Shown here: positions 1-52,754 of the stretch, one piece after another
Layout of the letters: the number at the start of each line of letters is the position of its first letter
Position numbering within the stretch: the first letter of the stretch is position 1
IMG/VR virus record: IMGVR_UViG_3300028902_000450
Direction: 5' to 3' (one strand)
Length of the DNA stretch: 52,754 nt
Source of the DNA: a virus
The notes under the pieces: model-generated
Told to the model about the DNA's origin: nothing
The model's database searches: none
What the model saw: only the letters and a program-made list of their open reading frames with translations
Position numbers and translations under genes: made by a program

Positions 1-141
1 GGCTGGCTCGGCTCGTCGTCGGTGTTTTCATGGACGGCAGCGGGAGTCGTTTCGCTCAACGGCAGCGCGGTGGTCGGCAACTCGTTGTCTGCGGACAAGG
101 TGAGTTTTACCGCTCCGACGATTTCGGGTCTCACCCTCACC
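1..141. repeat. Terminal direct repeat, left copy (identical to 52614-52754)
   Basis: Read directly: bases 1-141 (ggctggctcggctcgtcg...ggtctcaccctcacc) recur exactly at 52614-52754. This implies a 52,613-bp circular, permuted or terminally redundant unit. Confidence 0.95.
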
Positions 142-1677
142 AACAATTCGCCGTCAGCGGGCTATGTCGCGTGGTCGAGTTTCACCCTGACCTATCAGGG
201 CGTGAGTTACACCGTTGCAAGCGGCAACAGCAATTCAAAATACATCTATTGGAAAAAATCTGTCTCGACGACCGTGCTGCAAGCGAGCGCGACGATTCCC
301 GCCAACGCGCCCGATATGTTTATTGTGTGCGTGAATTTTTCGGGAACGGCGTATCAGAGCAATTTCGCTCCTTTCGTTTACGCAGACTATATCAGCGTCG
401 GAAACCTCGCAGCCATTAGCGCGGCAATGGGAACGCTGACCAGCGGAACGATTGTCGGGTCGCGCATTGCCACCAGCGATACGGGCGCCCGCACCGAGCT
501 GCACTATAACAATTTGTTCGGGTTGGGGTTCGGCGGCATCGGCGGCACGGACGGGACAACGACACAGTGGTATGCCAAAGCCAGCGACGGAAAAATTTAC
601 GCGGGCGGCGGAAATCTCACAATTGACGCGAACGGTCTGCGCTTTGTGCAAGGGTCGAGTGGGACGAATTCGGTCGAGTGGTATTCCGGTGCAAACGTTG
701 TCGGGCGTGCGTATGCGGTTGACGACGGAAGTTTGTTCAACACGCTTTATCTGTCAGGACGCGGCGTCACCGGCACTCGCAATGGGCGCATCTATTGCAC
801 AGTCACAGATTCCGCCGGAGCGACGACGGGGTTGTTTGTGGTCAGTGATAACAGTGTGCAATTAAGCAACGCCAATTTGGTTTGGAATACAGACAACGCC
901 TACGACTTGGGATACTATGGCTCGACTGCGTATCGCCCGCGCAATGTGTATGTCGCCGAAAAAATTTTTCTGAACGAAACCGCCAACGCGAATGCTGCCA
1001 CTGCGAGTATCACAATCCATCAAGGCGGAAATAACAATGAGGCATTTGCAATCAAGCGCACCAGTGTCGCGCACGGTATGACCTCGCTGACCGAAACGGA
1101 TACGTATGGTACAATCAAACCATTTCAAACGACCAATGGCGCACTTGGCATCTCGGGGTATTCGGCGTCAACCATCGGCATTAACTTGGGGGGCTATTAC
1201 ACGACGGGAAATACATCCCGCTCCACGTCGGCAGTCGGTGGGGTTGTCGTGGATGCGTATAAAAAATCGGGCGGCGGCAAGACAACGCCTGCGGCAAATG
1301 AAAATTTGTTTGTCGTGCGGAGCAACACGGCGGCGAAATTTTTGGTGGATGCGGAAGGTGATATTCACATGGACGCGACGAGTAATATCAATGCGTGGGA
1401 TGACCACGACGACGTGGCGCTATTGGAAGCGTATCGCGTCAAAACCGCGCAGCCGCCCAATTATCGTCGCGAGTTCGCACACGATGTAGAAAAGTATGCG
1501 CAGATTCTGCACGACACGGGCGTATTGACCCTCAACCCGGACGGGCATCATTTTGTCAGCATGAAAGGATTGTTTGGGCTGACGATTGATGCGCTGCGGC
1601 AGTTGGCGCTGCGTGTGGACCGTTACGAGCGCGCGTTGGTTGCGCTGGGCGTGGACGCGCGTTCGCTGGACGCATAA
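1..1677 (+). CDS. Tail fibre protein, C-terminal part (same ORF as 50559-52754 across the junction; about 1243 aa in total)
   Basis: The frame of ORF 22-1677 stays open back to base 1 and is in phase with the stop-free frame 50559-52754. The sequence is G/S/T/N-rich and beta-type. The last ~90 aa (DDHDDVALLEAY..YAQILHDTGVL..GLTIDALRQLALRVDRYERAL) resemble the intramolecular-chaperone (peptidase S74-like) module of fibres and spikes. Confidence 0.8.
   Translation, partial: GWLGSSSVFSWTAAGVVSLNGSAVVGNSLSADKVSFTAPTISGLTLTNNSPSAGYVAWSSFTLTYQGVSYTVASGNSNSKYIYWKKSVSTTVLQASATIPANAPDMFIVCVNFSGTAYQSNFAPFVYADYISVGNLAAISAAMGTLTSGTIVGSRIATSDTGARTELHYNNLFGLGFGGIGGTDGTTTQWYAKASDGKIYAGGGNLTIDANGLRFVQGSSGTNSVEWYSGANVVGRAYAVDDGSLFNTLYLSGRGVTGTRNGRIYCTVTDSAGATTGLFVVSDNSVQLSNANLVWNTDNAYDLGYYGSTAYRPRNVYVAEKIFLNETANANAATASITIHQGGNNNEAFAIKRTSVAHGMTSLTETDTYGTIKPFQTTNGALGISGYSASTIGINLGGYYTTGNTSRSTSAVGGVVVDAYKKSGGGKTTPAANENLFVVRSNTAAKFLVDAEGDIHMDATSNINAWDDHDDVALLEAYRVKTAQPPNYRREFAHDVEKYAQILHDTGVLTLNPDGHHFVSMKGLFGLTIDALRQLALRVDRYERALVALGVDARSLDA
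85..99. repeat. Dyad motif copy TTGTCTGCGGACAAG
   Basis: In the tail fibre gene, in frame as LSADK. It is duplicated at 52698-52712 by the terminal overlap. Confidence 0.9.
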
Positions 1678-1715
1678 TCCGAAACTCGTTTCGGATTATG
1701 CAAGGAGAAAAAAAC

Positions 1716-2114
1716 ATGAACGTAAAATTAGGCGATTTGGTCAACAGCGAAAACGCGCTGGCGGCATTGGCGCAAGACGACGTGAGCGCGCGCATGTCGT
1801 TCACGCTTGCGCTCGTGCTCAAAGAGGTCGGCAAGCATCTCGACGCCAAACGCGCGGCGCATCTCAAGTTGCTGGAAAAATACGGCACGCCGCGCGAAAA
1901 GAACCCCAACAACTTTGACATCAAGCCCGAACAACGCGAGGCATTTGATGCGGAATTCAAAGACTTGCTCGAGACGGAAGTAACGCTCAATGGTATCGGC
2001 AAGATTCGCGCGTCGGCATTGGAAACGGAAGGCGTGAAATTTTCGGGCGAAGAGAGATTGGCGTTAAGTTGGCTGCTGAAAGAAGATGTGCAGCCAATGT
2101 TTGAGGATGCATAG
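1716..2114 (+). CDS. Hypothetical protein (132 aa) downstream of the tail fibre
   Basis: ORF 1698-2114. The ATG at 1716 follows AAGGAG (1702-1707). No family was recognised. Confidence 0.6.
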   Translation: MNVKLGDLVNSENALAALAQDDVSARMSFTLALVLKEVGKHLDAKRAAHLKLLEKYGTPREKNPNNFDIKPEQREAFDAEFKDLLETEVTLNGIGKIRASALETEGVKFSGEERLALSWLLKEDVQPMFEDA

Positions 2115-2283
2115 CGGGCAAGGGGAGCGCGCCCGCGAACGGTATTACCAACGGTTCGCCGCATCTACCACGCGGGCGCGCAGTGATGTGTGGTTAACCA
2201 TGCGCGTATTGTAGCAGAACGCTCGTTCTGTCGCAAACGCGTTTGCGCGCAAAAAAGACGCTGCCGAGGGGTGCTCATTAAGA

Positions 2284-2610
2284 TTACGCGGGAGTTGTAG
2301 GGGAGTCAATGTCGGCACGGGCGGGAGTCGTTGCGGGCGTTTTCGGCGTTGGCGCGCGTTCGACATACGTCCCTGCCAACCGCGCGCGGATTTCAAACAA
2401 GAGCGAAATCAATTCCGCCAAGCCCAACGAGACGAGCGCGACCGCAATCAACAATACGCCGTTCAGCAGCGTCCCCCAACCGGCGGTATTGTACGGTTGC
2501 AGCACTTGGGCGCATCCGGACAGCGTCCACAAGATGCCGCCAAGCAAGAGCAGCACCCCGCCGATTCGATACAACCATCCCAGCAACTGCAAAAACGAAT
2601 ATGTTTTCAC
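2284..2610 (-). CDS. Small membrane protein (108 aa, two predicted TM helices, Pro/Thr-rich tail)
   Basis: Hydrophobic stretches LLGWLYRIGGVLLLLGGILW and LLNGVLLIAVALVSLGLAELISLLF. The GTG start overlaps the stop of the upstream antitoxin-like gene (GTGA). Confidence 0.6.
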   Translation of the reverse strand: MKTYSFLQLLGWLYRIGGVLLLLGGILWTLSGCAQVLQPYNTAGWGTLLNGVLLIAVALVSLGLAELISLLFEIRARLAGTYVERAPTPKTPATTPARADIDSPTTPA

Positions 2611-2927
2611 GGCGTGTCTCCACGTTGGCGTGTGGATGCGTTATCGGCGAGTTTGCGAATCGCCTTGCTCAAGTTCTTGTCCACACGTCCCAAGATTTTG
2701 AGATGTCGCGCCGAGAGATACACTTTTTTGGCGACGAGGGGTTCGGGCGCGGGCTTGCGCCCTGCCCCCGGACGCGCGCCGCCGCGTGCACCGACGATTT
2801 CTTTTTCGCGATGCGCGAAGCGGTTGGGTTTCGCTTTCGCCGCGTCCAAGTCGTACAAGGGCATCACGTCGTCGTCGGCAGTCATCGTGCCGGGCGGGAC
2901 GCCCCTAGAATCTTTTTGTTTGCTCAT
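2607..2927 (-). CDS. Putative antitoxin in the BrnA position (106 aa, ribbon-helix-helix-like C-terminus)
   Basis: Internal ATG (MSKQKDSRG...) of ORF 2607-3035. It overlaps the brnT stop by 23 nt. The C-terminus reads KKVYLSARHLKILGRVDKNLSKAIRKLAD. Confidence 0.55.
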   Translation of the reverse strand: MSKQKDSRGVPPGTMTADDDVMPLYDLDAAKAKPNRFAHREKEIVGARGGARPGAGRKPAPEPLVAKKVYLSARHLKILGRVDKNLSKAIRKLADNASTRQRGDTP

Positions 2928-3195
2928 ATTGCTTGCGCTCCTTCGGTTCGGCGCGGCGTGCGCTGATGAGGCGCGCCACGTCGCCGCGTTCGGTAAAGAC
3001 CACCAACAGCAACCGATTGCGATTCGAGTAACCAATCAAAATATCGCGTACTTCGTCGTCGGAATGCAGTTCGTCGGGATAGATAAAGGCAAATTCATCG
3101 TCAAAGCACGTCGCCGCTTCGTCAAACGTGACGCCGTGCCGCTTTACGTTTCGTTCGGCTTTGTCGTCGTCCCATTCGATTCGCAGTTTTGGCAT
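2905..3195 (-). CDS. brnT: BrnT-family (DUF497) type II toxin, 96 aa
   Basis: N-terminal IEWDDDKAERNVKRHGVTFDEA and C-terminal RLISARRAEPKERKQYE match the BrnT/DUF497 signature. Confidence 0.8.
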   Translation of the reverse strand: MPKLRIEWDDDKAERNVKRHGVTFDEAATCFDDEFAFIYPDELHSDDEVRDILIGYSNRNRLLLVVFTERGDVARLISARRAEPKERKQYEQTKRF

Positions 3196-3264
3196 TGTTT
3201 GTCCCTCGTTTGACTGTTTGAATTATATCCCACTTTTCAATAATACGCTAGGCGCGCACAGTGG

Positions 3265-4266
3265 TTACAAATCTTCACCCGTCAACGCGCGCCGAATCGC
3301 GGCGTGCTGCCCGATGCCCTTGTCACGGATGTAACGTCGCAGCATGTCGGCGCTCTTGTGTTTTGTGACTTCTTGAATCTCGTACTCGGGCGTGCCGTCT
3401 TGCGCCGCCTGCGTGACGAATCCTGCGCGCAAGCTGTGACCGCCGTACTGCGCGCTGTCTGCGGACAAGGGCAAATCCCGCTTGACGATGAACGCCACAC
3501 TGCGCGGACTCATGCGCGCTTTCGACGGATGCCCCCAGCGGTCAATCTTGCGGAATAATGGACCGTCGGTAATCTCCGCCGCCGCAAGCCACTGCTCGAG
3601 TGCGGCGACCGGACACATCTCTGGCGTGGCAGCCACACGCGGAATGCGTTTGACAATCCCGCGTCCTTCTTGGTCCGTCTTTGATTTGCGCAGCGTCACA
3701 ATCATTTCGTCGAGACGCAGCTGCACGTCGGACACATCAAGCCCGGTGAGTTCGGATTGGCGAAACGCGCCCGCGTACCCGAGCAAAAGCAGCGCGCGGT
3801 CGCGCACGTTGACGAGCGTATCCTCTTGCAAGCGCAAAAGAATCTCGGCGAGAAATTCGCGCGTGATGGGTTCTTTTTGCCCTGGGCGCGTTTTGCGCTG
3901 CCGTCGAATACCGCGCATGATGACCGTCACGCGCGGGTCTTGGGTTGGGTCATCCAGCTTGTGCATCCGGTGATGATACGAAATCGCGGCGAGCGTGACT
4001 TGAATCCACGAGACGCTTTTTTCTTCGTCTGCCATGAACGTGATGCAGTCCAGCACCGCCTCGACGGATGCCGGCAGGGCAGGGTGATGCTTCCAATTAC
4101 AAAAAAATTGAAAGCCCGCGAACGCATCTCGATATGTATCGTCCGTGCCTTGCGCGATGTGCGAGCCGAAATAATTCAAGATGCGCGCTTGCGATTCGTC
4201 GGACAAAGAACGTCCGTTGGACAATGCGGTCTCGTGCGGAACGGTTAAAGCAGAAGTGGTTTTCAT
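3265..4266 (-). CDS. Tyrosine recombinase, Cre-like architecture (333 aa)
   Basis: Catalytic signature: AGAFRQSEL (Arg), RKSKTDQEG, GHSLRAGFVTQAAQDG, KHKSADMLRRYIRD (Tyr). The C-terminal layout parallels P1 Cre (HSARVG...NIVMNYIRN). The start was taken at MKTTSAL (ATG at 4266). Confidence 0.85.
   Translation of the reverse strand: MKTTSALTVPHETALSNGRSLSDESQARILNYFGSHIAQGTDDTYRDAFAGFQFFCNWKHHPALPASVEAVLDCITFMADEEKSVSWIQVTLAAISYHHRMHKLDDPTQDPRVTVIMRGIRRQRKTRPGQKEPITREFLAEILLRLQEDTLVNVRDRALLLLGYAGAFRQSELTGLDVSDVQLRLDEMIVTLRKSKTDQEGRGIVKRIPRVAATPEMCPVAALEQWLAAAEITDGPLFRKIDRWGHPSKARMSPRSVAFIVKRDLPLSADSAQYGGHSLRAGFVTQAAQDGTPEYEIQEVTKHKSADMLRRYIRDKGIGQHAAIRRALTGEDL
3455..3469. repeat. Dyad motif copy CTGTCTGCGGACAAG (14 of 15)
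   Basis: In the Cre-like gene (minus strand), in frame as LSADS. Confidence 0.85.
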
Positions 4267-4283
4267 GTCTTTTTGTTGTCTAG

Positions 4284-4307
4284 TTACCAAAAGGGTTCTT
4301 TTGGTAA
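4284..4307. repeat. Perfect 10-bp inverted repeat TTACCAAAAG-ggtt-CTTTTGGTAA, 18 nt upstream of the Cre-like gene
   Basis: Read directly. It can also be parsed as 8-bp arms around an 8-bp core. It may be a lox-like site or an operator. No U-tract follows it on the minus strand. Confidence 0.5.
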
Positions 4308-4368
4308 GTTAGAAATAGCGCGAAAAACGCGGCGCGCAGACGACCGCGAACGCGCGCCGCGAAGATTT

Positions 4369-4680
4369 TTAGTTTGATTCCGAACGCGCGTCCGCTTCTT
4401 GCGCGGCGAGTTTCTGATGTGCGTCCACCGCGCGTTGCAGATACTCAAACTCTTGCGTCGAGATGCGATAGCCGCTCTGCCCTACTCGGCTGTCATAAAT
4501 CTGAAGTGGTGCGGCGACGATGGCGACCGCTGCGCGCGTGATGTCGAGTTGCGCTTCGGCGCGACGTTGCCACAAATCGCGCTCCTGCTCGAGCAATTCA
4601 ATGCGCGCCCGAAATTCTGCGCGCAAACGCGGATAGCCGAATTCGTATTGCTCGGACTGCCATTCAATATCGGGACACAT
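4369..4680 (-). CDS. Hypothetical coiled-coil protein (103 aa)
   Basis: ORF with plausible composition, co-oriented in the leftward operon. Confidence 0.55.
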   Translation of the reverse strand: MCPDIEWQSEQYEFGYPRLRAEFRARIELLEQERDLWQRRAEAQLDITRAAVAIVAAPLQIYDSRVGQSGYRISTQEFEYLQRAVDAHQKLAAQEADARSESN

Positions 4681-5040
4681 CAGAACGGGAGTTCCTCTTC
4701 GCTCATTGAGCCGCCGTCGCCAACGGTCTCCATGCCCATCTCATCCGCGTGTTCTTCGGCGCGCGATGTGCTGCCCTCCCCTTTCGGAGAGAGAAAGCGC
4801 ACGAGCGTTGCGCGCACTTCAAACGATGCGCCGACTGTATCATCGCGGCGACGATAGGTGCGCGGTCCGCCCGTTTTTTCATCTACGACGAGTTGTCCTT
4901 CAACCAAAACCTTTTTGCCTTTGGCGAGGTATTGGCCGCGACGTGGCGACTTGAAATTGTGTGACCGACGTGCCGTTTGGCGTATAGCGCATCTCCGGGT
5001 CACGTCCGAGATTGCCGACAATGATTATGCGTTGGTACAT
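4680..5040 (-). pseudogene. ssb: Single-stranded DNA-binding protein gene, disrupted (N- and C-terminal parts in different frames)
   Basis: The frame starting at 5040 gives [35 protein letters not shown] and stops at 4900. The +1 frame gives [28 protein letters not shown]...GGSMSEEELPF (acidic SSB tip) and ends at 4680. The central ~25-30 aa of the OB fold are absent. Confidence 0.7.
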
Positions 5041-5498
5041 GATGCCTCCGTGTATGGATGTTCCTGTAAAAATTTTTGAATCTGCCGAATCGTTTCCCAC
5101 TCGCGCGCGGTGAATTCCAGCGTGCGAGTGATGTCGAGAATCTCAAAGCGCACAACCCAAAACTCGTCGCCGTACTCGCGGTCATTCTCAAACTTGAATC
5201 GCAAGATGGTGTGTTCCCACATCTTGGGCTTGAAACGCGGAATCTTGTCGAGAAATTCAAACCCTTCGCCCGCGTAATCGCGGTCCGGCATCAACGCTTC
5301 CGATTCTTTGTACGGTTTCTCAAGCAAGCGAATCGTGCCGAATTGTTTGCCGCCCGCGCGAAACGTCTTATCGAGCGCGCCGACGACCTCGCCTTTTTGA
5401 AAACGCGCGGCATAGTCGTCGTCCCATTCGCGGCGGGTCACATCTTTGCAGCGCGCCTGCACGGCTGCCGTTGTCAATGCGAATGAAATGTGTCTCAT
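5025..5498 (-). CDS. Hypothetical protein, possibly ASCH/PUA-like (157 aa)
   Basis: [25 protein letters not shown] resembles ASCH-type N-termini, but the match is weak. ATGA coupling to the upstream gene. Confidence 0.5.
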
Positions 5499-5893
5499 TC
5501 TGCCTCCTTCCAATACAAATCCACCCAATAAAACAATTCTGCTGCACCGTCATATTCTGCCGCGTCTGCCGGCACTTGCAGGTCGCGGCGAAAGGTCTTG
5601 ATTTCATTCTGCCAACGCTTGAGACGCGCGGCGCCGCCAATGCGCGTCTCGGATGGAGTCGAGAAATCGTTGAGCGGACTCAAGCCCTTGCGCGCGATGC
5701 GCAAGAAAAATTTTTGGTCGGCGCGGTAATACACCATCGCCAGTTTCGCCTTGTTGGCAAGCGGTTGACGTGGTTCGACCATCGTGTCGGGACGCGCCCG
5801 CGCGTCCCGCTTGAGTTGCATGCCGATTTCGACGAGGGTGTTTGCTGAACGCGCGGCGGGCGTGGGCGCGGTGTGGGTTGATGTGAGTGTCAT
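5495..5893 (-). CDS. Hypothetical protein (132 aa)
   Basis: ORF with ATGA overlaps to both neighbours (HerA-like upstream, 5025-5498 downstream). Confidence 0.6.
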   Translation of the reverse strand: MTLTSTHTAPTPAARSANTLVEIGMQLKRDARARPDTMVEPRQPLANKAKLAMVYYRADQKFFLRIARKGLSPLNDFSTPSETRIGGAARLKRWQNEIKTFRRDLQVPADAAEYDGAAELFYWVDLYWKEAE

Positions 5894-7131
5894 GGTTCAC
5901 CTCGACAACGGATTGTGCAGCACGATGCGCTCGCCGTGACGCACCGCGATTTTGTTTGGGTTACGGGCGGCGCGTTCTGGACGCGTTCGATGGCATCGTG
6001 AATCGAGCGCAGTTCGACTGCAATGGGGTCAATCAACGCAGTCAAGCCCTGCGTGAGAGGAATAACAAAATCATTGCTCATGCGGTCCAGCGCGGCTTCG
6101 AGCCGCGGCAACTGCCCGTTCAGCACCGGCTTTTCGATGACTTGAATCTCGACACGCGGTTCCGGTGTTTCGACGACGCTCAACACGGGACGCGCGGTCA
6201 ATTCGCGTTTCAAACGCGCGTTCTCGGAGCGCAAGTGTTCGAGCATGTCCGATTCTTCGCGCGCCTGCGCGGGAATGTCCCCCAGCTGTGCGACGAGGGA
6301 TTCAATCACGTCCGACGCTTTCGGCACGACAAAATCTTGCGTGCCCGATTTCGGTCGTTCGGTTTGCGGCTTGTCGGCGACAAAGTGAATAACGCCCTTT
6401 TGACTCGACACCAGCGCCGGACCAAACGCGTACCATTCGCCCGCGCCCATATCGCGCAGCAGCGGATAGTCTGCTGTTTTCAGTCCGAGAATGTCTCCCG
6501 CGCGCTTTTGGTCCACGTCGAGCACGGTGCCGCCGATGAAAACGTTTTTCGCGTCGGCGATGCCGTCCTTGTCAATTTTGCTGAATCGCTGTGTGGCGAC
6601 GATTTCGCAAAACTCGCGTTTGCGTCCCTGCGACATCATATTGACGACCGCCGCGCGGGACGGTGTATTGCCCTTTTCGGGCGCATAGATGTGCGCCTCG
6701 TCGAGCATGATGAGCATCGGATGCCACATGCTTTTTGGCACGTTCAGCAGCGCGGCGAGGAATTCCGCGACGAACGCGCGGCGTCCTTCGAGTTCGAGGT
6801 CGTAGAGATTCACGACCGCAGAGATACGCATGTCGGCGAGACGCCGCGCGAGCATGGCGGCGCTTTCGACTGTAATCGGCACGTCACGTCCATCCCCGAC
6901 GAGCAAAACATCCAGCACTTTGCGGAGGGTGACGAATTCGTCCTCATGGTCGAGGATGATGGTTTGCATCACGCCCGCCGCGCGTTCGGCAATGAGACGC
7001 ATGAGGGTGGACTTGCCGCCGCCGCTCGATGCTTCAATCAATGCGCGCGTTTCGACGAGCTTGCGCAGGTCGAGATAGACCGGCTCGCGCGAGACCACAA
7101 GTTCGCCAATCTTGATTTGAAATTTATCCAT
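5890..7131 (-). CDS. HerA/FtsK-like (DUF87-type) P-loop ATPase, 413 aa
   Basis: Walker A EASSGGGKST, ILDHEDEF, Walker B MLIMLDEAH, and QGRKREFCEIVATQRFSKID, in HerA/DUF87 order. The ATG at 7131 is preceded by AGGAAAACA. C-terminal coiled coil. Confidence 0.75.
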   Translation of the reverse strand: MDKFQIKIGELVVSREPVYLDLRKLVETRALIEASSGGGKSTLMRLIAERAAGVMQTIILDHEDEFVTLRKVLDVLLVGDGRDVPITVESAAMLARRLADMRISAVVNLYDLELEGRRAFVAEFLAALLNVPKSMWHPMLIMLDEAHIYAPEKGNTPSRAAVVNMMSQGRKREFCEIVATQRFSKIDKDGIADAKNVFIGGTVLDVDQKRAGDILGLKTADYPLLRDMGAGEWYAFGPALVSSQKGVIHFVADKPQTERPKSGTQDFVVPKASDVIESLVAQLGDIPAQAREESDMLEHLRSENARLKRELTARPVLSVVETPEPRVEIQVIEKPVLNGQLPRLEAALDRMSNDFVIPLTQGLTALIDPIAVELRSIHDAIERVQNAPPVTQTKSRCVTASASCCTIRCRGEP

Positions 7132-7468
7132 TGTTTTCCTTGTCTGCGGACAATGCCGCGCGGGGACGCAGCATACGCCGCAAGCCGCCCGCGTCCGTTT
7201 CGCCGGGCGTCGCATCGGACACGCGCACGAGCAGCCAATCGCCGCTGTCCAATTCCCACTTGTCTTGGACGAATTTGAAATCTCCTTCGCGCCGCGCAAA
7301 ACACATCACGTCCACGAACGCGGCGTTGCGCGCAAGGACAATCTCAATCGTTTGCGGCTGCGCGAAGAGGAGCGCGAGCAGATGCTCCACCACGCTCCCG
7401 GCTTGCGGCGTTTCGATGGTCGCGGAGTTCGGCGCGGTGCGCGGCACGGGCGGCAATCCAGTTGTCAT
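7124..7468 (-). CDS. Hypothetical protein (114 aa)
   Basis: Internal ATG (MTTGLPPV) of ORF 7124-7663. Its end overlaps the HerA-like start. It contains an LSADK motif copy at its C-terminus. The start is uncertain. Confidence 0.45.
   Translation of the reverse strand: MTTGLPPVPRTAPNSATIETPQAGSVVEHLLALLFAQPQTIEIVLARNAAFVDVMCFARREGDFKFVQDKWELDSGDWLLVRVSDATPGETDAGGLRRMLRPRAALSADKENNG
7139..7154. repeat. Dyad motif copy CTTGTCTGCGGACAAT
   Basis: At the 3' end of 7124-7468 (minus strand), in frame as LSADK. It overlaps the RBS region of the HerA-like gene. Confidence 0.85.
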
Positions 7469-7715
7469 AATGCTCCTTTGTTTTGGGCGGCACATCCGAG
7501 CGGTTTTGGCTGTGTTTGTGCCAATCTGCCCCCCGATACGGGCAAGATGGATTTTCGAGCAGGTCGCAATCAAAGTCCCACCAACGGTCGCGGGGGTAAA
7601 ACCACTTTCCCCCCTTGTGGCGGTATTCTCGCCAGCCACTGATGCGTTCCTCAGCGAGCGCACGGATCGCCGCGCGGTCTATGCCCCCCCGATTCTGTAG
7701 GGGGGAACCATCCAT
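7344..7715 (-). CDS. Hypothetical Trp-rich protein (123 aa)
   Basis: ORF containing WREYRHKGGKWFYPRDRWWDFDCDLLENPSCPYRGADWH. The N-terminus overlaps iteron copy 1 and the 3' end overlaps 7124-7468. Confidence 0.45.
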   Translation of the reverse strand: MDGSPLQNRGGIDRAAIRALAEERISGWREYRHKGGKWFYPRDRWWDFDCDLLENPSCPYRGADWHKHSQNRSDVPPKTKEHYDNWIAARAAHRAELRDHRNAASRERGGASARAPLRAAAND

Positions 7716-7779
7716 GCCCCCCCGACTTGCGCCGATTTCGTCGCCATGCCCCCCCGAAAAATCGTTCTTGCCCCCCCGA
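7682..7779. repeat. Four direct copies of TGCCCCCCCGA (starts 7682, 7715, 7747, 7769), plus an inverted G6 run at 7700-7705
   Basis: Read directly. Start-to-start spacings are 33, 32 and 22 bp. The array lies mostly in the 287-bp gap between two leftward genes. Confidence 0.85.
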
Positions 7780-8002
7780 ATTACTTGCCCATTTCGTCCT
7801 GCTGTTTGCGCCGTGCCCGAATCGAGAGATACATCGCCGTCAGCGACAGTGCTTTGGCGATGAGTCCGACTATCAGCAGTGCCAGTATCAGTTTGTAACA
7901 GTCCATTTTCGTTGGATGCGTTCGCCGCATCGTCCGGGTGTTCCGCCTCCGATGCGGCGAACGCGCGTTCTATAGTCGTAACATCGGATGGGTCGGGGCG
8001 GG

Positions 8003-8764
8003 TTATGCTTTTGGGTCCGCTTGCGGCGGCAGGGTTGGTGCGTCGGACTGATACGTTCCCCCGTTTTGCGGGGTGGAGCGCGTTTTCTCCAAGACCGCGC
8101 CAAGCAATTCGGCTTCGGTCGCTGAAAGTCCGGTCAGCGACCGCGTGTTCGCGGCGGGTTTGTCCGTTTTCGGTTGGTCAATCGTTTTCAGCGGGGCGGT
8201 CGTCTGCGCGATCACGTATTTGGCGCGGCGCTGGCGTTTGGCGATTTTGCTCAGGATTTCATCGGACACCAATTGGTCGAACAATGCTTGCGCCTTGGGC
8301 GATTCGAGAAACGCAAGGCGGCGTTCGCGGATGGCGTCGGATTCCTGCTGCGCCGCTTCGCGGTCGTCGGCGTGGTCTTGCGAAAAGAAAATCCACGCAA
8401 GCAGGCACAACGCGCTGACGGCGAGATTGACACCGGTCGCGTACGACAGGTCTTTGATAATTGCGTCGCTGGTGTTGAACGCGCCGGGCGCGAACATCCA
8501 CACCAGGTCAACGCTCAAGACGACGACGAGCGAGAGCGCGGAGATTGCCAAAAAGATTTTTTGCGCCCACGTCGCGCCGCTGACGGCGCTATGGTGAAAC
8601 GCGGCGGCGTCCATGCCTGCCGTCAACCAGACGCACACAATCAACAGACCGGCGATATACCATTGCTCCGCCGAAAACGAGTAACCGATAATCGCTGTCT
8701 GGATGCCGCCCGCCACAAGGGCGACGCCGATGGGGATAAAACTATAGACATACGATTTGTTCAT
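8003..8764 (-). CDS. Integral membrane protein (253 aa; ~5 TM helices plus a hydrophilic tail)
   Basis: Several hydrophobic segments in the N-terminal 150 aa, followed by a charged C-terminal half. Confidence 0.65.
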   Translation of the reverse strand: MNKSYVYSFIPIGVALVAGGIQTAIIGYSFSAEQWYIAGLLIVCVWLTAGMDAAAFHHSAVSGATWAQKIFLAISALSLVVVLSVDLVWMFAPGAFNTSDAIIKDLSYATGVNLAVSALCLLAWIFFSQDHADDREAAQQESDAIRERRLAFLESPKAQALFDQLVSDEILSKIAKRQRRAKYVIAQTTAPLKTIDQPKTDKPAANTRSLTGLSATEAELLGAVLEKTRSTPQNGGTYQSDAPTLPPQADPKA

Positions 8765-8889
8765 ACAAAACCTCCCGTTGTGGGCGCTTGCGTCTGTGAC
8801 CCAAGCGCAATATAATTTTTTTTACCTCCGTCGTCTCACCGGCGGAGCAGGGCAGTGCGTGCGTTTCCCGTCGCGTGCTGCCCGATTTT

Positions 8890-9069
8890 TTAATCCTCTG
8901 TGTCCCGTTTCATTTCCTTGAAATCATGTTCGACGCGGCAAATCAGACAGCGTTTTTGAAACGGGTGCAGCGGATTTACTCGACTGATGGTTCGGTGGCA
9001 GCGCGGGCAGTGGCGGGTGCGGTGGGCAACAGGGCGTTGTGATGCGACGCGCGATGGCGAATCAACCAT
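8890..9069 (-). CDS. Possible small zinc-ribbon protein (59 aa) overlapping the 3' end of 8976-9341
   Basis: HCPRCH...KRCLICR (two CxxC pairs) from an ATG at 9069. It overlaps the neighbouring ORF by 94 nt. It could instead be the out-of-frame continuation of that gene. Confidence 0.3.
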   Translation of the reverse strand: MVDSPSRVASQRPVAHRTRHCPRCHRTISRVNPLHPFQKRCLICRVEHDFKEMKRDTED

Positions 9070-9341
9070 CCGGGCGGGAGCGCTTTGCCACAGTCCGGGC
9101 ACGGCACCCGCTTCATCGCGCGCCGCCCCCGCGCGTTTGGGCGGGCTTTTTCCTTCGCACTGCCCTTTCCGTGAGACGATGGCGGTGACGATAAATTTGT
9201 CGTCACCGCGCCGGGCGGCACGTGCCCGTTGCGCAGTTGGTCGCGGACGCGCGTCTGTACGTCCGTTGGGTCATCGAGAAATTCTTCGGCTTCATCTTCG
9301 TCGAGCAGAATCATAAAGCGGCGTTTGATTTGGACTTGCAT
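8976..9341 (-). CDS. C2H2-type zinc-finger protein (121 aa)
   Basis: CPDCGKALPPGWLIRHRASHH (C-x2-C-x11-H-x3-H). The start is preceded by AAAAGGAGACCC. Confidence 0.6.
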   Translation of the reverse strand: MQVQIKRRFMILLDEDEAEEFLDDPTDVQTRVRDQLRNGHVPPGAVTTNLSSPPSSHGKGSAKEKARPNARGRRAMKRVPCPDCGKALPPGWLIRHRASHHNALLPTAPATARAATEPSVE

Positions 9342-9413
9342 GGGTCTCCTTTTTTGATTTCGGAATTCGGAATTCGGATTTTTGATTTCGGATGGGTTGA
9401 ACGCGCGTTTCCG

Positions 9414-9872
9414 CTACGCGCGTTTTTTGGTTTTTGCCTTGCGCGCGCGTTCGCGTTTGATTTCGGGTTGGTCGATGAAATGAACTTTGCGCGGCGTCGC
9501 GTTCTCTTCGCCGTCGTTGAGCACGTCGCGCGTAAAATCGGAAACGGGTTCGAGTGCGCGGTCCATCCGCGCGCGGGATGTGGCGTCGAGCGTGACCGAG
9601 TTGCTGCCGCTCGACAGCGTGACAAATTCGACGCGCGCCGCTTCCGCTTTGACAGTGTTTTGCAATTCCGTATCGCCGCCAAAGAGCGGCAATTGCGCGG
9701 ATTCGAGCGTGACGGTGATGGATTCTTTTTCCATTGCGAGATACGCGAGTTTCGAGCGCAGGGCGAGCGTTTCGTCATTGAGCGGCAAATCGAGTGAAAC
9801 GCGAATGGAATGTTTGACGAAATCGGCTTTGGCAGCGCCGACGACGACGTGGCGCAAGGTAATGCTTGGCAT
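9414..9872 (-). CDS. Hypothetical protein (152 aa)
   Basis: Co-oriented ORF, closely packed with its neighbours. Confidence 0.6.
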   Translation of the reverse strand: MPSITLRHVVVGAAKADFVKHSIRVSLDLPLNDETLALRSKLAYLAMEKESITVTLESAQLPLFGGDTELQNTVKAEAARVEFVTLSSGSNSVTLDATSRARMDRALEPVSDFTRDVLNDGEENATPRKVHFIDQPEIKRERARKAKTKKRA

Positions 9873-9875
9873 TGT

Positions 9876-10175
9876 TCAATTCTCCTTTTCAAATTCTTGC
9901 GCGATTTCCTTGCCGAGTTGGGCGAGCATCGCGCGGTCGCCGCGCGTGAGATTGCCCAACTCCCAGTGGTAGCGTAATTCGCCGATGATGTGCTGCGCGG
10001 TAAACGCCGCGTGCACAGTCAAAAGCGTCGTCGTCGGTTCGAGCGCGAGGTCCGGCAGCGTGAAACCGGCGAGCGCGTCGCTGTCGCCGAATTCCGGTTC
10101 GATGGTTTCCTCGGGGCGGACAAATTCGCGCCGCGCGGTTTGCGCGTATGCCGTTTTGCCGTTCGCGCGTTTCAT
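9876..10175 (-). CDS. Hypothetical protein (99 aa)
   Basis: Co-oriented ORF. It overlaps the upstream gene's stop by 4 nt. Confidence 0.6.
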   Translation of the reverse strand: MKRANGKTAYAQTARREFVRPEETIEPEFGDSDALAGFTLPDLALEPTTTLLTVHAAFTAQHIIGELRYHWELGNLTRGDRAMLAQLGKEIAQEFEKEN

Positions 10176-12025
10176 TTCTTGTCCTTTCTCGCTCCGCGCT
10201 CTGTTTTCGACAGTTTGCGCGTGATGGTTTTCAACGCCGCCTGCGTGTATTCGTCCGCGTGTGCTTGCGAGCAGAACACGCCCTTGTCCCCGTTGTCTAC
10301 CCAGCCATCTTCGTTCCTATCGCGCTGGGTCAATTTTTCCGACGTGTTGCCGGCGAACACACCGCAGTGCCAGCAGTTGAACGCGGTGTAGTGGATGGGC
10401 GGCACATCCCACCCGTCCGGGAGCGTTACGCCAAAGCCGGGATGCTGTGCGTCGCGGTTGTCACCGGCGCACAGTGCTTCGACAACCTTTTTCACTTTGG
10501 GATAATTGGTTTCGCGTTCGTTGTTTGAGGCGCTGAAATAACCGGCGATGGCTTCCTGCGCAATGACGCGCAGCGCGACGATAGACAATTGCCATTGCCG
10601 GCGCATGGTCTCATCCGTCGCGGTTTTGAATTCCGACCGGAAGCGCGTTTCAATGGGTTCCGCGCCCAACACCGCGCGGTGATTGCGGAAAAATTCTAAC
10701 GCGATAAATCCGACGAACGTCCCGCGATGATGTGGGGTCAATGCCGCGCCGATTTCGAGCGCGGCATGTTCCATCACCCACAAACCGTCATAATACGATT
10801 TCCACATTGCGGAACGCGCCGCGCGTTTGGCGTCCATTTCTTTTTGCTCTTGTGCGACGCGTTTCGCGCGTTCGGCGTCGCTTTCGGTGTCTGTGGACAC
10901 GGCGCGCGCTGGTTTGGCGGGCGCATTGCGTTCGGCGAAATACGCGTCAATTGCATTTTTGTCGGTTGTGACCAGGGTGAGCGCAGCGGATCCGAGCACG
11001 TGCGACAAGGAATTGTGATATTCACCGGCATACGGCGCGAGGCGCAATACCGCGCGAACGTCCTTGCGCGCGTTGAGCAGGTCCCGCGCGCGGTCGTCGT
11101 CGCCATACGCGTTGCGGAATAACGGGGTTGTGGTTTCGCCCGGCGCAACGGCGGAGATTTTCAGTTTGGCGGACACGCGCGCGGCTTCTGCTTCGGCAAA
11201 CATTTTATTTTTTTCGTCGCGGCAGAGTTTGCGCGCGCAGCGGTTCCCGCCGACATTGAACACGCAGCCGGCACACGCGCCAATGAAATTGTCCCCGTCG
11301 CCGAGGTCCAGGGTCGTCTCGACCGGCGCGTCCTCCAACCAATCGAGCGTCCAATTGCCGAGCGGCACGAGTTTGTTGGAATAGTTGCGGCGAATGGAGT
11401 TATCGAACGTTTCCTGCTTTGCCGATTTCGGCGCGGCTGCCACTTCGTCCGCGATTTTTTGTGCCGCTTTCGGATTCACCGCGGCGACGCCGACGAGTTG
11501 CCGCGCCAGCGCATCGGGCAACTCGTCGTTGGCGACGTGCTGCTGGATCGGCGCGGGCAAGCGCAACAGTTTGCGAATGTTGCTGATGCTTGCCGGGTCC
11601 TTGAGACGGAACACGCGCGCGAGGTCCGCATTCGTGGCATCGGGGCGCACCTGCTTGTAGGTTTCAATCATTTGCGCGCGCTCGATGTCGTTCAGGTCAG
11701 TGCGGTGGATGTTTTCTTCTATTACACCCTCAAGCATTTCAAAATTGGTGAGCGGTTTGAGAATTACAGTAAAGGGTGGTTCGTCTGGAAACGCGGCGCG
11801 CCACGCGGCGAGGCGGCGATGTCCCATTTGCAATTGCACCGCGCCGCTGACGTCGGGATGCGGACGCGCGGGCGGGGGTTGGTGGATGCCGTTGACGCGG
11901 ATGTCTTCGACGAGCGCATCGAATTCCTCGCCGCGAAAACGGCGCGCGGAGTGATGTTGATAGGGGTTGGCGAAAACGAGTTCGGGGTCGAACGCGCGGA
12001 GCGTTCCGTTCGGTTGGTCAGACAT
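10172..12025 (-). CDS. Large ParB/Srx-domain protein (617 aa)
   Basis: The N-terminal ParB-like domain contains VQLQMGHRRLAAWR and ENIHRTDLNDIERA, followed by an HTH-like segment (NADLARVFRLKDPASISNIRKLL). Cys-rich C-terminus. The RBS context is GGGAGACCC. Confidence 0.75.
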   Translation of the reverse strand: MSDQPNGTLRAFDPELVFANPYQHHSARRFRGEEFDALVEDIRVNGIHQPPPARPHPDVSGAVQLQMGHRRLAAWRAAFPDEPPFTVILKPLTNFEMLEGVIEENIHRTDLNDIERAQMIETYKQVRPDATNADLARVFRLKDPASISNIRKLLRLPAPIQQHVANDELPDALARQLVGVAAVNPKAAQKIADEVAAAPKSAKQETFDNSIRRNYSNKLVPLGNWTLDWLEDAPVETTLDLGDGDNFIGACAGCVFNVGGNRCARKLCRDEKNKMFAEAEAARVSAKLKISAVAPGETTTPLFRNAYGDDDRARDLLNARKDVRAVLRLAPYAGEYHNSLSHVLGSAALTLVTTDKNAIDAYFAERNAPAKPARAVSTDTESDAERAKRVAQEQKEMDAKRAARSAMWKSYYDGLWVMEHAALEIGAALTPHHRGTFVGFIALEFFRNHRAVLGAEPIETRFRSEFKTATDETMRRQWQLSIVALRVIAQEAIAGYFSASNNERETNYPKVKKVVEALCAGDNRDAQHPGFGVTLPDGWDVPPIHYTAFNCWHCGVFAGNTSEKLTQRDRNEDGWVDNGDKGVFCSQAHADEYTQAALKTITRKLSKTERGARKDKK

Positions 12026-12046
12026 GGTTAGGGTCTCCCTTGTGAT

Positions 12047-12061
12047 TTGTCTATGGACAAC
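12047..12061. repeat. Variant dyad TTGTC-TATG-GACAAC
   Basis: Intergenic, 22 nt upstream of the start of the 617-aa ParB-like gene. Confidence 0.7.
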
Positions 12062-12071
12062 GTTTAGCGTT

Positions 12072-12218
12072 TCAGTTCCACCGCGTTTTTTCGCGCGGAT
12101 AAAACAATTCCAAGCGCAGGCGCATTTGTTTCAAGAGCGCCCACGCGATAATCAATTCGGGTGTGAGCGGCACGACGGCGCGAATTCCGCTCCGATAGGG
12201 AAAGGCATAACGTTTCAT
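12072..12218 (-). CDS. Possible small protein (48 aa), ATGA-coupled to the replication gene
   Basis: Own translation: MKRYAFPYRSGIRAVVPLTPELIIAWALLKQMRLRLELFYPREKTRWN. It is below the ORF-track length cutoff. Confidence 0.35.
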   Translation of the reverse strand: MKRYAFPYRSGIRAVVPLTPELIIAWALLKQMRLRLELFYPREKTRWN

Positions 12219-13408
12219 GTCGCGCTTACCTGCGTAAATTTGATTTGCGTGGCGACGCCGAGCACGTGCAGCACCGTGCGCTCAATCATTCCGTACAAGC
12301 GATTCTCCAACCATTGTTTGGCGTAGGGATTGCGAACGCCGATAACCAATTCCGCGCGCTCGCGGTCGTAAGCCATCGCAAATGCAGTTTTGACCCACGT
12401 GTCGAACGTGGCTTTGGTCATTTGCAATTGCAGTTCCGCGAGCGCGGTGCTCCAAATCTCAACGGCGCGCGCGTCGGTGAGGGTTGGTTCCGGCGCATCG
12501 TTTGCAACCGGCTCCGCGAATTCGGGCACGCGCGCGGCGGGCGCATCCGGCGCGGAGTTGTCGGACGCCGGCGTTTGCAGTTCGCGCAAACGCGCGAGCC
12601 AGGTTTCGTTTGCCGCCAACCATTTGCGCCATGTGTCGCCATGCTCGCGGTCCTGTTTGTTCACGCGGAAAAGAAACTCCGGACATTTTTCGCCGTCCTT
12701 GATTTTGCTCACGGCATGAATCGCCGGTGAGCGAATCCCCTTGCCGAGCGGGGATTCGGCATACATGACCCACGCAATCATTTCGGCTTCAATGTCGGCG
12801 AGCGAATCGCCGCGCGCGAGCGCCGCGCGCACGGCGTGTTGGGAGGTGGCGCGTTTGCAGCCCCGCAAATAGGTTTCGATGAGGTCGTTCGCTTCGGACG
12901 GCAAAAGGTCAATGGCGGGTTTATGCGGACCGAGTTCGTCCGGTTTTGCGAAAGCGGAAAAATCGCCTTCCCGTCCGGTAGTGGTAGTAGTGGTTTGTAC
13001 TAAATCATCTGAAGAGGATATATATAAACTACCACTACTACCATTCGGGAAAGCGGAAAAATCGCTTTCGCCAAGCGCGCGCGGAACATCTGTGCGAATT
13101 TCGCCGGAATCCGCGCTCGCAAGCACCGGAAAGCCGGGCAAATGCAATTGCGCTCCGACGGACGTGAGAATCCAACCGGCGTAGCGTCCGAGCCGCGTGG
13201 CAAAGCCGTGTAAATCGCAGAGTAGGCGCATGGCGTGGGTGATTTCATCCTTGCCGTAATCGGTCATCAAGCACAACTGCGTGCGGTCGAGCGGCGTTGG
13301 GTGCGCGAGGTATAACGCGTGCAGGCACGAGAGCGGCGCGCCTTTCAGCGCGCGCAGTAAATTTATTTTGTGCGAGTCGCCGGGCAGAGTGACAGAGGTC
13401 GTAATCAT
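12215..13408 (-). CDS. Replication initiator-like protein with a C-terminal DnaA_N-like domain (397 aa)
   Basis: The C-terminus (IWSTALAELQLQMTKATFDTWVKTAFAMAYDRERAELVIGVRNPYAKQWLENRLYGMIERTVLHVLG) follows the DnaA N-terminal domain pattern. The N-terminus looks like a winged helix. ATG at 13408 after GAGAGG. Confidence 0.6.
   Translation of the reverse strand: MITTSVTLPGDSHKINLLRALKGAPLSCLHALYLAHPTPLDRTQLCLMTDYGKDEITHAMRLLCDLHGFATRLGRYAGWILTSVGAQLHLPGFPVLASADSGEIRTDVPRALGESDFSAFPNGSSGSLYISSSDDLVQTTTTTTGREGDFSAFAKPDELGPHKPAIDLLPSEANDLIETYLRGCKRATSQHAVRAALARGDSLADIEAEMIAWVMYAESPLGKGIRSPAIHAVSKIKDGEKCPEFLFRVNKQDREHGDTWRKWLAANETWLARLRELQTPASDNSAPDAPAARVPEFAEPVANDAPEPTLTDARAVEIWSTALAELQLQMTKATFDTWVKTAFAMAYDRERAELVIGVRNPYAKQWLENRLYGMIERTVLHVLGVATQIKFTQVSAT
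12948..13070. repeat. Ori-like composite palindrome inside the replication gene
   Basis: GCGAAAGCGGAAAAATCGCCTTC (12948-12970). Inverted arms TGGTAGTAGTGG (12982-12993) and CCACTACTACCA (13032-13043). AT-rich centre ggatatatataaa (13015-13027). Dyad GAAAGCG-gaaaaat-CGCTTTC (13049-13069). Confidence 0.8.
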
Positions 13409-13632
13409 TGTGCCTCTCGCTTGACGGAAGTCGGTCGCGCGTTGGCGGGGGACTGCGTCGCCGCGCGTTCGACGCGCTGCAATTTCCGCGCGTCCCAAAT
13501 GAGCCAGCCGTCCAAAAAGTCGTCGAGCATGACAATCTGCCCGCCGCTGTAGAGTTCTTTGACGGCGCGCGTCCGACCGGATGGGTCGCCCTTGCGCCGC
13601 ACAACGTCCCCGACCTTCAAACTAGTTTGCAT
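13405..13632 (-). CDS. Small protein (75 aa), SH3-like N-terminus
   Basis: MQTSLKVGDVVRRKGDPSG... is the final segment of the long ORF 13405-14172. ATGA coupling to the replication gene. Confidence 0.55.
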   Translation of the reverse strand: MQTSLKVGDVVRRKGDPSGRTRAVKELYSGGQIVMLDDFLDGWLIWDARKLQRVERAATQSPANARPTSVKREAQ

Positions 13633-14077
13633 TCGCTCTACGCTCCTTTCGGTCTCGTTTTTTGGATTTGCGATAATGCCGGTGCGCGGTCGCGGAATCA
13701 ATGTATTCTTGACGCGCCTGCTCGGCGAGTTCCGGTGTGGCGTGTGTGCCCAAGCGTTTCTTGCCGACGCGCGCCGCGTAGCGTCCGGTGCGCGCGTTAT
13801 AGTCAATGCCCTGTTCGACGTTGCGCGTGTGCCGCGTATATTCCGAAATGCCTTCCATCCCGTTGTCGTGGGGGACCGCGCGCGGCGTGCTGCTTTCGGG
13901 GCAGCGATGATGCACCGCCTCGCCGCTGCCGTGAACTTTTTTACTGCTGCCGTTGTGCGTAATGATGATGCAGCCATACAACGTATAGTACCCGTAGCCG
14001 TTGACCGGACGCTGGCAGCGCAGGCAAACGCGCGTAAAAATCGGATAGAGCGTAACGGGTTCAAGAGACGACGGCAT
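13622..14077 (-). CDS. HNH-like / AP2 DNA-binding domain protein (151 aa), homing-endonuclease-like
   Basis: CLRCQRPVNGYGYYTLYG...HHR (HNH_3-like) followed by GIDYNARTGRYAARVGKKRLGTHATPELAEQARQEY (AP2 pattern). Confidence 0.55.
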   Translation of the reverse strand: MPSSLEPVTLYPIFTRVCLRCQRPVNGYGYYTLYGCIIITHNGSSKKVHGSGEAVHHRCPESSTPRAVPHDNGMEGISEYTRHTRNVEQGIDYNARTGRYAARVGKKRLGTHATPELAEQARQEYIDSATAHRHYRKSKKRDRKERRANAN

Positions 14078-14118
14078 AGCACAATAGTTTGGAACAGAAT
14101 TTCGGAACGGATGTTGTA

Positions 14119-14147
14119 TTGAAAGCGGAAAGTAAATTCGCGATAAT
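14119..14147 (+). promoter_or_regulatory. Sigma70-type promoter TTGAAA-17-GATAAT facing integrase 2
   Basis: Read directly. The upstream GTTGTATTGA is shared with the promoters at 25730 and 28147. The spacer contains GAAAGCGGAAA. Confidence 0.5.
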
Positions 14148-14435
14148 GACGCGCGACACTCCCGACGCTCACGCGGGCGAGGGATGGTCACTGTAGACCG
14201 CGTTGGTGTTGGCAGCACCGCGCGGTCATTTTTATTTATCGGGGGGGCAACATCGCCGTCCGTGATGGTGTTTTCGCAGACACGCACATCACGGAACGCG
14301 TTTCGTGATGCAATGTCACTCCCCCGACAGTTTGGGCAAACGCTGCCGCGCGGTCCGCCTGACCGCCGCGTTGACGTTTCCCCTGACGCGACATGTTCCG
14401 GTGTTGCCGGTCATGCGTCGCGTCATTTTTTTGCG

Positions 14436-15431
14436 ATGGTAAAAAAACAGAATACCTACATCGTTCCAGGAGTTTCGGACCCTATGCGACTGCGCGACGC
14501 CATTCATTTTTTTATTAGTGCACGCGTCCACACGGTCACACACAAAACTTTGAGAAACAATGAACTCTACTTACGTTCATTGACCGACTGTCTGGACAAT
14601 CCGTTCGTTAACGAAATCTCTTTGCACGACCTGCGCCGCTGGCGCAGCACGCTCTTTGAAAAACAGGAACGCTATCTGGCGCACAACCGCCGCGCGCCCG
14701 TTCGGGGCGGCTACAGCATCTACACCATCAAGGGGATGGTGGAGGCGGTGCGTCAGTTATTCAATTGGTTGAATCGGGAAGGATATTTGGAGACAAACGT
14801 AGCGCGGAAATTGGAACTGCCGACCCTGCCGGCGGGTCCGCCGAAAGCGATTACGCCGCGCGATTTGGAGAAACTGATTGAAACCGCGCGGCACTCGGCG
14901 ACCGTAACCTTGTCGGCGCGCAATGTGGCGTTGATTTTGTTTTTGCGCGATACCGGATGCCGCCTGTGCGGCGTCGCCGGCTTGCGCCTGGAACAACTCG
15001 ACACGCCAAACTGTCGCGCGCTGGTGTGGGAAAAAGGGCGGGGCGGTAAATCAAAAGCGCGGGCGGTCTTTTTTACGAAAGAATCGCAAGCGGCGCTGAA
15101 TCAGTGGCTTGCCGCGCGTCCGGCAGCGTTGCCGCTGCCGGGTGAAACACTTGACGACCACGTGTTCGTCGCCGAGCGTTATCCGTTCAAGCCGTTGACG
15201 GAAGAGGCGATTTATTGCGTCTTCCGCGCGCTAAAAAAAAGGGCGGGGATTACGGGGCGAGTGAATCCGCACTCGCTCCGGCACGCGCGGGCGAAAACGA
15301 TGTTGGAACACGGCGCGCCGTTGGGTGTGGTGTCGCGCGTGTTGGGTCACTCGGACATTCGCGTCACCGATGCGTACTATGGCGTTTATGCCGCGAGTGA
15401 GTTGCAGGAGCAATATAACAAGTACGCGTGA
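14436..15431 (+). CDS. Tyrosine integrase (XerC/D-phage type), ~331 aa
   Basis: LFLRDTGCRLCGVAGL (Arg), NPHSLRHARAKTML, LGHSDIRVTDAYYGVY (Tyr), with a SAM-like N-domain. The start could be 14436 or 14484. Confidence 0.85.
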   Translation: MVKKQNTYIVPGVSDPMRLRDAIHFFISARVHTVTHKTLRNNELYLRSLTDCLDNPFVNEISLHDLRRWRSTLFEKQERYLAHNRRAPVRGGYSIYTIKGMVEAVRQLFNWLNREGYLETNVARKLELPTLPAGPPKAITPRDLEKLIETARHSATVTLSARNVALILFLRDTGCRLCGVAGLRLEQLDTPNCRALVWEKGRGGKSKARAVFFTKESQAALNQWLAARPAALPLPGETLDDHVFVAERYPFKPLTEEAIYCVFRALKKRAGITGRVNPHSLRHARAKTMLEHGAPLGVVSRVLGHSDIRVTDAYYGVYAASELQEQYNKYA

Positions 15432-15527
15432 TTTGTCCGGGGCGTCGCCTAACTATTCCAGATGCTCCCTTCCGAGAGGTCTGTCTCGTCTCTTGGGCAC
15501 ATGCCCGACGCGGGCGCCCCGGACAAA
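15432..15527. repeat. 13-bp perfect inverted repeat TTTGTCCGGGGCG / CGCCCCGGACAAA separated by 70 bp, immediately 3' of integrase 2
   Basis: Read directly (15432-15444 and 15515-15527). The interior holds further short hairpins. Confidence 0.8.
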
Positions 15528-15610
15528 CTGTAAATTATCGCACACGGCGCAGTGGGGCACACTTTTGTTCTATCTGCGCTGCTCGTTGAATCGAGCAGCG
15601 CAAGATACAT

Positions 15611-15871
15611 TTGATTGTGAAACAAAAATCGGTGTCTGTCGCGCGAGCGGCGCAAAAGTCTTTGACCGCCAGCGGAGAATTTACTCCCGAAGAGCGGCGG
15701 GCTATCGCGTTGGCGATTCAAGATGCCCTGATTGAATTTATGGATTTGATCCCGCCGGATGTGTGGCGGTTGCCGCACATCACAGCGATACAGTTGGAGA
15801 ACAAAACTTCGTTGGCGCCGTTCATGGGGAAACGTTCGCGGACAAAGGTAATTGAGCAGCCGAAAGAGTGA
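15611..15871 (+). CDS. Hypothetical protein (86 aa)
   Basis: ORF of plausible composition downstream of integrase 2. Confidence 0.45.
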   Translation: MIVKQKSVSVARAAQKSLTASGEFTPEERRAIALAIQDALIEFMDLIPPDVWRLPHITAIQLENKTSLAPFMGKRSRTKVIEQPKE

Positions 15872-15873
15872 TT

Positions 15874-16071
15874 TTAGATTTGATTGAGCTGCTCGGGCGT
15901 CATTTTTCGCAAGGTGGCGGCATCACGTCGCATTTGTCGTTTGATTTGTTCTCGGCGTTTTAATCCGACTTTGTAAGTTCGCATTTGGACTCTGCCGATT
16001 TCAGCGCGGACAATGGCGCGAATGCGTCGCTCCTGGGCGTTGGTCAGTGGGCTAGAAGATAACTTTCGCAT
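15874..16071 (-). CDS. Hypothetical basic protein (65 aa)
   Basis: An ATG at 16071 begins an Arg/Lys-rich helical sequence. Confidence 0.45.
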   Translation of the reverse strand: MRKLSSSPLTNAQERRIRAIVRAEIGRVQMRTYKVGLKRREQIKRQMRRDAATLRKMTPEQLNQI

Positions 16072-16183
16072 GGTTTGTAATTCCTTTCTTTGAGAAATAC
16101 ACCAAACCGCGCGTGCGCTCTACAAAATATCCTTCCCTATTCAATTCTTAATGTGCGCCTGACAGGTCGTGCAAAAGAAAATA

Positions 16184-16237
16184 GGGACAAATGGGACAGT
16201 CGGCGTCTGATACACGCTGGCTGTTCTTTTTTGTCCC
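16184..16237. terminator. Bidirectional hairpin terminator
   Basis: Outer stem GGGACAA/TTGTCCC and inner stem ACAGTCGGCG/CGCTGGCTGT. TCTTTTTT follows on the plus strand and a U-rich run follows on the minus strand. Confidence 0.55.
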
Positions 16238-16245
16238 CTGAAGGA

Positions 16246-16491
16246 TTACTTTATTTTCGACGGAACCGGGCGCTGCGTTTTACGCATGAACTCAATCACG
16301 CTTTGCGTTGAAACCTTCGCGCCGGATGCTAATGTGGTGCGACTCGATTCTTGAATCTCACCGCGCAGCATCATGTTGTAAACAGTTTGGCGCGACAGGT
16401 TTAACAATCTCGCTGCCTCTTGAACCGTCAGTTCTTTCTTCTGCAATAAATTCATCTTTGCTTCATCCTTCATGGGGGGTGTTTTGACCAT
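16246..16491 (-). CDS. Excisionase/MerR-type HTH protein (81 aa); candidate switch regulator
   Basis: LTVQEAARLLNLSRQTVYNMMLRGEI matches the excisionase-family HTH. GGGAGG lies 6 nt before the ATG. Expressed from the leftward consensus promoter. Confidence 0.7.
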   Translation of the reverse strand: MVKTPPMKDEAKMNLLQKKELTVQEAARLLNLSRQTVYNMMLRGEIQESSRTTLASGAKVSTQSVIEFMRKTQRPVPSKIK

Positions 16492-16515
16492 AATACACCT
16501 CCCAATTCAAAAAGG

Positions 16516-16543
16516 ATTATACACCCGTTTTCAACGTTGTCAA
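16516..16543 (-). promoter_or_regulatory. Consensus promoter TTGACA-16-TATAAT (leftward)
   Basis: The minus strand reads TCTTGACAacgttgaaaacgggtgTATAATcc. Confidence 0.75.
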
Positions 16544-16559
16544 GATAAATTAGACACTG

Positions 16560-16588
16560 TTGACAACATAGACAACATCGGTTATAAT
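16560..16588 (+). promoter_or_regulatory. Consensus promoter TTGACA-17-TATAAT (rightward)
   Basis: The plus strand reads TTGACAacatagacaacatcggtTATAAT. Its -35 box and the leftward -35 box form the inverted repeat GTTGTCAA-N16-TTGACAAC. Confidence 0.75.
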
Positions 16589-16740
16589 CTCTCCATCAAA
16601 TAAAAACGCGCGGCACGAGTGCTATCAACACTCACACCGCGCTCATCCGGTCAGTGAAATGCCCACTGACGAGACTGAGCGAATTGTAGCATAGATTCGC
16701 TTGCAGAGAATGCCGGGACGGTGCCAGCGCAGAACGGGAG

Positions 16741-16755
16741 TTGTCTACAGACAAG
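16741..16755. repeat. Variant dyad TTGTC-TACA-GACAAG
   Basis: Inside the structured early leader. Confidence 0.7.
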
Positions 16756-16815
16756 GCGCGGCGCATCTGGTCAACAACCGGCGGGACTGCCCGAACGACG
16801 GTTCGGTGTATCGCA

Positions 16816-16866
16816 CAGTGGGCGTTTCACGACCGAAAGGTCAAGTGAAATGCCCACTGTTTTTTT
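16816..16866 (+). terminator. Intrinsic terminator/attenuator enclosing the RBS and start codon of the first rightward gene
   Basis: CAGTGGGCGTTTCAC (16816-30) pairs with GTGAAATGCCCACTG (16845-59), 14 of 15 Watson-Crick plus one G-U, followed by T7 (16860-66). Confidence 0.7.
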
Positions 16867-17254
16867 GAATCCCCCCGCGTCCGACCCTGCGCTGACCGCG
16901 CGGACGTTTTCGCAAAACCCCACCCTCTTTGCCGCGCTCGAACGCCTCAAAACGCGCGGCGCGCACGGCGTCAACACCGACGCCGAAGTGCCCGGCGGCA
17001 CGGATGCCAATGACCCGCAGCCGCTTGAGCCGACAAACTCCGTCCAACCCCTGCCCTATACCGGCATCACCTTTGCCCATCGCTATCAGGTGCATACCGT
17101 GACCGCCGACGGCACCCCTGCCGAAATCATCCATGTCGCTGCCGACGACATGTGCGATGCGATTCAAACCGCGATTGCCCAACTCGTCGCGCGTCATGCC
17201 GACGGCATTCGTGTCGTTGCGTGCCGCGAATTGAAACCGCGAGGGGTCGCATGA
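16850..17254 (+). CDS. Hypothetical protein (134 aa)
   Basis: MPTVFLNPP... is the internal ATG of ORF 16721-17254. The upstream part of that ORF is the structured leader. Confidence 0.55.
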   Translation: MPTVFLNPPASDPALTARTFSQNPTLFAALERLKTRGAHGVNTDAEVPGGTDANDPQPLEPTNSVQPLPYTGITFAHRYQVHTVTADGTPAEIIHVAADDMCDAIQTAIAQLVARHADGIRVVACRELKPRGVA

Positions 17255-17529
17255 GCGAATCCCCTACCCTCTACGAAACCAATCCGCCCGCGGACACCCC
17301 CATCGTCCGCGCGTTCGTCGTCAAATTCAAAAACGCGTGGGGCGAAACCGCCTACATCGTTCTCGCGCCGGATGCGTGGATTGCCATCAGCGCCGCTGAA
17401 CGCGCGTTGAACGCCGCGCACAATGCGAGCGAATATCCGTATCGCATGGTGTTCGCGCGCGAAATCGAAGGCACCGTCGTGCGCGCGCCGGGACTGCACA
17501 TTCTCGATGCGAGCGAGGTCGGCGCATGA
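17251..17529 (+). CDS. Hypothetical protein (92 aa), apparent paralogue of the C-terminal half of 16850-17254
   Basis: ATGA coupling. FVVKFKNAWGETAYIVLAPDAWIAISAAERALNAAH compares with YQVHTVTADGTPAEIIHVAADDMCDAIQTAIAQLVARH. Confidence 0.55.
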   Translation: MSESPTLYETNPPADTPIVRAFVVKFKNAWGETAYIVLAPDAWIAISAAERALNAAHNASEYPYRMVFAREIEGTVVRAPGLHILDASEVGA

Positions 17530-17551
17530 AGATGCTCATTGGAGAAACGCC

Positions 17552-17677
17552 ATGAGACACAAACACACCTATACCTGCGGCGCGTGCCGCAGCAGCATAC
17601 AGGCGCATCGTTGGCTGCCGCTTGTGCGGCTCTACTGTTACATTTGCAATCGCACGACCTGGCACTGGCGGCGGTGA
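17552..17677 (+). CDS. Small zinc-ribbon protein (41 aa)
   Basis: MRHKHTYTCGACRSS...LYCYICNRTTWHWRR. GGAGA lies 6 nt upstream. Confidence 0.5.
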   Translation: MRHKHTYTCGACRSSIQAHRWLPLVRLYCYICNRTTWHWRR

Positions 17678-17725
17678 GAACGCGCGCCGCGCGTGACCAT
17701 TCCAATCCAAAAAGGAGAAATTACC

Positions 17726-18148
17726 ATGAATAGCAAAATCACCGTTTTAGCGGTCGTCGCGCTCGTGCTGGGCGCGCTGCTGCTGTTTGGTTCATCGAAC
17801 CTGATTGACCTCTCCACCGCATCGGTGCGCGCGGACGCGACCGTGTCCGCCGCGCAGCTCGGCATCAAACTGAACGACGCGCGCGGCGTGATTGCGCCGA
17901 CGCTGGTCGCGCTCGAAAAAGAAAAACAAGCGGCAGAGGTGGACTTGCTCGCCTCGCAAGCGCAATTGAACCGCGCGCAGGCGGGCAAAACGCAGGGCGA
18001 AACATGGATGTATGTATTGTGCCTGCTGCTGCCGATTGCGGTTGTTTGCGCGATGCTCTTGTTCGCATGGCGTTGGTTGCAACGCAGCGAACCGGATGTA
18101 ACGCGCGGCGCGCCGCATCCACCGGCAGACCCGCGCGGCGACCGCTAA
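17726..18148 (+). CDS. Membrane protein with N- and C-terminal TM helices and a coiled-coil centre (140 aa)
   Basis: MNSKITVLAVVALVLGALLLF... and ...WMYVLCLLLPIAVVCAMLLFAW. RBS AAAGGAGA. Confidence 0.6.
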   Translation: MNSKITVLAVVALVLGALLLFGSSNLIDLSTASVRADATVSAAQLGIKLNDARGVIAPTLVALEKEKQAAEVDLLASQAQLNRAQAGKTQGETWMYVLCLLLPIAVVCAMLLFAWRWLQRSEPDVTRGAPHPPADPRGDR

Positions 18149-18159
18149 CGACAGAGACA

Positions 18160-18753
18160 ATGCCGATGGAAACCATCTCTATCGCCCTGTGCGGAAAAAA
18201 GACGCGGCGCGGCAACTGCAAAATGCGCCTTACCGCCGACGGCAAGTGCGGCATTCACGACCTCACTGACCTTTCTGCGCGCAACGCCGCGGTCGCACAA
18301 GCGTTTCGCGAACGCCATCCCGACGCGTTTCACGCGCAGCGTTCGAGCGCAGGCAAACGCGGATTCGCCCGAACCGGAATCGCACAGTGGGAAATCGCGA
18401 CGAACGAAGCGCGCTTGTACCGGTTGGCGCATCCGAGCGAACCCGAACAACTGCTCGGCGCCGTGCTCGCCGATTTCGGCATTTGCGTTCTGATGGAACG
18501 CGAGTACGTCATTGACGGCGACCCGCGCGCGGTAGATGTGGCGTTTCCCTATCAGAGATGTTGTATCGAATGCACGGAGCGTCCCGACCGCGCGTCATTC
18601 GGACGCAACGACAAACGCGCGGCGAAACGCGCGTGGCTTGAAGCGTTGGGCTGGAGCGTGCATTACTTTTATTATGCCGCGGACTATGAAACCGAAGTGC
18701 GGCGGCTGCAAACGTTTCTCGCCGCGCACGGCATCATCGTGCCCGAAACCTAG
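18160..18753 (+). CDS. PD-(D/E)XK, Vsr/DUF559-like endonuclease-fold protein (197 aa)
   Basis: EYVIDGDPRAVDVAFPYQRCCIECTE....KRAWLEALGWSVHYF follows the DUF559/Vsr core pattern. The N-terminal segment is Cys-rich. Confidence 0.5.
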   Translation: MPMETISIALCGKKTRRGNCKMRLTADGKCGIHDLTDLSARNAAVAQAFRERHPDAFHAQRSSAGKRGFARTGIAQWEIATNEARLYRLAHPSEPEQLLGAVLADFGICVLMEREYVIDGDPRAVDVAFPYQRCCIECTERPDRASFGRNDKRAAKRAWLEALGWSVHYFYYAADYETEVRRLQTFLAAHGIIVPET

Positions 18754-18823
18754 TTTCGGCGGATAAAATTCACGCGCCGCGTACGCGCGGCGCGTGATAC
18801 ACTTTTGCAGAGAGGAACAAACA

Positions 18824-19177
18824 ATGAGCATATTGATTCTTGAATTCGTGGAACTCGAAGATTTTGTTGCCGAACTGCGCGAACGCGGCATGAAAAGCGT
18901 GCGCATTGAAATCGAATCGGCTTCGGGCGAACCGCGCGGCGAATTTCACAATGCGCCGCACACCGCGACCGCCGTCGTGACCGCGTTGCTCACGGTCAAT
19001 GAGCGTCATTCGGCAATCGTCCGTTGGGAACGGACGCTCTTGGTCACGGATTCGATTTCGCTGCGGATGGAGCGCGAGCAATCGCGCGAAAAAATGTTTG
19101 CGAATTTTGAAAAAGTCAAAGCGGAACTGACGACGCTCGGTTTCGCGGTCGCACGCGGGCAGTGGAAAATATCGTGA
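18824..19177 (+). CDS. Hypothetical protein (117 aa)
   Basis: MSILILEF... follows AGAGAGGAAC. Confidence 0.55.
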   Translation: MSILILEFVELEDFVAELRERGMKSVRIEIESASGEPRGEFHNAPHTATAVVTALLTVNERHSAIVRWERTLLVTDSISLRMEREQSREKMFANFEKVKAELTTLGFAVARGQWKIS

Positions 19178-19258
19178 CGCGGCTCTTCTCCTCCTGCGTG
19201 GGCGTGCCGTCAAGCGGGGCGGCGCGCCCACGTCAACCAATTTGAAAGGACAATCCGG

Positions 19259-19594
19259 ATGGAAAAAAAGGACAAGCACACACAGGGCGAATGGTGGGTG
19301 CCGGACTATACGCCAATCGAATCCGTCGTCGCGGGCCACCCGAGCGACCCAAACATCATTTGCGTAGTAAGACCGAATGACATCCTGACGATTCAGGATG
19401 ACGCACAATGCGACGCCAACGCGCACCTCATCGCCGCCGCGCCCGAACTTCTCAACGCGTGCGACCGCGCGGTATTGGCAATCGAATCACTGATGGATGA
19501 ACTCGGCAACAAACGCCCGACAGACTGGGGCATGGTCAATGCTGCAATGATTGCGCTTGGCAAAGCGCGCGCCAAAGCGCGCGAAACCAATTGA
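19259..19594 (+). CDS. Hypothetical phage protein (111 aa)
   Basis: It contains NAHLIAAAPELLNAC, a motif common in small phage proteins of unknown function. Confidence 0.6.
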   Translation: MEKKDKHTQGEWWVPDYTPIESVVAGHPSDPNIICVVRPNDILTIQDDAQCDANAHLIAAAPELLNACDRAVLAIESLMDELGNKRPTDWGMVNAAMIALGKARAKARETN

Positions 19595-19601
19595 TTGTCC
19601 T

Positions 19602-19841
19602 ATGCCGCGCGTTTTGCCCCTCAAAGACGAAATCGAGACCGCCGTGCAATTGCTGCGCGCGTCCGGGCTCGAACGCGCGGCGAACCGGCTCGAACGCGCG
19701 TCCGCGAACGTGTTGAAACCGCGCGGCGCGTCCAAACAAGCAAAACGCGTGCGCTTGACGCAGCTGCGTTTCAACGGCAAGAAACTCAAAACGCGCGGCG
19801 CGCTCGTTGTCGCGCCCGAACAAATCGAGGAAATGAAATGA
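19602..19841 (+). CDS. Hypothetical protein (79 aa)
   Basis: Internal ATG (MPRVLPLKDE) of ORF 19551-19841. Confidence 0.45.
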   Translation: MPRVLPLKDEIETAVQLLRASGLERAANRLERASANVLKPRGASKQAKRVRLTQLRFNGKKLKTRGALVVAPEQIEEMK

Positions 19842-20113
19842 GCGAAACCGACGCGCTCGAACGCGTGCACGCGATGTATGTCCGCCGGTTGCCGCAAGCG
19901 TCCGCGACGTGGGACTGGCTCAAGAAAATCGAATTTGTCGCCAACGCGCGTTCGCCGCTTGTCGAGGCAGTTCAATCCCTGCGCGCGCAGGGCATCGTGC
20001 CGGTCTGCAATTTCATGCAGGCGCTGCCCGGAGACCAATACAAAATCATTCTGACGCGTGCGCAATTAGAACACGTCATCGCGGAACATTATCACATCGA
20101 GAAAAAGACATGA
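19838..20113 (+). CDS. Hypothetical protein (91 aa)
   Basis: MSETDALERV... with ATGA coupling to the upstream gene. Confidence 0.5.
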   Translation: MSETDALERVHAMYVRRLPQASATWDWLKKIEFVANARSPLVEAVQSLRAQGIVPVCNFMQALPGDQYKIILTRAQLEHVIAEHYHIEKKT

Positions 20114-20268
20114 TGATTCTCTATTACAAATCCAACACTGCGACCGCAAAACTGCACGTGGACAACCGCTCGAATCCCGCGCAGATAGACGCGCTGATGG
20201 CGCGTGATGGTTTTGTCCGCTGCTCGCGCGTATGTGCATGGGCACGACATCCCCGGCGGCAACGATGA
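20110..20268 (+). CDS. Possible small protein (52 aa)
   Basis: MMILYYKSNTATAKLHV... with an ATGA overlap. Its 3' part overlaps 20207-20449. Confidence 0.3.
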   Translation: MMILYYKSNTATAKLHVDNRSNPAQIDALMARDGFVRCSRVCAWARHPRRQR

Positions 20269-20449
20269 CAACCTGCCCGTCATTAGCTCGATGAACGGGA
20301 TGCAAGTCGAATCGAGAGCGACCATTCAGCCAAATCACGTTTGGCTGGGCGTGAGCGAGGAGCCAACGCCTGCCGAAGTGCTGCGCGTGGAGCAAGCGCA
20401 GGCGGTCGAAGCGGTGAAGGCAGTCGCGACAAAGTACGCGAGTGAGTAA
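20207..20449 (+). CDS. Possible small protein (80 aa)
   Basis: ORF 20204-20449. It may be joined to 20110-20268 by a frame change. Confidence 0.35.
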   Translation: MVLSAARAYVHGHDIPGGNDDNLPVISSMNGMQVESRATIQPNHVWLGVSEEPTPAEVLRVEQAQAVEAVKAVATKYASE

Positions 20450-20544
20450 CGAATCGCGCTCGAACGCGTTCAACGCAACAATTTTTTCAAGAGATTGCCA
20501 TTTTGAGCGCGTTCGCGTGATAGAATATGAATGAGGAGACCCAA

Positions 20545-20778
20545 ATGAAAACCAACCTTACCGACAAACAATTCAAACTCGCGCGAGCGTTCGAGCGCGC
20601 AGGACTCTGTACCATCTCGCAAGCGGTGAAAGCATTCGAGAGACAGGATGACGTGCAAATCGAGCTTTGGAAAAAGCAGCTCGCCAAATGGCAAAAGAAG
20701 CGGGATGCCGAAATCGCGGAGGCGATGCGCGCGGCAGATGAGTTGACGAACCATGGGCGAAACGAGCCGGGCGCATGA
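20545..20778 (+). CDS. Hypothetical protein (77 aa)
   Basis: MKTNLTDKQF... follows GAGGAGACCCAA. Confidence 0.55.
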   Translation: MKTNLTDKQFKLARAFERAGLCTISQAVKAFERQDDVQIELWKKQLAKWQKKRDAEIAEAMRAADELTNHGRNEPGA

Positions 20779-20818
20779 ATGTTTCCCGTTGGGAAACTTC
20801 AGTTTTGCGCAGCAAAAC

Positions 20819-21145
20819 ATGAAGCAACGCATTTTGCTTGACCAAGCGGGCTTGCGGCGTCTCGCACTAATTTCCGCGAACAAAAATGATTATGCCGATG
20901 TGCGGCATTACTATGCTGCCACCGACACGCGCGCCATTGTCGTCGCGCGCAACGGCATGAAACTTGGCGTGCAGCTCGCCAACCAAGTCGCCGACGCGGA
21001 AGTGGCGACCGACGCCGGGACGCGCGGCTTTGTCTTTGAGCGTAATGAAGACAAACTGCACTCGAAGGCAACCATCTTTCGCACCGTGCGCGCTCGCTAC
21101 GACATTACGCTGTCGCAATTTCTGAATGATGCGCCGAAGGAGTAA
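20819..21145 (+). CDS. Hypothetical protein (108 aa)
   Basis: Internal ATG (MKQRILLDQ) of ORF 20753-21145. Confidence 0.5.
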   Translation: MKQRILLDQAGLRRLALISANKNDYADVRHYYAATDTRAIVVARNGMKLGVQLANQVADAEVATDAGTRGFVFERNEDKLHSKATIFRTVRARYDITLSQFLNDAPKE

Positions 21146-21457
21146 CAAGTAGTTGCGCCGTCGTTTTCTTGTCCCATCTCGCACAGGTTGACATCAACCT
21201 GTGCGGGCACCCTGTCACGAATAAGATTTTGAACGATGCCTGTTCGACCCTGCGGAACCACGCAAAGAGTTCTGGCAAGGGGACGGACTCGCGATTGCCG
21301 CTCGCCCGCGCGGTGGAGTGCGCGGGCGAGCATCAACGGGGATACGCAAGTGTCGCTTGATGCTTTGGAATTTTGCCGTATCGAGTATCGTTCGAGCGAT
21401 GTGTAACCGATTGCGGGACATCCCGTATGTATCCAAGACAAAAAGGAGACCCAACCA

Positions 21458-21766
21458 ATGGCACAAAAACTTACCTCTTACGATATTCCGAAAGACCTGC
21501 GTGACCGTATCAATGCAATGAGCGACGCAGAAATTAAAGCATTGCAAGATACCGTCAAACTTCCCGGTCATATGACAGACAAGGAAATAGATCCGGTGGT
21601 TTGGTGGGCGTGCGAAACCGCATTGCGCGGCAACGGCGTTCCGCGAAAACGTAATCCGCTTGGTTTGAGTGACGAGGGATACGCGTCCTTGTCTCAAATG
21701 CTCAAAGAAACCAAAGTCCCGTTGCCGCCGCCTGAAACAGTAGAAGCCGACTTGAATTCTGATTAA
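21458..21766 (+). CDS. Hypothetical protein (102 aa)
   Basis: The ATG follows AAAAGGAGACCCAACCA. Confidence 0.6.
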   Translation: MAQKLTSYDIPKDLRDRINAMSDAEIKALQDTVKLPGHMTDKEIDPVVWWACETALRGNGVPRKRNPLGLSDEGYASLSQMLKETKVPLPPPETVEADLNSD

Positions 21767-21771
21767 AATAG

Positions 21772-21808
21772 AAACGCGTCAAGTCATGACTGGCTTGACG
21801 CGTTTTGG
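21772..21808. terminator. Bidirectional hairpin between convergent genes
   Basis: AAACGCGTCAAG-tcatgactgg-CTTGACGCGTTT, with A-rich sequence before and TTTT after. Confidence 0.65.
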
Positions 21809-21902
21809 AAAGCTGCTATACTTTTTGCAGGTTTCACGAGGATACTGCAAGAAACATTTCTCGCTTTTTCAGTTCGTTCGATCCGCCGAAACCTGCGCCC
21901 GC

Positions 21903-22535
21903 TCATCCTTGAGCGGTTTTCTTTTTGCGCGCCTCCTTCACCTGTTTGTTAAAGTCGCGTATCCACTGCCGTTCCTCATCGTCGAGCCAGCCCCAATTCC
22001 CCTGCCCGCCGTAGAGCTGGTAGAACCGCTCCACGTCCGAGAGGTTGATGACATCATGCGGCATATCCCCAAAGAGGTTGAGAATCGTTTCCATCTCTTC
22101 ACAGTGCGCGAACGCGCGGAGGTATTCTGCCCCCATCTCGTGACCGGGCGGGACGATCCCCGAAATGACCGACAGCACGCCTGCCTTTTCAGGATTGGTG
22201 AGAAGGGTGGCGCACGCGCGGATTTCGTCGAGCGACGCGTCGGGATTGCGCTTGACAAGTTTCATCAGGCGCGCCGCGCGTTCGAGTTCAATCAGCATGC
22301 GGTTCTTTTTCAACCATTCGAGCGGCGGCGGGACCGCGCTCGTCGGCTGTGCGCAGTAAATCGTCGGATTGCTAAAGCACCGCAGCATGGTTTCAATCAT
22401 CACGCGCCCGCGATGGTCTTCTCTTGCTGAAAGTTTTGGCGGTTCGGATTCGGTTTGCGCTTCGGTCACACCAAACACATTCAAACCGAATGCGGCAAAG
22501 AGGTTTGGCTGCTGTGATTTATTCCGCGTTTTCAT
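21903..22535 (-). CDS. Hypothetical protein (210 aa)
   Basis: ORF 21903-22712. The start at 22535 is preferred because GAGG lies 5 nt upstream. Confidence 0.6.
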   Translation of the reverse strand: MKTRNKSQQPNLFAAFGLNVFGVTEAQTESEPPKLSAREDHRGRVMIETMLRCFSNPTIYCAQPTSAVPPPLEWLKKNRMLIELERAARLMKLVKRNPDASLDEIRACATLLTNPEKAGVLSVISGIVPPGHEMGAEYLRAFAHCEEMETILNLFGDMPHDVINLSDVERFYQLYGGQGNWGWLDDEERQWIRDFNKQVKEARKKKTAQG

Positions 22536-22983
22536 CTTCGCCTCGCATTCCATAATGGTCTGTGTGTTCGTGCCGGCATTTTGCGCACGCCCCGTCTTGG
22601 TCTGCAACAAAACTGTCTTCGACGTTGCAGCACTCGCAATCGTTGTCTTCCTTGAATTCAAGTACACCGCGCGCGGCGTATTCGATTGCGCGGTCCCATT
22701 CCTTGCCCCCAATCCAATAATCCTTCATCGAATCGGCGAGCTCGTCGAGAGCGTCTTTGGTGAGTTCGCTCACGTCATAGCCCGCGTTCTCGAAGATGTC
22801 CTTGTCAATGATGAAGGTGATGTGCGTCCACGTCGCGCGTTCCTCCGGCGTTTGCGACATGGCGCGCAGCAGGATGTCGAGCGAACATTCCAATTCGTAA
22901 GCGTGTCCGGGCGTGATACCGTCCAATGCGCGTATTGCTTGTTTCATTTCCGCGATTTGCTGTTGCTCTTGTTCGGTAAGCAT
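22519..22983 (-). CDS. Hypothetical acidic protein (154 aa)
   Basis: ORF with a Cys/His cluster near the C-terminus (CECC..CAKCRHEH). Confidence 0.6.
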   Translation of the reverse strand: MLTEQEQQQIAEMKQAIRALDGITPGHAYELECSLDILLRAMSQTPEERATWTHITFIIDKDIFENAGYDVSELTKDALDELADSMKDYWIGGKEWDRAIEYAARGVLEFKEDNDCECCNVEDSFVADQDGACAKCRHEHTDHYGMRGEDENAE

Positions 22984-23000
22984 GATTGTTTCCTTTGTCT

Positions 23001-23040
23001 AAAGCGAAACTGCCTGCCACAATCACTTGTGGCAGGCAGT
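23001..23040 (-). terminator. Intrinsic terminator after the sliding-clamp gene
   Basis: Perfect 14-bp stem ACTGCCTGCCACAA/TTGTGGCAGGCAGT with loop TCAC, then TTCGCTTT on the minus strand. Confidence 0.65.
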
Positions 23041-23049
23041 CGTCTGAAA

Positions 23050-24843
23050 CTATTTCGATTTTTTGTTGGTCGCGGCGTTCGTCGTCTTGGGGGCGGGTTT
23101 GACTTTGTCCTTTGCCTTTGCTTTCGACGCCGCTGATTCCGGCTTTGCTTTGCTCACGGGTGCGGAAGCGTCGGGTTCGGCTTGTGGCGTCTCATCGGGT
23201 TTCGGCGTTTCGTTCGTCGGCGTGGGTTTGTCCGCTTTCGGTTGAACCGTATCGCCGATGTGCATGGGCATCATCACATGGCGATAACGCGGCAGGGCGA
23301 TATAGCCCGGCGTGCTCGACGTTGTGACGCGCAGGGCGATGGGGTGCGCACCATTGTTGAACGCCGCCGCGCGCAGCGCATCGCTCAAGAAATCCGCGTT
23401 GAACGCAATCTCGAAATTTTCTTCGGGCTGCCACGCGGGGTCGAAGGTTGCGGGAATGATTTCGGCGACGTCGCCCGTGTCCGCGCTCGATGCGGCGACG
23501 AGCACATGGTCGGCTTTGACCGTGAGCCGCGCGCAGTGCGTTTCGCTGATGAGGTTCACGCGTTGCAGCGCCGCCAGCGCGGGTTCGACGGCGAGCGGGA
23601 GATACGGCAGCGACGGCACAGGGTTAGGAACGATTTGATTAAAGTCGGGGAAATTGCCGTCAATCAGATTCATGCGTAATCCGCCCGCGTTCGTTTCCAC
23701 CTGAACCATGCCGTATTCCAACACGCCTTTCTTGTCGAGTTGGAGATGAAAGAGGAACTGAATCGGTTTCGCCTCGTCGGTCGCGATTTTCAACGTTTCC
23801 GCGAACACTTTGGCGGGCACAATCAGACCGAGTGAATCGAGCGGTTGGTCAGCGTCGAAATGCAGGGTCACATCGCGTTCGAGCACCGCGAGCCGAAACC
23901 CATCGGCGCTGCTGAATTCAAGCGTCACGTTTTGCCCGGACGTGGCGGGGAATTTGCCAGAGACATAGACACCCTGCAAGACTGGGCGCGCATCGTCGGT
24001 TGCCACACACGGCACAATGCGCTTGACGATTTCGTTCACCGCCTCGTGCGTCATATCGGCACCGACGACGATAGATTTGCCGTTGAACGCGGTCGCGGGG
24101 GGAAACTCGCTGGCATCCAGAGACTTGAGCGACACATTCAAACGTCCCGCTTCGATGCGCGTGAGGTAGGTTTTGGCGTCGGTTGTGAGCGTGACCAACA
24201 CATCGTCGTTCACGCGCGCCAGCAAGTCGCCGAGCAAATGCGGCACGCACACTTTGCCTGGACGCAGCACTTTGGCTTGCGCGAGATGCCAAAGGGTGAA
24301 ATTCAAATCGGTTGCGGTAAAGCGCAGCGACTCGGCGTCGAGCGCTTCGATGAGGATGTGCGAGAGCACGGGAATGCTCGACCCTTTGCCGCGCGCCCGG
24401 TCCACGTTTTTGAGCGCGGCTTTCAGCGCGCCGGCGCGTATCACAATCTGTTGTCCCGTTTTTTCGGATGGGACCGATTCCGCTTGGACCGTGGGCGCGG
24501 GCTTGTCCGCAGACAAGTTCGCCGTGACATCCGCCGCGAGTTCGAGCGCGGCGTCAATTGCGGCTTGGTCGCGTGCGGCTTGTTCCATCTCCGCATTCTG
24601 GACGAGCAATTCCGCTTTGGCGGTGATGATTTGTTCTTCCGTTTGCGGCGTTGGTTTCGGCGTGATTTGTTTGCGCGCCGCGCGTTTGGCAGGCGCTTGC
24701 GGTTTCGGAGCGGGTGCGATGGGCGTTTGCGCTTTTGCGGTCTTGACGGATTTGGTCTTGACGACATTTGTCTTGGCGTTCGCGGATTTGGCTTGTATGG
24801 CTTTAGCGATGCGCGCGTTTTCTTTTTGCAGTTTGGTATTCAC
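23050..24843 (-). CDS. dnaN: DNA polymerase III beta sliding clamp homologue with Lys/Ala/Pro-rich N- and C-terminal extensions (597 aa)
   Basis: The core (IPVLSHILIEA..LRFTATDLNF...ASEFPP...DDARPVLQGVYV...EFSSADGFRLAV) is colinear with bacterial DnaN. The tails contain KTKSVKTAKAQTPIAPAPKPQAPAKRAARK and SKAKAKDKVKPAPKTTNAATNKKSK. GTG start after AGGAGACCCAAA. Confidence 0.8.
   Translation of the reverse strand: MNTKLQKENARIAKAIQAKSANAKTNVVKTKSVKTAKAQTPIAPAPKPQAPAKRAARKQITPKPTPQTEEQIITAKAELLVQNAEMEQAARDQAAIDAALELAADVTANLSADKPAPTVQAESVPSEKTGQQIVIRAGALKAALKNVDRARGKGSSIPVLSHILIEALDAESLRFTATDLNFTLWHLAQAKVLRPGKVCVPHLLGDLLARVNDDVLVTLTTDAKTYLTRIEAGRLNVSLKSLDASEFPPATAFNGKSIVVGADMTHEAVNEIVKRIVPCVATDDARPVLQGVYVSGKFPATSGQNVTLEFSSADGFRLAVLERDVTLHFDADQPLDSLGLIVPAKVFAETLKIATDEAKPIQFLFHLQLDKKGVLEYGMVQVETNAGGLRMNLIDGNFPDFNQIVPNPVPSLPYLPLAVEPALAALQRVNLISETHCARLTVKADHVLVAASSADTGDVAEIIPATFDPAWQPEENFEIAFNADFLSDALRAAAFNNGAHPIALRVTTSSTPGYIALPRYRHVMMPMHIGDTVQPKADKPTPTNETPKPDETPQAEPDASAPVSKAKPESAASKAKAKDKVKPAPKTTNAATNKKSK
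24502..24517. repeat. Dyad motif copy CTTGTCCGCAGACAAG
   Basis: In dnaN (minus strand), in frame as LSADK. Confidence 0.9.
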
Positions 24844-24928
24844 TTTGGGTCTCCTGAAAGAATTTTGGTCGAGACGTTGCTCGACAGGTTTGTCCGTTGA
24901 TTACAACGGGTTTGGTTGGGTGAGGTCG

Positions 24929-25150
24929 CTACTCTCGCTTGAGCGGTTCATCTCCTTTTGCCAAAGTCAACGGTTCGAGCACCAAGACGATGTTGCCATT
25001 GCGTTCCTCACGTGTGACACGGAGTTGGGTGTATGGTGCAAAGATTTGTGCAACCCATTTGCCGCGCAACCGAATGATTGCTTTTTCGGGGGGCAGCCAG
25101 GGCGCGCAGTTGCCCATGGGCTGGACGGTGATGGTCGGTCGGCGTCGCAT
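24929..25150 (-). CDS. SymE/AbrB-fold-like small protein (73 aa)
   Basis: IIRLRGKWVAQIFAPYTQLRVTREERNGNIVLVLEP resembles the SymE/SpoVT-AbrB pattern (L.G.WL...GF..G..V.V). Confidence 0.5.
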   Translation of the reverse strand: MRRRPTITVQPMGNCAPWLPPEKAIIRLRGKWVAQIFAPYTQLRVTREERNGNIVLVLEPLTLAKGDEPLKRE

Positions 25151-25162
25151 GATTGGATTTCC

Positions 25163-25381
25163 TTACGCGATGCGCTTGCACGCGAAGCGATTGCGAATGT
25201 TGCGATGAAAGTACGCGCCCTTGCTTTTGGCTTTGAGCCATCGCGCAAACGTCTGCACAGCGACGCCGCGATATTGATAAATGGAGTAGTTGCCGTTGCC
25301 GCGCTTGAATTCGACGGTGATGGTCTTGCGCTTGGGGTCGTAGCCAATTGCGTGAATGAATGAGGATGTAACAGGAATCAT
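25163..25381 (-). CDS. KTSC-domain protein (72 aa)
   Basis: SSFIHAIGYDPKRKTITVEFKRGNGNYSIYQYRGVAVQTFARWLKAKSKGAYFHRNIR matches the KTSC domain pattern. Confidence 0.7.
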   Translation of the reverse strand: MIPVTSSFIHAIGYDPKRKTITVEFKRGNGNYSIYQYRGVAVQTFARWLKAKSKGAYFHRNIRNRFACKRIA

Positions 25382-25412
25382 TTGTTGGGTCTCCTGATTT
25401 GCCTTGCGGAAA

Positions 25413-25444
25413 CAGGACTGCCGCCCACATGGGCGGCAGTCCTG
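25413..25444 (-). terminator. Hairpin terminator
   Basis: Perfect 14-bp stem CAGGACTGCCGCCC/GGGCGGCAGTCCTG with loop ACAT, then TTTCCG on the minus strand. Confidence 0.55.
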
Positions 25445-25451
25445 AGTCGTG

Positions 25452-25664
25452 CTAGTTGACCGTGAGGGTCAGAGTCAGACGTTCGGGCAGCTTGTTGCCA
25501 ACTGCCCACTTTTGGATGTAGAGGGTGCCGATTTTGGGCGGCATCCCTGCGTCGGTCACTTCGTCCAAGCGGTAGCAGTTCTTGGTCTCCGGCTTGTCGG
25601 CGTGCGGGACAAACGTCACGTGGACGCTTTCCGCTTTGGGTTGGGTTTTGGCGTTGGTCGCCAT
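25452..25664 (-). CDS. Hypothetical protein (70 aa)
   Basis: MATNAKTQPK... follows AAAAGGAGACCCAAGT. Confidence 0.55.
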   Translation of the reverse strand: MATNAKTQPKAESVHVTFVPHADKPETKNCYRLDEVTDAGMPPKIGTLYIQKWAVGNKLPERLTLTLTVN

Positions 25665-25729
25665 ACTTGGGTCTCCTTTTGCTGCGTTTCGCAGCGATTG
25701 AATTTTGGTGTGCGTTACTGCACAGTCCG

Positions 25730-25759
25730 ACTCTAGCACTCGCAATCTCCTGACGTCAA
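25730..25759 (-). promoter_or_regulatory. Promoter TTGACG-18-TAGAGT with TGC-extended -10 (leftward)
   Basis: The minus strand reads CTGTTGTATTGACGtcaggagattgcgagTGCTAGAGTC. A block of ~45 bp is shared with 28146-28188. Confidence 0.55.
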
Positions 25760-25816
25760 TACAACAGGTGTTCATCGGACAGATGTGCAGCAATCTCCAA
25801 AGCACTTGCAAAAGCA

Positions 25817-25845
25817 TTGACCCAACGCGCGGCGCGTGGTAAAAT
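25817..25845 (+). promoter_or_regulatory. Promoter TTGACC-17-TAAAAT with TG-extended -10 (rightward)
   Basis: Read directly. It is divergent from the 25730 promoter. Confidence 0.5.
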
Positions 25846-25950
25846 TTTTTGCGGTTGGGGGTGGGTCTCCTGACCATGCCCTTGCCCTGCCGGAACACCG
25901 ATGGGCAAGGGCAACGTGGATACAGAGAGTTCGGCTACTCTATGCAACGG

Positions 25951-25984
25951 AGCGCCGTGCGATATATTTCGCGCGGCGCTTTTT
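25951..25984 (+). terminator. Intrinsic terminator inside the leader of 26027-26227
   Basis: Stem AGCGCCGTGCG/CGCGCGGCGCT (one G-U) followed by a T-run. Confidence 0.55.
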
Positions 25985-26026
25985 CATTTCTCCCGCCACC
26001 GCGCGGCACGACACGGAGGAAATTAC

Positions 26027-26227
26027 ATGGCGACGGCAGCGCCACGCAAAACAAAGGCAGAAAGCGCAATTCACAAATTCAAGCGTTGGCTTTGGTCCAA
26101 GTTCATCGAGTGGGATTCGTTCGAAGAGATTTGCAGCGAGATTGGTTTCGGCGAAATTCGCATTGTCATTCACGACGGCGAAATGCGGGACCTGCACATT
26201 GATTTGCATACTCGCAAAGATAAATGA
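26027..26227 (+). CDS. Hypothetical protein (66 aa)
   Basis: MATAAPRKTK... follows ACGGAGGAAATTAC. Confidence 0.55.
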   Translation: MATAAPRKTKAESAIHKFKRWLWSKFIEWDSFEEICSEIGFGEIRIVIHDGEMRDLHIDLHTRKDK

Positions 26228-26257
26228 TTTTGCACAGCGAAATCACGCCTACTCGCA

Positions 26258-26293
26258 CAAAAGAGCGGCGACCAATTGGTCGCCGCTCTTTTG
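26258..26293. terminator. Bidirectional terminator
   Basis: Perfect 16-bp stem CAAAAGAGCGGCGACC/GGTCGCCGCTCTTTTG with loop AATT. Confidence 0.75.
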
Positions 26294-26303
26294 TTTCACT
26301 CCT

Positions 26304-27233
26304 TTATTGTTTTTTGCCTTTGGCTTTGTTCGGTGGAAATGCCATGCCGTAGCGCAGCATCGAATCGTACAACGTGCCGACAATCGGCGCTGCCACGTCG
26401 CGCAGGTGCGGGTCGTCGCTGGTGAGAAGCATTTGCAGGTACGCCGCGAACGATTCGCCGATACCGCCAACCTTTTTCATTTCGGGTAAGCGTTCGTCGA
26501 GCGGAAAACGCCGCGCGTAATTGGCGTTGCGAATGGCATTGCGTTCGTCCACCGCTTGTTGAATCGCCGAGTTGGGATTGGTGAAGGATGCGAGGTCAAA
26601 GAGCGTTTCATTGGCTTGCTCGGCGAGCAAATTGCCGCAGAGGATTTTGAATTCTTTGAGCACCGGCTTGGCGGTCCCGGTGAGATAGGCGAGCGCGATG
26701 CGCTGGCGGTTGGTGTCAAGCGGCGCCATCACTTCGCCGAAGGTATCGGTGATTTGTTTCGTGCGAATCAATTCTTGCACGTCAGGTATGAGATTGAGCA
26801 GCGATAAACGCGCGGCGACGTGCTTGGCGTTGCGGTTCGATTTCTCGGCGGTCTCGCTCACCGTCCAGCCGAATTTTTCCATCCGCTTTTTGTACGCCGT
26901 CGCTTCATCTATGGGGTCAATGTCGACGCGATGCACATTTTCCGAGAGCATGATGGCAGCGGCTTGTTCGTCGTTGTATTCGCGGATGATGGCGGGAATG
27001 GTTTGCCAACCGAGCGAACTCACGGCGCGGAATCGGCGTTCGCCCGCGACGATTTCAAATTGATAGGGTCCGTCCGTAAACGGACGGACAGTTATCGGCT
27101 GTGCGAGCCCGTTGGCTTGAATATCGGCGGCGAGCGCGTTCAGGGCATTCGCGTCGAAGACGGTGCGGTCGTTGTCGCCGGCGCGAATGACTTTCACCGG
27201 CACATTGTTTATTTGGTCGAGTTTCGTTTTCAT
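26304..27233 (-). CDS. parB: ParB/Spo0J-family protein (309 aa)
   Basis: ParB N-domain with IVAGERRFRAV and LSENVHRVDIDPIDEA, followed by an HTH region. The start follows AGGAGACCC. Confidence 0.8.
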   Translation of the reverse strand: MKTKLDQINNVPVKVIRAGDNDRTVFDANALNALAADIQANGLAQPITVRPFTDGPYQFEIVAGERRFRAVSSLGWQTIPAIIREYNDEQAAAIMLSENVHRVDIDPIDEATAYKKRMEKFGWTVSETAEKSNRNAKHVAARLSLLNLIPDVQELIRTKQITDTFGEVMAPLDTNRQRIALAYLTGTAKPVLKEFKILCGNLLAEQANETLFDLASFTNPNSAIQQAVDERNAIRNANYARRFPLDERLPEMKKVGGIGESFAAYLQMLLTSDDPHLRDVAAPIVGTLYDSMLRYGMAFPPNKAKGKKQ

Positions 27234-27275
27234 GGGTCTCCTGACATTTCGCCTTTGGAAATGAAACAACCTGCG

Positions 27276-27890
27276 CTATTCAAACAGCGCAGGTTGCGAT
27301 TGGTCGTCTTGAGAATTCTTTCCGGCTTTGCCCCAGTCGTCGCCGCGAATAAAGTCATGTATCCAGAATTCGCGTGCCCGTTCGACGTAGGGGTTTTCAA
27401 TGTCCGAGAGCGGTTCGAGTAAGCAGCCCTCGTCAAGCCAATGCTCGTAACTCCGTTCCATCTTGCGCCCGCGCCCGGTGTGTTTGTCGAGTGCATAGTC
27501 GGGAATGTCCAACCGTTTGCCGTGCCGCCGTTCCTGCTCGACGACCGTGTTGAATTCGTCGGCGATGCGAGATTTCGGCGACCGGCACATGGCGAGAATG
27601 GTTGTCGCCAGAATGAGTTTCGCCGAACCGTTGCCGTTGCGCGTCGAGCGAAATTCAAAAAACGCGGCGCGCTGCTGCGGCACGAGCAAAAGCAGCGCGA
27701 CATTCGCGATGCCAATGTCCTCGTTGACGATGACGACGAGGCGGCGCCAGAGATACGCTTCGTAAAGCGGCGTGAGTTCGAGCGCCCAGTAGTACGCGTG
27801 CGCTTCATTGCCGCGGCGAATTTCCTTTTGGAGCGCGCTGATTGCCTCCATCAGGTTGTAGCCGTTTTGGGTTTTGGCTTGGTATTGCAT
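27276..27890 (-). CDS. Stand-alone MgsA/RarA C-terminal-domain protein (204 aa, no AAA+ module)
   Basis: ISALQKEIRRGNEAHAYYWALEL...RRLVVIVNEDIGIAN...LATTILAMCRSPKSR...IPDYALDKHT is colinear with the AAA_assoc_2/MgsA_C region of RarA. Confidence 0.6.
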   Translation of the reverse strand: MQYQAKTQNGYNLMEAISALQKEIRRGNEAHAYYWALELTPLYEAYLWRRLVVIVNEDIGIANVALLLLVPQQRAAFFEFRSTRNGNGSAKLILATTILAMCRSPKSRIADEFNTVVEQERRHGKRLDIPDYALDKHTGRGRKMERSYEHWLDEGCLLEPLSDIENPYVERAREFWIHDFIRGDDWGKAGKNSQDDQSQPALFE

Positions 27891-27893
27891 GGT

Positions 27894-28103
27894 CTATTGC
27901 TCCTTCGCTTGAGGTTGGGGTTGTTGGTCCCGGGCGTAGACCCAGTGACAATCCATTTGCCCACAATGCGGGCAAGTGGCGAACTCGGTAAGACGCGCGG
28001 CGGCATTGCTGCCGAGTTCATATCCTTCGCGGTCATGGGACAAATCAAATTTGCCCTGACAGCGCTTGCACCGGGCGGGTGTTCCCGCTGAATAAGTCTG
28101 CAT
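27894..28103 (-). CDS. Zinc-ribbon protein (69 aa)
   Basis: CKRCQG...CPHCGQ. Confidence 0.55.
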   Translation of the reverse strand: MQTYSAGTPARCKRCQGKFDLSHDREGYELGSNAAARLTEFATCPHCGQMDCHWVYARDQQPQPQAKEQ

Positions 28104-28146
28104 GTATCTGCTCCTTGAGAGAATGGGATTTGGTCTTGCAGGTCTG

Positions 28147-28176
28147 ACTCTAGCACACGCGTTCTAGGAACGTCAA
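28147..28176 (-). promoter_or_regulatory. Promoter TTGACG-18-TAGAGT with extended -10 (leftward), paralogous to 25730-25759
   Basis: The minus strand reads CTGTTGTATTGACGttcctagaacgcgtgTGCTAGAGTC. Confidence 0.55.
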
Positions 28177-28218
28177 TACAACAGATGTTCAGCAAAAAGT
28201 TCCGAAAGAGAGAGAGAA

Positions 28219-29064
28219 ATGAATCAATTTCGCGACCGCATCATAGAGGTCAAAAAAGTAAAGTCACGGGAACTACTCGACAATGAGGGGAATTGGCGAT
28301 TGCATCCGGACGCGCAGCGTGAGACCATGACCGGCGTTTTGAATGAAGTCGGCAAAGCGGATGTGTTGCTCGCGTATTATTCCGCGCGCAACAACAATCA
28401 ATTGACGCTGTTTGATGGTCACTTGCGGAAAGCGTTGGATGCGGACGAAGAGTGGACCGTCGCCATCACCGATTTGAGCGACGCCGAAGCGGACAAGATG
28501 CTGCTGGTGCTCGACCCGCTCGCGGCGATGGCGGAAATGAATAAAGCGCGCCTGTTGGATTTAACAGACCGCGTCAACACAGATGATTTGATGGTGCGCG
28601 AGCTGCTACGCAAAATGGAACTCGAAGCGCAGCGCATCGGCGAAGAAGACGAGGACGGCGAAGGCGGCAAAAAAGAAAAGACCGGTCCCGCCGCGATGGA
28701 GTTGATGCCGTTCGAGCATTACGATTATGTGCTGCTCATGTTCAAGAATGAGTTGGATTGGTTGGCTGCCGTTGACACGCTCGGTCTGGAGCGACGCGCC
28801 GATTTGCGCAAGACGAACAAGATTGGCTTGTGTCGCGTTGTCAGCGGCAAACAAGTCATCGAGCGCATACAACAGTTGGAATTTCAGAACGCGAATTACG
28901 CGAATCAAACGAAACCCGCGAAAGAAGAACCAACGCATGAGAATAGTCATACCGAGCCGGAAACGCGCGGACACGATAGCGAACCGGACGCTGAAACTGT
29001 TTCCCGACGCCATCGTGACAGTGGACGAACGCGAGCGCGACGAGTACAGAAACGTCACGCCTAA
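28219..29064 (+). CDS. ParB-like N-terminal (nuclease/NTPase-type) domain protein without a methyltransferase module (281 aa)
   Basis: NWRLHPDAQRETMTGVLNEVGKADVLLAY...LFDGHLRKAL...LSDAEADKMLLVLD is the ParB-N type usually seen fused to phage DNA methylases. The 3' end overlaps the next gene by 128 nt. Confidence 0.6.
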   Translation: MNQFRDRIIEVKKVKSRELLDNEGNWRLHPDAQRETMTGVLNEVGKADVLLAYYSARNNNQLTLFDGHLRKALDADEEWTVAITDLSDAEADKMLLVLDPLAAMAEMNKARLLDLTDRVNTDDLMVRELLRKMELEAQRIGEEDEDGEGGKKEKTGPAAMELMPFEHYDYVLLMFKNELDWLAAVDTLGLERRADLRKTNKIGLCRVVSGKQVIERIQQLEFQNANYANQTKPAKEEPTHENSHTEPETRGHDSEPDAETVSRRHRDSGRTRARRVQKRHA

Positions 29065-29659
29065 TTTAGTTTTGCATCCACCGTTTGAATCTCTTGCGGA
29101 GATTTTGAATTGGATTGTGGACGCGTTCGACGATGAAACGCTCGTCGTCGCGGAGGACGACATCACGCGTTGCGTCTCGTTTGTTGGGAACAATGTGCGC
29201 GTGTTCCGCAATCCCGCCGAGGTACTCCAGATCGTCGAGAATTGCGCGGAAGCGGCGCGCGGCGCAGGCGCGCGGATGTTTGGATTCACCGATTCCGCAA
29301 ACCCAAAACATTTCAAACCACAAGACCCGCTCTCATTCGTTGCGAACCTCTACACGATTTACGGGTACGTGGGGAAGCAGGTGCGGAGTGACCCGAAACG
29401 CAGATTGTTCCGCGACATGGACACATCGCTGACTGAGTTGATGAACAATCGCATTGTGTACTGCGACACGCGTTTTCATTTTGAATCCGTCGCGCCGCTG
29501 CGACAAGGCGGCGGTAACGCAGTCAATCGGGCGCGCGAGGATTTAGCAGGCGCGATGGATTTCATGCAGCGCAAATGGGGTCATTACGTCCGCGCAGGCA
29601 AGAGCGGAGATTTGGTGTTGAATGTGGGGGGAATCAAACGCCGCCAAGCCAAAGTATGA
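28937..29659 (+). CDS. GT-A / nucleotide-diphospho-sugar-transferase-like protein, paralogue 1 (240 aa)
   Basis: N-terminal MRIVIPSRKR, a DxD-like VVAEDDI about 85 aa later, and conserved blocks shared with 29656-30426. Confidence 0.5.
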   Translation: MRIVIPSRKRADTIANRTLKLFPDAIVTVDERERDEYRNVTPNLVLHPPFESLAEILNWIVDAFDDETLVVAEDDITRCVSFVGNNVRVFRNPAEVLQIVENCAEAARGAGARMFGFTDSANPKHFKPQDPLSFVANLYTIYGYVGKQVRSDPKRRLFRDMDTSLTELMNNRIVYCDTRFHFESVAPLRQGGGNAVNRAREDLAGAMDFMQRKWGHYVRAGKSGDLVLNVGGIKRRQAKV

Positions 29660-30426
29660 ATCGAATGAACTCCATTCGCGTTATCATTCCAAGCAAAGGG
29701 CGTTCCAAGACCATCGCACAGTATTCGCTTGCGTTGTTTCCTCATGCCGTCGTGTCTGTTGACGAGCGCGAGGTAGACGATTACGCGCCGGTGATTGCAC
29801 AGGTCGCCCACAAGGGAGCGACCCTACTGCCCCACCCGCCGCTGCGCTATCTGCCGCAAATCCGCAACTGGCTGCTCGACAATGTCGCCGACGAATCGTT
29901 CGTCATGGTTGACGACGATGTGCGACGCGTGTACAGCAAAGTCGGCAAGGTCATCAAGCATTATCGCAAACCCAATGATGTGATGCAGATCATTGAGAAC
30001 GCGCACGAATGCGCGCGTGGAATTGGCGCGCGTTTGTTTGGGTTCACGCAGGACGGCGGCGTGTTTGGATTCAAACCAACCGACCCGCTGCGCTTCAACG
30101 GTTGGGTTGGAACCGTGTTCGGTGTCATCGGGCGCGGTATCCGCTATGACGAGCGAATCACCATCGGCAGCGAAGATATGGATTTGTCACTGCAACATTT
30201 GCAGGAGCATCGCATCATCTTTATTGACGAACGCTTTCACTTTGAATCGCCGAATCGTCTGCGCGCGTTGGGCGGCGTCTCGGTGAATCGTTCACTCGAG
30301 CGCGAGATGCAAGACAGTGAATTGATTCAAACGAAGTGGGGCAAGTTCATTGAGGTCTATTTCAAAGAGAGTGGAATTCGCGTCAAGAGCGTGCGAGTGC
30401 CGCGGCGACAGGCGAAAGTGAAGTGA
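29656..30426 (+). CDS. GT-A / nucleotide-diphospho-sugar-transferase-like protein, paralogue 2 (256 aa)
   Basis: IRVIIPSKGRSKTI, VMVDDDV, and shared blocks GARLFGFT, FKPTDPL, RFHFES, KWG, RRQAKV. ATGA coupling to paralogue 1. Confidence 0.5.
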   Translation: MNRMNSIRVIIPSKGRSKTIAQYSLALFPHAVVSVDEREVDDYAPVIAQVAHKGATLLPHPPLRYLPQIRNWLLDNVADESFVMVDDDVRRVYSKVGKVIKHYRKPNDVMQIIENAHECARGIGARLFGFTQDGGVFGFKPTDPLRFNGWVGTVFGVIGRGIRYDERITIGSEDMDLSLQHLQEHRIIFIDERFHFESPNRLRALGGVSVNRSLEREMQDSELIQTKWGKFIEVYFKESGIRVKSVRVPRRQAKVK

Positions 30427-31052
30427 TGGACGCGAAAGCGGAAAAATCGCCTTCGCTGATTTGGGAAAGACGCGAGGGCGAGCCGAACAAATGGTTTGAC
30501 CGATTTCAAACTTACTTGCTGCTCGGTTCGTCGCGGTCGCTCTATGCGGCATACACGGCTTGGCGCGAGCGGAATGGCGCGAACCGCGCGCAAAAGCGCG
30601 CGGGATTGCCGCAATCGTGGCGTCTGGCGGCGGAACGTTGGGAATGGGCAAAACGCGCGGAGCAATTTGACGAACACGAACGCGCGCAGCACGTGGCAGA
30701 ATGGGCGCGCCGGCGCGATGAATTGCGCGAACACGAGTGGAAATTTTCGCAAGAATTGTTGGACAAAGTGCGTCAAATGCTCGTGTTCCCATTAGCGAAA
30801 ACGGTGCGCTCGACGCAGGACGGCGGGCAGACGGTGGTCACAGAGGTTTACCCGGCAAATTGGAAACTCGCCGACGCCGCGCGCATGTTGGAGGCGGCGA
30901 GTAAATTGGCGCGGCTCGCCGTCGGTGTCGAAACCGAACGCATCGGCGTTGACGTTGGTCTGACGGCAGATGATTTGGTGCGTGCCGCGCGCGAAGTGAT
31001 GGAATGGGAGCAGCAAACCTATGGCAGCTTGTCTGCGGACAAGACGGAGTAG
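30426..31052 (+). CDS. Small-terminase-like protein, paralogue 1 (208 aa)
   Basis: WFDRFQTYLLLGSSRSLYAAY...GLPQSWRLAAERWEWAKRAEQFDEHER is an HTH-type TerS N-terminus, paralogous to 33061-33741. Confidence 0.55.
   Translation: MDAKAEKSPSLIWERREGEPNKWFDRFQTYLLLGSSRSLYAAYTAWRERNGANRAQKRAGLPQSWRLAAERWEWAKRAEQFDEHERAQHVAEWARRRDELREHEWKFSQELLDKVRQMLVFPLAKTVRSTQDGGQTVVTEVYPANWKLADAARMLEAASKLARLAVGVETERIGVDVGLTADDLVRAAREVMEWEQQTYGSLSADKTE
31028..31043. repeat. Dyad motif copy CTTGTCTGCGGACAAG
   Basis: At the 3' end of TerS-like paralogue 1, in frame as LSADK. Confidence 0.9.
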
Positions 31053-31087
31053 AACAAGACATAGGAATTTGGTCTTGATTCAGTGTC

Positions 31088-31116
31088 TTGACCGCGCGCG
31101 CGCGGCGTGCTAGAAT
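31088..31116 (+). promoter_or_regulatory. Promoter TTGACC-17-TAGAAT with TGC-extended -10
   Basis: Read directly. The ATG at 31126 lies only ~10 nt after the -10 box. Confidence 0.55.
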
Positions 31117-31125
31117 GTTTGTGCG

Positions 31126-31308
31126 ATGGACGCTCCGTTTTCGGCTGCCCAATTTGTTGCTTTCAAAATCGCTATGGCGGCGATGGTCGTTGCCGCGTTG
31201 CTGCAAACGCGCGTCCACGAGTTTTACCCGGATGCGGATGTGATTGTGAGGATACGCAAAGGGAACATCCTTCCCCAAATTGACATCCAAGACCGCATCA
31301 AGAATTGA
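31126..31308 (+). CDS. Possible small hydrophobic protein (60 aa), near-leaderless
   Basis: ORF MDAPFSAAQFVAFKIAMAAMVVAALLQ... Confidence 0.4.
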   Translation: MDAPFSAAQFVAFKIAMAAMVVAALLQTRVHEFYPDADVIVRIRKGNILPQIDIQDRIKN

Positions 31309-31446
31309 AAGTGCGGTTTCTCGTGCGGCAAAGCGCACAGGAGAAACCTGCAATTTAATTGGCTAGGTGCTGCGAGGACGTGACCCGTCTAGCGCGCTGA
31401 ACGCCCACCGGTACGTACCGACGGCACGGCTTAGACATTGAAAATG

Positions 31447-31483
31447 AAAAGCCGCGCGGAGAAATTCTCCGCGCGGCTTTTTT
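31447..31483 (+). terminator. Intrinsic terminator
   Basis: AAAAGCCGCGCGGAG-aaatt-CTCCGCGCGGC followed by TTTTTT. Confidence 0.8.
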
Positions 31484-31511
31484 GTTGCGTTCGATTCGAC
31501 GGGATAATTTC

Positions 31512-31937
31512 ATGGTCATTGATGCAGCGATTCTGATTGCGCTGGGGGGCGTGATTACGGCAGTGATAGCATTTTTCCCGGCATTTTCGGGATACATCCA
31601 ATCCCGAGCAAACGCAAAAAAAATTGAATCGGAGGCGCACACGATAGCGCGCAAGGACGAAATTACGTCGCTGCGTGAAGAAGTGGCGCGTCTCTCCGGG
31701 CGCGTGGACGAGCTCTCGACCGCGAACGCGCGTTTACAAAATGAGAATCTGCATTTGCAGGCGCAAGTCATTGCGCTGCGCACTGAAAACGCGTGGCTGC
31801 GCACGCAATTACGCCAGAGTGGTATCGAGATTCCCCCTCTGCCCCCTGAAATTCGCGAATTGACGACGGATTTATCGAATTCGCCGAATCCAAAGGATTC
31901 GACAAGCACGATGAGAGCAAACAACAATGACGCCTAA
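31512..31937 (+). CDS. Membrane-anchored coiled-coil protein (141 aa)
   Basis: N-terminal TM helix AAILIALGGVITAVIAFFPAF, then heptad-like EEVARLSGRVDELSTANARLQNENLHLQAQVIALRTENAWLR. Confidence 0.6.
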   Translation: MVIDAAILIALGGVITAVIAFFPAFSGYIQSRANAKKIESEAHTIARKDEITSLREEVARLSGRVDELSTANARLQNENLHLQAQVIALRTENAWLRTQLRQSGIEIPPLPPEIRELTTDLSNSPNPKDSTSTMRANNNDA

Positions 31938-32043
31938 ATCCCCTCTGACGGAAATACGCATTCCATTGCGTTGGCTTGGGCTTGGCATCACGCTTGTCAT
32001 TATCGGCTGCGGCGTTGCCGCATATTTCATCTTTCACACATAG
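31927..32043 (+). CDS. Possible 38-aa single-TM peptide
   Basis: Own translation: MTPKSPLTEIRIPLRWLGLGITLVIIGCGVAAYFIFHT. It overlaps the upstream stop and ends just before the AGGAGG of the next gene. Confidence 0.35.
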   Translation: MTPKSPLTEIRIPLRWLGLGITLVIIGCGVAAYFIFHT

Positions 32044-32055
32044 GAGGTATTCCCC

Positions 32056-32865
32056 ATGTTCGCGTTTCGTTCATCTCGTTTGGTCCGCGTCGCGGTGATT
32101 GCGTTGACGCTCGTGCTGGCGGTGCTCGGCGGCGCGCTCACCCCCGCGTTGACGCATGCGGCGCCGCCCGCGCAGACCCCGCCGACGGGCGCGCCCGAGT
32201 TGGCGCAAACGGTATCCGCGTTTCTCGATTTGCTGATTGCGTTCATTGTTGGCGGCGGCGTCGCGTATGTGCTGCAAATGATTACGGCGTGGACGGAATG
32301 GAAATCGCCGTTCAAGCCGTGGGTCGTCGTACTGCTGACTGCACTCATCGGCGCTGCACTGACATCTCTCAAAGTACTGGCGACGGCAGAACTCTTTTCA
32401 CAAGTGCCCGATTGGGGGCGTGCCTTCATTGGTTTCATCGTTGTGTTTGTTGGCAGTCAAATCACGTATCAGCGCGGATTTAATCCCGCATGGGCAACTG
32501 TGACGCGCGTGGGCGTTGTAATCGCGGTCTTGCTGCTCGGCGGCGCGTTGGTGATGGCGAACGCGCCCGTTGCGAACGCGGAATCGCCTGCCGCTGACCG
32601 TCTCGCACAAGAACCCGCGTTGTACTGCGTTGCGCTCGAAGTGGGTTTGCCCGCCGATGCGGTCGCGCTCGCGAAAATCAAATTCGATACGCGTTTCGGA
32701 TTCGCGCACAACCTCGCGACGGCGGACGAATGGTCCGTCACGTGGGGCGACCGAATGCAATTTTTTGTTGACTGGCTTGGTGTGCCGAATCCCACGCATG
32801 GCGGAACGCTCAAGCCCTGGTGCGCGCGTTTAGTTGCCGCGCAGGCGCGCATCTTGGAGCCGTGA
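32056..32865 (+). CDS. Multi-pass membrane protein with signal peptide (269 aa)
   Basis: Signal-like MFAFRSSRLVRVAVIALTLVLAVLGGALTPALTHA, about 4 TM helices, and a soluble C-terminal ~100 aa. RBS AGGAGG. Confidence 0.65.
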   Translation: MFAFRSSRLVRVAVIALTLVLAVLGGALTPALTHAAPPAQTPPTGAPELAQTVSAFLDLLIAFIVGGGVAYVLQMITAWTEWKSPFKPWVVVLLTALIGAALTSLKVLATAELFSQVPDWGRAFIGFIVVFVGSQITYQRGFNPAWATVTRVGVVIAVLLLGGALVMANAPVANAESPAADRLAQEPALYCVALEVGLPADAVALAKIKFDTRFGFAHNLATADEWSVTWGDRMQFFVDWLGVPNPTHGGTLKPWCARLVAAQARILEP

Positions 32866-32871
32866 CGCGCA

Positions 32872-33054
32872 ATGGCGTGGCAAATCGTTTGGACGTGCGC
32901 CGAATACGTGCGCATGCAATTGGAGCGCGCGTACTTTCTCGATTTGCTGGATGACGGCGAGGATGTGCCCGAAGTATATGTCGCGGGTTGGATTATGACC
33001 AAACAAAAACGGCGCGCGGAAGTGTGTCCGCTTTGGCGCAGCGCACGGGCGTGA
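32872..33054 (+). CDS. Possible small protein (60 aa)
   Basis: ORF of plausible composition. Confidence 0.35.
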   Translation: MAWQIVWTCAEYVRMQLERAYFLDLLDDGEDVPEVYVAGWIMTKQKRRAEVCPLWRSARA

Positions 33055-33060
33055 TGTTGT

Positions 33061-33741
33061 ATGGACGACGCTACCCAACCGTGGGCGCGTCAAACGAAAG
33101 AACCCGCCCTTTGGTTTGACCGCTTTCAACGCTACCTGCTGCTCGGCGTGACCCGTTCGGTGTATCGCGCCTATATGGTTGAGCGCATGGAAACCGCGCG
33201 CACGGTCACGCAAATTAAAAAATTGAACGCGCAGGCATCGCACCGCACCGGCTTGCCGCAGTCGTGGCGAGCGCAATCGAAACGATGGAATTGGAGCGAA
33301 CGCGCGCAGCAGTTCGATGAAGCGGAGCGCACCAAACGATACGCGGCATATCAGGCGCGCGCCGACGAGATTCTGACCAGCGGTCTGGCACTCCAATTCG
33401 CGCGCATCGAGGAATTGAAACAACTCGCCGAGCTCTTGCGCGACGAAGTGCGCGACGAGAATAAACGCTGGCTGCCTGACGCCAAACAAATCGGCGCCGG
33501 AGAATTTGCGGAACGCGTGGACATTGTGCGATTTAATGCGCCACTCGTACAGCAATTGCGCGAGACGATTGCAGACATTGCGATTGAAAAGGGCGAGCGC
33601 ACGCACGGTGTCAAACTCTCGGGCAAAGTCGCCGTCGCGCAGGTCTCGCTCGACGATGTGCTTGCTGCTGCGGACGCAGTCAAGCAGGATGAGCAATCCA
33701 TTTTGAAACAAATCGGCAAACCTTCCGAACAGAATGAATGA
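33061..33741 (+). CDS. Small-terminase-like protein, paralogue 2 (226 aa), adjacent to terL
   Basis: WFDRFQRYLLLGVTRSVYRAY...GLPQSWRAQSKRWNWSERAQQFDEAER. It overlaps the terL start. Confidence 0.65.
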   Translation: MDDATQPWARQTKEPALWFDRFQRYLLLGVTRSVYRAYMVERMETARTVTQIKKLNAQASHRTGLPQSWRAQSKRWNWSERAQQFDEAERTKRYAAYQARADEILTSGLALQFARIEELKQLAELLRDEVRDENKRWLPDAKQIGAGEFAERVDIVRFNAPLVQQLRETIADIAIEKGERTHGVKLSGKVAVAQVSLDDVLAAADAVKQDEQSILKQIGKPSEQNE

Positions 33742-35159
33742 CCAAAATCGAAATTCGCGAAGGTCTCAAGTGTCAAAAATCGGCGCTGTATTTTATTTAT
33801 CAGTACGTCCAGATTTATGACGCGACGCGGCGGGAATGGGTCCCGTTTCATTTGTATCCCGCGCAAGTTGAAGTACTGAATGCGCTCCTTTCCAATTCGC
33901 TGCTCGTGATTTTGAAAGCGCGTCAACTCGGAATGACATGGCTGGTGCTCGCGTTCGTGTTGTGGTCCATGCTCTTTCATCCTATCGTCACCGCATTGCT
34001 CTTTTCCAAGCGCGATGACGAGGCAACCTATCTGCTCGGCGTCGAACGCCTCAAAGGGATGTATGAACGGCTGCCGCAATTCTTGAAAGCGCGGAGCATC
34101 GAAGTAGACAACGACCATGAGTGGCTGCTGTCGCAGGGTTCGATTGCGCGGGCGTTCCCGACGAGCGCGGGGGATTCCTACACGGCGAGCATTGTGTTTG
34201 TGGACGAAGCCGATTTGGTCCCCGACCTCAATCGGCTGATGAATTCGGCAAAGCCGACGATTGATGCGGGCGGCAAATTGATTTTGCTCTCGCGTGTGGA
34301 CAAGACGAAACCGCAGAGCGAATTCAAAAACATCTACCGCGCGGCAAAGGCAGGCACAAACGGGTGGTATCCGATTTTTTTGCCGTGGACGGTGCGCCCG
34401 GAGCGCACGCCCGAATGGTACGAGCAACAAAAGCGCGACATTCTCGCCCGCACAACCGCGCTCGATGACCTGTATCAGCAATATCCGGCGACCGATACCG
34501 AAGCGTTGTCACCGAACACACTGGACAAACGCATTGCGGCATTGTGGCTGGAGCAATGCTACAGCGAACACTTGAGTTTGTCCGCAGACAAGTTGCCCGA
34601 AGGCGCGCCGAGCATTCCGGGTCTGACGATTTACAAACTGCCCGAACCAAATCGCAAGTACGTCATCAGCGGCGACCCGGCGGAAGGCAATCCGACATCG
34701 GATGATTCGGCGAGCGAGGTGTTGGACAAGGACACGGGCGAAGAGGTTGCGAGTCTCGCGGGGAAATTTCAACCCGCCGTGTTCGCGGCGCACATTGACA
34801 CGATTGGAAAATTTTTCAATCGCGCTGACGCGATGATAGAGCGCAACAATCATGGACACGCGGTCTTGCTCTGGCTGCGCGACAATTCAAGTTTAAGAAT
34901 TTTGACAGGATTCGACGACAAGAACGGCTGGCACTCGACGGTGCTGGGCAAGACGATGTTATACGACGCGTGCGCGGACGCGTTCCGCAATAAAGAGACC
35001 ATGCTGCATAACTTCACGACGTTCACACAATTGAGCATGATTGAGGGCTCGACCCTGCGCGCGCCGGAGGGCGAGATGGACGACCGCGCGGATGCTTACG
35101 CGTTGGCACTCGTGGCGCGTGTGCGCGCGGGCAGTCGCGCGAGCGTGGATTGGGTGTGA
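33738..35159 (+). CDS. terL: Terminase large subunit (473 aa)
   Basis: LYPAQVEVL...LVILKARQLGMTW (Walker A variant), IVFVDEAD (Walker B), and the nuclease-region motif GEMDDRADAYALA. Confidence 0.85.
   Translation: MTKIEIREGLKCQKSALYFIYQYVQIYDATRREWVPFHLYPAQVEVLNALLSNSLLVILKARQLGMTWLVLAFVLWSMLFHPIVTALLFSKRDDEATYLLGVERLKGMYERLPQFLKARSIEVDNDHEWLLSQGSIARAFPTSAGDSYTASIVFVDEADLVPDLNRLMNSAKPTIDAGGKLILLSRVDKTKPQSEFKNIYRAAKAGTNGWYPIFLPWTVRPERTPEWYEQQKRDILARTTALDDLYQQYPATDTEALSPNTLDKRIAALWLEQCYSEHLSLSADKLPEGAPSIPGLTIYKLPEPNRKYVISGDPAEGNPTSDDSASEVLDKDTGEEVASLAGKFQPAVFAAHIDTIGKFFNRADAMIERNNHGHAVLLWLRDNSSLRILTGFDDKNGWHSTVLGKTMLYDACADAFRNKETMLHNFTTFTQLSMIEGSTLRAPEGEMDDRADAYALALVARVRAGSRASVDWV
34578..34592. 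repeat. Dyad motif copy TTGTCCGCAGACAAG
   Basis: In terL, in frame as LSADK. Confidence 0.9.
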
Positions 35160-35163
35160 TGCA

Positions 35164-35481
35164 ATGAGTACATTGCCTACATTGCCAAACGAAACAACAT
35201 TCCAAGTTGCGCCATTGCAGTTGGTGTATGCGGTCTGGATTCGTGGACACGGCTGGCTGAAAGAAAAAGACGACGACGCGCAAACCACGTTCGTGGCGTT
35301 CAGCCCCGAAGTCGCCGAATCCGCCGCGCGCTTGTGGGGCAGCGACGCAGAGGTATTGCCGTTCGACCAATCATTGCTCGACTTGGAACAAAAGTTTTTG
35401 CGGCGCGAACAAGAATTGCAGGCACGACGCGGCGTTATCGCGTGGTTAATCGCATGGCTGCACACTCCGCGCGATTCGTGA
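35164..35481 (+). CDS. Hypothetical protein (105 aa)
   Basis: Internal ATG (MSTLPTLPNE) of ORF 35041-35481. Confidence 0.5.
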   Translation: MSTLPTLPNETTFQVAPLQLVYAVWIRGHGWLKEKDDDAQTTFVAFSPEVAESAARLWGSDAEVLPFDQSLLDLEQKFLRREQELQARRGVIAWLIAWLHTPRDS

Positions 35482-35510
35482 CATCGGGTGCGCAGACATG
35501 CGAAAACAAA

Positions 35511-37724
35511 ATGGCATATTGGGCTGACGTTTCCAATCAATTGAATCGCGCGCAGCGGCAAGCGCAGTACGTGACGACGATGGCGGGCTCGTGGGCGGGC
35601 GGTCCGGTCAGCGACCCGGACCCATCGCTGTACGCGAACCAGGCGCGGCTCATGCAGCAGCTGTCGTGGGTCTATTCCGCGATTTCGCTCGTGTCGCAGT
35701 CTGCCGCGTCTCTCGCACAATTCCAAGTCCTGCAGCTGCGCGCCGAAACCAAAAAGCCGATTGTCAATCACGCGTTTGAACAACTCTTGCGCGCGCCGAA
35801 TCGTTATCAGTTCGATTCGCAGTTTGAGTTTTTCGAGGCGCTATTCGGTTTTTTGAAACTGAGCGGCAATTGCTATTTGTATCTGAACGCGCTTTCGCCC
35901 GAGCTGCCGCCTGCCGAGATTTATATTTTGCGCCCCGACCGCGTGATGGTCGTCCCGGACCGTCAAACCTTTGTGCGCGGTTACGTGTTCAATGTGGACG
36001 GCGCCGAGCTCGCGTTCGACCGCGATGAAATTGTGCATATCAAGGCGTGGCATCCGCTCAACGATTGGTATGGTCTCACCGCGATTGAGGCGCTTTCAAT
36101 GGCTGCCGAGACCGACCTGAAAGAAGCGGGTTGGAATAAGAACTTTTTCGACAAACAATTTGCGAAACCACAGGGCGCGCTCGCGTACAGCGACATGGTC
36201 AACGATACCGACTGGGACCGCATGAAAACCGAAGCGAAAGAAGAGCATGGCGGGACACAGCGGCGGCTGATGATGCTGCGCGGCGCGGGCAAGGGCGGCG
36301 TGCAGTGGCTACAGATGGGTTTGTCGCAAAAGGACATGGAATTCATCACCGGTCGCCAATTCAACAAAGAGGAAATTTACCAGGGACTTGCGCCGGGTCT
36401 CTTGCAAATGCTTGACAAAAATTCGACGGAAGCAAACAGCATCGCAGGCGAAAAGGTTTTCCGTGAATACACGCTATATCCGCTCTTGAAACGTGTGCAA
36501 GAAAAATTCACCGCGAGAATTTTACCGCGTTATGGGGACGCCAGCGCGGACGGCAGCGGGCTTGTCGGGGAGTTTGATGAAATTCGCGCGCGTGACCGCG
36601 TGCTCGACATGCAGGAACGCCAAGCATACGAACGCGTTCATACCATCGCTGAAGTGCGCGCGAAATTTGATAACGACGCGCCGCTGGGCGACGAACGGGA
36701 TGATCTGCTCGTCGCGCAGGCGCAATCGTTCAATCCGAACGCGTTTGCGATGACCACTACAAACGCGTGGAACGCGAACACGACGACCGACGCCTCGGAT
36801 GAGTCGGATGTAATCATCCGCACATCCGCCACCATGCCGCCGCAAGCTCCCAGTGTCCGCAACGCCGAGAACGCGGACGAAGCAGGAGACATGATTGACA
36901 AGAACGCGAGCAAAGACGAAGCAAAGGCAGGCAATCAAGACGGCTTGATGATTGCGCTCGCACTCCCGACGGGCGCGGCGCTCACGCTGCACCAACTCGC
37001 GCAAGAGACGTTCGGCGAAAACGCGGATGTGACTCCTTCCGATGAAATGCACATCACCCTTGCCTATTTTGGCAGCGCGGAACAAATGAATGTCTCGCGC
37101 GAAACGCTGACCGCGCTCGTGCGCGCGTTTGCTGCCGAACATTCGCCCATCAATGGCATGGTGAGCGGCGTCGGACGATTTACGCAAGTGGATGCCGACG
37201 GACGCAGCGCGTTCTATGCGTCGTTTGATTCGCCCATGCTGCCGCGGCTGCAAAGCGATTTGATAGAACTGCTCGACGGCGCGGGCGTGTCTGTGGACAA
37301 GACGCATGGTTTTACGCCGCACATCACGCTCGCGTATGCTCGAATTGGAGAACATTCGGACGCGAATTTTGATTTAGCGCAGTTGCATACGCCCAACACG
37401 CAAATCACCTTTGATGCCGTGACGCTCGCGTGGGCGGGAGAGTGGGACGCGTTCGCGCTGGGCGCAATTCCGATGCTCCTGCCGCATCCAAATGAGCCGA
37501 GCGACGAACAAAAGGCGTTCGCATCCGACATTGCCGCGTGGGAACGCAAAGCATTGAAACGAGTGCGCGAGCACGGCGCACTCGCCGATGCGCTCGAATT
37601 CAAATCGGACGCGCTCGCGCCGGCGTTGCTCCATTCCATTCGCGGCGCGCTCGAAGCGGCGACAACTGCGTTAGAAGTCAAAGCGATTTTTCAGAACGCG
37701 CGCGCGTGGCATTCCTATCCGTGA
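35511..37724 (+). CDS. Portal protein (HK97 family) fused to a C-terminal 2H phosphoesterase (LigT-like) domain (737 aa)
   Basis: Portal core: NHAFEQLLRAPN...GNCYLYL...IVHIKAWHPLNDWYGLTAIEAL...GGVQWLQMGLSQKDMEF. C-terminal domain with two HxT motifs, EMHITLAYFG and TPHITLAYAR. Start at MAYWADV. Confidence 0.8.
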   Translation: MAYWADVSNQLNRAQRQAQYVTTMAGSWAGGPVSDPDPSLYANQARLMQQLSWVYSAISLVSQSAASLAQFQVLQLRAETKKPIVNHAFEQLLRAPNRYQFDSQFEFFEALFGFLKLSGNCYLYLNALSPELPPAEIYILRPDRVMVVPDRQTFVRGYVFNVDGAELAFDRDEIVHIKAWHPLNDWYGLTAIEALSMAAETDLKEAGWNKNFFDKQFAKPQGALAYSDMVNDTDWDRMKTEAKEEHGGTQRRLMMLRGAGKGGVQWLQMGLSQKDMEFITGRQFNKEEIYQGLAPGLLQMLDKNSTEANSIAGEKVFREYTLYPLLKRVQEKFTARILPRYGDASADGSGLVGEFDEIRARDRVLDMQERQAYERVHTIAEVRAKFDNDAPLGDERDDLLVAQAQSFNPNAFAMTTTNAWNANTTTDASDESDVIIRTSATMPPQAPSVRNAENADEAGDMIDKNASKDEAKAGNQDGLMIALALPTGAALTLHQLAQETFGENADVTPSDEMHITLAYFGSAEQMNVSRETLTALVRAFAAEHSPINGMVSGVGRFTQVDADGRSAFYASFDSPMLPRLQSDLIELLDGAGVSVDKTHGFTPHITLAYARIGEHSDANFDLAQLHTPNTQITFDAVTLAWAGEWDAFALGAIPMLLPHPNEPSDEQKAFASDIAAWERKALKRVREHGALADALEFKSDALAPALLHSIRGALEAATTALEVKAIFQNARAWHSYP
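37287..37301. repeat. Degenerate dyad GTGTC-TGTG-GACAAG (13 of 15)
   Basis: In the portal 2H domain, same frame (VSVDK). It may be coincidental. Confidence 0.4.
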
Positions 37725-37749
37725 GGATAGGCGTTATCCGTGATGGCGT

Positions 37750-38424
37750 ATGGCTGACTTTGCAAATCGTTCGGACTGGGAAGCGCAACTCGCCCGCGCG
37801 CTGGCACGTTTGCAGCAGCGCGAGTTGAAATTATTGCTGGACGCGCTGGGCGACCCGCCAGACCTTAATAATTTGCATCCCGAATTTTGGAATGAATTTT
37901 CAACATCGCTCAAGGGCGAATTGATTCCGGTGCTCGAAGGAATTTTTTTAGATTCGGCGGAGCAGCTGCTTGGAACGACGAGCGTCGGCGTGGATTGGGC
38001 GCTCATCAACGAGCAGGCGGCGCGGTGGGCAGAGAGTTACGCGTATGACCTGGTCCGCGGCATCACCGACAACACGCGTTCGGCGTTGCAGCAAAAAGTG
38101 GGCGCGTATTTTCGTAATGGCTTGACGCAGCAAGACCTGCGTGATTCGCTCCAAAATTTATTTGGACCCGTACGCGCCGAGATGATAAGCGTGACTGAAG
38201 TCACTCGCGCGGCGGTGCAAGGCGAATTGGCAATTGTGGACGGACTCAAACCCTACGGCATCGAAATGATTCCCGTGTGGCAGACCAACGCCGATGATAT
38301 CGTGTGTCCCATCTGCGCGCCGCGCAATCGCAAAAAGCGCGGCGACGGTTGGTACGATTTTCCACCGGCGCACCCGCGCTGCCGCTGTTGGATCAATCAT
38401 ACTTACGCGGAGAACGCGAAATGA
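37750..38424 (+). CDS. MuF / SPP1 gp7-like minor head protein (224 aa)
   Basis: C-terminal DDIVCPICAPRNRKKRGDGWYDFPPAHPRCRCWI is the Phage_Mu_F signature. Confidence 0.8.
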   Translation: MADFANRSDWEAQLARALARLQQRELKLLLDALGDPPDLNNLHPEFWNEFSTSLKGELIPVLEGIFLDSAEQLLGTTSVGVDWALINEQAARWAESYAYDLVRGITDNTRSALQQKVGAYFRNGLTQQDLRDSLQNLFGPVRAEMISVTEVTRAAVQGELAIVDGLKPYGIEMIPVWQTNADDIVCPICAPRNRKKRGDGWYDFPPAHPRCRCWINHTYAENAK

Positions 38425-38463
38425 ATTCCGAAGTTACCGCATCGCTTGCCAACTTGGCAAGCG

Positions 38464-38610
38464 ATGCTCGCGTCTTACTATCTGAATCTCGTCGAGCACG
38501 GGTTTCCGCCGTACATGGCAATCGAACTTGTGCGCGACTTGCAACGGATGTATTGGGAGCGCGCGCTGGCTGGCGGCGCGACGGAAAAAGAGAATGTCCA
38601 ACGCGATTGA
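38464..38610 (+). CDS. Possible small protein (48 aa)
   Basis: Own translation: MLASYYLNLVEHGFPPYMAIELVRDLQRMYWERALAGGATEKENVQRD. It overlaps the next start. Confidence 0.35.
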   Translation: MLASYYLNLVEHGFPPYMAIELVRDLQRMYWERALAGGATEKENVQRD

Positions 38611-39103
38611 ACTCAACGGCTTGAGTGACGTGCTCGCCCAAATCAAAAAGGTTAGCGATTTGGGCGCGGTCAACGCGGCGCTCACCGAAGCGGCGGTCTA
38701 TCTGAAAGGCAAGGTAGACGAGTACCCGCCGTCGAAATCGCGTCCGGGACGCATTTCGCTGCGCACGCGGCGTCCGATGGGGTGGTACAAGCGTGGCACA
38801 GGTTGGATGTCGCCGATTGTGCGGAACGGGCGCGCCGTGCGCTACGTGAATTATCGCGCGACGAGCGAAACACTGGGGCGCAAGTGGACTATCGCCTCGC
38901 AGGGACCGCTGACCGTCGTCGTCGGCAACAACGTTTCTTATGGTCCCTATGTGCAAAGCGCGGTCAAGGTGGGGGGCAAGGGACCGCAATCGCGGCTCAT
39001 GGCTGCATACGGATGGAAAACGGTCGAGGACGTGGTCAAGCAAGAGGAATCGGCAGTGGTCAAACAAATCGAAGCGCGTTTGACCAAACAATTCGGAGGA
39101 TAG
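38594..39103 (+). CDS. Hypothetical virion-module protein (169 aa)
   Basis: MSNAIELNGLSDVLAQIKKV... is the internal ATG of ORF 38528-39103. Confidence 0.55.
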   Translation: MSNAIELNGLSDVLAQIKKVSDLGAVNAALTEAAVYLKGKVDEYPPSKSRPGRISLRTRRPMGWYKRGTGWMSPIVRNGRAVRYVNYRATSETLGRKWTIASQGPLTVVVGNNVSYGPYVQSAVKVGGKGPQSRLMAAYGWKTVEDVVKQEESAVVKQIEARLTKQFGG

Positions 39104-39107
39104 CAAG

Positions 39108-41570
39108 ATGAAATATCACATCGTCGAGCAAGACGGAAAATTTTGTATCGCCGCGCAAGACAGCGACACGCCCATCAACGACATGCGCTATGACGACAAG
39201 GACGCCGCGCAAACCGCGCTGGACGCGCTGATGGAGAAAGCGAACGCGTCGCAAGCGAGTGCGAACGAATCCAAAAGCGTTGACCTTGAAGCGGAATTGC
39301 AAAAAATCCGCGAAGCGTTTTACGCGCTCTATCCATCGCAGTACGAATCCAGCGCGTTTGAGATGTGGATTGTCGCAATCCTCGACGACGCGCTCATCGT
39401 CAAAGCCGGGACCCAAAAATATCGCGTGCCGTACCTCAAGACCGACACGGAGATTGCATTTGCGCCGCGCGACCAATGGACGCCGGGCGAAATGGTGCAA
39501 GAGTTCGTGCCCGATGTTGTGGGAGATGACCCGCTCGAAGTCAAAGCGCTGCCCGATGGGCGCATCCGCGCGTATGCGTTGGTGTGGGGCGATGAACACA
39601 ACACTGACCTGTCGCAGCAAAAAGATTTCTTTACACCACGTACTGATTTTTGGGACAAACAATTGCCGATGCCGCGCCCGTTGACCTACCATCACGGCTG
39701 GAATGCAGAGACCAAAGCGATGCCCGTCATTGGCAAGATCGATGAATTCGGCGACGACGACATCGGGCGCTGGTACATCGCCGAACTTGATAAAGCGCAT
39801 CGCTACGAAAAAGCCGTCCGCGCGTTGATTCAAAAACACGCGTTGAAATCATCGGTGGATTCGATACCGCAGTACGCGCGGCGAGAAGCCAAAGCCAACG
39901 GCGCGCACGAAATTCAAGTCTATCCGTTATTCGGCGTCACCTTGACGCCTACGCCGATGGAACCGCGCTTGTTCCCGGCGGAAGAACTCAAAGCGTTTTA
40001 CAAATCTATCGGCGTTGAACTGACGCTGCCGGAGGCATCTGCGGAGACGCAACCGCGTGCAGATGCGGCTAGCAAGGACGATGCCAAGCATTCAAACTCT
40101 GACGGAGCAAAACCGTCAATGGAGGCAAAAGCCATGACCAGAGAAGAAATGCTCGCCCTCATTCGTGAAGAAAAAGAGCGCGAGCAAAAAGCCGCCGAAG
40201 CCAAAGCCGACGAAGAAAAACGCATCAACGACTTGGCAGAGGCGAAAGCGCAAGAAAAATTGAACGCCCTCGCGAAGGAACGCCGCATCCCGTTGTTTTC
40301 CGCCGAAGCAAAATCGCGCGTCAGCGTCGTATCGAAATACGACGACATGGCGCTCGCCGACCTCGCGTTCTTGGCGGTTGTGCGCGGCGAAGCCAAAGCC
40401 ATCGGCAAGAGCCACGGCATTGACGAGGAACTCGCCCGCGTTCTCGCCATGAAATCCATCAAAGCCGTCGAGCAAGGCAAACTCGAAGTGAAAGCGATGG
40501 AAGATTTTTTCCCCGATGTGCCGATGGAAGCCAAAGCCAACGAAGCGATGCAGTCCACGCTGGCGAGCTACGGCGACGAATGGGTCCCGACGAACTATTC
40601 CTCGCAGCTGTGGCAGGTCGTGCGCGCCAAAGCGCGTTTGCTGCAAGGCGGTTTCATCCCGGAGCAAGAAATCCCCAAGGGCTACGAGAGCGATACCATC
40701 CCGCTCGAAGGTTCGACGGATTTCACCTTCTACAACGTCGGTCAGGCGGCGAATGAAGATTCGACGATGAAGGACATTCCCGCAACCATCAATTCGTCCA
40801 AGTTCAGCACTGACCAACGCGTCATCACCGTCGGCAAACTCGGTGCGCGCGGCTACATTCCCGGCGAGTTGGATGAAGATTCGATTGTGGATTACATCCC
40901 TGAAGCGCGCCGCAAGTTGGAAGCGCAGATGCCGCAGGAATTGGATTTCATCTTTTTCAATGCGGATGACACCGCAGCGACCGACAACATCAACGGCAAT
41001 GGCACGCCGGTTTCGGGTGCGGATTACACCGTGTTCAAGGGCATCATTCGCAATGCGCTCAAGAATGGTTCAGGCGCAAACGCGTATGACATGGGTGCGG
41101 CAATGACCAGCACCAAAGTGCGCGCGTTGTACCAAACTCTGGGCACGGACGGTTTCTATGTCGCCGACGATCCGCAGGCATGCCGCGTGTTCACGGATTA
41201 CTTGACCTGGTGGGCGGTGATGGGCTTGAGCGATTTGCTCACCGTCGCGAACGCGGGGCAAGATGCAGCGACCATCGTACGCGGCGCCAATCCCGACGAA
41301 GGCATTTTGATTCACGGCGTGCGCTGGTACCCCAGCGTCGGCGTGAAAAAAGCGCAGGCGACGGGCGTGCGTCACGGCACCGAAGGTTCGAACACCAAAG
41401 GGCGCGCCGTCTTGGTGCGCGGCGACCAATGGAAGATTCGTTGGAAGCGGCGCGCGAAATACGAGACGGTCCGCAATCCCGACAACGACACGACCAAAAT
41501 CATCGTCACGCTGCGCGCCGGCATCGGGTATCGCGACACCGAAGCGTCCGCCATCGGCTACAACATCTAA
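39108..41570 (+). CDS. Prohead protease - scaffold - major capsid protein fusion (820 aa, HK97-type)
   Basis: Protease-like region (IRAYALVWGDEHNTDLSQQKDFF...LTYHHGW...VIGKIDEFGDDDIGRWYIAEL...LKSSVDS...LFGVTLTPTPMEPR), then a Lys/Glu/Ala coiled coil, then an HK97-fold-like C-terminal ~400 aa. Confidence 0.7.
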   Translation: MKYHIVEQDGKFCIAAQDSDTPINDMRYDDKDAAQTALDALMEKANASQASANESKSVDLEAELQKIREAFYALYPSQYESSAFEMWIVAILDDALIVKAGTQKYRVPYLKTDTEIAFAPRDQWTPGEMVQEFVPDVVGDDPLEVKALPDGRIRAYALVWGDEHNTDLSQQKDFFTPRTDFWDKQLPMPRPLTYHHGWNAETKAMPVIGKIDEFGDDDIGRWYIAELDKAHRYEKAVRALIQKHALKSSVDSIPQYARREAKANGAHEIQVYPLFGVTLTPTPMEPRLFPAEELKAFYKSIGVELTLPEASAETQPRADAASKDDAKHSNSDGAKPSMEAKAMTREEMLALIREEKEREQKAAEAKADEEKRINDLAEAKAQEKLNALAKERRIPLFSAEAKSRVSVVSKYDDMALADLAFLAVVRGEAKAIGKSHGIDEELARVLAMKSIKAVEQGKLEVKAMEDFFPDVPMEAKANEAMQSTLASYGDEWVPTNYSSQLWQVVRAKARLLQGGFIPEQEIPKGYESDTIPLEGSTDFTFYNVGQAANEDSTMKDIPATINSSKFSTDQRVITVGKLGARGYIPGELDEDSIVDYIPEARRKLEAQMPQELDFIFFNADDTAATDNINGNGTPVSGADYTVFKGIIRNALKNGSGANAYDMGAAMTSTKVRALYQTLGTDGFYVADDPQACRVFTDYLTWWAVMGLSDLLTVANAGQDAATIVRGANPDEGILIHGVRWYPSVGVKKAQATGVRHGTEGSNTKGRAVLVRGDQWKIRWKRRAKYETVRNPDNDTTKIIVTLRAGIGYRDTEASAIGYNI

Positions 41571-41592
41571 TCGCAACAAGTTTGCGAACGAA

Positions 41593-41626
41593 CGTGCCAT
41601 CATTACCCGAGATGAATGATGGCACG
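41593..41626 (+). other. Perfect 12-bp stem-loop after the capsid gene
   Basis: CGTGCCATCATT-acccgagatg-AATGATGGCACG. No U-tract follows, so it may be an RNA stabiliser or a weak terminator. Confidence 0.5.
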
Positions 41627-41685
41627 CGGGCAGGGCGTCAGCGGGCTTGACCTCCTTTGGCGCTGGCGCTCTGCTTTCCAGAACT

Positions 41686-42213
41686 ATGAAACCGAAATTC
41701 AATTTTCAAGACATGCGGGCATTTGTGCAGCCATATCGCGCTGCGCTCGCCGCACTCGTCATTGCGTTCGTCGTGATGCTGCTTCTGGCGGGCGTTGCCT
41801 TTGCCGCCACGTCGCGCACCGCCATTTTGTGTGACAGCGGCGAAGCGAATTGCGTCGAAGCCTGGAACGGCATGAACGTCGTCATGTATGCCGACGCGGG
41901 CAATACGCGCGTGTTCAAGGTGAATGGCGCAGACGGTGTCATCACCGGCAAGGTCCTGCAATACGCCACGCCCGGCTCGAGACAGATTTGCTCGACGCAA
42001 ACCATCACGGGCACCGGCGTTCTTGCGACCGGGTTGGCGACTCCGCAATATGTGAATGCTTCGATTGCACAAGATTTGACCGGCGACGGCAATCGCTTGA
42101 GTTATACCAATTCGGCGGCGACCGTGACGGTCAAAATCTGGAATTCCGCGCTCACGCCTGCGGCGGCAACCACTCCGGTTACAGTGAGTTGGTGCGCCGT
42201 CGGCGTTCCGTAA
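41686..42213 (+). CDS. Hypothetical protein with N-terminal TM/signal segment (175 aa)
   Basis: MKPKFNFQDM...ALAALVIAFVVMLLLAGVAFA, then a beta-rich domain. Confidence 0.55.
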   Translation: MKPKFNFQDMRAFVQPYRAALAALVIAFVVMLLLAGVAFAATSRTAILCDSGEANCVEAWNGMNVVMYADAGNTRVFKVNGADGVITGKVLQYATPGSRQICSTQTITGTGVLATGLATPQYVNASIAQDLTGDGNRLSYTNSAATVTVKIWNSALTPAAATTPVTVSWCAVGVP

Positions 42214-42232
42214 CCTATGCGTGTGCGCGGCA

Positions 42233-42571
42233 ATGAATCGTTTGCCGCGCACACGCCAACGAATCATGCAAACCCTGAAAACGCTGGAATTGTTCAGTGG
42301 CATTTTGCCGAGCGGCGATGTGGTCACGCTCTTTACGGGCAACGAACGCGCGTTCGACGATGCGGACGCGGCGTATTTGCTCGCCGAATATCCCGAACGG
42401 TTTGAGCGCGTTGCAGAAGAACGCGCGCCGCGTGCTCCATCCGGCATGGGATTGTCTGCGGACAAGCCGCAACCCGCCGCGCCACCGGATGCCTCGCTCG
42501 AAACGAAAATGACAGATGTTCCCGACGATGTGGAAAAATTCGGCGCGACCGCGCGACGCAAAAAGAGTTAG
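42233..42571 (+). CDS. Hypothetical protein (112 aa; start uncertain, GTG at 42221 also possible)
   Basis: ORF 42221-42571. It contains an LSADK motif copy. Confidence 0.5.
   Translation: MNRLPRTRQRIMQTLKTLELFSGILPSGDVVTLFTGNERAFDDADAAYLLAEYPERFERVAEERAPRAPSGMGLSADKPQPAAPPDASLETKMTDVPDDVEKFGATARRKKS
42452..42466. repeat. Dyad motif copy TTGTCTGCGGACAAG
   Basis: In 42233-42571, in frame as LSADK. Confidence 0.9.
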
Positions 42572-42574
42572 ACC

Positions 42575-43168
42575 ATGTCCTACGCGACCCTCGCGCAATT
42601 GCGCGAATACCTGAAACTTGGCGTAACCGAAACGGGCGATGATACGTTTCTGACCAACTGCCTCACGCGTGCGCAGGATTTCATCGAAGGCGCAGAATGC
42701 TGCAATCGCGTGTTCGAGGCGAGCGTTGACAGCACGCGTTCGTTCTTTGTGCATCAAAGCGTTTCCGACGACGGACTGACGTTGCGGCTCGATTATGACC
42801 TGGCGAGCACGCCGACGACCGTGACCAACGGCGACGGCGAAGTGATTCCGTCGAACGCGTATACCTTGCTGCCGCTGAACGTGACGCCGAAATATGCAAT
42901 CAAACTCAAGTCAACCAGCGGCTATGTGTGGGTCTATGGCGACGATCCGGACAATACCATCAACATCACCGCGAAGTGGGCGTTCTCGCTCACGGCGCCC
43001 GAGCGCATCAAGACCGCGACGCTGCTGCTCGCCAAGTGGCTCTATCGCCAAAAGAACGCGACAAGCGAAGCGGACAATCCCATCGTCGCGCAAGGCGGTT
43101 TTATCATCATGCCTTCGAAACTCCCCAGCGCGTTTTGGGACATGGTGAGCGGTTACAAGCGGAGATAA
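42575..43168 (+). CDS. Head-tail connector (gp6-like adaptor), 197 aa
   Basis: N-terminal YATLAQLREYLKLGVTETGDDTFLTNCLTRAQDFIEG follows the gp6-like connector pattern. The position after the capsid gene fits. Confidence 0.6.
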   Translation: MSYATLAQLREYLKLGVTETGDDTFLTNCLTRAQDFIEGAECCNRVFEASVDSTRSFFVHQSVSDDGLTLRLDYDLASTPTTVTNGDGEVIPSNAYTLLPLNVTPKYAIKLKSTSGYVWVYGDDPDNTINITAKWAFSLTAPERIKTATLLLAKWLYRQKNATSEADNPIVAQGGFIIMPSKLPSAFWDMVSGYKRR

Positions 43169-43226
43169 TTAAGTTGGCGCGTTTTCCGTGCAGCCAAATG
43201 CACTGCACGGAAAACGCCGTAACTTT

Positions 43227-43715
43227 ATGCCAAGCGCAAGTGTCATTCGAACCATCTATGCCACGTTGGCGAGCAAAGCGGTGAGCGTCAGCAATTCGGT
43301 CGCGTATGGAACGAAAACGCCGCCCGTGTTCGACCTCGACGCGCTGCCCGACTATGTGGATTCGGCGAAACTGCCGTGCCGCCTGCTGCTGCCGTTCGGG
43401 ACCGCCAAATCCGAAGGACGCGACGTGCATTTCATCGCGCTCGGCAACACCGCGAAAGCGACGTGGCATGTGATTGATTTGTTGCTGTGGCGACCGGTCG
43501 AAGAGGGCATCGGCGTCAACAGTGTCGCCGCGGACTTGATGACCTACTGCGCGCAATACGTTGCGATGCTGCGCGCCAATCGTTCGTTGGTTTCGCAAAC
43601 CGTAATCAAGAGCGTGAATCTCACTCCCGACACATGGGAATATCCGCTTGGCAGCGGCGTTTTCTATTGGGGGGTGGAATGCGCGCTCGACATTGACGAG
43701 GTGTTAAGTGGCTGA
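43227..43715 (+). CDS. Hypothetical head-tail joining/tail protein (162 aa)
   Basis: Internal ATG (MPSASVIRT) of ORF 43188-43715. The call rests on synteny only. Confidence 0.5.
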   Translation: MPSASVIRTIYATLASKAVSVSNSVAYGTKTPPVFDLDALPDYVDSAKLPCRLLLPFGTAKSEGRDVHFIALGNTAKATWHVIDLLLWRPVEEGIGVNSVAADLMTYCAQYVAMLRANRSLVSQTVIKSVNLTPDTWEYPLGSGVFYWGVECALDIDEVLSG

Positions 43716-44034
43716 TGAAGTAATTTTGCGCTACGTCGGCGACGGCGCGTTTCTGAACGGCGTGCCCGCGCGCGATTTGACGCAAGCAGACATCGAGCAA
43801 TGCGGTCACAGCGTCGAGCAGCTGCTCGCGTTCCAACCGCGCGTGTACGACGACGCGTCATCACGCACACGCGAATCGAGTGACTCTATGCGTGATGACG
43901 CGTCGGAACGGACAGATGCGCCGCTGGTCGAGTCATCGGTCGCGGTGGTTAATTTGACAGACGGTGTATCGGAGCAAGAGGCGCATGTTGCTGGGCGCGC
44001 GCTCCGTCAACGCCGCAAGGAGAATGAAGCATGA
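43708..44034 (+). CDS. Hypothetical protein (108 aa, GTG start)
   Basis: ORF overlapping both neighbours by a few nt. Confidence 0.5.
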   Translation: MADEVILRYVGDGAFLNGVPARDLTQADIEQCGHSVEQLLAFQPRVYDDASSRTRESSDSMRDDASERTDAPLVESSVAVVNLTDGVSEQEAHVAGRALRQRRKENEA

Positions 44035-45002
44035 TAACTGAACTCTTGCGCGTCCAAGTCGGAAAAGAAACGACGTGGGGCACAGGCGTCACCGATTCCG
44101 CGAAATTGATGGGCGTGTCGGACATCAATTTACAGCCCGGCGTCGCCGCAAAACGATTCAAGGAATTGCGCGGCAACCTCGCGCCCGCTCATCTCGCTGC
44201 GCTGACCAAAGTCGCCCCGCAGGGCAGCATGTCGCAAATCGCGACCTACGAGGATATTTGCTATTTGCTCGAAGCGATGTGCGGCGTCGCGACGCCATCG
44301 GGGGCAGGTCCCTACGTGCGCACGGGCGGCGCGCCCACGACCGTTGCGGTTGCCACGCCGCGCTTCATGACGGCTTTCTATGACGACCCGGGCGGCGCGG
44401 GCACGTACAAAGCCGCGGGCGTCATTCCATCGAAACTGACCATCAGCGGCAAGCAGAGCGAGGAGATGATGCTGAAAGCGGACCTGCTTGCCAAGCAAAT
44501 CACGACGGGCTCGCCCGCCTCGCTCAGCGACCGCAGCGTGAGTGTCGTGATGGGCAGCGACACGAAACTTTACGTGGACGCGTGGGGCGGCACCATCGGC
44601 ACAACCGAAATGGCGACCATGTCGTATTCCTACGAGCTCATGCTCGATGCCCAGCGCGTGCTCAAGCACTATCTCGGCGCGCTTACGCCCGGTAGATATG
44701 TCGAGCGCAAGTGGGACGGCGAACTCAAGATGATGCTCGAATTCAACGCGACGAGCAAAGCGTTTCTCGACGCCCTGATTGCGCCCGCGCTGTTTCAAAA
44801 GCAAGTGCGCATCAAAGCCACGTCCGACGCGAATCATATCGTGCAGTTGGATTTCGCGGGGACCGCCGAAGACACCCCCGCACTCTTTACCGATGACGAC
44901 GGCGTTTCGACGCTTGAATTCACTTTGAAAGGAACGTATCACTCGACATTGGCGAATTGGTTCGCGTACTCTGTGACCAATCAAGTGTCGGCGCTGCCAT
45001 AA
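44031..45002 (+). CDS. Major tail (tube) protein, putative (323 aa)
   Basis: It lies immediately upstream of the chaperone/tape-measure genes. Size and beta-rich composition fit. Confidence 0.6.
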   Translation: MITELLRVQVGKETTWGTGVTDSAKLMGVSDINLQPGVAAKRFKELRGNLAPAHLAALTKVAPQGSMSQIATYEDICYLLEAMCGVATPSGAGPYVRTGGAPTTVAVATPRFMTAFYDDPGGAGTYKAAGVIPSKLTISGKQSEEMMLKADLLAKQITTGSPASLSDRSVSVVMGSDTKLYVDAWGGTIGTTEMATMSYSYELMLDAQRVLKHYLGALTPGRYVERKWDGELKMMLEFNATSKAFLDALIAPALFQKQVRIKATSDANHIVQLDFAGTAEDTPALFTDDDGVSTLEFTLKGTYHSTLANWFAYSVTNQVSALP

Positions 45003-45007
45003 GCATC

Positions 45008-45346
45008 ATGCCCAAGCCCAAACCTTCCATCACCAACTCCAACGGAGAAGCACAAGCCGAACACATCGGCAACCTCACGTTTCGCGTGCCCGCGCCCTCC
45101 GCGCCGGGGTATCTCTTGCGCCAGCGGCGCGCGTCCGAATTCAGCACCGCGCTGCGCGAGGGCAATCTGACACCTGCCGCGTGGGATGCGCTCGTCGAAT
45201 TCTTTCTCGATTACGTGGACGAACCGCGCGACCGCGACGCCGCGCGGGAATTGATTTGGCAGGCGAGTGAAGAGGATTACGACCGCATGCTCGGCGCGTT
45301 GAGCGGAAAGAAGGCAGCACCCCCTTTGCCGAGCAGCGCCAACTAA
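45008..45346 (+). CDS. Tail assembly chaperone (gpG-like), 112 aa
   Basis: Position before the tape measure gene. It contains the slippery site C_CCU_UUG near its 3' end. Confidence 0.65.
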   Translation: MPKPKPSITNSNGEAQAEHIGNLTFRVPAPSAPGYLLRQRRASEFSTALREGNLTPAAWDALVEFFLDYVDEPRDRDAARELIWQASEEDYDRMLGALSGKKAAPPLPSSAN

Positions 45347-45519
45347 GGAACTGGCTCAGAGGTAACGCGAGCCGTCCTCCGGAGTGGGCGCTGATACTCG
45401 AAGCGGCAGGCGGCGATCCATTGCGCGCGCAAGAGCTTGAAAAAAATGTGAGCGCGGAATGGTGGCTGCGGTGGCTGAGTGCGCGCCGGGTGCGCGGCGA
45501 ACTCGCCGCGAAAAAATAA
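45322..45519 (+). CDS. -1 frame extension giving the gpGT-like fusion chaperone
   Basis: After the heptamer CCCTTTG (45322-45328) the -1 frame stays open for 65 codons (PFAEQRQLRNWLRGNASRPPEWALILEAAGGDPLRAQELEKNVSAEWWLRWLSARRVRGELAAKK) to TAA at 45517-45519, just before the tape measure gene. Confidence 0.6.
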   Translation, partial: PFAEQRQLRNWLRGNASRPPEWALILEAAGGDPLRAQELEKNVSAEWWLRWLSARRVRGELAAKK

Positions 45520-45537
45520 TTTTTTGCAAACACATCA

Positions 45538-47997
45538 ATGGCAATTCTAACCATTACCATCAAAGGTGACGACCAAGCCAGCGACAAAGTCGAGAAACTC
45601 GCGAAAGCGTTCGCGCAGCTCGAGCAGGGCGCCAAGCGCGCGGGAGAGGGACTCGACAAGGCAGCGGCGCAAACGGGCAAGCTGAGCCAAGCTGCCCAAG
45701 CCGTTGACGGTGCCGGGCGTCAAGCGCGCATTGGACTTGGAGCAGCCGCACAAGCCGCCGAGCAGTTGGGCGTGAATATCGGGGGCGTCGTCGGACCGGC
45801 GGCGGGCGCGGCAGGCGCGGGTGCGGCGTTGGGACCCATCGGCATTGTCGTCGGCGCGCTCGTCATCGGCATTGGTCTCGCGGCAGCCGCGATTGACAAG
45901 TACAACCAATCGCAAGCCGCGACCGTGATGCAGACCGATGCGGTCATTCAGTCCATGCACGGATTGATTACGACGAACAAAGCGGCAGCCGCTGCCGCGC
46001 AAGAGTACGCGCTCGCGCAGGCGCAAGCCATCACCTACGCGCAAAAAGGTCTCTCGACGAATCTGGGCGATTACGCGCAGTCGGCGGCGGATGCCGTTCT
46101 CGCATTGGACAAAGCGACGAACGGCGTGATGCGGTTCATTCCGCAGTGGAATCAGCAGGTCGCGGGCGCGCGCGCATTGGGCGAAGCCGTTGAAACGAGC
46201 GCGGAAAAAGCCGACAAACTGCGTGCGGCGTTGGTGAATCTCCCCTTTAACGAAATGCGCGACGCGCTCAATCAGCTCACCGCGCAAAATCCCTTCGAGC
46301 GGTTGGCGCAATCGGCGGGCTTGTCTGCGGACAAGTTGAAAGAAATGGCATCCGCGAGCGTGACCGTGCGGAATTCGCTCAACGACCTCATCAGCATCGA
46401 ACAGACGCTCGCGCTGCTCCAAGCCCAACGCGCGGAGCTGCAGCGGCAGCTCGCCGACGCGCAAATGGCAGGGGACACTGCCAAGATTGGAGAGTTGACC
46501 GCCAAGTTGGACGAAAACGCCGCGGCGATGGAACGGGTGCGGCTTAAAGCGAACGAAGTCCGCGACGCGTTGCAAAACATGGTCGGCGACAAACCCATTT
46601 ACGATTTGCAGCGACTCGAAAACGCCGCGCGCGCGGCGGCGAACAACGGCATGACCGCCGTGCAAGATTGGAACAAGAAAGTCGAGGACGCGCAAGACCG
46701 CGTGGCACGCGCGATGGGCATCCTCAAGGACCCCATCGAACGATGGGAAAAAGACCAAATCGACGCGTATCAAAATTCACAGCGCGCGGCGGAAAAATGG
46801 GCGCAAGCGGTCAGCGCCGCGATGCAAAAGGTGCGCGCGCTCGTCGAAGCGGCGATGCAACCCACGCAGGTTTCGCTCGACGACCTCAACGCCGCGATGA
46901 CGGGCAAGTACATCCCCAAGTGGGATGAATTCAGACGCCGCGTCGAAGCCGTCGCAACGGGGACGAACATTGACCAATTCGGTCCCAAGTTCAAGGCGCA
47001 ATTGGAAATGGTGCAATCCATGTTCCAAAACCTGAACCTTGACGAAATCGCCGCCAAGTTCAAGGATTTCAGTTTGTTCGCCGATTTGAACACCGACCAA
47101 ATCAAGCAGCTCATTGATTTCGGACCCATCGAAGCGCAGGTCTCGCAGCAAATTGACAGCATCATTGGCAAAGCCAAAGCGATGGAAGTGGCATTCAATG
47201 ACGTGTGGGCATCGCTCTCGTCACAGAAAAAGATTGACCTTGCGCAGGCGCTCAACATTGACGTAACCAAAGTGGACATCAATTCGGCGCAAGTGCAAGA
47301 CCAGATTGAAAAAGCAGTCACGGGCGCGACTGGCGGCGCGGGCGCGGGACAAAACCAAGTCGCCGCGACTGTGACTGCCAAACTCACGTTCGACCACGCG
47401 GCGGCAGATAAAGAAGCGGCGGCGGCGCAAGCGAAAATTTTGGCGATTCCCGCGAGCAAGGCGGGCGAGACGGTCAAGACGCTGTTGAACGTGGACCACG
47501 CGGCAGCGGATGCCGCCGTCAGCGCGCTCACCAGCGCGATTGCCGGCATTCCCGCGAGCAAGGCGGGCGAGATGGTGACGACGATTGTGGATGTCGTCAA
47601 GGCGCCGACGTTCGACGAAAACTTTGACGCCATCATGGAAAAAATCAACTCCATCCCGACCGAGATTGACGTGCACGTGAATATGGTCGGCGGGGAGAGC
47701 GGTGGAACGGAAGGCGGCGGTACGCCACCCGTTGGGCAGCAGCACGGCGGCGCGGGCGTGCTCGCGCGCGACACGCTTTTTTACGCGCACGCGGGCGAGG
47801 GCTATTGGTTCAGCGGGGTGCCGTGGCGCGTGCCTCCACCATCGGGGGGCTCGAACGCGCGTTTTGGACCGCCATCCATCACCATCGGCACGGTCGTCGT
47901 GCGCGACCCGGAAGACGCCAAAAAATTGGCGCGCGAAATTATTGCGGAATGGGAAGACCAATTGATGCGCAGCGGGCGCGCGTTGGAGCGGCACTAA
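45538..47997 (+). CDS. Tape measure protein (819 aa)
   Basis: Long Ala/Gln-rich helical protein with a Gly/Ala hydrophobic block (GPAAGAAGAGAALGPIGIVVGALVIGIGLAAAAI) and the internal repeat IPASKAGE(T/M)V. Confidence 0.85.
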   Translation: MAILTITIKGDDQASDKVEKLAKAFAQLEQGAKRAGEGLDKAAAQTGKLSQAAQAVDGAGRQARIGLGAAAQAAEQLGVNIGGVVGPAAGAAGAGAALGPIGIVVGALVIGIGLAAAAIDKYNQSQAATVMQTDAVIQSMHGLITTNKAAAAAAQEYALAQAQAITYAQKGLSTNLGDYAQSAADAVLALDKATNGVMRFIPQWNQQVAGARALGEAVETSAEKADKLRAALVNLPFNEMRDALNQLTAQNPFERLAQSAGLSADKLKEMASASVTVRNSLNDLISIEQTLALLQAQRAELQRQLADAQMAGDTAKIGELTAKLDENAAAMERVRLKANEVRDALQNMVGDKPIYDLQRLENAARAAANNGMTAVQDWNKKVEDAQDRVARAMGILKDPIERWEKDQIDAYQNSQRAAEKWAQAVSAAMQKVRALVEAAMQPTQVSLDDLNAAMTGKYIPKWDEFRRRVEAVATGTNIDQFGPKFKAQLEMVQSMFQNLNLDEIAAKFKDFSLFADLNTDQIKQLIDFGPIEAQVSQQIDSIIGKAKAMEVAFNDVWASLSSQKKIDLAQALNIDVTKVDINSAQVQDQIEKAVTGATGGAGAGQNQVAATVTAKLTFDHAAADKEAAAAQAKILAIPASKAGETVKTLLNVDHAAADAAVSALTSAIAGIPASKAGEMVTTIVDVVKAPTFDENFDAIMEKINSIPTEIDVHVNMVGGESGGTEGGGTPPVGQQHGGAGVLARDTLFYAHAGEGYWFSGVPWRVPPPSGGSNARFGPPSITIGTVVVRDPEDAKKLAREIIAEWEDQLMRSGRALERH
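46320..46335. repeat. Dyad motif copy CTTGTCTGCGGACAAG
   Basis: In the tape measure gene, in frame as LSADK. Confidence 0.9.
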
Positions 47998-49395
47998 ATG
48001 GCAATCGTTGCAAAAATTGTTCAGGGCGGCGGCACGCTTTGTGATTTCACCGACGGCACGAATTTCGCGTTGGTGAATCTCGATTATGCCGTGAGACCGG
48101 ATGAAAGCGGCATGGTCGCGCATCACGCGGTCATTGACGTGCTCGGCGCGTCGAATGATGCGGTTGCGCAAAACCTCATCACGCTGCATCAGGCGATACT
48201 GAACGCGAAAAATAATTTTGATAAATGGAAGCGCGGGCAGACCTACACGCCGATTTATTTTCAAACCAAACTGCCGAACGGCACATACACCGTGCAAACC
48301 GAAATGTTCGGCGATTGGAATGACACGCTTGAGGACGTGTTCGCCGCGCCGATTCTCTCCAATCTCATCGAAAATGTTTCGATTCCGCTTTTGTGTCGCC
48401 CGTACTTTGAGGAAACCGCGAGCGTCACCATTTCGGGCTCGCCATTCACCGTGTCGAACAATGGCGGCTCGCTGGCAATTCCCAACACCTTGCGCGGCGA
48501 TTTGCCCGCGCCGCTTTACGTCAAAGTTCGCACCGCGATGGCGAACGCCGACCGCGTAATTCTCGCGCTGCGCGGCGACGGGACCGTTGCCAATTTTGTG
48601 TGCAAGTACGAAGCCGAAAGTTACGCCGTGCGCGGCAGCGGCGTCGCCGACCTCACGGACGCCGCGCTCTCGCCGGGCAGCGGCGTTTCCGCGCAGCAGT
48701 GGACGCCGGGCGTCACGACGGAGCAAGGTCTCATCGGCATCACCATCACGACGAACCTCGCCGACAAACTCGGCAAGTTCCGCCTGCTCGTCGCAGTCAA
48801 AGACGAAGCGGCAGCGCTCAATACCAAAATTCGCGGGCGCATGGGCATTTACACCGGCGCATACTCGACGATTGGCGGCGCGCAAATGTATGGCGATTGG
48901 GGCGACGTGGCGAAATACGCCCTCGCCGTGAGCACGCGCACATTGATTGATTGCGGCGTCGTCTCTCCTCCGGACACGGGCGGCGCGACGGTCGCGGGCG
49001 GACTCGTCATTGAGATTTACGGCACCGCGATTGCGACCGGCGCAACCAAAAAATTCGACCTCGACACAATTTATGTGCTGCCGTGTTTCGAGGGCGGCGA
49101 TGAATCCGGTTATCTTGTGGCGAGTTATCCGGGAGCGCTTGGCACGAACGCGCAGCCCGATGGTGTGGTCAAAGGGTATGACCGCGTGCGGCGCGCCTAC
49201 TTGGTGAATGGCAGTGATGTGATGACTTTGCCCGCATCGGACATCAGCGGTAAATCCGTGACCATCTTTCCCGCGCGCGCGCAAAATCTATTTGTGATGA
49301 CCGCAAAGCAGAGTAACGGCAATCACGATTTCGCTGTGAATCAAACGGTGACTGCCGAATACACGCCGCGCTATCGCGTGTTTCGCGGGAATTGA
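47998..49395 (+). CDS. Distal tail protein, putative (465 aa)
   Basis: Synteny: first gene after the tape measure gene. Confidence 0.55.
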   Translation: MAIVAKIVQGGGTLCDFTDGTNFALVNLDYAVRPDESGMVAHHAVIDVLGASNDAVAQNLITLHQAILNAKNNFDKWKRGQTYTPIYFQTKLPNGTYTVQTEMFGDWNDTLEDVFAAPILSNLIENVSIPLLCRPYFEETASVTISGSPFTVSNNGGSLAIPNTLRGDLPAPLYVKVRTAMANADRVILALRGDGTVANFVCKYEAESYAVRGSGVADLTDAALSPGSGVSAQQWTPGVTTEQGLIGITITTNLADKLGKFRLLVAVKDEAAALNTKIRGRMGIYTGAYSTIGGAQMYGDWGDVAKYALAVSTRTLIDCGVVSPPDTGGATVAGGLVIEIYGTAIATGATKKFDLDTIYVLPCFEGGDESGYLVASYPGALGTNAQPDGVVKGYDRVRRAYLVNGSDVMTLPASDISGKSVTIFPARAQNLFVMTAKQSNGNHDFAVNQTVTAEYTPRYRVFRGN

Positions 49396-49402
49396 TAACG
49401 CT

Positions 49403-50566
49403 ATGCAGCTCGATTGGTCGCTTTATAACAATCCGGTCACCGAGAACGATGATTTGTTCCTCGAATTCTCCGCGCGGCATGGCGATTTGTTTCGCAGCGC
49501 GAATTTTTCCACGCTGCTCGACGCCGGTTTTGGTCCCGCGCAAATTTCGATTGAGAATCCGCCGCGTTCGCTTGTGCTCGAGGCAGTCAACAATTGGATG
49601 ACCAAGCGGCTGCTCGTCACCGATGGCGCGGGCAGCAAAGTGTACGAGGGCTTTGTCGCCGAAATCAGCGGCGCCGACGGCTATCACGTGTATAACCCGC
49701 GCTTGGGCGGGTTGGTCAATCGCGCGTATGTCGTCTTTCGGCAGGTGAAAAATAGCGGCAAGGGACAAAAGCGCGTGCGCGCCACGGTGAACGACACTGC
49801 GTCACAGGCGCGCTATGGCATTTTTTCGCAGCGGCAAATCATCGAGCATCACGGCGTGATGGGCACGGGGCAGGCGAATCGCTGGGGGCAAACGTTTTTG
49901 AAACAGCATCGTTTGCGCAAACGTCCGCAGCGCACGACGACCTCGCAGCGTCGGCTGGACTTGACGCTGTGGGGCTATAAATCCTCGCTCTCATTTCAAG
50001 AAATGTTTTTGCGTGTCCGCAAGCAAAAAGATTTGGGTTGGATTGCGACGCGCATTTTGCAGGGCGGCGCGTGCCAATATCTCAACACAACAGACACCTC
50101 GCGCATTGCCACGATTGGCTTTACCGCGCGCTACAAAACAGGCGGTGATTGGAAGACGCCGGGCGAAATGCTCGACGATATCGCGTCATACGGCGACAAC
50201 AATTACAACATGATTTTCGCGCAGGTGTGGGAGGACCGCATTTTGACATTTGCCGCGCGTCCGACGACGGTTGGATTCATCGCGCGCAGTGACGATGCGC
50301 GCGTGTGGGATGCGGGACGCGCGTTGACGATGCCCTGGCTTGTGCGCGCCGGTGAATACATGCTCGCCGAAGATTTCCCCGCGCCGCTCGAACCGGTGAG
50401 CGATATTGATTCTGACGAACGCGCGGTGCTCATTCGTGAAACGCAGTACGACGACGTGAGCGGCGAATGGTCGGCTGACCCCTACGACCTTGAAGAGCGT
50501 GACCTCGCGCACTTGATTGGCTATTTGAAACGGCAACGCAAGAAACGGAAACATCCCGATGACTAA
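49403..50566 (+). CDS. Tail/baseplate protein, putative (387 aa)
   Basis: Synteny between the distal tail protein and the fibre. Confidence 0.55.
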   Translation: MQLDWSLYNNPVTENDDLFLEFSARHGDLFRSANFSTLLDAGFGPAQISIENPPRSLVLEAVNNWMTKRLLVTDGAGSKVYEGFVAEISGADGYHVYNPRLGGLVNRAYVVFRQVKNSGKGQKRVRATVNDTASQARYGIFSQRQIIEHHGVMGTGQANRWGQTFLKQHRLRKRPQRTTTSQRRLDLTLWGYKSSLSFQEMFLRVRKQKDLGWIATRILQGGACQYLNTTDTSRIATIGFTARYKTGGDWKTPGEMLDDIASYGDNNYNMIFAQVWEDRILTFAARPTTVGFIARSDDARVWDAGRALTMPWLVRAGEYMLAEDFPAPLEPVSDIDSDERAVLIRETQYDDVSGEWSADPYDLEERDLAHLIGYLKRQRKKRKHPDD

Positions 50567-52754
50567 AGTCTTGACCGTTCCCTACGAAGCATCGCTGCCC
50601 TCATTTGGCAGTCCCGCTGCGCGCAAAAACGTGCGCCCGCGGGACTTTGTGCTGCAAGGCAACAACGGCGGGTGGGTTACGATACCCAGCGCCGAGTACG
50701 AACTCGATAAAAAGAATGGCATCGTGCGCCAGCGGTCTGAGGACAGCGCGGGCAATGACGTGGATTGGGAAGCGTATGTGTCGTATCGCTGGAGCGGCGT
50801 CATTGTCACCAGCGGCTCACGCGCGACGATTACGAATGAGGCGTTGACGTTCGCCGATGCGGACTATGCGGACATCGAAGCAGGACCCGACGAACAAATC
50901 CAAGAAAGCTTAGCGAGCGATTCCGTCGAGCAAGACGACAACTCGAGCGACGAATCGCAAAGTGATAATTACGTCGCAGGCGTCAGCGGGTATTTCATTG
51001 ACCGCGTGACGGGCAACGCCGAATTCAACAACATCACCGCGCGCGGCACGATTGTTGCGACGGCTGGCAGCATTGGCGGGTGGACCATCACCGCGACCGC
51101 ATTGTACAAAGATACAGGCGTGGATGCGACCAGCGCGGGCATGTCGCCGAGCGATTATCCGTTCTACGCGGGCGCGACCTATGCCAACCGCGCGAACGCG
51201 CCGTATCGCGTGCTGCCGGATGGTTCGGTCTTTGCAACGCAGTATTTCAAAATCGGTTCCAATGACCTCGTTTTCGACAATGCGACCGACCAGCTCGTGT
51301 GGCTCAAAGGTCTTTCGTTCGACCGTCTCGACGTGGCAACGACGGGCACATTCAATCTCGACACGCAAGGACGCAGTTGGATTCGTCTAACCGGCACGGC
51401 GACGGCGAAAACCATCAACTATATCAAAAAGCCGTCGAACATTGCCGGGCAAATCCTCATCATCAAGAATGACGCGAATCCCGTTACCGTCACTAAGACC
51501 AGTCAACTGACGCTCAAGAACAATCAAGGTTCGCCGCCCGCCGGGTATGCGGCGATGTCGCTGTATGGCAAGAATGTCGTGCTGAAAAGTTTCGGCACCG
51601 TCACGCTCATCTATGACAGCGCGAACGCGCGCTGGACGCTCGCGGCGGTGGTCAAAGCGACCAAAACCAAAAACAACAGTGAACTTTCGGAAGAGGGTTA
51701 CGACGAGGATGTAAGCGTAACGTCTGCGCTGCCGACTTCGACGAGCGCGCGCGCGGGAACGGATGTGCTCACGCTTTCGGCGGGCACACTCGCGGTGGAT
51801 ATGGACATTCCTGCATCGTCCACGTGGACGATGGAATTGGTCACGCCCGCGGACGGAACGACGTGGCTGTTTGCGAACGGCGACACGGCGTACATGCGCA
51901 GCGGCGCGAATGAAATCTATTTCACCGTCGCGCGCGACGTGAACGACGGCGTCACGCAAACGTATACCTGCACCTTTGCCAATGGCACACGCCCACTTTC
52001 GTTTGCCGCAGGCAGCGGCGTATTGAATTACGGCGCGAGCGGGCAGGGATTCTTGTACGAAACGGTCGTGTCGGGTTTGCCCTATATGAGCGTGCGCACG
52101 CATAGCGGTTCGCCATGGTCCCCCACCGAGCGCGTGCGGCTCGGCAGTTTGACCGGCATCACCGACCCGACGTTCGGCGCGCTGAGCGGGTATGGGCTTT
52201 GGACGGACAATGTCTATCTCACTGGCGCCATCAAGTCCACCAGCGGACAAATCGGCGGATGGAACATTGGCGCGTCATCGCTCACCGGCGGCAGCGCCAC
52301 GCTGCACAGCTCGGGGTATCTGCTGCTCGGCACATCGAATGACATCGTGCGGCTCGACGCTGCGGATGCCACCTATCGGCTGTGGATCGGCAATGCGACG
52401 GCGGCGAGCGCGCCGTTTCGTGTCACCAAAGCCGGTGCGGTCACGGCAAGCAACATTGACCTCGCAGGCGGTTCGGTGTCAGGGACGTTCACGGTCAGCG
52501 GAACGTTGCGCAGCGCGGCAAGTCCCAACGCGCGGTACGAGTTGACAGGCGCGGGCTTCAAATCGTATGACAGTGGTAACGTGCAGCGCACGCAGATTCT
52601 GAACGATGGTTCGGGCTGGCTCGGCTCGTCGTCGGTGTTTTCATGGACGGCAGCGGGAGTCGTTTCGCTCAACGGCAGCGCGGTGGTCGGCAACTCGTTG
52701 TCTGCGGACAAGGTGAGTTTTACCGCTCCGACGATTTCGGGTCTCACCCTCACC
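50559..52754 (+). CDS. Tail fibre protein, N-terminal 732 codons (continues at base 1 through the circular junction)
   Basis: The ATG at 50559 overlaps the upstream stop (ATGACTAA). No stop occurs to the window end. Repeated GGW.I....L modules. Not listed in the ORF track because it has no stop in the window. Confidence 0.8.
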   Translation, partial: MTKVLTVPYEASLPSFGSPAARKNVRPRDFVLQGNNGGWVTIPSAEYELDKKNGIVRQRSEDSAGNDVDWEAYVSYRWSGVIVTSGSRATITNEALTFADADYADIEAGPDEQIQESLASDSVEQDDNSSDESQSDNYVAGVSGYFIDRVTGNAEFNNITARGTIVATAGSIGGWTITATALYKDTGVDATSAGMSPSDYPFYAGATYANRANAPYRVLPDGSVFATQYFKIGSNDLVFDNATDQLVWLKGLSFDRLDVATTGTFNLDTQGRSWIRLTGTATAKTINYIKKPSNIAGQILIIKNDANPVTVTKTSQLTLKNNQGSPPAGYAAMSLYGKNVVLKSFGTVTLIYDSANARWTLAAVVKATKTKNNSELSEEGYDEDVSVTSALPTSTSARAGTDVLTLSAGTLAVDMDIPASSTWTMELVTPADGTTWLFANGDTAYMRSGANEIYFTVARDVNDGVTQTYTCTFANGTRPLSFAAGSGVLNYGASGQGFLYETVVSGLPYMSVRTHSGSPWSPTERVRLGSLTGITDPTFGALSGYGLWTDNVYLTGAIKSTSGQIGGWNIGASSLTGGSATLHSSGYLLLGTSNDIVRLDAADATYRLWIGNATAASAPFRVTKAGAVTASNIDLAGGSVSGTFTVSGTLRSAASPNARYELTGAGFKSYDSGNVQRTQILNDGSGWLGSSSVFSWTAAGVVSLNGSAVVGNSLSADKVSFTAPTISGLTLT
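52614..52754. repeat. Terminal direct repeat, right copy (identical to 1-141)
   Basis: Read directly. Confidence 0.95.

Follow-up and report, generated by a model that had tools for sequence, protein, structure and literature searches.

A short dyad dispersed through a temperate phage genome is maintained as DNA and may be a recognition site for orphan ParB-family proteins

Here we show that M1, a 14–16-bp near-palindrome (TTGTCYGCRGACAA), recurs far above chance through the genome of a temperate phage from uncultured Chloroflexi-type bacteria, and that selection maintains it as DNA and not for the peptide it encodes. The data tentatively point to M1 as a candidate double-stranded-DNA recognition site for a probably dimeric binder, the leading candidates being two orphan ParB-CTPases encoded by the same phage.

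Results

The window, which is the whole stretch of 52,754 nucleotides analysed here, was searched for the exact string TTGTCYGCRGACAA, with matches at 85, 7140, 24503, 31029, 34578, 42452, 46321 and 52698. The last of these duplicates the first because the window begins and ends with the same 141 bp (a terminal duplicate of the assembly). Together with a copy at 3455 (CTGTCTGCGGACAAG) that has a single arm mismatch, this leaves eight unique copies, the number of dispersed dyads claimed in an earlier note on this DNA; none of 100 dinucleotide-preserving shuffles contained any match (expected 0.00). All eight lie in phase 0 within genes called from public contigs and read LSADK except in the 333-aa tyrosine recombinase, where the reading is LSADS; the earlier claim of a single LSAD(K/S) frame is thereby borne out. 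A broader family pattern, (T)TGTC-YRYR-GACA(A), has 12 members in the window, including the variants reported earlier at 12047 (TATG) and 16741 (TACA), both of which are present, and further ones at 10887 and 37287 (Table 1).

Neighbouring family sites stand roughly 4–5 kb apart, and 11 or 12 of them are more evenly spaced than random (CV 0.31 and 0.40; P = 0.0002 and 0.001). The even spacing proposed previously holds for the family, but not for the CV of the eight strict copies (P = 0.22), of which the minimum gap is significant (P = 0.006). M1 has no fixed orientation relative to transcription: five window copies are forward and three reverse with respect to the sense of the gene that carries them, and the de-replicated family table splits 17 to 10, a rough figure since strand was assigned there by the longest open frame. 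The centre is consistently asymmetric: of 31 de-replicated sites, 27 have T..G or the complement of this, and none is a perfect palindrome.

Table 1. Sites of the M1 family and candidate binding proteins in the window
Feature	Position	Strand	Context
M1 copy GTTGTCTGCGGACAAG	84..99	.	1243-aa tail-fibre-like gene (+), LSADK; duplicated at 52697-52712
M1 copy GCTGTCTGCGGACAAG, one arm mismatch	3454..3469	.	333-aa tyrosine recombinase gene (-), LSADS
M1 copy	7139..7154	.	3' end of 114-aa gene 7468..7124 (-), LSADKENNG*; 4 codons before its stop; the HerA/DUF87 ATG (7131) lies 9 nt downstream
Family variant GTGTC-TGTG-GACAC	10887..10900	.	Within 617-aa ParB gene (-), VSTD
Family variant TTGTC-TATG-GACAA	12047..12060	.	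Intergenic, 22 nt upstream of 617-aa ParB start codon, flanked by the stop of a 48-aa gene and by the ribosome-binding site for that ParB
Family variant TTGTC-TACA-GACAA	16741..16754	.	Leader from early promoter (16560-16588) to first early gene (ATG 16850)
M1 copy CTTGTCCGCAGACAAG	24502..24517	.	N-terminal extension of DnaN-like gene (-), LSADK
M1 copy	31028..31043	.	3' end of 208-aa TerS-like gene (+; TerS-like by PHROGs), LSADKTE*; promoter 31088-31116 has its -35 45 nt downstream
M1 copy TTTGTCCGCAGACAAG	34577..34592	.	TerL (+), LSADK, hypervariable loop
Family variant GTGTC-TGTG-GACAA	37287..37300	.	Portal gene (+), VSVDK
M1 copy	42451..42466	.	112-aa gene 42233..42571 (+), LSADK
M1 copy	46320..46335	.	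819-aa gene (+), tape-measure position, LSADK
617-aa ParB-family protein, candidate binder	10172..12025	-	First ~200 residues pass TIGR00180; GHRR motif and long C-terminal extension
309-aa orphan ParB, candidate binder	26304..27233	-	ParB_N and HTH_ParB, GERRFRA and ENVHR motifs
281-aa protein	28219..29064	+	N-terminal part weakly resembles that of phage DNA methyltransferases, which is ParB-like

Selection falls on the DNA itself. The peptide LSADK occurs seven times against 0.028 expected, and all eight LSAD peptides use the M1 codons, which the genome's own usage makes rare (TCT supplies 6% of Ser codons, GCA 15% of those for Ala and AAG 33% of those for Lys), with a per-site P of about 0.004. 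The TerL copy occupies a loop rich in indels and missing from about 80 homologues, and in three relatives (L178, L335 and L396) its centre has the opposite orientation to that in the window. The codon test and the TerL comparison confirm what had been suspected, that the nucleic acid and not the peptide is selected. M1 lies within genes because the genome is about 90% coding; sites would thus be forced into genes and retained only where they read x-Ser-x-Asp-x. Of the four alternative readings, C-L-R-T, C-P-Q-T and V-C-G-Q each bring in a cysteine, and V-R-R-Q is rich in arginine.

The family was found in the relatives L178, L180, L335, L362, L386, L389, L384, L184, L396, L398, L400 and L216; the remaining TerL relatives, which are more distant and number about 75 (some 0.85 Mb in all), yielded none. 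The site at 31028 is kept most widely (L180, L335, L362, L386, L389 and L396), and in L184 its counterpart sits at the tip of a perfect palindrome of 46 bp. The DnaN-like site at 24502 is conserved in L362, L396 and L398, and L400 has the M1 core (reading MSADK) at a comparable place in the DnaN N-terminal region, counted as a separate site after de-replication. L396 carries four family copies against 0.02 expected. Close relatives are integrated prophages adjoining host genes; beside two of them, about 6 kb of host flank contains no family member, and the adjacent phage DNA contains four and two. Outside the relatives, the matches listed from genome and metagenome collections are single hits in unrelated taxa, and those listed from an IMG/VR scan are singletons only; the random expectation for TGTCYRYRGACA is about 1 per Mb. 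As far as these sequence comparisons reach, the family is specific to one phage lineage, with turnover inside it.

Three ParB-family proteins and no ParA had been reported for this genome. Two ParB assignments stand, in that the 309-aa protein (best solved-structure match Noc, 9e-32) and the 617-aa protein both pass NCBIfam TIGR00180; the third, of 281 aa, has no Pfam or NCBIfam match and is weakly ParB_N-like only. ParA is indeed absent from the recorded Pfam hits of the called genes, and the ParA-interaction motif, as defined in PMC12704722, is absent from both ParB N-termini when these are read directly. No canonical parS or NBS lies within 3 mismatches anywhere in the window; by direct comparison, M1 has the 16-bp dyad format in common with both and shares T3, T5 and C6 of the half-sites.

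Discussion

A possible reading is that the 309-aa or the 617-aa orphan ParB, or both, loads at 16-bp dyads, with CTTGTCTGCGGACAAG as the proposed target sequence, slides or spreads across the roughly 4–5 kb that separates neighbouring sites, and then acts genome-wide on the phage, as KorB does from 12 operators in RK2 or Noc from sites dispersed over the Bacillus chromosome. Silencing or organisation of the phage DNA would be the likely outcome. Plasmid partition is unlikely, given that close relatives are found integrated in the chromosome. Protein binding to M1, the identity of the binder and the consequences of binding are what we infer; the link between ParB and M1 is circumstantial. Consistent with this reading are the family variants just upstream of and inside the 617-aa ParB gene. 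Recognition as double-stranded DNA fits the TerL centre, flipped between close relatives, and the mixed sense orientation, and a genome-wide role fits the even spacing of the family sites. Some sites are also placed near regulation: one is in the early leader, one precedes the conserved promoter 31088-31116, and one in L184 lies 9 bp from a -35.

Other evidence speaks against ParB as the reader. The nearest M1 is at least 1.8 kb from the 309-aa ParB gene, and the asymmetric centre is unlike the prediction for a plain homodimer. L400 keeps the exact core (TGTCCGCAGACA) with a ParB only 56% identical and a different recognition helix, family sites are absent in L402 (ParB about 55% identical) and L401 (51%), and L184 (74%) uses different centres. 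Because these patterns disagree, there is no clean ParB-motif co-variation, and in the genomes compared the co-occurrence of the motif with the 309-aa ParB is imperfect and confounded by phylogeny. Other phage products could equally read the site, be it the 81-aa HTH protein, one of the TerS-like proteins or something unannotated. A host protein common to related Anaerolineae-type hosts would also account for the persistence of M1 across diverged phages.

A close parallel to ParB loading at M1 is KorB, the ParB-family CTPase of the IncP-1 plasmid RK2, which loads at O_B, slides and silences distant genes (PMC11790492). Both cases involve a ParB-family CTPase on a mobile element of about 50–60 kb, with about a dozen short palindromes element-wide, some near promoters and some far from them. 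KorB differs in having a ParA partner, IncC, and a partition role, whereas no ParA is recorded among the phage's Pfam hits and relatives of the phage integrate into the chromosome; O_B (TTTAGCSGCTAAA) is unrelated in sequence to M1, which is almost entirely intragenic and frame-locked, and for the phage we only infer KorB-like binding. Noc, like the 309-aa protein, is an orphan ParB paralogue without the ParA-interaction motif, and its sites are likewise 16-bp dyads scattered in coding DNA, but it is a cellular protein that tethers the chromosome to the membrane and positions cell division, and NBS (TATTTCCCGGGAAATA) does not occur in the window. The ParB-parS and SopB-sopC systems of P1, N15 and F also pair ParB-type HTH proteins with 16-bp dyads, and in N15 several centromere repeats are dispersed among phage genes; these systems, however, require a ParA/SopA ATPase, lacking in this phage, and segregate an extrachromosomal replicon.

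It is somewhat unlikely, though plausible, that M1 is instead the site of another phage DNA-binding protein, either a dispersed immunity or lytic-switch regulator or a small terminase acting at pac-like sites. Conserved inverted repeats dispersed in phiC31 offer one analogue. Dispersed repressor sites are also known from Cluster A mycobacteriophages, whose stoperators are numerous 13–14-bp sites bound by a phage protein for silencing (PMC9283540, PMC6550527). Like M1, stoperators are dispersed in a temperate phage genome, are asymmetric and evolve with the phage lineage, but they are oriented with transcription, mostly intergenic and bound by a monomeric repressor, whereas M1 has dyad arms, an intragenic setting and no orientation rule. 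A regulator would suit two family members. One is in the first early operon's leader, about 150 nt past the early promoter, and its counterparts in prophages L396 and L398 have the canonical TGCG centre; the other precedes the conserved promoter at 31088. A terminase would suit the sites in or at the edge of TerS-like genes (the 3' end of the 208-aa gene, the L400 TerS, the L384 start codon and L216 position 9568), but we know of no precedent for 8–12 evenly spaced pac sites. Most M1 copies, moreover, are deep within late structural genes, and the full dyad is absent from the switch region. The link to switch operators that the earlier note drew from half-sites at 16537-16580 proved to be an artefact: the TTGTC/GACAA strings there belong to two divergent promoters with 12/12 consensus, as their TTGACA(A) -35 hexamers.

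Alternatively, M1 might be favoured across an Anaerolineae-type host genome, as a nucleoid or segregation site, an uptake signal or a HIP1-like palindrome, which the phage mirrors or exploits; we regard this as unlikely. The core is kept in phages with strongly diverged proteins (ParB 56%, different structural modules), and other phages carry dense dyads of their own: ATACTSAGTAT occurs 6 times in 18.5 kb of L186, and TGCAG-CCGT-CTGCA, which contains the Neisseria-DUS-like GCCGTCTG, 14 times in 20 kb of L394. Frame preference and even spacing are properties of USS and DUS, and M1 resembles Neisseria DUS, Pasteurellaceae USS and cyanobacterial HIP1 in being short, far above chance, found in favoured frames and rather evenly spaced. 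Those elements, however, belong to host chromosomes, where they occur about once per kb, whereas M1 has no host-wide excess in the limited host DNA covered, and we know of no competence or uptake signals in Chloroflexota, the likely host phylum. Host flanks empty beside motif-bearing phage DNA, the scattered single matches in unrelated taxa, among those listed, and the lack of M1 in L186, a TerL-family relative from the same JGI project, also argue against a host-driven motif.

That M1 marks a DNA transaction, be it a site-specific nick, a base modification linked to a TAGT-like glycosyltransferase, or a recombination or module-exchange site, is improbable. Localized single-strand interruptions are found in T5 and phiKMV-like phages, and the strictly asymmetric centre would fit an enzyme working on one strand. 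L362 lacks the 6.5-kb block between the 24503 and 31029 copies, both of which are 11 bp apart there, and the chance of both breakpoints falling so near M1 is about 2e-5; the missing block contains a ParB_N-like protein and the TAGT-like glycosyltransferase, which relatives keep beside an MgsA_C-ParB pair. This is nevertheless a single rearrangement: every other breakpoint in the mosaicism of the window and its relatives lies away from M1. The two copies that remain in L362 are also not what simple site-specific recombination produces. The TAGT match in the window is below the Pfam cut-off, and no nickase or methyltransferase was identified.

Least probable is a C(UNCG)G-type RNA tetraloop hairpin affecting transcript stability, processing or translation, an alternative raised earlier and disfavoured here by the mixed orientation of the copies (5 versus 3), by reverse copies that fold no better than shuffles (z about 0), by an antisense placement relative to their own gene for three of the eight window copies and about a third of family sites, and by a TerL site present in either orientation among close relatives. 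Forward copies do form C-G-closed loops (UGCG, UACG, UAUG or UGUG) in which U1 and G4 are the conserved asymmetric positions, with energies of -10 to -15 kcal/mol and z-scores of -1.8 to -2.7 in four of five; at the forward copy 42452 (-10.6 kcal/mol, z = -0.86), the lowest-energy fold is one other than the motif hairpin.

M1 is a dyad locked in one reading frame

The window corresponds to JGI metagenome contig 3300028842 Ga0310073_1235730, and its gene calls were taken from public contigs. The same 141 bp begin and end it, which makes the assembly circular or terminally redundant, with 52,613 unique bases at 57.4% G+C. An exact search for TTGTCYGCRGACAA, one form of the dispersed near-palindrome M1 (also written TGTCYRYRGACA and CTTGTCTGCGGACAAG; core TGTCCGCAGACA), returned eight matches including a terminal duplicate, and none of 100 dinucleotide-preserving shuffles held any match. 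Together with a further copy bearing one arm mismatch, this bears out the eight unique copies counted in the earlier note. In its full format, CTTGTC-TGCG-GACAAG, the dyad has perfect 5-6-bp arms around a 4-bp centre and falls within the 13-16-bp range of ParB sites.

Coordinates of features in the window
Feature	Position	Remark
M1, exact	85	
M1	3455	single arm mismatch (CTGTC...)
M1, exact	7140	final codons of upstream 114-aa gene (LSADKENNG*), outside HerA/DUF87 gene (ATG 7131)
M1, exact	24503	
M1, exact	31029	
M1, exact	34578	
M1, exact	42452	
M1, exact	46321	
M1, exact	52698	duplicate of 85
Family variant	10887	TGTG centre
Family variant	37287	TGTG centre
Family variant	12047	TATG centre
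Family variant	16741	TACA centre
ParB-617 gene (-)	10172..12025	617-aa ParB-family protein
ParB-309 gene (-)	26304..27233	309-aa orphan ParB
DnaN homologue	23050-24843	
MgsA_C/ParB/glycosyltransferase neighbourhood	27276-30426	
Portal protein	35454-37724	756 aa
Block absent in L362	24518-31017	6.5 kb
Divergent promoters	16516-16543, 16560-16588	perfect consensus
Duplicated leader 20-mer	16650-16669, 16840-16860	190 nt apart
Word (AA)ACGCGCGGCGCG	10815, 16952, 17683, 18101, 18783, 19791, 22270, 24674, 25825	within 10815-25836
Promoter with (AA)ACGCGCGGCGCG in its spacer	25817-25845	
Promoter with similar GC-rich spacer	31088-31116	

As previously described, every copy lies within a gene in phase 0 and reads L-S-A-D-K, or L-S-A-D-S in the 333-aa tyrosine recombinase. 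The earlier gene identities stand for this recombinase, the DnaN-like protein, TerL and the 208-aa TerS-like protein (PHROGs 5.7e-10), while the labels "tape measure" and "tail fibre" have a basis in size and position only.

The peptide LSADK occurs seven times against 0.028 expected from amino-acid frequencies (15,878 codons). All eight LSAD peptides are encoded TTG TCY GCR GAC A(A/G)N, with codons invariant across the eight genes, in a genome where TCT makes up 6% of Ser, GCA 15% of Ala and AAG 33% of Lys codons; given the peptide, the codons have a probability of about 0.004 per site. Across about 80 TerL homologues the loop that holds M1 varies in sequence and length and no conserved peptide was seen: LSAD occurs in the closest relatives only (LSADI in L178 and L396, LSADN in L335; L-numbers denote related phage or prophage loci), and the remainder have unrelated, length-variable sequence at this place, apart from a PISAD in L257 written in unrelated codons. 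Both the codon test and the TerL comparison uphold the earlier claim of selection on nucleic acid rather than peptide, and M1 is selected at the DNA level, far beyond chance.

The dyad gives x-S-x-D-x on both strands. Its four alternative readings are C-L-R-T, C-P-Q-T and V-C-G-Q, all with cysteine (0.8% of residues here), and V-R-R-Q; the frame lock follows because x-S-x-D-x is the only benign one among the readings. M1 is a clean natural case of a DNA-level signal confined to genes, in which coding restricts the signal to a single reading frame.

The wider family is evenly spaced and has an asymmetric centre

Throughout the window, all occurrences of TGTC-N4-GACA have an alternating pyrimidine-purine centre, TGCG or CGCA at eight sites and a variant at four more, whereas GTC-N4-GAC matches without the flanking T and A have random centres. 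All ten intragenic members of the resulting family, (T)TGTC-YRYR-GACA(A), read x-S-x-D-x. Intervals between the 12 sites are more regular than chance predicts (CV 0.40, P = 0.001), and so are those between the 11 sites of the earlier note (CV 0.31, P = 0.0002). The even spacing proposed there therefore holds for 11 or 12 sites, but not by CV for the eight strict copies (P = 0.22, not significant), for which only the minimum gap of 3.4 kb is significant (P = 0.006).

Of 31 de-replicated family sites, 27 have T-R-Y-G or the complement of it at the centre, which places half-site TTGTCT on one side and TTGTCC on the other; none of the 31 centres is self-complementary. Coding does not impose this asymmetry, since positions 6 and 9 are third codon positions. 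Avoidance of restriction sites could account for it only in part: the genome has 2 CTGCAG where 14 are expected, yet 14 CCGCGG.

Copies occur in either orientation and on either strand

Five copies in the window have UGCG on the sense strand (forward) and three have CGCA (reverse); the de-replicated family divides 17 to 10, a rough figure with strand assigned by the longest open frame. The single orientation relative to transcription that is seen in stoperators is accordingly not found. Folding energies of four of the five forward copies, as hairpins, range from -10 to -15 kcal/mol (z about -2); for the remaining one, at 42452, the minimum is -10.6 kcal/mol (z = -0.86), in a structure other than the motif hairpin. 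The three reverse copies, antisense to their genes, fold at shuffle level. At the TerL site the centre is CGCA in the window and TGCG on the same strand in L178, L335 and L396, so that sites have even flipped on short evolutionary timescales. A role at the mRNA level is unlikely, because orientation is mixed, reverse copies fold like shuffles and the TerL site flips; whatever reads the motif would recognise double-stranded DNA and be indifferent to direction. Binding of a protein to duplex DNA, at candidate sites set at regular intervals, is the mechanism that we consider most likely.

An earlier suggestion that half-sites of the motif build the switch operators did not stand, as the strings in question, TTGACA(A), serve as -35 hexamers in two divergent promoters of perfect consensus. 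The promoter region 16516-16588 is free of any full dyad; about 150 nt further downstream, the early leader contains a family member. This leader also carries a duplicated, hairpin-forming 20-mer, GTCA(A)GTGAAATGCCCACTG, each copy of which includes an ATG without Shine-Dalgarno sequence; the second ATG starts the first early gene, and the first would open an 11-codon leader peptide, MPTDETERIVA.

Relatives at graded distances share the family, frequently in non-homologous genes

Among known phages, a megablast of 22 kb against GenBank phages gave no match, and tblastn with TerL gave only matches at or below 30% identity. Several JGI and Logan assemblies contain the same phage with every site preserved, and graded relatives carry the family, often in non-homologous genes. 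In about 75 further TerL relatives (about 0.85 Mb, TerL 52-66%) no family member was found, against about 0.8 expected.

Relatives of the phage that carry M1 or its family
Locus	Identity	Sites
L178, L396, L398	TerL 93%	present; in L396, 4 TGCG copies in 20 kb vs 0.02 expected
L335	about 82% nucleotide	present
L180	TerL 82%	3 in 14.5 kb
L386	TerL 79%	TACG x2
L184	TerL 69%	TACG, CACG, TACA
L384	TerL 68%	TATG, TGCG, CATA
L389	TerL 67%	TATG, TACG
L216	TerL 60%	two cores + one variant
L400	ParB 56%	two exact TGTCCGCAGACA cores

The most persistent site is the one in the 3'-terminal part of the TerS-like gene, which a conserved sigma-70-like promoter closely follows. In L184 the end of this gene (6603-6648) forms a 46-bp perfect palindrome, GGGTCAAGAGTCTGGATTGTCC followed by ACGGACAATCCAGACTCTTGACCC, with the family motif at its tip and the -35 (TTGACC) of the conserved downstream promoter in its right arm. 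Sites are thus gained, lost and re-centred quickly within the lineage, which is what selection for a DNA signal predicts.

In a look for dyads of their own in distant TerL relatives, most repeated 12-mers proved to be longer intergenic repeats, ribosome-binding sites or tandem coding repeats. One analogue was seen, in L186 (IMGVR_UViG_3300028837_000751, from the same JGI project): a dispersed 11-bp palindrome, ATACT-S-AGTAT, with six exact and many one-mismatch copies in 18.5 kb, partly intragenic (e.g. 5223, 5283, 6204, 6954, 13154 and 16004). These 18.5 kb contain no M1.

Orphan ParB proteins are candidate readers of M1

Orphan ParB-CTPases are, to our knowledge, common on prophages, and we know of no DNA target or role assigned to them. 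By its domains, ParB-309 is a canonical ParB/Noc-type protein (ParB_N 1e-23, HTH_ParB 4e-14, motifs GERRFRA and ENVHR, 130 bits on TIGR00180 against a cut-off of 58), and its best solved relative is Noc (9e-32); the element that carries the sites thus also encodes the CTPase motifs (GxxRxxA box, ENxxR) together with a ParB HTH domain. The first ~200 residues of ParB-617 also pass TIGR00180 (66.6 bits). Two of the three ParB-family proteins previously reported are thus retained, the third (281 aa) weakly resembling the ParB-like N-terminus of phage methyltransferases. The reported lack of ParA agrees with the Pfam families recorded for called genes, none of which is a CbiA-, AAA_31- or ParA-type match, and the ParA-interaction motif (L/F/I)G(K/R)G(L/F/I), as defined in PMC12704722, is absent from both ParB N-termini, read directly. 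Neither parS nor NBS occurs in the window within three mismatches, M1 shares the 16-bp dyad format of both, and family variants lie inside the ParB-617 gene and 22 nt before it. These features make the orphan ParBs the leading candidates, an assignment that we offer tentatively on circumstantial grounds and rate as less likely than not.

Family sites accompany ParB-309 homologues of 56-91% identity (L184, L384, L389, L396, L400); loci with homologues of 38-55% (L402, L401, L229, L390-L393) have none. In L400 the ParB recognition helix differs and the M1 core is unchanged; no copy lies within 1.8 kb of the ParB-309 gene; and ParB-309 homologues in IMG/VR (24-46% identity) had neither M1 nor a parS-like dyad, only repeats of ribosome-binding-site or 5'-UTR type. 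A homologue search with ParB-617 returned the L216 contig only. The extrachromosomal replicon of a ParABS system was not found in relatives, L396 and L400 being integrated; the window contig itself assembles as a circle. That another phage protein reads M1 seems unlikely.

Should the orphan ParBs be the readers, ParB-CTPase clamps would load at the evenly spaced, frame-locked intragenic dyads, and loaded clamps would coat, silence or organise the entire phage genome, the obligate one-base asymmetry of the centre being part of the loading mechanism. The proposed model is KorB on RK2 (PMC11790492). That clamps should act in this way as a KorB-like switch across the whole genome of an integrating Chloroflexota temperate phage is a reading that we consider rather doubtful. 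M1 is akin to KorB operators, Noc sites and stoperators in being a dispersed, putative protein site on a mobile element, and is unusual in being almost entirely intragenic and frame-locked, in its obligately asymmetric centre and in belonging to an unexplored phage group. A 2025 survey described the function of orphan ParB-CTPases as still unexplored (PMC12704722); if the proposal is true, M1 would be the first defined DNA target for a large class of orphan prophage ParBs. The phage offers two canonical orphan ParBs alongside one sharply defined candidate site of 16 bp, for which relatives provide natural centre variants.

The ParB-309 region has a neighbourhood conserved across diverged phages (the window, L396, L400 and L402), in which an MgsA_C-domain protein and the orphan ParB stand beside a ParB_N-like protein and a TAGT-type (TET-associated) glycosyltransferase; L402 adds a UDP-glucose dehydrogenase. 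This arrangement suggests a possible module for DNA base glycosylation that is associated with proteins of ParB fold.

Host origin, recombination and RNA structure as alternatives

L396, in a 205-kb contig, ends beside a TMEM260_N/DUF2723 glycosyltransferase gene, and L400 ends beside DprA and a STAND/WD40 gene; since both adjoin host genes, these are chromosomally integrating phages. The names of the sources from which homologues of ParB, TerL and the host flank come, including those of a 772-aa host protein at the L396 flank, point to Anaerolineae/Chloroflexota. We know of almost nothing on phages of Anaerolineae-type hosts. Were M1 driven by the host, copies would be expected in host DNA, yet roughly 6 kb of host flank (L396, L400) contain no family member, against four and two in the neighbouring phage DNA. 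This excludes a host density of about 1 per kb, the level of an uptake sequence, while about 1 per 5-10 kb stays compatible; a host-driven motif is on balance improbable. Among the matches listed (at least 120 each) in scans of GTDB genomes (15-mer) and metagenomes (16-mer), we found chance singletons in unrelated taxa, except for two metagenome contigs of the phage relatives L335 and L362; L360, which shares its source metagenome with L335, is unrelated (47.6% GC). The IMG/VR motif scan gave 46 singletons, all chance, and literature searches yielded only chance primer matches for the motif strings and no match for the accession numbers.

A role as a nick, modification or recombination site, which we rate as quite unlikely, is kept alive by one rearrangement. 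In L362 (WBZR01023392.1) the 6.5 kb that separate copies 24503 and 31029 are missing; this block holds the DnaN N-terminus, KTSC, ParB-309, MgsA_C, the ParB_N-like gene, the TAGT-like glycosyltransferase and the TerS-like gene. L362 retains both flanking M1 copies 11 bp apart (DnaN-strand reading LSADKLPADLSADK). Both breakpoints would fall so near M1 by chance with a probability of about 2e-5, but other mosaic breakpoints lie away from M1. In the DnaN homologue an extension of about 130 aa at the N-terminus precedes the first clamp domain; an M1 copy lies in this extension, of which L362 has a shortened form.

An RNA hairpin of UNCG-tetraloop type is highly improbable, as a stable fold on the transcribed strand is not found at every copy and three of eight are antisense. 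Two further candidates were rejected: a 15-bp insertion cassette, since alignments give substitutions and no 5-codon indel, and replication-strand polarity, since orientation along the genome alternates (+,+,+,-,+,-,+,+).

Other sequence features

GGCC (2 observed, 191 expected) and GATC (17 observed, 210 expected) are strongly avoided in the window, which suggests restriction pressure from HaeIII- and MboI-type host systems; many 6-bp palindromes are depleted, and CGCGCG (278) and GCGCGC (217) are very frequent. L394 (IMGVR_UViG_3300045007_000107, a 101.7-kb contig) has 14 copies of TGCAG-N4-CTGCA in 20 kb, mostly TTGCAGCCGTCTGCAA, with an 8 to 2 strand split and a 5-4-5 architecture like that of M1. 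Within the L394 dyad lies GCCGTCTG, which is the core of the DNA uptake sequence of Neisseria; a phage or prophage may here carry a host's dialect of an uptake signal.

The portal protein has a C-terminal 2',5'-RNA-ligase/LigT-like domain (recorded Pfam hits), a fusion that is also conserved in both L396 and L397. Besides M1, the word (AA)ACGCGCGGCGCG is over-represented, with nine occurrences against 0.55 expected (0 of 100 shuffles), and is confined to the early and replication third of the genome. All six of its intragenic copies are sense-oriented, one copy fills a promoter spacer, and the word recurs in L335 and L389.

Follow-up and report, generated by a model that had tools for sequence, protein, structure and literature searches.

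Candidate antisense-controlled attenuator in the leader of a temperate phage early operon

The locus and its relatives

The window analyzed here is a stretch of 52,754 nucleotides of viral DNA (IMG/VR record IMGVR_UViG_3300028902_000450), and the features of the locus under study are listed in Table 1. A rightward early promoter (P_R) diverges from a leftward promoter that drives a small HTH_17 gene, and an inverted repeat (16527-43 / 16560-76) covers the -35 boxes of both. Transcription from P_R is predicted to start at A16595, and a near-consensus promoter could be found at the equivalent place in every relative. Sigma-70 and intrinsic-terminator rules were assumed throughout. The leader was folded over 276 nt and reached -121.6 kcal/mol; compared with 200 dinucleotide-shuffled sequences, its z-score is -6.07. 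For gp1, neither a Pfam family (SymE_toxin included) nor a PHROG family could be assigned, and a Foldseek search of its AlphaFold2 model (mean pLDDT 63.6) against the PDB returned nothing with E <= 0.001.

Table 1 Features of the leader locus (feature, position in the window, strand, evidence)
Feature	Position	Strand	Evidence
HTH_17 gene, 81 aa	16491..16246	-	Pfam HTH_17
Divergent leftward promoter, TTGACA-16-TATAAT, driving the HTH_17 gene	16516..16543	-	12/12 consensus positions
Rightward early promoter P_R, TTGACA-17-TATAAT	16560..16588	+	12/12 consensus positions matched
Sense leader RNA, 272 nt, predicted start to end of U-tract	16595..16866	+	Fold z-score and structure covariation
Antisense sRNA (predicted, ~79 nt), made up of a 5' tail, SL1 (with A', the complement of A), spacer, SL2 terminator and U-run	16598..16676 (16676 to 16598)	-	Comparative sequence
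P1 hairpin / SL2, intrinsic terminator of the antisense RNA; its U-run is plus-strand 16598-16607	16608..16642	-	Terminator scan: 16 pairs and GTTTTTATTT
Element A (core 16653-16668), either folded locally (7-bp hairpin, 16650-70) or paired with B as the 5' strand of the long-range antiterminator helix	16650..16675	+	Repeat, duplexes, covariation
P2 hairpin; apical part bears the antisense promoter, length varies between relatives	16677..16702	+	G.U cells: 11 (plus), 2 (minus)
Antisense extended -10, TGCTACAAT (plus strand ATTGTAGCA)	16683..16691	-	TAnAAT invariant in 10/10 versions
P3, long interrupted hairpin with invariant bulge ACGGGAGU (16733-40) and U.GUCA (16768-73)	16703..16790	+	Covariation
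P4 hairpin with invariant GACG tetraloop (16797-16800)	16791..16806	+	100% paired, 5/6 pairs compensatory
Element B (core 16815-16830): 3' strand of the A-B helix, also 5' arm of the terminator	16808..16833	+	Repeat, duplexes, covariation, folds
Terminator loop with Shine-Dalgarno GAAAGG (16835-40)	16834..16843	+	GAAAGG(A) kept in 9/10 versions
Element C, 3' arm of the terminator (16844-60), holding the gp1 ATG (16850-52), then U7 (16860-66)	16844..16866	+	Repeat, duplexes
gp1, 134 aa, first gene of the rightward operon	16850..17254	+	Open reading frame

The comparative set consisted of 10 related versions from metagenomes, which represent about six to seven distinct sequence groups. In three variants (L003, L004 and L008) an IS sits between the two promoters. 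In four others (L024-L027) an HNH gene is inserted between the switch region and gp1, with C, the U-tract of C and a remnant ORF retained; in these insertions the leader behaves as a module.

An earlier sequence-only reading had taken the leader for an undescribed attenuator or riboregulator, or else a stable early sRNA, which the terminated leader of ~272 nt may be. No Rfam family was reached at the gathering threshold anywhere in the window. With the threshold relaxed to E <= 10 over 16400-17100, nothing relevant appeared but a sub-threshold SymR match on the minus strand. The locus gave no blastn match among 50,697 phage records. Nothing related was returned by protein-anchored scans of IMG/VR (L001 proved to be unrelated AT-rich DNA) or by a scan of GTDB genomes with the HTH alignment. 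A structure-motif DNA pattern matched GTDB genomes 26 times, about the number estimated by chance, with none of the matches fitting the family profile, and the same pattern found nothing in IMG/VR.

Three repeat elements that change in concert

The positions that the sequence-only reading had given for the promoter, the terminator, its T7 (16860-66), the ATG (16850), the upstream hairpin and a mini-ORF were all borne out. Its duplicated 15-mer is indeed an exact direct repeat, but of 16 nt rather than 15: AGTGAAATGCCCACTG occurs at 16653-68 (A), within the hairpin GTCAGTG-aaatgcc-CACTGAC (16650-70), and again at 16844-59 (C), and the complement of the 16-mer (B) lies at 16815-30 with one G.U pair. 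The AUG is contained in the 3' arm of the terminator as had been proposed, whereas the ribosome-binding site, placed there as well, is found in the terminator loop (Shine-Dalgarno GAAAGG, 16835-40). The repeat exceeds chance: at up to three mismatches the 16-mer has four matches in the window against 0.36 expected, a number reached in none of 100 shuffles. The fourth copy (three mismatches, 50984-99) was taken as a chance match. An IS or MITE source of the repeats was rejected, the IS ends (AGGGCGCTGTCAAAG; L003, L004 and L008) being unrelated to the 16-mer.

Across the 10 versions, A, B and C change in concert (window GUGAAAUGCCCACUG, L017 GCAACGUGUCUGC, L018 CGAAGUGUCCGC, and others). Cognate duplexes were predicted at -27 to -35 kcal/mol for A-B and -25 to -35 kcal/mol for B-C, and non-cognate duplexes between the groups window/L029/L015, L017 and L018/L030 at -6 to -24 kcal/mol. 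For the conserved A-B helix the values were -29 to -40 kcal/mol. In L024, L025, L057 and L059 cross-pairing was almost as strong as cognate pairing. On the basis of these sequences, A, B and C have diversified into at least three specificity groups with poor mutual pairing.

Two alternative folds of the sense leader

The A-B structure was selected as the consensus by RNAalifold itself, with compensatory changes at 48 of 87 pairs. In the A-B consensus structure, 93.4% of cells were paired and 45 of 76 pairs were compensatory, a result matched by none of 500 shuffles, and slid controls paired 32-42% of cells. The A-B helix is longer than the segment duplicated in C, and the extension has a compensatory change of its own (G-C to A-U, 16671/16812). 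The alternative helix, B-C, is an intrinsic terminator of 14-20 pairs followed by a U-rich tract in all 10 versions. The covariation check suggested by the sequence-only reading came out in its favor: the A/B/C repeats and both helices covary in the 10 versions, as expected if the upstream and downstream copies compete for one complement in a terminator/antiterminator choice. Occlusion of the gp1 start codon in the terminator form also held, since C holds the AUG and pairs with B. Both sense-strand folds and their mutual exclusivity are shown by the comparison of sequences.

Minimum-free-energy (MFE) folds of growing transcripts gave the A-B fold in 10 of 10 versions when the transcript ended just after B, and B-C in 10 of 10 when A was blocked. 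At full length the MFE contained the terminator in six versions and A-B in four. In the window, A-B was the MFE for 3' ends from 16825 to 16855, by a margin of 19.5 kcal/mol at 16833, and the full-length MFE consisted of the A hairpin plus the terminator. The terminator fold that the sequence-only reading had expected is the full-length MFE of the window, but the default termination that it implied was not supported, as A-B forms first in growing transcripts. Because A-B arises unaided once B has been made, read-through is more likely to be the default state, and the regulated event would be the blocking of A; these calculations describe equilibrium folds of growing transcripts rather than kinetics.

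According to the sequence-only reading, the leader would be an autonomous attenuator in cis, in which the A hairpin keeps A inactive and termination is the default until translation of the mini-ORF, or some other event that frees A, allows read-through. The full-length MFE of the window agrees with this, as does the start codon found in A in every version. However, that start codon is there because A must match B, and the mini-ORF itself (MPTDETERIVA) is not conserved: no Shine-Dalgarno sequence precedes it, its length goes from 6 codons in some versions to over 60 in others, and its sequence is unrelated between versions after the fifth residue, so that a leader peptide was rejected. Nascent transcripts reach A-B unaided, and a minus-strand promoter and a G.U-only terminator (see below) would be left unexplained. 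We regard autonomous attenuation as very improbable.

A predicted antisense RNA gene opposite the leader

One component had been missed by the sequence-only reading. A predicted antisense sRNA gene lies on the opposite strand over the first ~80 nt of the leader, including A, and its product would be perfectly complementary to this part of the leader (sense positions +2 to +82). Comparative analysis of the promoter, stem-loops and terminator supports a conserved small antisense RNA gene at this place. First, six of the 10 versions carry TGn ahead of the -10 element, and in the remaining four the -10 reads TATAAT (three versions) or TACAAT (L057). The promoter of the window has a weak -35 and is reliant on the TG extension. 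Full antisense promoters were found by promoter scan in L015 (TTGATT-17-TATAAT) and L062 (TTGACC-17-GATAAT), each ending 7 nt before the match to the covariance model of the antisense RNA (R1). Another minus-strand promoter, with the conserved GGTCAA as a TTGACC -35-like box, was rejected on reading the sequence, no -10 being present at 16-18 nt. Second, the P1 hairpin is better explained on the minus strand, where 137 of 140 cells were paired, 26 of them as G.U, than on the plus strand, where 111 of 140 were paired with no G.U, the corresponding positions being C.A mismatches. Finally, 97.6% of cells were paired in the antisense structure as a whole and 15 of 21 pairs were compensatory (0 of 500 shuffles), and R1 matched all family members with 69-92 bits. 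The divergent relative L062 keeps the antisense module with no obvious B complement of A, and therefore the antisense RNA may have a role independent of the A/B/C switch.

What we infer beyond this is expression of the sRNA, termination upon its binding, and a biological role in immunity or timing. The antisense sRNA is most likely what decides which leader shape forms.

Proposed mechanism

Our preferred reading, which we hold to be somewhat more probable than all others together, is that the early-operon leader is a bistable RNA switch under countertranscript-driven attenuation of the pT181/pIP501 type by the antisense sRNA. In the ON state, B (16808-33) would pair with A (16650-75) in a long helix that closes the P2/P3/P4 junction, leaving C and the AUG free, with a transcript that is read through and translatable. 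In the OFF state, B would pair with C (16844-60) to form the intrinsic terminator with U7, and the start codon would be buried. A naked nascent transcript would adopt A-B and read through, because A and B are both made before C. The sRNA would start from the extended -10 promoter inside P2 (16691-16683, minus strand) and end at the P1 hairpin and U-run (16642-16598), and the loop of its SL1 could kiss the loop of the A hairpin. Binding within the ~150 nt between the synthesis of A and that of B would sequester A; B would then be left for C, the terminator would form and the operon would be off in both transcription and translation. The switch would probably back up a protein repressor, for which the product of the divergent HTH_17 gene is a candidate. 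The convergent promoters, ~80 bp apart, would add transcriptional interference.

The sRNA remotely resembles SymR of the symE-symR type I toxin-antitoxin (RF01809), and an alternative is that it acts only as SymR does, mainly blocking translation and/or triggering RNase III decay through base-pairing, either in cis at the 5' end of the leader or in trans at the duplicated start-codon element C, with the A-B/B-C switch set otherwise or passive. SymR is likewise a cis-antisense RNA (77-83 nt) to the 5' leader of a sense mRNA, with its promoter just downstream of the sense-strand start codon, SL1 over the start-codon element, a spacer ending in UUAGC and a long terminator near the sense 5' end, and the predicted sRNA resembles it in size and architecture. 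Matches between the models are reciprocal and weak: Rfam SymR scored the window with 29.1 bits and L030 with 25.9, short of the cut-off of 61 bits, and R1 found E. coli symR at its annotated coordinates with 17.2 bits. A bridge is provided by L065, where R1 picks up, with 43.2 bits, an RNA placed as SymR is, on the strand opposite the SD/AUG of a SymE_toxin gene. In addition, C of the window is a perfect complement of A' (-31.8 kcal/mol), SymR covers the SD of its target (PMC3874152), and L062 has the sRNA without the A/B/C triplet. On the other hand, in several versions A' pairs with C less strongly (-17 to -24 kcal/mol) than A does with B or B with C; C, when not free, is held in a hairpin of 16 bp; and A has no SD and an unconserved ORF. 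In contrast with symE-symR, the gene downstream of the phage leader is not SymE, SL1 lies over a copy of the start site that has no SD, and the real start lies 190 nt further on, within the terminator. SymR-like action would also give no account of the conservation of A-B, of its extension beyond the repeat or of the constant U-tract after C. Thus, we consider it unlikely that the sRNA works in this way only.

The three-way junction enclosed by A-B

The further stems that had been noticed between the two copies correspond to helices P2, P3 and P4, and the TTGTC-N4-GACAAG dyad is the apical hairpin of P3 (16741-55), which covaries as RNA. G.U cells were more frequent when helices were read on the plus strand than on the minus strand (12 against 4 for A-B, 11 against 2 for P2 and 10 against 3 for P3), an asymmetry opposite to that of P1. 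A DNA-level reading of the dyads, as cruciform or operator, is contradicted by the strand-dependent G.U usage of these helices and of P1, and also by the P3 apical hairpin, whose sequence is not conserved. Among ungapped columns, 20 of 41 unpaired positions were invariant, against 34 of 133 paired ones, and the invariant columns include ACGGGAGU, U.GUCA and the GACG tetraloop. If the junction were a simple timer between A and B, the invariance of half of its ungapped unpaired positions would be unexplained. On reading the versions, ACGGGAG was discarded both as an SD serving some conserved ORF and as the element that would form a pseudoknot with the C-run behind the U-tract, with no consistent start codon or complement across versions.

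The junction architecture and its invariant unpaired bases are compatible with a riboswitch aptamer and expression platform, although no known class was matched in Rfam. One may therefore ask whether the junction closed by A-B is an aptamer or protein-binding domain in which A-B is stabilized (ON) or disrupted by a ligand, by a protein of phage or host, or by RNA polymerase itself, the antisense RNA being an extra or unrelated layer. The closing-helix 3' strand doubles as the 5' arm of the terminator, as in ON riboswitches, and the excess of invariant unpaired columns points the same way. Against this, neither a riboswitch nor any other Rfam family was matched, neither a ligand nor a binding protein suggests itself as a candidate, the length of P2 differs by ~40 nt among versions, and a trigger is already supplied by the conserved antisense gene. 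A sensor of this kind seems to us decidedly unlikely. The same holds for a combined form, to which we give little credence, in which the ~135-nt junction with ACGGGAGU, U.GUCA and GACG would be a riboswitch-like or protein/RNAP-binding sensor setting the stability of the antiterminator helix, and the early operon would integrate a physiological signal and an antisense immunity RNA in one leader. If it were true, the leader would be an RNA-level device for the lysis-lysogeny decision.

Significance

Accounts of temperate-phage switches usually center on protein repressors, and RNA-based phage immunity is known from a few special cases (P4, P1/P7, N15 and P22 sar). No described phage example of countertranscript-driven attenuation was found in the literature, and a 2025 review on phage-derived sRNAs nowhere mentions attenuation. 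Antisense control of the A/B/C switch would add a plasmid-style countertranscript-driven attenuator to the gating of phage early genes, acting jointly on transcription and translation. The poorly cross-pairing A/B/C specificity groups are the pattern expected of an immunity or incompatibility determinant. In addition, the sense leader and the antisense sRNA would provide RNA databases with a well-covarying unannotated family, hint that the regulatory antisense RNAs of phages and the SymR-type antitoxins may be linked in evolution, and offer a natural source of orthogonal attenuator/antisense pairs such as synthetic RNA circuits employ.

Comparison with known systems

The immunity RNAs of phage P4 (CI, with seqA/seqB/seqC), P1/P7 (c4, with a1b1/a2b2) and N15 (CA RNA) also terminate the leader of an early or antirepressor operon prematurely. 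As with A, B and C here, two direct target copies surround a complementary element in the same transcript, and there is an overlap between the downstream copy and a translation start. In those phages the regulator is released from the sense transcript by processing and works in trans, whereas here B acts in cis and the trans factor would come from the opposite strand. It might still be supposed that a B-bearing RNA of the same strand is processed from the terminated leader and terminates new transcripts in trans via A and C, since the order target-antisense-target on one strand mirrors both P4 seqA-cI(seqB)-seqC and P1 a1b1-c4-a2b2 (PMC4825925). However, RF01695 (C4), RF03163 (c4-a1b1) and RF01394 (isrK) matched neither the window nor the nine related loci, whereas the control contig L065 scored 82, 45 and 71 bits, respectively, in the same run. 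Every predicted fold has B paired in cis, at about -30 kcal/mol, nothing resembling an acceptor stem for RNase P was evident, and an independent antisense gene is conserved. Such P4- or P1-type immunity is, in our view, highly unlikely.

Antisense-driven attenuation has been described for pT181, pIP501, pAMbeta1 and icsA/RnaG (PMC2879508). In these systems, and in Anti-Q of pCF10, a preemptor pairs with the 5' arm of an intrinsic terminator, as A does with the B arm of B-C. Plasmid attenuators of this class also have a short antisense RNA that is terminated constitutively and can pair with the region of the preemptor, and a contact between hairpin loops, both predicted from sequence in the phage, as well as a divergent or nearby gene for a DNA-binding regulator. 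In all 10 versions we found an intrinsic terminator in the leader, a preemptor mutually exclusive with it and a predicted opposite-strand antisense gene covering the preemptor. The phage locus differs from the plasmid ones in several respects: the leader precedes the early operon of a temperate phage and not a rep gene; the phage and plasmid RNAs are related neither in sequence nor through Rfam; a conserved three-way junction of ~135 nt, which includes invariant unpaired bases, lies between A and B; and the antisense promoter lies inside a hairpin of that junction. In addition, the 3' arm of the phage terminator holds the start codon and its U-tract is coding, and thus transcription and translation would be gated together. 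On balance, a control logic known from plasmids has probably found use here in a phage early operon.

The leader and its control region

The window is a phage genome and makes up nearly all of a 52.9-kb metagenomic contig (JGI 3300028845). Its genes include those for a large terminase, a portal, a tail protein, a ParB-like protein and a tyrosine integrase, as well as one with a DnaA_N Pfam match. The leader (16595-16866, plus strand) is located within a divergent control region, in which the rightward early promoter P_R is predicted from the sequence to transcribe gp1 (134 aa, of no known family) and then a series of small genes. Reading of 16200-17400 together with repeat and promoter scans recovered all leader elements listed in the sequence-only reading, including the AUG within the 3' arm and the T7 behind it; the duplication described there as a 15-mer was exact, and its length was 16 nt. 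At up to three mismatches, this 16-mer had four copies in the window, three of them at the leader locus (0.36 expected; four reached in none of 100 shuffles). The folding energy of the 276-nt leader, -121.6 kcal/mol, was six standard deviations under shuffled controls.

Features of the leader and its control region (window positions; A, B and C, pairing elements; P1, leader hairpin)
Feature	Position	Strand	Source
P_R, TTGACA-17-TATAAT, perfect	16560-88	+	promoter scan
Second perfect promoter, upstream of the 81-aa HTH_17 gene	16543-16516	-	promoter scan
Exact direct repeat, 16 nt (A and C)	16653-68 and 16844-59	+	repeat scan
Repeat complement (B), single G.U pair	16815-30	+	repeat scan
ATG of first rightward gene (gp1)	16850	+	sequence reading
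T7	16860-66	+	sequence reading
P1, strongest terminator of the region; 16 pairs, then GTTTTTATTT	16642->16608	-	scan tool

A 17-nt inverted repeat (GTTTTCAACGTTGTCAA / TTGACAACATAGACAAC, 16527-16576) covers both divergent -35 boxes, with AGACAAC-type repeats close to it; this repeat probably serves as operator for the switch region and is possibly bound by the HTH_17 protein. In near-identical metagenomic variants (L003, 1704-2930; L004; L008), an IS of ~1.25 kb (DDE_Tnp_1 transposase, 384 aa; ends AGGGCGCTGTCAAAG / CTTTGACAGCGCCCT; flanked by a duplicated AGACACTGTT) lies exactly between the divergent promoters, immediately 5' of the P_R -35 box (window ~16556-16559), and the leader sequence is unaltered. 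The integrase module (integrase, 84-aa and 65-aa genes; window 14080-16240) is variably present among variants (L004, L005, L007), and in those without it the HTH gene directly adjoins the 151-aa, 75-aa, DnaA_N and ParB-like genes; the phage may exist as both integrating and plasmid-like forms. The 796-aa portal protein ORF (35334-37724, plus strand) has a C-terminal extension (residues ~520-710) matching PHROG families labelled RNA ligase.

Relatives of the leader

Homologues were found for gp1 (7, identity 48-95%) and the HTH protein (17). Ten full-length, non-identical leader versions were compared (the window and contigs L029, L015, L017, L018, L030, L024, L025, L057 and L059), beyond which there were a partial version (L058) and a divergent one (L062). 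The order of HTH gene, divergent near-consensus promoters, leader and first gene was common to all versions. The phage GenBank set, IMG/VR and GTDB genomes yielded nothing related, and the family so far is seen in metagenomes only. On the 205-kb contig L018, the relative of the element (1770-1954) lies directly beside a pair of tRNA genes (scores, 53.6 and 47.6 bits) with no integrase adjacent, consistent with a prophage, or prophage remnant, at a tRNA locus.

In L024-L027, gp1 is separated from the leader by an inserted HNH_3 endonuclease gene (L024 2400-2460 and equivalents). There, C begins a remnant ORF of 22 codons, the stop of which overlaps the start of the HNH gene (TGATG); another terminator-like hairpin (AGCCCTTT...AAAGGGCT plus T6) lies upstream of the HNH gene. 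C, the U-tract and the remnant ORF are retained despite the insertion, showing that the leader acts as a self-contained module.

A terminator/antiterminator alternative

The best-supported part of the finding is the choice between a terminator (B-C) and an antiterminator (A-B), which had been proposed from the window and is borne out by covariation of both helices among the ten versions. A, B and C vary in concert, and B is the complement in every version. The shared A/C core is GUGAAAUGCCCACUG in the window, L029 and L015, GCAACGUGUCUGC in L017, CGAAGUGUCCGC in L018 and L030, and a variant of UCUG.GCAUGUCCACA in L024, L025, L057 and L059. Cognate A-B duplexes had energies of -29 to -40 kcal/mol, and cognate B-C duplexes had -26 to -35 kcal/mol. 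Cross-pairing, calculated on shorter core segments, reached only -6 to -24 kcal/mol among the first three groups and was almost as strong as cognate pairing for the last four versions; thus, the specificity groups that are clearly distinct number at least three.

The RNAalifold consensus (eight versions) was a long-range A-B helix closing a three-way junction of hairpins P2, P3 and P4. When this structure was scored, 93.4% of cells were paired and 45 of 76 pairs had changes on both sides, a level reached by none of 500 shuffles (slid controls, 32-42%). A-B continues past the stretch repeated in C, where 16670-75 pairs with 16808-13, and has a separate compensatory change there; it is therefore not a by-product of the resemblance between A and C. 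The B-C terminator also covaries, and a U-rich tract follows C in every version. G.U cells numbered 12 versus 4 (plus versus minus strand) in A-B, 11 versus 2 in P2 and 10 versus 3 in P3, and these three are, by their sequence patterns, plus-strand RNA helices. Overall, the cis switch is very probably real.

Among ungapped unpaired junction columns, half were invariant, including ACGGGAGU, U.GUCA, CG.GAC and a GACG tetraloop, compared with a quarter of paired columns. Such invariance exceeds the needs of a plain spacer, and the junction might serve as a sensor, a protein site, a place of tertiary contacts or a set of pause signals.

The mini-ORF starting in A, pointed out in the sequence-only reading, is not supported as a functional leader peptide: it lacks a Shine-Dalgarno, varies between 6 and >60 codons in length, and its conserved residues are limited to those encoded by A and its flank. 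GAAAGG(A) precedes the real start in nine of ten versions. A contains a start codon because it must pair with B.

A probable antisense RNA gene within the leader

In all ten versions, two or three C.A mismatches interrupt the centre of P1 on the plus strand, and on the minus strand these are G.U pairs. Paired P1 cells were 137 of 140 on the minus strand (26 G.U) and 111 of 140 on the plus strand (no G.U). An invariant ATTnTA within P2 reads TAnAAT on the minus strand, ~40 nt upstream of P1 and beyond a stem-loop (SL1) and spacer. TGn precedes it in six versions; of the other four, three have a perfect TATAAT and L057 has TACAAT. At this site the scan tool called full promoters in L015 (TTGATT-17-TATAAT) and L062 (TTGACC-17-GATAAT), each ending 7 nt ahead of the start of the match to R1, our covariance model of the antisense RNA.

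The predicted RNA (77-83 nt, complementary to sense +2 to +82) comprises a short tail, SL1, a spacer of 7-10 nt, the SL2 terminator (P1 on the minus strand) and a U-run; 97.6% of its alignment cells are paired, with compensatory changes at 15 of 21 pairs. SL1, the complement of A, has a 7-bp stem and a 6-7-nt loop that matches the loop of the A hairpin, and such a loop-to-loop match is the usual geometry of kissing-loop antisense control. On these sequence features, the antisense RNA is likely to be real.

In L062 (1160-1500, minus orientation), the P1 terminator and the A hairpin are retained, as is P2 together with the antisense promoter (R1, 69 bits). The leader downstream of them is shorter and different; a terminator of its own (CCCTCTCGT...ACGAGAGGG plus ATTTTATT) directly precedes the ATG, and A has no obvious complement there. 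Upstream of the integrase gene (window 14121-14240, plus strand; L015 206-263), a promoter-like TTGAAA-17-GATAAT precedes a hairpin (GACCGCGTTGGTGTTGGCAGCACCGCGCGGTC plus ATTTTTATTT) resembling the antisense terminator (R1, 22.9 bits, E 1e-4). Its fold was unexceptional against shuffles (z = -1.3), and the element may represent another sRNA, of ~85 nt, or a terminator only.

Folding order and proposed mechanism

Transcripts ending just past B folded into A-B in all ten versions, and with A made unavailable all ten formed B-C; at full length, the minimum free energy (MFE) fold was the terminator in six and A-B in four. In the growing window transcript, the A hairpin was the MFE fold up to 3' end 16820, A-B at 16825-16855 and the terminator only from 16860; at 16833, A-B had an advantage of 19.5 kcal/mol over every fold that leaves B unpaired. 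Since A-B would form first and leave B-C without a free toehold, the naked nascent transcript should read through. From these folds, which are equilibrium and not kinetic, we infer that read-through is the default and that blocking of A is the regulated step.

The antisense RNA would sequester A while the ~150 nt that separate A from B are being transcribed. Because the start codon lies in C and the U-tract is coding, the off state would block translation as well as transcription, and the promoters, converging ~80 bp apart, should add transcriptional interference. The switch might serve immunity or timing, or might back up the HTH protein.

Comparison with known systems

The Rfam search gave no family at threshold, in agreement with the earlier suggestion of an undescribed attenuator or riboregulator. 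An unrelated control contig searched alongside gave 82, 45 and 71 bits with the P1 c4, c4-a1b1 and isrK models, none of which matched the leader family; membership in the P1 c4/P4 CI type is not supported. The A-B-C layout recalls the order seqA-seqB-seqC of P4 (PMC4825925), but the putative trans factor of the phage leader sits on the opposite strand, unlike that of P4.

The antisense RNA is similar to SymR in size and architecture. The Rfam SymR model scored 29.1 bits on it (cut-off 61), and R1 found E. coli symR at exactly its annotated position with only 17 bits. R1 also matched L065 12716-12795 (minus strand; 43 bits), where the RNA lies in antisense orientation over the SD/AUG of the SymE_toxin gene (PF08845, 60.5 bits) at 12790-13080 (plus strand) of this IMG/VR contig; the Rfam SymR model did not find that 5'-UTR RNA at E <= 1. 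The diversity of SymR-like RNAs may exceed what the Rfam family captures. A remote relationship, not membership, is probable; gp1 is not SymE.

Descriptions of countertranscript-driven attenuation concern pT181, pIP501 and pAMbeta1 and, at a later date, icsA/RnaG (PMC2879508). By analogy, the leader parts fit this type, with A as the putative preemptor and B-C as the attenuator; the predicted block of translation and the converging promoters would come on top of it. On balance the full mechanism appears to be the best explanation. The leader belongs to an uncatalogued RNA family and would be a variant of a kind of regulation already known.

Follow-up and report, generated by a model that had tools for sequence, protein, structure and literature searches.

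The window analyzed here is a stretch of 52,754 nt that constitutes a complete circular phage genome (141-nt terminal overlap); no near-identical DNA was matched among GenBank phages. Three plus-strand genes, designated A, B, and C, were studied together with their surroundings. The features of the locus (window positions) are:

27276..27890, minus strand: RarA/MgsA C-terminal-domain-like protein, 204 aa (PF12002 MgsA_C, E = 2.7e-10)
27894..28103, minus strand: zinc-ribbon-like 69-aa ORF with CxxC...CPHC (ORF translation), the same-strand neighbor directly upstream of the MgsA_C-like gene
28219..29064, plus strand: gene A, ParB-like protein, 281 aa (AlphaFold model, Foldseek, alignment of homologues)
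28708..28908, plus strand: C-terminal domain of A (aa 164-230), which tracks the glycosyltransferase across loci
28937..29659, plus strand: gene B, TAGT-like GT-A paralogue 1, 240 aa (PF20691, phrog_842, conserved columns)
29656..30426, plus strand: gene C, TAGT-like GT-A paralogue 2, 256 aa (PF20691, phrog_842, structure model)
30423..31052, plus strand: terminase-small-subunit-like gene 1 (phrog_6299, E = 5e-10)
31447..31481, no strand assigned: perfect hairpin with a 17-bp stem, flanked on both sides by T/A runs

All three ORFs reported in the first-pass annotation are present, and the start of gene B was set at ATG 28937 because the beginning MRIVIPSRKR is conserved in all homologues. The A reading frame runs on into B for its last 128 nt (ca. 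42 codons). Alignments of A homologues end at about residue 230, and in locus L003 the two genes overlap by just 35 nt; the functional part of A is therefore taken to be ca. 230 aa, followed by a variable tail. In the AlphaFold model, aa 1-104 of A form the ParB/Srx domain, aa 109-145 a pair of helices, aa 147-162 an acidic, disordered linker, aa 164-230 the small C-terminal domain, and aa 231-281 the variable tail. The nucleotide-binding-domain blocks were modeled with pLDDT values of 86-98, and the ParB/Srx domain is predicted to be of the NTP-binding type. Foldseek matched this part of the model to Noc, ParB, PadC, KorB, and sulfiredoxin (Srx), with E values down to 8e-6, which bears out the earlier assignment of a ParB-like N-terminal domain. 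The motifs NWRLHPDAQ (residues 25-33) and DGHLRKAL (residues 66-73) contain the phosphate-binding positions (N/Q-x-R in box I, GxxR in box II); in an alignment of 40 sequences, N25 is invariant, and conservation is at least 90% for each of R27, G67, and R70. No Pfam family, PF02195 included, was matched by A at E ≤ 1. Among its 645 homologues, PF02195 was found in P0141 alone, apart from a weak match in the protein of L002.

Gene A contains no methylase domain. It had been remarked that N-terminal domains of this type are usually fused to N6/N4 methylases and that A is not, and the survey agrees: the methylase family PF01555 was detected in 24 of the 52 distinct relatives scanned that share only the N-terminal part of A (P0116, P0129, P0131, and P0140 are among the fusions), and also in 35 of their neighbors. 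Where such N-only relatives are not fused to a methylase, genes for Tet_JBP, C5-methylase, or canonical TAGT proteins adjoin. Tet_JBP neighbors (L083, L045) occurred only beside relatives that lack the C-terminal domain of A.

The C-terminal domain of A is modeled as a small beta-alpha-beta-alpha unit and contains PFEHYDY, G203, and R206. It is always found at the C-terminus of proteins of ca. 200-250 aa, and the 228 clusters obtained at 50% identity included no A-glycosyltransferase fusion. A catalytic HxD in this domain was considered, as E-H-Y-D-Y is invariant in 40 close sequences, and was rejected: the residues are not kept in remoter homologues (the counterpart of PFEHYDY is PFERYQY in KaiHaiDragon and LYEQNNY in Javan291), and the fold is a small one.

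Genome contigs were scanned with an alignment of A homologues for the module loci. A glycosyltransferase of the B/C type lies immediately downstream of the C-terminal domain of A in 58 of 61 related loci, and two of the remaining three stop at a contig edge; such a transferase is found at none of the 57 loci whose ParB relatives lack the domain. The A and glycosyltransferase genes overlap at their ends. The module occurs on many phage backbones with differing terminase types, and only A, the glycosyltransferase, and the MgsA_C-like gene are conserved across 51 diverse loci. This near-obligate synteny, together with the precedent of a ParB activator (PMC13229309), backs the earlier suggestion that the ParB-like protein is a partner of the transferases.

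The MgsA_C-like gene at 27276-27890 is transcribed divergently from gene A; it lay outside the coordinates given in the first-pass annotation. Its product aligns to PF12002 and, in PDB sequence searches, to 2r9g, 3bge, and RarA (3pvs). Against PADLOC and NCBIfam, only three NCBIfam AAA-ATPase models (PRK13341) were matched, far under their cut-offs. While it resembles the C-terminal domain of RarA/MgsA/WRNIP1 proteins, it differs from them in having no AAA+ ATPase module, in standing alone, and in being linked to the ParB-glycosyltransferase pair. Homologues were found in the flanks of 31 of 51 non-redundant loci with A and a glycosyltransferase and of 2 of 57 N-only ParB loci (Fisher p = 2e-11, for loci that are not independent of each other), and in module loci the gene often directly adjoins the transferase. 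We propose the MgsA_C-like protein as a third component of the module; no published function was found for a stand-alone phage protein of this kind. For the neighboring zinc-ribbon-like ORF (27894-28103), PADLOC and NCBIfam yielded no family match, and its membership in the module is uncertain.

Genes B and C overlap by ATGA, and their products are 43% identical over 250 residues (E = 4e-67). They had been described as coupled paralogues sharing a set of motifs, and IPSxxR, (E/D)DD, GAR(M/L)FGFT, FKPxDPL, RFHFES, KWG, and RRQAKV are indeed all seen in the B-C alignment. The DxD-type acidic motif, placed after beta-4 for binding of metal and NDP-sugar, reads DDD at residues 86-88 of C and EDD in B, with the last two Asp residues invariant among 21 sequences; B retains the invariant S, R, DD, D, and GG columns. 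Neither protein has an evident signal peptide or membrane segment in its sequence. Orthologues of B are present in L085, L003, and L004, in which the whole trio is syntenic at 67-89% identity. Tandem glycosyltransferases recur independently in L111 and in phiRSL1 (B2ZYD6/7).

The family of the paralogues, left unnamed by the first-pass annotation, can now be given as PF20691 TAGT/phrog_842. B matched PF20691 with E = 1.2e-5 (25.7 bits) and phrog_842 with E = 5e-9; the respective values for C were 8e-5 (23.1 bits) and 2e-10. Both PF20691 scores fall just under the Pfam gathering threshold of 27.5 bits. Most close homologues of B/C, one of them 90% identical, carry a precomputed PF20691.4 assignment. 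HHalign against three canonical TAGTs returned a probability of 53% (E = 1.4e-4), and a local HMM of the B/C subfamily did not find canonical TAGTs, nor did the reverse search succeed. B and C are a divergent sister branch of the PF20691 TAGT family, not strict members of it.

The model of C (pLDDT 87.9, pTM 0.86) has the Rossmann-like alpha/beta/alpha GT-A fold, as had been surmised for both paralogues. In a structure search of the PDB, 173 matches were obtained at E ≤ 1e-3, with the GT-A enzymes AvpGT, WrtF, RmlT, and TarP on top; a PDB sequence search with the glycosyltransferase profile gave chance matches only. In BFVD, the best ca. 21 matches were dominated by entries named for the TAGT domain or beta-glucosyl-HMC-alpha-glucosyltransferase (TM 0.66-0.81, E 1e-16 to 1e-9), with several unnamed entries among them, and generic GT-A proteins reached only about TM 0.5. 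The caveat that B and C might instead be sugar-nucleotide nucleotidyltransferases (cytidylyl- or uridylyltransferases) is settled in favor of glycosyltransferases by the ranking in the PDB search. KdsB, RmlA, and UDP-glucose pyrophosphorylases do appear there, at ranks 21-50, but with TM 0.38-0.48 and rmsd values of ca. 10 Å, whereas glycosyltransferases reach TM 0.5-0.6 and, in BFVD, TAGT proteins 0.7-0.8; moreover, the invariant DDD and ED are the metal and donor motifs of GT-A enzymes. Nucleotidyltransferase activity is thus regarded as highly improbable.

The trio was correctly noted to lie directly before the packaging genes. The terminase-small-subunit-like gene that follows (30423-31052) is translationally coupled to C by a GTGATG overlap and is a paralogue of a second such gene at 33061-33741 (46% identity over the N-terminal 97 aa), which precedes the large-subunit gene (TerL). 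An integral role for the 30423-31052 protein in DNA recognition by the module was considered and rejected, as L004 and most other loci lack the gene next to the module; it is context, not core. Judged by its sequence, the hairpin at 31447-31481 is likely the end of an A-B-C-TerS1 transcription unit. A repeat scan revealed nothing convincingly parS-like near the module, and no PADLOC or NCBIfam model of a known defense or anti-defense system fitted A, B, or C.

The TAGT family (PF20691) comprises the T2/T6 beta-glucosyl-HMC-alpha-glucosyltransferase and the phage GT-A DNA glycosyltransferases associated with 5mYOX enzymes; the trypanosome JGT is structurally related. B and C resemble these proteins in their GT-A fold, their length (ca. 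250 aa), their best structural matches (TM 0.7-0.8), and the motif set R...DDD...(E)D, which has been described for phage GT-A DNA glycosyltransferases and JGT (bioRxiv 10.1101/2023.12.21.572611). Tandem pairs are also known in that class. In contrast to canonical TAGTs, the B/C subfamily has no TET/JBP, C5-methylase, or hydroxymethylase partner and invariably comes with a ParB-like protein that has its own dedicated C-terminal domain.

Two kinds of ParB protein invite comparison with A. Phage ParB176 activates the thymine dioxygenase 5mYOX176 (O'Toole et al., PNAS 2026, PMC13229309). It consists of an NBD, a helix-helix segment, a disordered linker, and a CTD, with no HTH DNA-binding domain, and genes of its type adjoin one for an enzyme that modifies DNA after replication, in many cases close to terminase genes (PMC13229309). 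A, set beside ParB176 by description only, has the same domain layout, likewise with no HTH, and its N-x-R and G-x-x-R match in position the NTP-site residues that the ParB176 paper discusses. The neighbor of A, however, is a glycosyltransferase rather than a dioxygenase, and its CTD is different and glycosyltransferase-specific. In the ParB-N6/N4 methyltransferase fusions of phages and prophages (Kaljevic et al., PNAS 2025, PMC12704722), the N-terminal domain and helices align with those of A (E ~1e-30), but the effector is a covalently attached methylase; at the present locus it is a separate glycosyltransferase, and A ends in a small adaptor-like domain.

Taken together, the module is best read as a ParB-assisted, post-replicative DNA glycosylation system that, in this phage, deploys two sugars or two specificities; a probability of roughly 0.55 is assigned to this reading. 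B and C would be nucleotide-sugar-dependent GT-A transferases of the TAGT/JGT-like class acting on DNA. A would be a non-enzymatic, NTP-gated partner of the ParB type, the N-terminal domain of which may engage DNA or close as a clamp, and its own C-terminal domain would couple it to the cognate transferase. With A, the transferase would work on double-stranded phage DNA, as phage ParB does for thymine dioxygenase. The paralogues may act one after the other to attach two sugars, which is the case in T2/T6 and in the “sequential GT” phage clusters, or may have two linkage or site specificities, as do the alpha- and beta-glucosyltransferases of T4. The RarA-C-terminal-like protein would be a third partner, probably associated with the replisome or with DNA ends. 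Co-transcription with packaging genes would place modification of the DNA immediately ahead of encapsidation, and the DNA would then be protected from restriction in the next host. We infer that the acceptor is DNA and not virion protein, and likewise the physical coupling of A with the transferases, the timing of modification, and its protective role. The NTP-gated clamp is a putative mechanism even for ParB176, in which NTP-site mutations did not abolish activation (PMC13229309).

The source of the acceptor group was sought in the complete genome, a point missed by the first-pass annotation. No dioxygenase, C5-methylase, or hydroxymethylase was recognizable; Tet_JBP, C5-methylase, and thymidylate-synthase-like proteins were all absent, and nothing Tet_JBP-like was detected with Pfam, with PHROGs, or with a local profile that represents two 5mYOX sequences of phages. 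No TET/JBP or other hydroxymethyl-pyrimidine enzyme was found among the commonest neighbor families of the other module loci, and the annotation of the complete Microbacterium phage KaiHaiDragon genome lists none that makes 5hmC, 5hmU, or 5-hydroxy-C. These absences weigh against the DNA glycosylation reading, as do the PF20691 scores under the cut-off, the HHalign probability of only 53%, and the lack of A-glycosyltransferase fusions. In its favor on the side of sugar supply, the sugar-nucleotide enzymes in module loci were an epimerase, a GDP-mannose dehydratase, and a UDP-glucose dehydrogenase; ATP-grasp, WbqC, and PIG-L genes were seen in one locus. Every phage DNA glycosylation pathway that we know of installs a hydroxyl handle first (5hmC, 5hmU, 5-hydroxy-C), and we know of no system in which activation of a glycosyltransferase by ParB has been shown. 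A further-reaching proposal is offered tentatively: the module may be self-sufficient, placing sugars on DNA with no hydroxymethyl-pyrimidine precursor. A canonical base (e.g., its exocyclic amine) or a DNA terminus would accept the sugar, and the ParB-like protein would be a clamp or activator for a DNA glycosyltransferase, the first to be known.

Ordinary glycosylation of hydroxymethyl-pyrimidines would call for 5hmU or 5hmC made by an unrecognized, highly divergent dioxygenase or hydroxymethylase of the phage or the host; A would then activate that enzyme and not the transferase. All biochemically characterized TAGT/JGT-type enzymes act on the hydroxyl of a modified base or of an already attached sugar, the experimentally demonstrated target of ParB is 5mYOX and not a glycosyltransferase (PMC13229309), and divergent 5mYOX proteins that lack Pfam annotation occur on thousands of contigs (PMC13229309). 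This genome does have several unassigned ORFs of 220-270 aa that could harbor such an enzyme, but none has a jelly-roll-like HxD...H pattern, and one is a membrane protein. With the genome complete, with conservation across the 51 loci limited to A, the glycosyltransferase, and the MgsA_C-like gene, and with the CTD of A tracking the glycosyltransferase and not a dioxygenase, we consider this explanation unlikely.

A similarly low probability is given to the view that the transferases place their sugars on virion proteins or on a polymer of the host envelope, as in the glycosylation of mycobacteriophage capsids and in the case of prophage TarP; the ParB-like and MgsA_C-like genes would then be mere neighbors at the end of the replication module. 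The substrates of TarP, RmlT, and WrtF, which were among the PDB neighbors, are teichoic acid or polysaccharide; capsid protein has been put forward as a target of actinophage glycosyltransferases (PMC11256854); the module enzyme of Microbacterium cluster EC phages is annotated simply as “glycosyltransferase”; and late co-transcription with packaging genes would suit virion modification as well. By far the closest structural class, however, is TAGT rather than envelope or protein glycosyltransferases, and neither B nor C shows an obvious signal peptide or membrane segment. The transferase is also tied, over many phage backbones, to one particular C-terminal domain, that of a ParB-fold protein whose family otherwise accompanies DNA methylases, Tet_JBP, and TAGT.

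Uncultured phages and prophages from Chloroflexota, Planctomycetota, Myxococcota, Alphaproteobacteria, and Actinobacteria carry the module by the hundreds. It is also present in cultured Microbacterium cluster EC phages such as KaiHaiDragon and Quhwah, in which gp84 is the ParB-like protein, gp86 the glycosyltransferase, gp87 a UDP-glucose dehydrogenase, and gp88 the MgsA_C-like protein. The module is probably missed by Pfam-based surveys, since A escapes PF02195 and the transferases score under the TAGT cut-off. Glycosylation of phage DNA is a major counter-defense against restriction and CRISPR and has been a source of tools (e.g., T4 beta-glucosyltransferase). Should DNA be the target, either the acceptor chemistry would be new or a precursor pathway would lie hidden, and the recently recognized role of ParB proteins as activators of DNA-modifying enzymes would extend from dioxygenases to glycosyltransferases; the module is open to direct tests in phages already in culture.

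The three reading frames of the module were found where the first-pass annotation had placed them; gene A encodes a ParB-like protein, and genes B and C encode glycosyltransferases (GTs). ATG 28937 was fixed as the start of B, since it opens the conserved N-terminal sequence MRIVIPSRKR. The features considered were as follows.

Features of the window (coordinates, strand, description)
10172-12025, minus, ParB-like protein, 617 aa
26304-27269, minus, canonical ParB_N+HTH_ParB protein
27276-27890, minus, MgsA_C-like protein, ca. 200 aa (PF12002, E=2.7e-10; PDB 2r9g, 3pvs)
28219-29064, plus, gene A, 281 aa, containing NWRLHPDAQ and DGHLRKAL
28937-29659, plus, gene B
29656-30426, plus, gene C, in an ATGA overlap with B
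30423-31052, plus, terminase-small-subunit (TerS)-like gene, phrog_6299, in a GTGATG overlap with C
31447-31481, hairpin with a perfect 17-bp stem

The hairpin is probably the end of a transcription unit that contains A, B, C, and the TerS-like gene. The final 128 nt of the A frame overlap B. Since the alignment of A homologues stops at about residue 230 and the overlap is only 35 nt in the relative L003, the tail of A was taken to be variable. A second TerS-like paralogue (33061-33741, plus strand; 46% identity over the N-terminal 97 aa) is separated from the first by the hairpin and two ORFs for membrane or coiled-coil proteins (31512-31937 and 32056-32865), and it alone abuts TerL (33738-35159).

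The proposed paralogy of B and C was borne out: they share 43% identity across 250 residues (E=4e-67), and all motifs listed in the earlier annotation are common to both. Both significantly matched PF20691, TAGT (TET-associated glycosyltransferase), at 25.7 and 23.1 bits, just short of the curated cut-off of 27.5. Each also matched phrog_842 (E=5e-9 for B, 2e-10 for C), a family annotated as “beta-glucosyl-HMC-alpha-glucosyltransferase”. Of the 22 homologues identified, most carried a precomputed PF20691 match. In a 21-sequence alignment, the Ser and Arg of IPSxxR, two Asp of DDD, one more Asp in (E)D(M/I)D, and a GG were invariant; these residues follow the R...DDD...ED(Y/F) active-site pattern of phage GT-A DNA glycosyltransferases and the trypanosome JGT (bioRxiv 10.1101/2023.12.21.572611). 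A confident AlphaFold model of C (pLDDT 87.9) was compared with the PDB, and GT-A glycosyltransferases ranked first (AvpGT, WrtF, RmlT, TarP; TM 0.5-0.6), with nucleotidyltransferases below them and poorly aligned. Against predicted viral structures, the top ca. 21 matches (TM 0.66-0.81, E 1e-16 to 1e-9) mostly bore TAGT-domain or beta-glucosyl-HMC-alpha-GT names, although several were unnamed; they included one Klebsiella phage beta-glucosyl-HMC-alpha-glucosyltransferase and two adjacent phiRSL1 genes, and generic GT-A proteins followed after a clear gap. Profile-profile comparison of the B/C family with three canonical TAGTs yielded a probability of only 53% (E=1.4e-4). Because the family and structural matches were accompanied by sub-cut-off scores and this weak profile match, B and C were assigned to a divergent sister subfamily of TAGT. 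Characterized TAGT members glycosylate DNA, acting on glucosyl-5hmC in T2/T6 (PMC13390438, PMC13216743) and adding a sugar to 5hmC in metavirome clusters (bioRxiv 10.1101/2023.12.21.572611).

Orthologues of B were restricted to the closest relatives (L085, 89% identity; L003, 79%; L004, 67%), and its nearest non-orthologue was of the C type; the duplication is therefore lineage-specific and retained. Both copies look catalytically competent from their sequences, as nearly all conserved positions are intact in B. A separate, independent tandem GT pair was present in locus L111.

Gene A was not recognized in a Pfam search. Its model features a ParB/Srx N-domain (aa 1-104) matching Noc, ParB, PadC, KorB, and sulfiredoxin. 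After this domain come two helices and then an acidic, disordered linker that leads into a small C-terminal domain (CTD, aa 164-230). In the family, N25 is invariant, and conservation reaches 90% or more at R27 and G67-H68-L69-R70; N25, R27, and G67-R70 occupy the positions of the phosphate-binding residues of ParB boxes I and II. The PFEHYDY motif of the CTD is likewise conserved. The domain layout is the one reported for phage ParB176, an activator of its cognate thymine dioxygenase on double-stranded DNA; both proteins are devoid of an HTH domain (PMC13229309). With the two other ParB proteins listed, the window encodes three of this fold.

A word-indexed search returned 645 A homologues, with relatives on 468 viral contigs. 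Full-length A with the CTD was present in 28 of 84 fetched loci, and a B/C-type GT lay immediately downstream in all 28 (including L040, whose GT was detected although missed by the adjacency filter), compared to 0 of 57 loci having relatives without the CTD (“N-only”). A scan for the PFEHYDY pattern, covering one genome per species, located 33 prophage-like loci in Chloroflexota/Anaerolineae, Planctomycetota, Myxococcota, Bradyrhizobium, Verrucomicrobiota, and others; the GT was downstream in 30, and two of the three exceptions were contig ends. The CTD was always C-terminal in proteins of ca. 200-250 aa (228 clusters at 50% identity), and no CTD-GT fusion occurred among these clusters. The CTD is thus the part of A specific to the B/C-type GT. 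When 52 distinct N-only relatives and 35 neighbors were scanned, the N6/N4 methylase domain PF01555 was found in 24 proteins, all methylase fusions; neighbors included genes for C5 methylases, Tet_JBP dioxygenases, radical SAM and GNAT proteins, and canonical TAGTs, the last sometimes accompanied by UDP-galactopyranose mutase. These fusions and neighbors mark the ParB family of A as a general companion of DNA-modifying enzymes. In viral contigs L022, L050, and L062, N-only relatives lie directly upstream of canonical TAGT genes (with the mutase between the two in L022), so the ParB-GT pairing reaches beyond the B/C subfamily; no Tet_JBP gene is located in the interval between the two genes.

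Two bacterial assemblies were also noted. The Planctomycetaceae MAG MFD01112.bin.1.69 (L092, L094-L100) harbors a ParB-like + GT element in at least seven copies, spread over different contigs. In all seven, the match to A covers one and the same query span at 37-38% identity, which suggests a mobile element, or a transposable phage, present in multiple copies. Downstream of the pair on a Hydrogenedentes MAG contig (P0015/L089) are genes for ATPgrasp_Ter, WbqC, and a deacetylase-like PIG-L protein, then TerL; the first three could further tailor an attached amino sugar.

The only other gene recurrently near the A-GT pair encodes the MgsA_C-like protein, a homologue of the RarA/MgsA C-terminal domain. 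It was present in 31 of 51 non-redundant module loci vs. 2 of 57 N-only loci (Fisher p=2e-11, the loci being related), often directly adjoining the GT in either orientation. The module loci differ in terminase and portal types, which argues for functional linkage over inherited gene order. Directly upstream of this gene, on the same strand and between two divergent units, is a 69-aa zinc-ribbon-like ORF (CxxC...CPHC; 27894-28103, minus strand).

The module is also carried by cultured Microbacterium cluster EC phages, as ParB-like gp84, GT gp86, UDP-glucose dehydrogenase gp87, and “AAA-ATPase” gp88; local HMMs confirmed gp84 as A including the CTD, gp86 as the GT, and gp88 as the MgsA_C-like protein. 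Papers on these phages mention just the glycosyltransferase and dehydrogenase genes (PMC7302621, PMC12614000). In the lytic phage KaiHaiDragon (NC_048020, L118), the module (48978-52039) precedes terS, with a few small genes in between, in a circularly permuted genome. The dehydrogenase gene is located between the GT and MgsA_C-like genes; its presence hints at a uronic-acid donor. No precursor enzyme of the Tet_JBP, C5-methylase, or thymidylate-synthase-like kind is listed in the complete KaiHaiDragon annotation.

The first and last 141 nt of the window (1-141 and 52614-52754) are identical; it is therefore a complete circular (or terminally redundant) genome of ca. 52.6 kb. It contains packaging and tail genes, no tRNA genes, two tyrosine-recombinase (Phage_integrase) genes (3265-4290, minus; 14184-15431, plus), and genes for a DnaA_N-like protein, a 597-aa DNA polymerase III beta-clamp homologue (23050-24843, minus) whose clamp domains begin near residue 134 after an N-terminal extension, and a HerA/DUF87-like ATPase (5890-7131, minus) matching the PADLOC HerA and mad8 models (E=7e-12 and 3e-11). 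The portal protein (35478-37724, plus) has a C-terminal 2H-phosphoesterase/LigT-like (2'-5' RNA ligase superfamily) domain at ca. residues 500-652 (PF13563, E=1e-14); this domain may be carried within virions and, speculatively, might for example cleave cyclic-nucleotide or 2'-5' signals. Pfam, PHROGs, and a local dioxygenase profile built from two phage 5mYOX (thymine dioxygenase-type) sequences detected no Tet_JBP, C5-methylase, or thymidylate-synthase-like proteins in the window. In module loci elsewhere, such precursor enzymes were likewise missing from the most frequent neighbor families, and at most one hit per set is possible.

The acceptor may be a new one, either one of the canonical bases or the end of a DNA molecule; AvpGT, the top PDB neighbor of the C model albeit a weak structural match, glucosylates the 3'-OH of nucleosides (PMC11959488). 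It is also possible that a precursor enzyme is present but cryptic. The main rival explanation is that the target is not DNA, and that the GTs serve virion or envelope glycosylation. No description of the ParB-GT-MgsA_C-like module was found in the literature searched; a preprint from NEB mentions ParB-like neighbors of GTs in passing only and ties ParB to 5mYOX-containing contigs (bioRxiv 10.1101/2023.12.21.572611). We favor, at a probability of about 0.55, ParB-assisted post-replicative glycosylation of DNA, expressed with the packaging genes. B and C would together build a disaccharide or provide two specificities, with the RarA-C-like protein as a proposed third partner of the ParB-GT pair.

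Follow-up and report, generated by a model that had tools for sequence, protein, structure and literature searches.

The portal protein encoded in the analysed viral DNA (IMG/VR record IMGVR_UViG_3300028902_000450; 52,754 nucleotides in all, hereafter the window) carries, between its core and a conserved tail, a 2H phosphoesterase domain as an internal insertion; close relatives differ in whether they have this cassette. The arrangement is understood, tentatively and as the leading among several readings, as a catalytically competent LigT/ThpR-like 2H phosphodiesterase that would be incorporated into the head, injected and used in counter-defence. Neither the fusion nor its counter-defence interpretation is new. 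Fusions of 2H domains to portal and MuF proteins were described by Iyer et al. in 2017 (J Bacteriol, PMC5512222) and 2022 (Viruses, PMC9503650), with the proposal that the 2H domain is packaged in the head, injected and active as an RNase or in the degradation of defence nucleotides. The portal described here adds a member to that published theme, and the window itself is of modest value as a confirmation of it by computation; the detail added is that of a recently mobile internal cassette. The searchable literature on LigT/Acb1-portal fusions, the BCSR5 phosphodiesterase and virion mass spectrometry yielded no experimental work on portal-2H proteins. The features on which the analysis builds are these:

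33738..35159, + strand: large terminase subunit, start of the head module (PF03237, E 1.3e-4)
35511..37724, + strand: portal-2H fusion gene, 737 aa plus stop (PF04860 and PF13563; stored protein P0041)
35511..36800, + strand: HK97-type portal core, residues 1 to ~430 (PF04860, TIGR01537, phrog_2662, phrog_12, invariant columns)
36801..36941, + strand: low-complexity Asn/Thr/Asp/Ala linker, residues ~431-477, read from the sequence
36914..37512, + strand: 2H cassette, ~200 aa and ~600 nt, with bounds from the indel against a relative without 2H
36942-37460, + strand: 2H fold proper, residues 478-650
37050..37058, + strand: first catalytic H-x-T motif (H514-I-T516), within DEMHITLAYFG, invariant in 17 portal-2H fusions
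37305..37328, + strand: second catalytic H-x-T motif, HGFTPHIT (H604-I-T606), with H604/T606 invariant and preceded by HGF (H599)
37512..37721, + strand: conserved helical C-terminal portal tail, residues ~668-737 (WERKALKR...VKAIF...W..YP)
37750..38424, + strand: gene of a MuF / SPP1 gp7-like minor head protein, 26 nt downstream of the portal (PF04233, E 6.9e-5)
39108..41570, + strand: 820-aa protein, read from distant homologs and AF2/Foldseek as a fusion of prohead protease, scaffold and major capsid protein

The preliminary description of this DNA had proposed a single protein composed of an HK97-type portal core, an Asn/Thr/Asp-rich low-complexity linker and a 2H-superfamily domain with two H-x-T motifs, and all of these elements withstand closer analysis. 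One unbroken ORF extends over 35334-37724 (+). The ATG at 35511 is taken as the real start because homologs begin with MAYW... and the stored protein has 737 residues; the GTG at 35334, which opens the longer ORF, was dropped for its overlap with a small upstream ORF and for the homologs' start at MAYW. Pfam residue numbers refer to the 796-aa ORF, and subtraction of 59 converts them to the numbering of the 737-aa protein. The match of the core to Phage_portal (PF04860, residues 112-444 in 796-aa numbering, E 1.5e-43) scores 149.7 bits against a cutoff of 39.1 and, together with the location after the large terminase in the head module, identifies a portal of HK97 type. Both PHROG families matched (phrog_2662 and phrog_12) are portals, TIGR01537 is matched at E 5.6e-24 with 84.9 bits, short of its equivalog cutoff of 112, and many columns of the core are invariant in the alignment of the fusion homologs. 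The linker differs in length and sequence among 17 homologs, with 14-77% identity to the window there, and in most of these no region is less conserved. A survey of portal genes for like fusions, as the preliminary description had suggested, found the 2H domain in 20 of the 120 portal relatives among the matches listed (33-84% identity to the window protein), and the fusion is widespread. Because these independent fused homologs recur in NCBI, JGI, ENA and Logan assemblies and include the isolate genome of Herpetosiphon geysericola, an assembly or frameshift artefact is ruled out.

The inserted domain scores above the cutoffs of two curated 2H models, 2_5_RNA_ligase2 (PF13563, residues 569-700 in 796-aa numbering, E 1.3e-14, 55 bits versus 27) and LigT_PEase (PF02834, E 7e-6, 26.5 bits versus 23.3). 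It has the two motifs of the superfamily, the second one within the stretch GFTPHITLAYAR, which contains H604/T606 (nt 37320-37328). H514, T516, H604 and T606 are invariant in the 17 fusions down to 34% identity, and the motifs are conserved in 187 further subfamily members. In the wider subfamily, sets of 57, 73 and 57 members show the first motif with little or no variation, and H130-G131-F132-x-P134-H135-I136-T137 (alignment numbering) is invariant or almost so; the HGF ahead of motif 2 (H599) is specific to the subfamily. Identity of the 2H part drops in parallel with that of the core across the fusion homologs, and the catalytic motifs are under purifying selection. Structure prediction, likewise suggested in the preliminary description, gave an AF2 model (pLDDT 90) with strands and helices at model residues 9-180 in the bilobed alpha+beta arrangement of a 2H fold. 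Foldseek of this model against the PDB returned 59 matches at E<=1e-3, and the 50 listed are all 2H proteins, led by the cyclic phosphodiesterase (CPDase) drCPDase (5h7e, E 4e-9) and then TT0787, PH0099 and E. coli LigT, with TMt of 0.6-0.7 to the CPDases. The phage Acb1 structures 9q2g and 7t27 are matched at E 2e-5 to 6e-5, and Usb1 structures at E ~1e-5 with 10-13% identity, more weakly than LigT/ThpR. A single-sequence phmmer search of the PDB with the C-terminal 274 aa had a spurious designed-armadillo match as its only result, which was discarded.

The preliminary description had named both LigT and Acb1 as 2H enzymes, and the domain resembles the second only distantly. In a profile search of PDB sequences, a CPDase is matched at 2e-14 and Acb1 chains at 0.12-0.92. 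The Acb1 family model (PF23474) gives 14.7 bits versus a gathering cutoff of 27 (E 0.025) and reaches E<1e-3 in only 14 of 130 subfamily representatives. The domain is therefore nearer to the LigT/ThpR 2',3'-cyclic phosphodiesterases than to Acb1. Within that kinship it is, on its sequence scores, a related subfamily and not an equivalog, the ThpR model TIGR02258 being the domain's only NCBIfam enzyme match, at 41.1 bits versus 65.7 (E 1.6e-10).

Placement of the domain at the C-terminus, in the last ~190 aa as was originally described, does not hold. The 2H fold occupies residues ~478-650, its first motif is upstream of the last 190 residues, and a tail of ~70-85 aa follows, for which helices are predicted separately from the 2H fold (model residues 196-266). 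Portals without 2H end in the same ~70-aa tail as their normal C-terminus; it precedes MuF in portal-MuF fusions, and in the homologs P0068 and P0080, the latter carried by a prophage of Herpetosiphon geysericola, portal, 2H, tail and MuF form one in-frame polypeptide. Since the tail thus belongs to the portal lineage, the 2H domain is an internal insertion. Protein alignment with P0053 and P0057 likewise places it before the tail, and blastn against locus L011 leaves nt 1403-2002 of the window portal unmatched, with an 8-nt junction. The gap between core and tail measures 191-289 aa with 2H and 18-68 aa in most portals without it (up to 122 aa), and one relative without the cassette has a 73% identical portal. 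A foreign origin of the cassette was considered from base composition and dropped, GC and GC3 being equal to those of the flanks.

In many phages, members of this 2H subfamily recur as fusions to, or neighbours of, genes for portal, MuF and prohead protease. Among the 130 nearest representative proteins, ~40 carry a portal domain from one of four Pfam families (31 PF04860, 4 Portal_Mu, 3 SPP1_portal, 2 P23-45), and there are a further 9 MuF proteins, 11 XkdF-type and 5 S78 proteases, as well as 4 ADP-ribosyltransferase (ART) toxins; kinases of the AAA_33 or zeta type form fusions with a few members of the subfamily. Relatives of the window portal hold 2H, ATP-grasp or unknown inserts at the core-tail linker, and MuF with or without an ART toxin or intein after the tail. 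The best BFVD matches are large head or structural proteins of actinophages, and in cultured actinophages a 2H gene directly follows portal, MuF or protease, beside a VIP2 ART toxin. These actinophage 2H 'RNA ligase' genes and 2H-prohead-protease fusions (phrog_2659, phrog_14859, phrog_18402; for example, Gordonia phage Chidiebere gp25, Arthrobacter phage Wheelbite gp18 and Microbacterium phage ValentiniPuff gp7) belong to the same subfamily and share the head-module position, often with the neighbouring toxin, but have ~30% identity and stand as separate genes or on a protease or large MuF-type protein, not within the portal. Actinophage 'phosphoesterase' genes taken from the literature proved to be unrelated right-arm genes.

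Compared with the class of Iyer et al., the window has in common a 2H domain on the portal of a terminase-portal phage with no RNA-ligase partner, that is, an enzyme covalently fused in the manner of a head-packaged effector. It differs in representing a new lineage, a circular element of ~52.6 kb with a single relative, a Chloroflexi MAG, in the genome collection, in having MuF as a separate downstream gene, and in showing 2H as an internal core-tail cassette, present or absent at 73% portal identity. ThpR/LigT enzymes (E. coli LigT 5ldm, D. radiodurans CPDase 5h7e, T. thermophilus TT0787 1iuh, P. horikoshii PH0099 1vdx) are the best fold and profile matches, with H-x-T motifs at equal structural positions and a similar size of ~175 aa. 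Their identity to the window domain is only 18-21%, however, and unlike these free cytoplasmic enzymes the window domain falls below the TIGR02258 cutoff, has the extra conserved HGF before motif 2 and is embedded in a virion protein. Acb1 (T4 gp57B, FBB1 7t26/7t27, BCSR5 9q2g) is likewise a phage-encoded 2H fold with two catalytic histidines and sets the precedent of a 2H enzyme by which a phage overcomes CBASS (Hobbs et al. 2022, PMC9117128), but it is a small, standalone early/soluble protein with a C-terminal lid, whereas the window 2H is a head-protein fusion.

The gene order of terminase, small ORF, portal, MuF and protease/capsid recurs in the relatives L009 and L010. The MuF-like gene matches TIGR01641 (E 7e-4) and the C-terminal part (490-706) of the portal-MuF family phrog_2662. 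For the 820-aa protein, searches of Pfam, PHROG and NCBIfam gave no match; its distant homologs carry PF05065, and the top Foldseek matches to the AF2 model of its N-terminal part are all proteases, namely herpesvirus assemblin and T4 gp21 (E 0.01-0.05, prob 0.87-0.99); H195, H196 and S249 are invariant. The prohead-protease-like domain earlier proposed to be fused to the downstream capsid gene is thus borne out by fold evidence that is weak but consistent.

Portal C-terminal regions face the capsid interior. For this reason, the twelve copies once envisaged at the DNA exit would instead reside within the head, at the channel's inner mouth, and a portal dodecamer so oriented would furnish every procapsid with twelve copies of the enzyme. 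Cleavage in the linker by the putative prohead protease, encoded two genes downstream, would probably free the 2H domain, which may then exit with other internal head proteins at DNA ejection and reach the cytoplasm ahead of all phage gene expression. There it could hydrolyse 2',3'-cyclic-phosphate, 2'-5'- or 3'-5'-linked nucleotides or oligonucleotides, with signals of CBASS, type III CRISPR or related defences, or their RNA products, as conceivable targets and a blunted host immunity as the result. Domain identity, motif invariance, cassette nature, association with head genes, the nearby protease and the lack of an RNA-repair partner all speak for this proposal, which we favour with reserve. 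On the other side, a single upstream cut would have to remove the tail as well, or two cuts would be needed, because the conserved portal tail follows 2H; passage through the portal channel requires a folded domain of 20 kDa to unfold; and the candidate protease is assigned from weak Foldseek E-values. Nor is signal degradation the sole reasonable chemistry, as the domain misses the Acb1 threshold and lies nearer to RNA-end cyclic phosphodiesterases.

The chemistry might instead be RNA end-healing, in which a ThpR/LigT-type 2',3'-cyclic phosphodiesterase mends tRNA or mRNA that host anticodon nucleases or toxin RNases have cleaved, and leaves signals alone. The nearest solved relatives by fold and profile are indeed RNA 2',3'-cyclic phosphodiesterases, TIGR02258 is the sole NCBIfam enzyme match and kinase fusions of the AAA_33/zeta type occur in the subfamily; yet we judge the idea rather unlikely, considering that the match stays under the cutoff for a ThpR equivalog (41 vs 65.7 bits), that a scan of window ORFs, in which all those of 230 aa or more were included, turned up neither an RNA ligase or RtcB nor a polynucleotide kinase, so that an RNA-repair operon context was rejected for these ORFs, and that this 2H version was never linked to RNA ligases (Iyer et al. 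2017, PMC5512222). The same authors raised, by the parallel with PBECR-MuF and PBECR-portal architectures, an injected RNase effector that would attack host RNA in the manner of Usb1/Mpn1, by analogy with the RNase domains of PBECR type found on MuF or portal. Usb1 is among the Foldseek matches, but its weaker rank behind LigT/ThpR and identity of only 10-13% leave this reading highly doubtful.

A different possibility, likewise rather unlikely, is that the 2H domain is never injected and acts late in the producer cell, as free portal monomers or on procapsids, to remove assembly-triggered signals or cyclic-phosphate products, the fusion then serving only to have the enzyme made with, and located beside, structural proteins. 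Activation of type I CBASS is placed at late assembly by the mapping of escape to the genes of prohead protease, capsid and tail (bioRxiv 10.1101/2023.05.21.541620); 2H is fused to precisely such late proteins, and the conserved tail after the cassette argues for an intact polypeptide. Yet co-expression is attainable by standalone genes that leave the portal unburdened, the fusions of ART toxin, zeta toxin and RNase to portal/MuF (PMC5512222) fit delivered effectors better, and each assembled particle would contribute only 12 copies. Along a related line, which we regard as quite unlikely, the core-tail linker would be a dedicated swap site for cargo, and the tethered 2H a local sink of defence nucleotides at the assembly site, not injected; if true, this would imply counter-defence coupled to assembly, at the place where immune sensors are triggered by assembling portal, protease and capsid proteins. 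A module with a structural or plug role and no catalysis, or an artefact, is the least probable explanation by far, being effectively refuted, as judged from conservation, by H-x-T motifs that are invariant across deep divergence, by the 20 fused homologs from four data sources, with an isolate genome among them, and by GC and GC3 of the cassette like those of the flanks.

Our leading proposal of a head-borne, injected enzyme has importance for timing: if virion-borne and injected, counter-defence would be active before phage gene expression, an advantage that free Acb1-type enzymes lack. The wider 2H subfamily comprises ~19,000 clusters at 50% identity, and about one-third of the nearest 130 representatives are portal-fused. 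Because the family is large and so often portal-fused, one biochemical characterisation would provide annotation for thousands of phage head genes, and the same work would tell whether phages carry preloaded phosphodiesterases to counter CBASS, type III CRISPR or RNase defences.

As regards the wider genomic setting, none of 50,697 phage records was matched in a megablast search with the head module, Rfam and tRNA scans found nothing, and PADLOC, applied to ten proteins of the window with the 2H domain among them, had no match to that domain. Full-protein scans of genome contigs and of viral contigs recovered one locus each, L007 (the Chloroflexi MAG) and L008. The PADLOC matches obtained were HerA/mad8-like and located only on the HerA/DUF87 ATPase at 5890-7299.

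Portal and 2H phosphoesterase are encoded in one reading frame. Within the long ORF at 35334-37724 (+), Pfam detects PF04860 Phage_portal (E 1.5e-43) and, downstream of it, PF13563 2_5_RNA_ligase2 (E 1.3e-14; 55 bits, cutoff 27), along with LigT_PEase (E 7e-6), confirming the single-protein architecture proposed in the preliminary description. The portal-2H start is assigned to the ATG at 35511, giving 737 aa, because the small ORF before it runs to 35481, homologs begin MAYW... and the stored window protein P0041 has this length. PHROGs assign the N-terminal part to portal families and the C-terminal part to 2H families named 'RNA ligase'; a 'head maturation protease' family also matches, with the 2H segment lying within its profile. 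Both H-x-T motifs previously quoted are present in the sequence, as is the linker:

37050-37058 (+), first catalytic motif, H514-I-T516
37320-37328 (+), second catalytic motif, H604-I-T606
Residues ~431-477 of portal-2H (+), Asn/Thr/Asp-rich linker

A survey of portals for the same fusion, which the preliminary description had called for, recovered it in 20 of the 120 listed relatives (33-84% identity to the window protein). Since these relatives share it across NCBI, JGI, ENA and Logan assemblies and the Herpetosiphon geysericola genome (P0080), an assembly or frameshift artefact is excluded. H514, T516, H604 and T606 are invariant among 17 aligned fusions, down to 34% overall identity, and portal-core and 2H identity fall in parallel, the pattern that purifying selection on vertically co-inherited parts should give. 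In GC and GC3 the cassette equals its flanks.

The earlier placement of the 2H domain at the C-terminus is corrected here. The final 70-85 aa (WERKALKR...VKAIF...W..YP) fall outside the 2H fold, and BLAST and HMM searches identify this helical tail as the ordinary C-terminus of related 2H-less portals, among them P0053 (523 aa, 73% identical), P0057, P0087 and P0071. In portal-MuF fusions the tail sits between portal core and MuF, running in frame into the MuF domain in P0068 and P0080. Core-to-tail gaps, measured in the 61 of 120 listed relatives with both elements detectable, are mostly 18-68 aa in the 41 portals without 2H (four at 104-122 aa) and 191-289 aa in 20 of 20 portals with it. When the window is aligned to the 2H-less locus L011, ~600 nt (~36914-37512) give way to an 8-nt junction, and the flanks on either side align at 72-80% identity; L011 and the locus L012 are from independent assemblies and agree in gene order. 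Judged from these alignments, the 2H domain is an internal cassette between portal core and tail, seen as gained or lost between close relatives.

Structure prediction, also proposed earlier, yielded a 2H fold. The AlphaFold2 model of residues 470-737 (input alignment of 57 sequences; mean pLDDT 90) comprises an alpha+beta domain at model residues 9-180, then three helices at 196-266. Foldseek against the PDB returned 59 matches at E<=1e-3, and every one of the 50 listed is 2H: the best is the D. radiodurans RNA 2',3'-cyclic phosphodiesterase (CPDase) 5h7e (E 4e-9), followed by T. thermophilus TT0787, P. horikoshii PH0099 and E. coli LigT, with Usb1, AKAP18 and phage Acb1 structures (9q2g, 7t27) ranking lower (E 1e-5 to 1e-4). 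The subfamily profile scores PDB chains of CPDases at 2e-14 to 1e-9 and of Acb1 at 0.12-0.9, and the NCBIfam ThpR equivalog TIGR02258 stays under its cutoff (E 1.6e-10; 41 bits, cutoff 65.7). Because of these scores, the domain is predicted to be a genuine 2H enzyme belonging to a subfamily of its own. LigT/ThpR is nearer to it than Acb1, the phage anti-CBASS nuclease towards which the preliminary description had leaned too strongly and whose Pfam family is matched at sub-threshold level only (E 0.025; 14.7 bits, cutoff 27). The subfamily signature is HGFxPHITLAY, and its alignments contain an additional near-invariant His five residues ahead of the second catalytic His; the aligned D. radiodurans and P. 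horikoshii CPDases lack this third conserved His of the phage head-associated subfamily, which is marked by HGF:

37305-37313 (+), near-invariant HGF (H599-G-F), just 5' of the second H-x-T motif

Searching 1.84 billion cluster representatives with a profile retrieved 19,080 proteins at E<=1e-3, of which 2,060 reached E<=1e-30. Among the best 150 matches, 130 proteins were new, with the following Pfam domains:

PF04860 portal, 31/130
Portal_Mu, 4/130
SPP1_portal, 3/130
P23-45 portal barrel, 2/130
MuF, 9/130
XkdF-type protease, 11/130
S78 protease, 5/130
DUF2213, 7/130
ADP-ribosyltransferase (ART) toxin, 4/130
Zeta toxin, 2/130

A narrower portal-core model detected 19 of the 130; 2H lies C-terminal to the core in all 19, with at least 49 residues beyond it in 17. 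In cultured actinophages the same subfamily forms a separate gene, labelled 'RNA ligase' or 'capsid maturation protease', directly 3' of portal, MuF or protease; the copy in Gordonia phage Chidiebere adjoins a VIP2-like ART toxin. Large actinophage proteins, structural or named for 'capsid morphogenesis', are the top structural matches in BFVD. The subfamily is thus observed, at the level of sequence, in consistent association with head proteins. It also exists as a free enzyme, since its closest standalone relatives (178-194 aa, on large phage-like contigs) lie outside head modules, neighboured by dCMP deaminase, peptide deformylase, PspA and an AAA_33 kinase-like gene; one, P0003, is encoded at 6001-6543 of locus L001. 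The C-terminal region of the portal seems to be a general site of cargo exchange. Other close portal relatives carry ATP-grasp domains (P0067), MuF with an ADP-ribosyltransferase toxin (P0111), MuF with an intein (P0099) or ~100 unannotated extra aa (P0059, P0060).

The head module runs from a small terminase-like gene through large terminase, small ORF, portal-2H, MuF and 191-aa ORF to an 820-aa protein, an order kept in relatives L009 and L010:

33738-35159 (+), large terminase
37750-38424 (+), MuF/gp7-like gene, starting 26 nt past the portal stop
38528-39103 (+), 191-aa ORF between MuF and the putative protease-capsid gene
39108-41570 (+), 820-aa head protein
44031-45002, tube protein, in the tail genes after the 820-aa protein

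The 191-aa ORF weakly matches the tail-completion/Neck1 family (phrog_5, E 3e-5), and its position is unusual for a neck protein. The 820-aa protein has no match in Pfam, PHROG or NCBIfam. Its first 331 aa were modelled (pLDDT 75); the top Foldseek matches of this model, herpesvirus assemblins and T4 gp21, are weak (E 0.01-0.05) yet consistent. H195, H196 and S249 are each invariant, a helical stretch rich in Glu, Lys and Ala makes up the middle of the protein, and the HK97 capsid domain PF05065 occurs in distant homologs of its C-terminal part. Because of the Foldseek matches, the invariant residues and PF05065, a very divergent prohead protease-scaffold-capsid fusion is plausible, and with it the earlier assumption of a protease fused to the capsid protein, for which the Foldseek matches are consistent, if weak.

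Portals form dodecamers with the C-terminal crown side turned towards the inside of the capsid, and MuF/gp7-type and other internal head proteins exit the head at infection. What is observed in portal-2H is one conserved polypeptide with 2H fold and catalytic motifs intact, as judged from alignment and model. Each procapsid would thus contain twelve flexibly tethered enzyme copies; the low-complexity linker may be cleaved by the prohead protease, and the released domain could enter the host together with the DNA and hydrolyse nucleotide signals or RNA ends bearing a cyclic phosphate. The conserved tail beyond the cassette complicates simple release and leaves room for the alternative that 2H works while still tethered, or in the producer cell ahead of assembly, with which evidence for the triggering of CBASS by late structural proteins (bioRxiv 10.1101/2023.05.21.541620) is in keeping. 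The nearest relatives by structure, CPDases and LigT, speak for RNA end-healing, but this reading lacks a ligase partner: RNA ligase, RtcB and polynucleotide kinase were all absent from the window ORFs scanned, which included all of at least 230 aa. A role as RNase toxin is possible and has the weakest support of these readings.

Counter-defence, a reasonable interpretation in the preliminary description, is already in the literature, as is the fusion. Iyer et al. 2017 (PMC5512222, 'The 2H phosphoesterase domain') described 2H-portal fusions, noted that such 2H versions are never linked to RNA ligases, and proposed a Usb1-like RNase or a degrader of 2'-5' oligoadenylate/cyclic nucleotides of counter-invader systems. 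Iyer et al. 2022 (PMC9503650, section 3.4.5) took the fusions to suggest head packaging and injection, the injected 2H countering SMODS, cyclic-mononucleotide and CRISPR signalling. The literature searched contained no experimental work on any portal-2H protein. The class is thus known and widespread, its function predicted; the modest new points are that the insertion site is internal, that presence or absence of the cassette is a recent polymorphism, and that a broad range of portal families is involved.

Window positions 1-141 exactly repeat 52614-52754. This terminal 141-nt overlap probably marks a circular assembly, in which case the window would represent an entire circular element (~52,613 bp) rather than a fragment; related contigs in the collections are named k141_... 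The following set of genes suggests that the element is temperate or lives like a phage-plasmid, with partition and replication functions of its own:

3265-4290 (-), tyrosine integrase
14184-15431 (+), tyrosine integrase
10172-12025 (-), ParB-like protein
26304-27269 (-), ParB-like protein
5890-7299 (-), HerA/DUF87 ATPase
12215-13498 (-), DnaA_N-domain protein
23050-24843 (-), beta-clamp (597 aa, unusually long)

A gene at 28727-29659 (+) weakly matches the TET-associated glycosyltransferase family (TAGT, PF20691; E 2.5e-5, below cutoff) and may belong to a module for hypermodification of DNA bases; a TAGT-like gene is kept in L009 (3953-4690).
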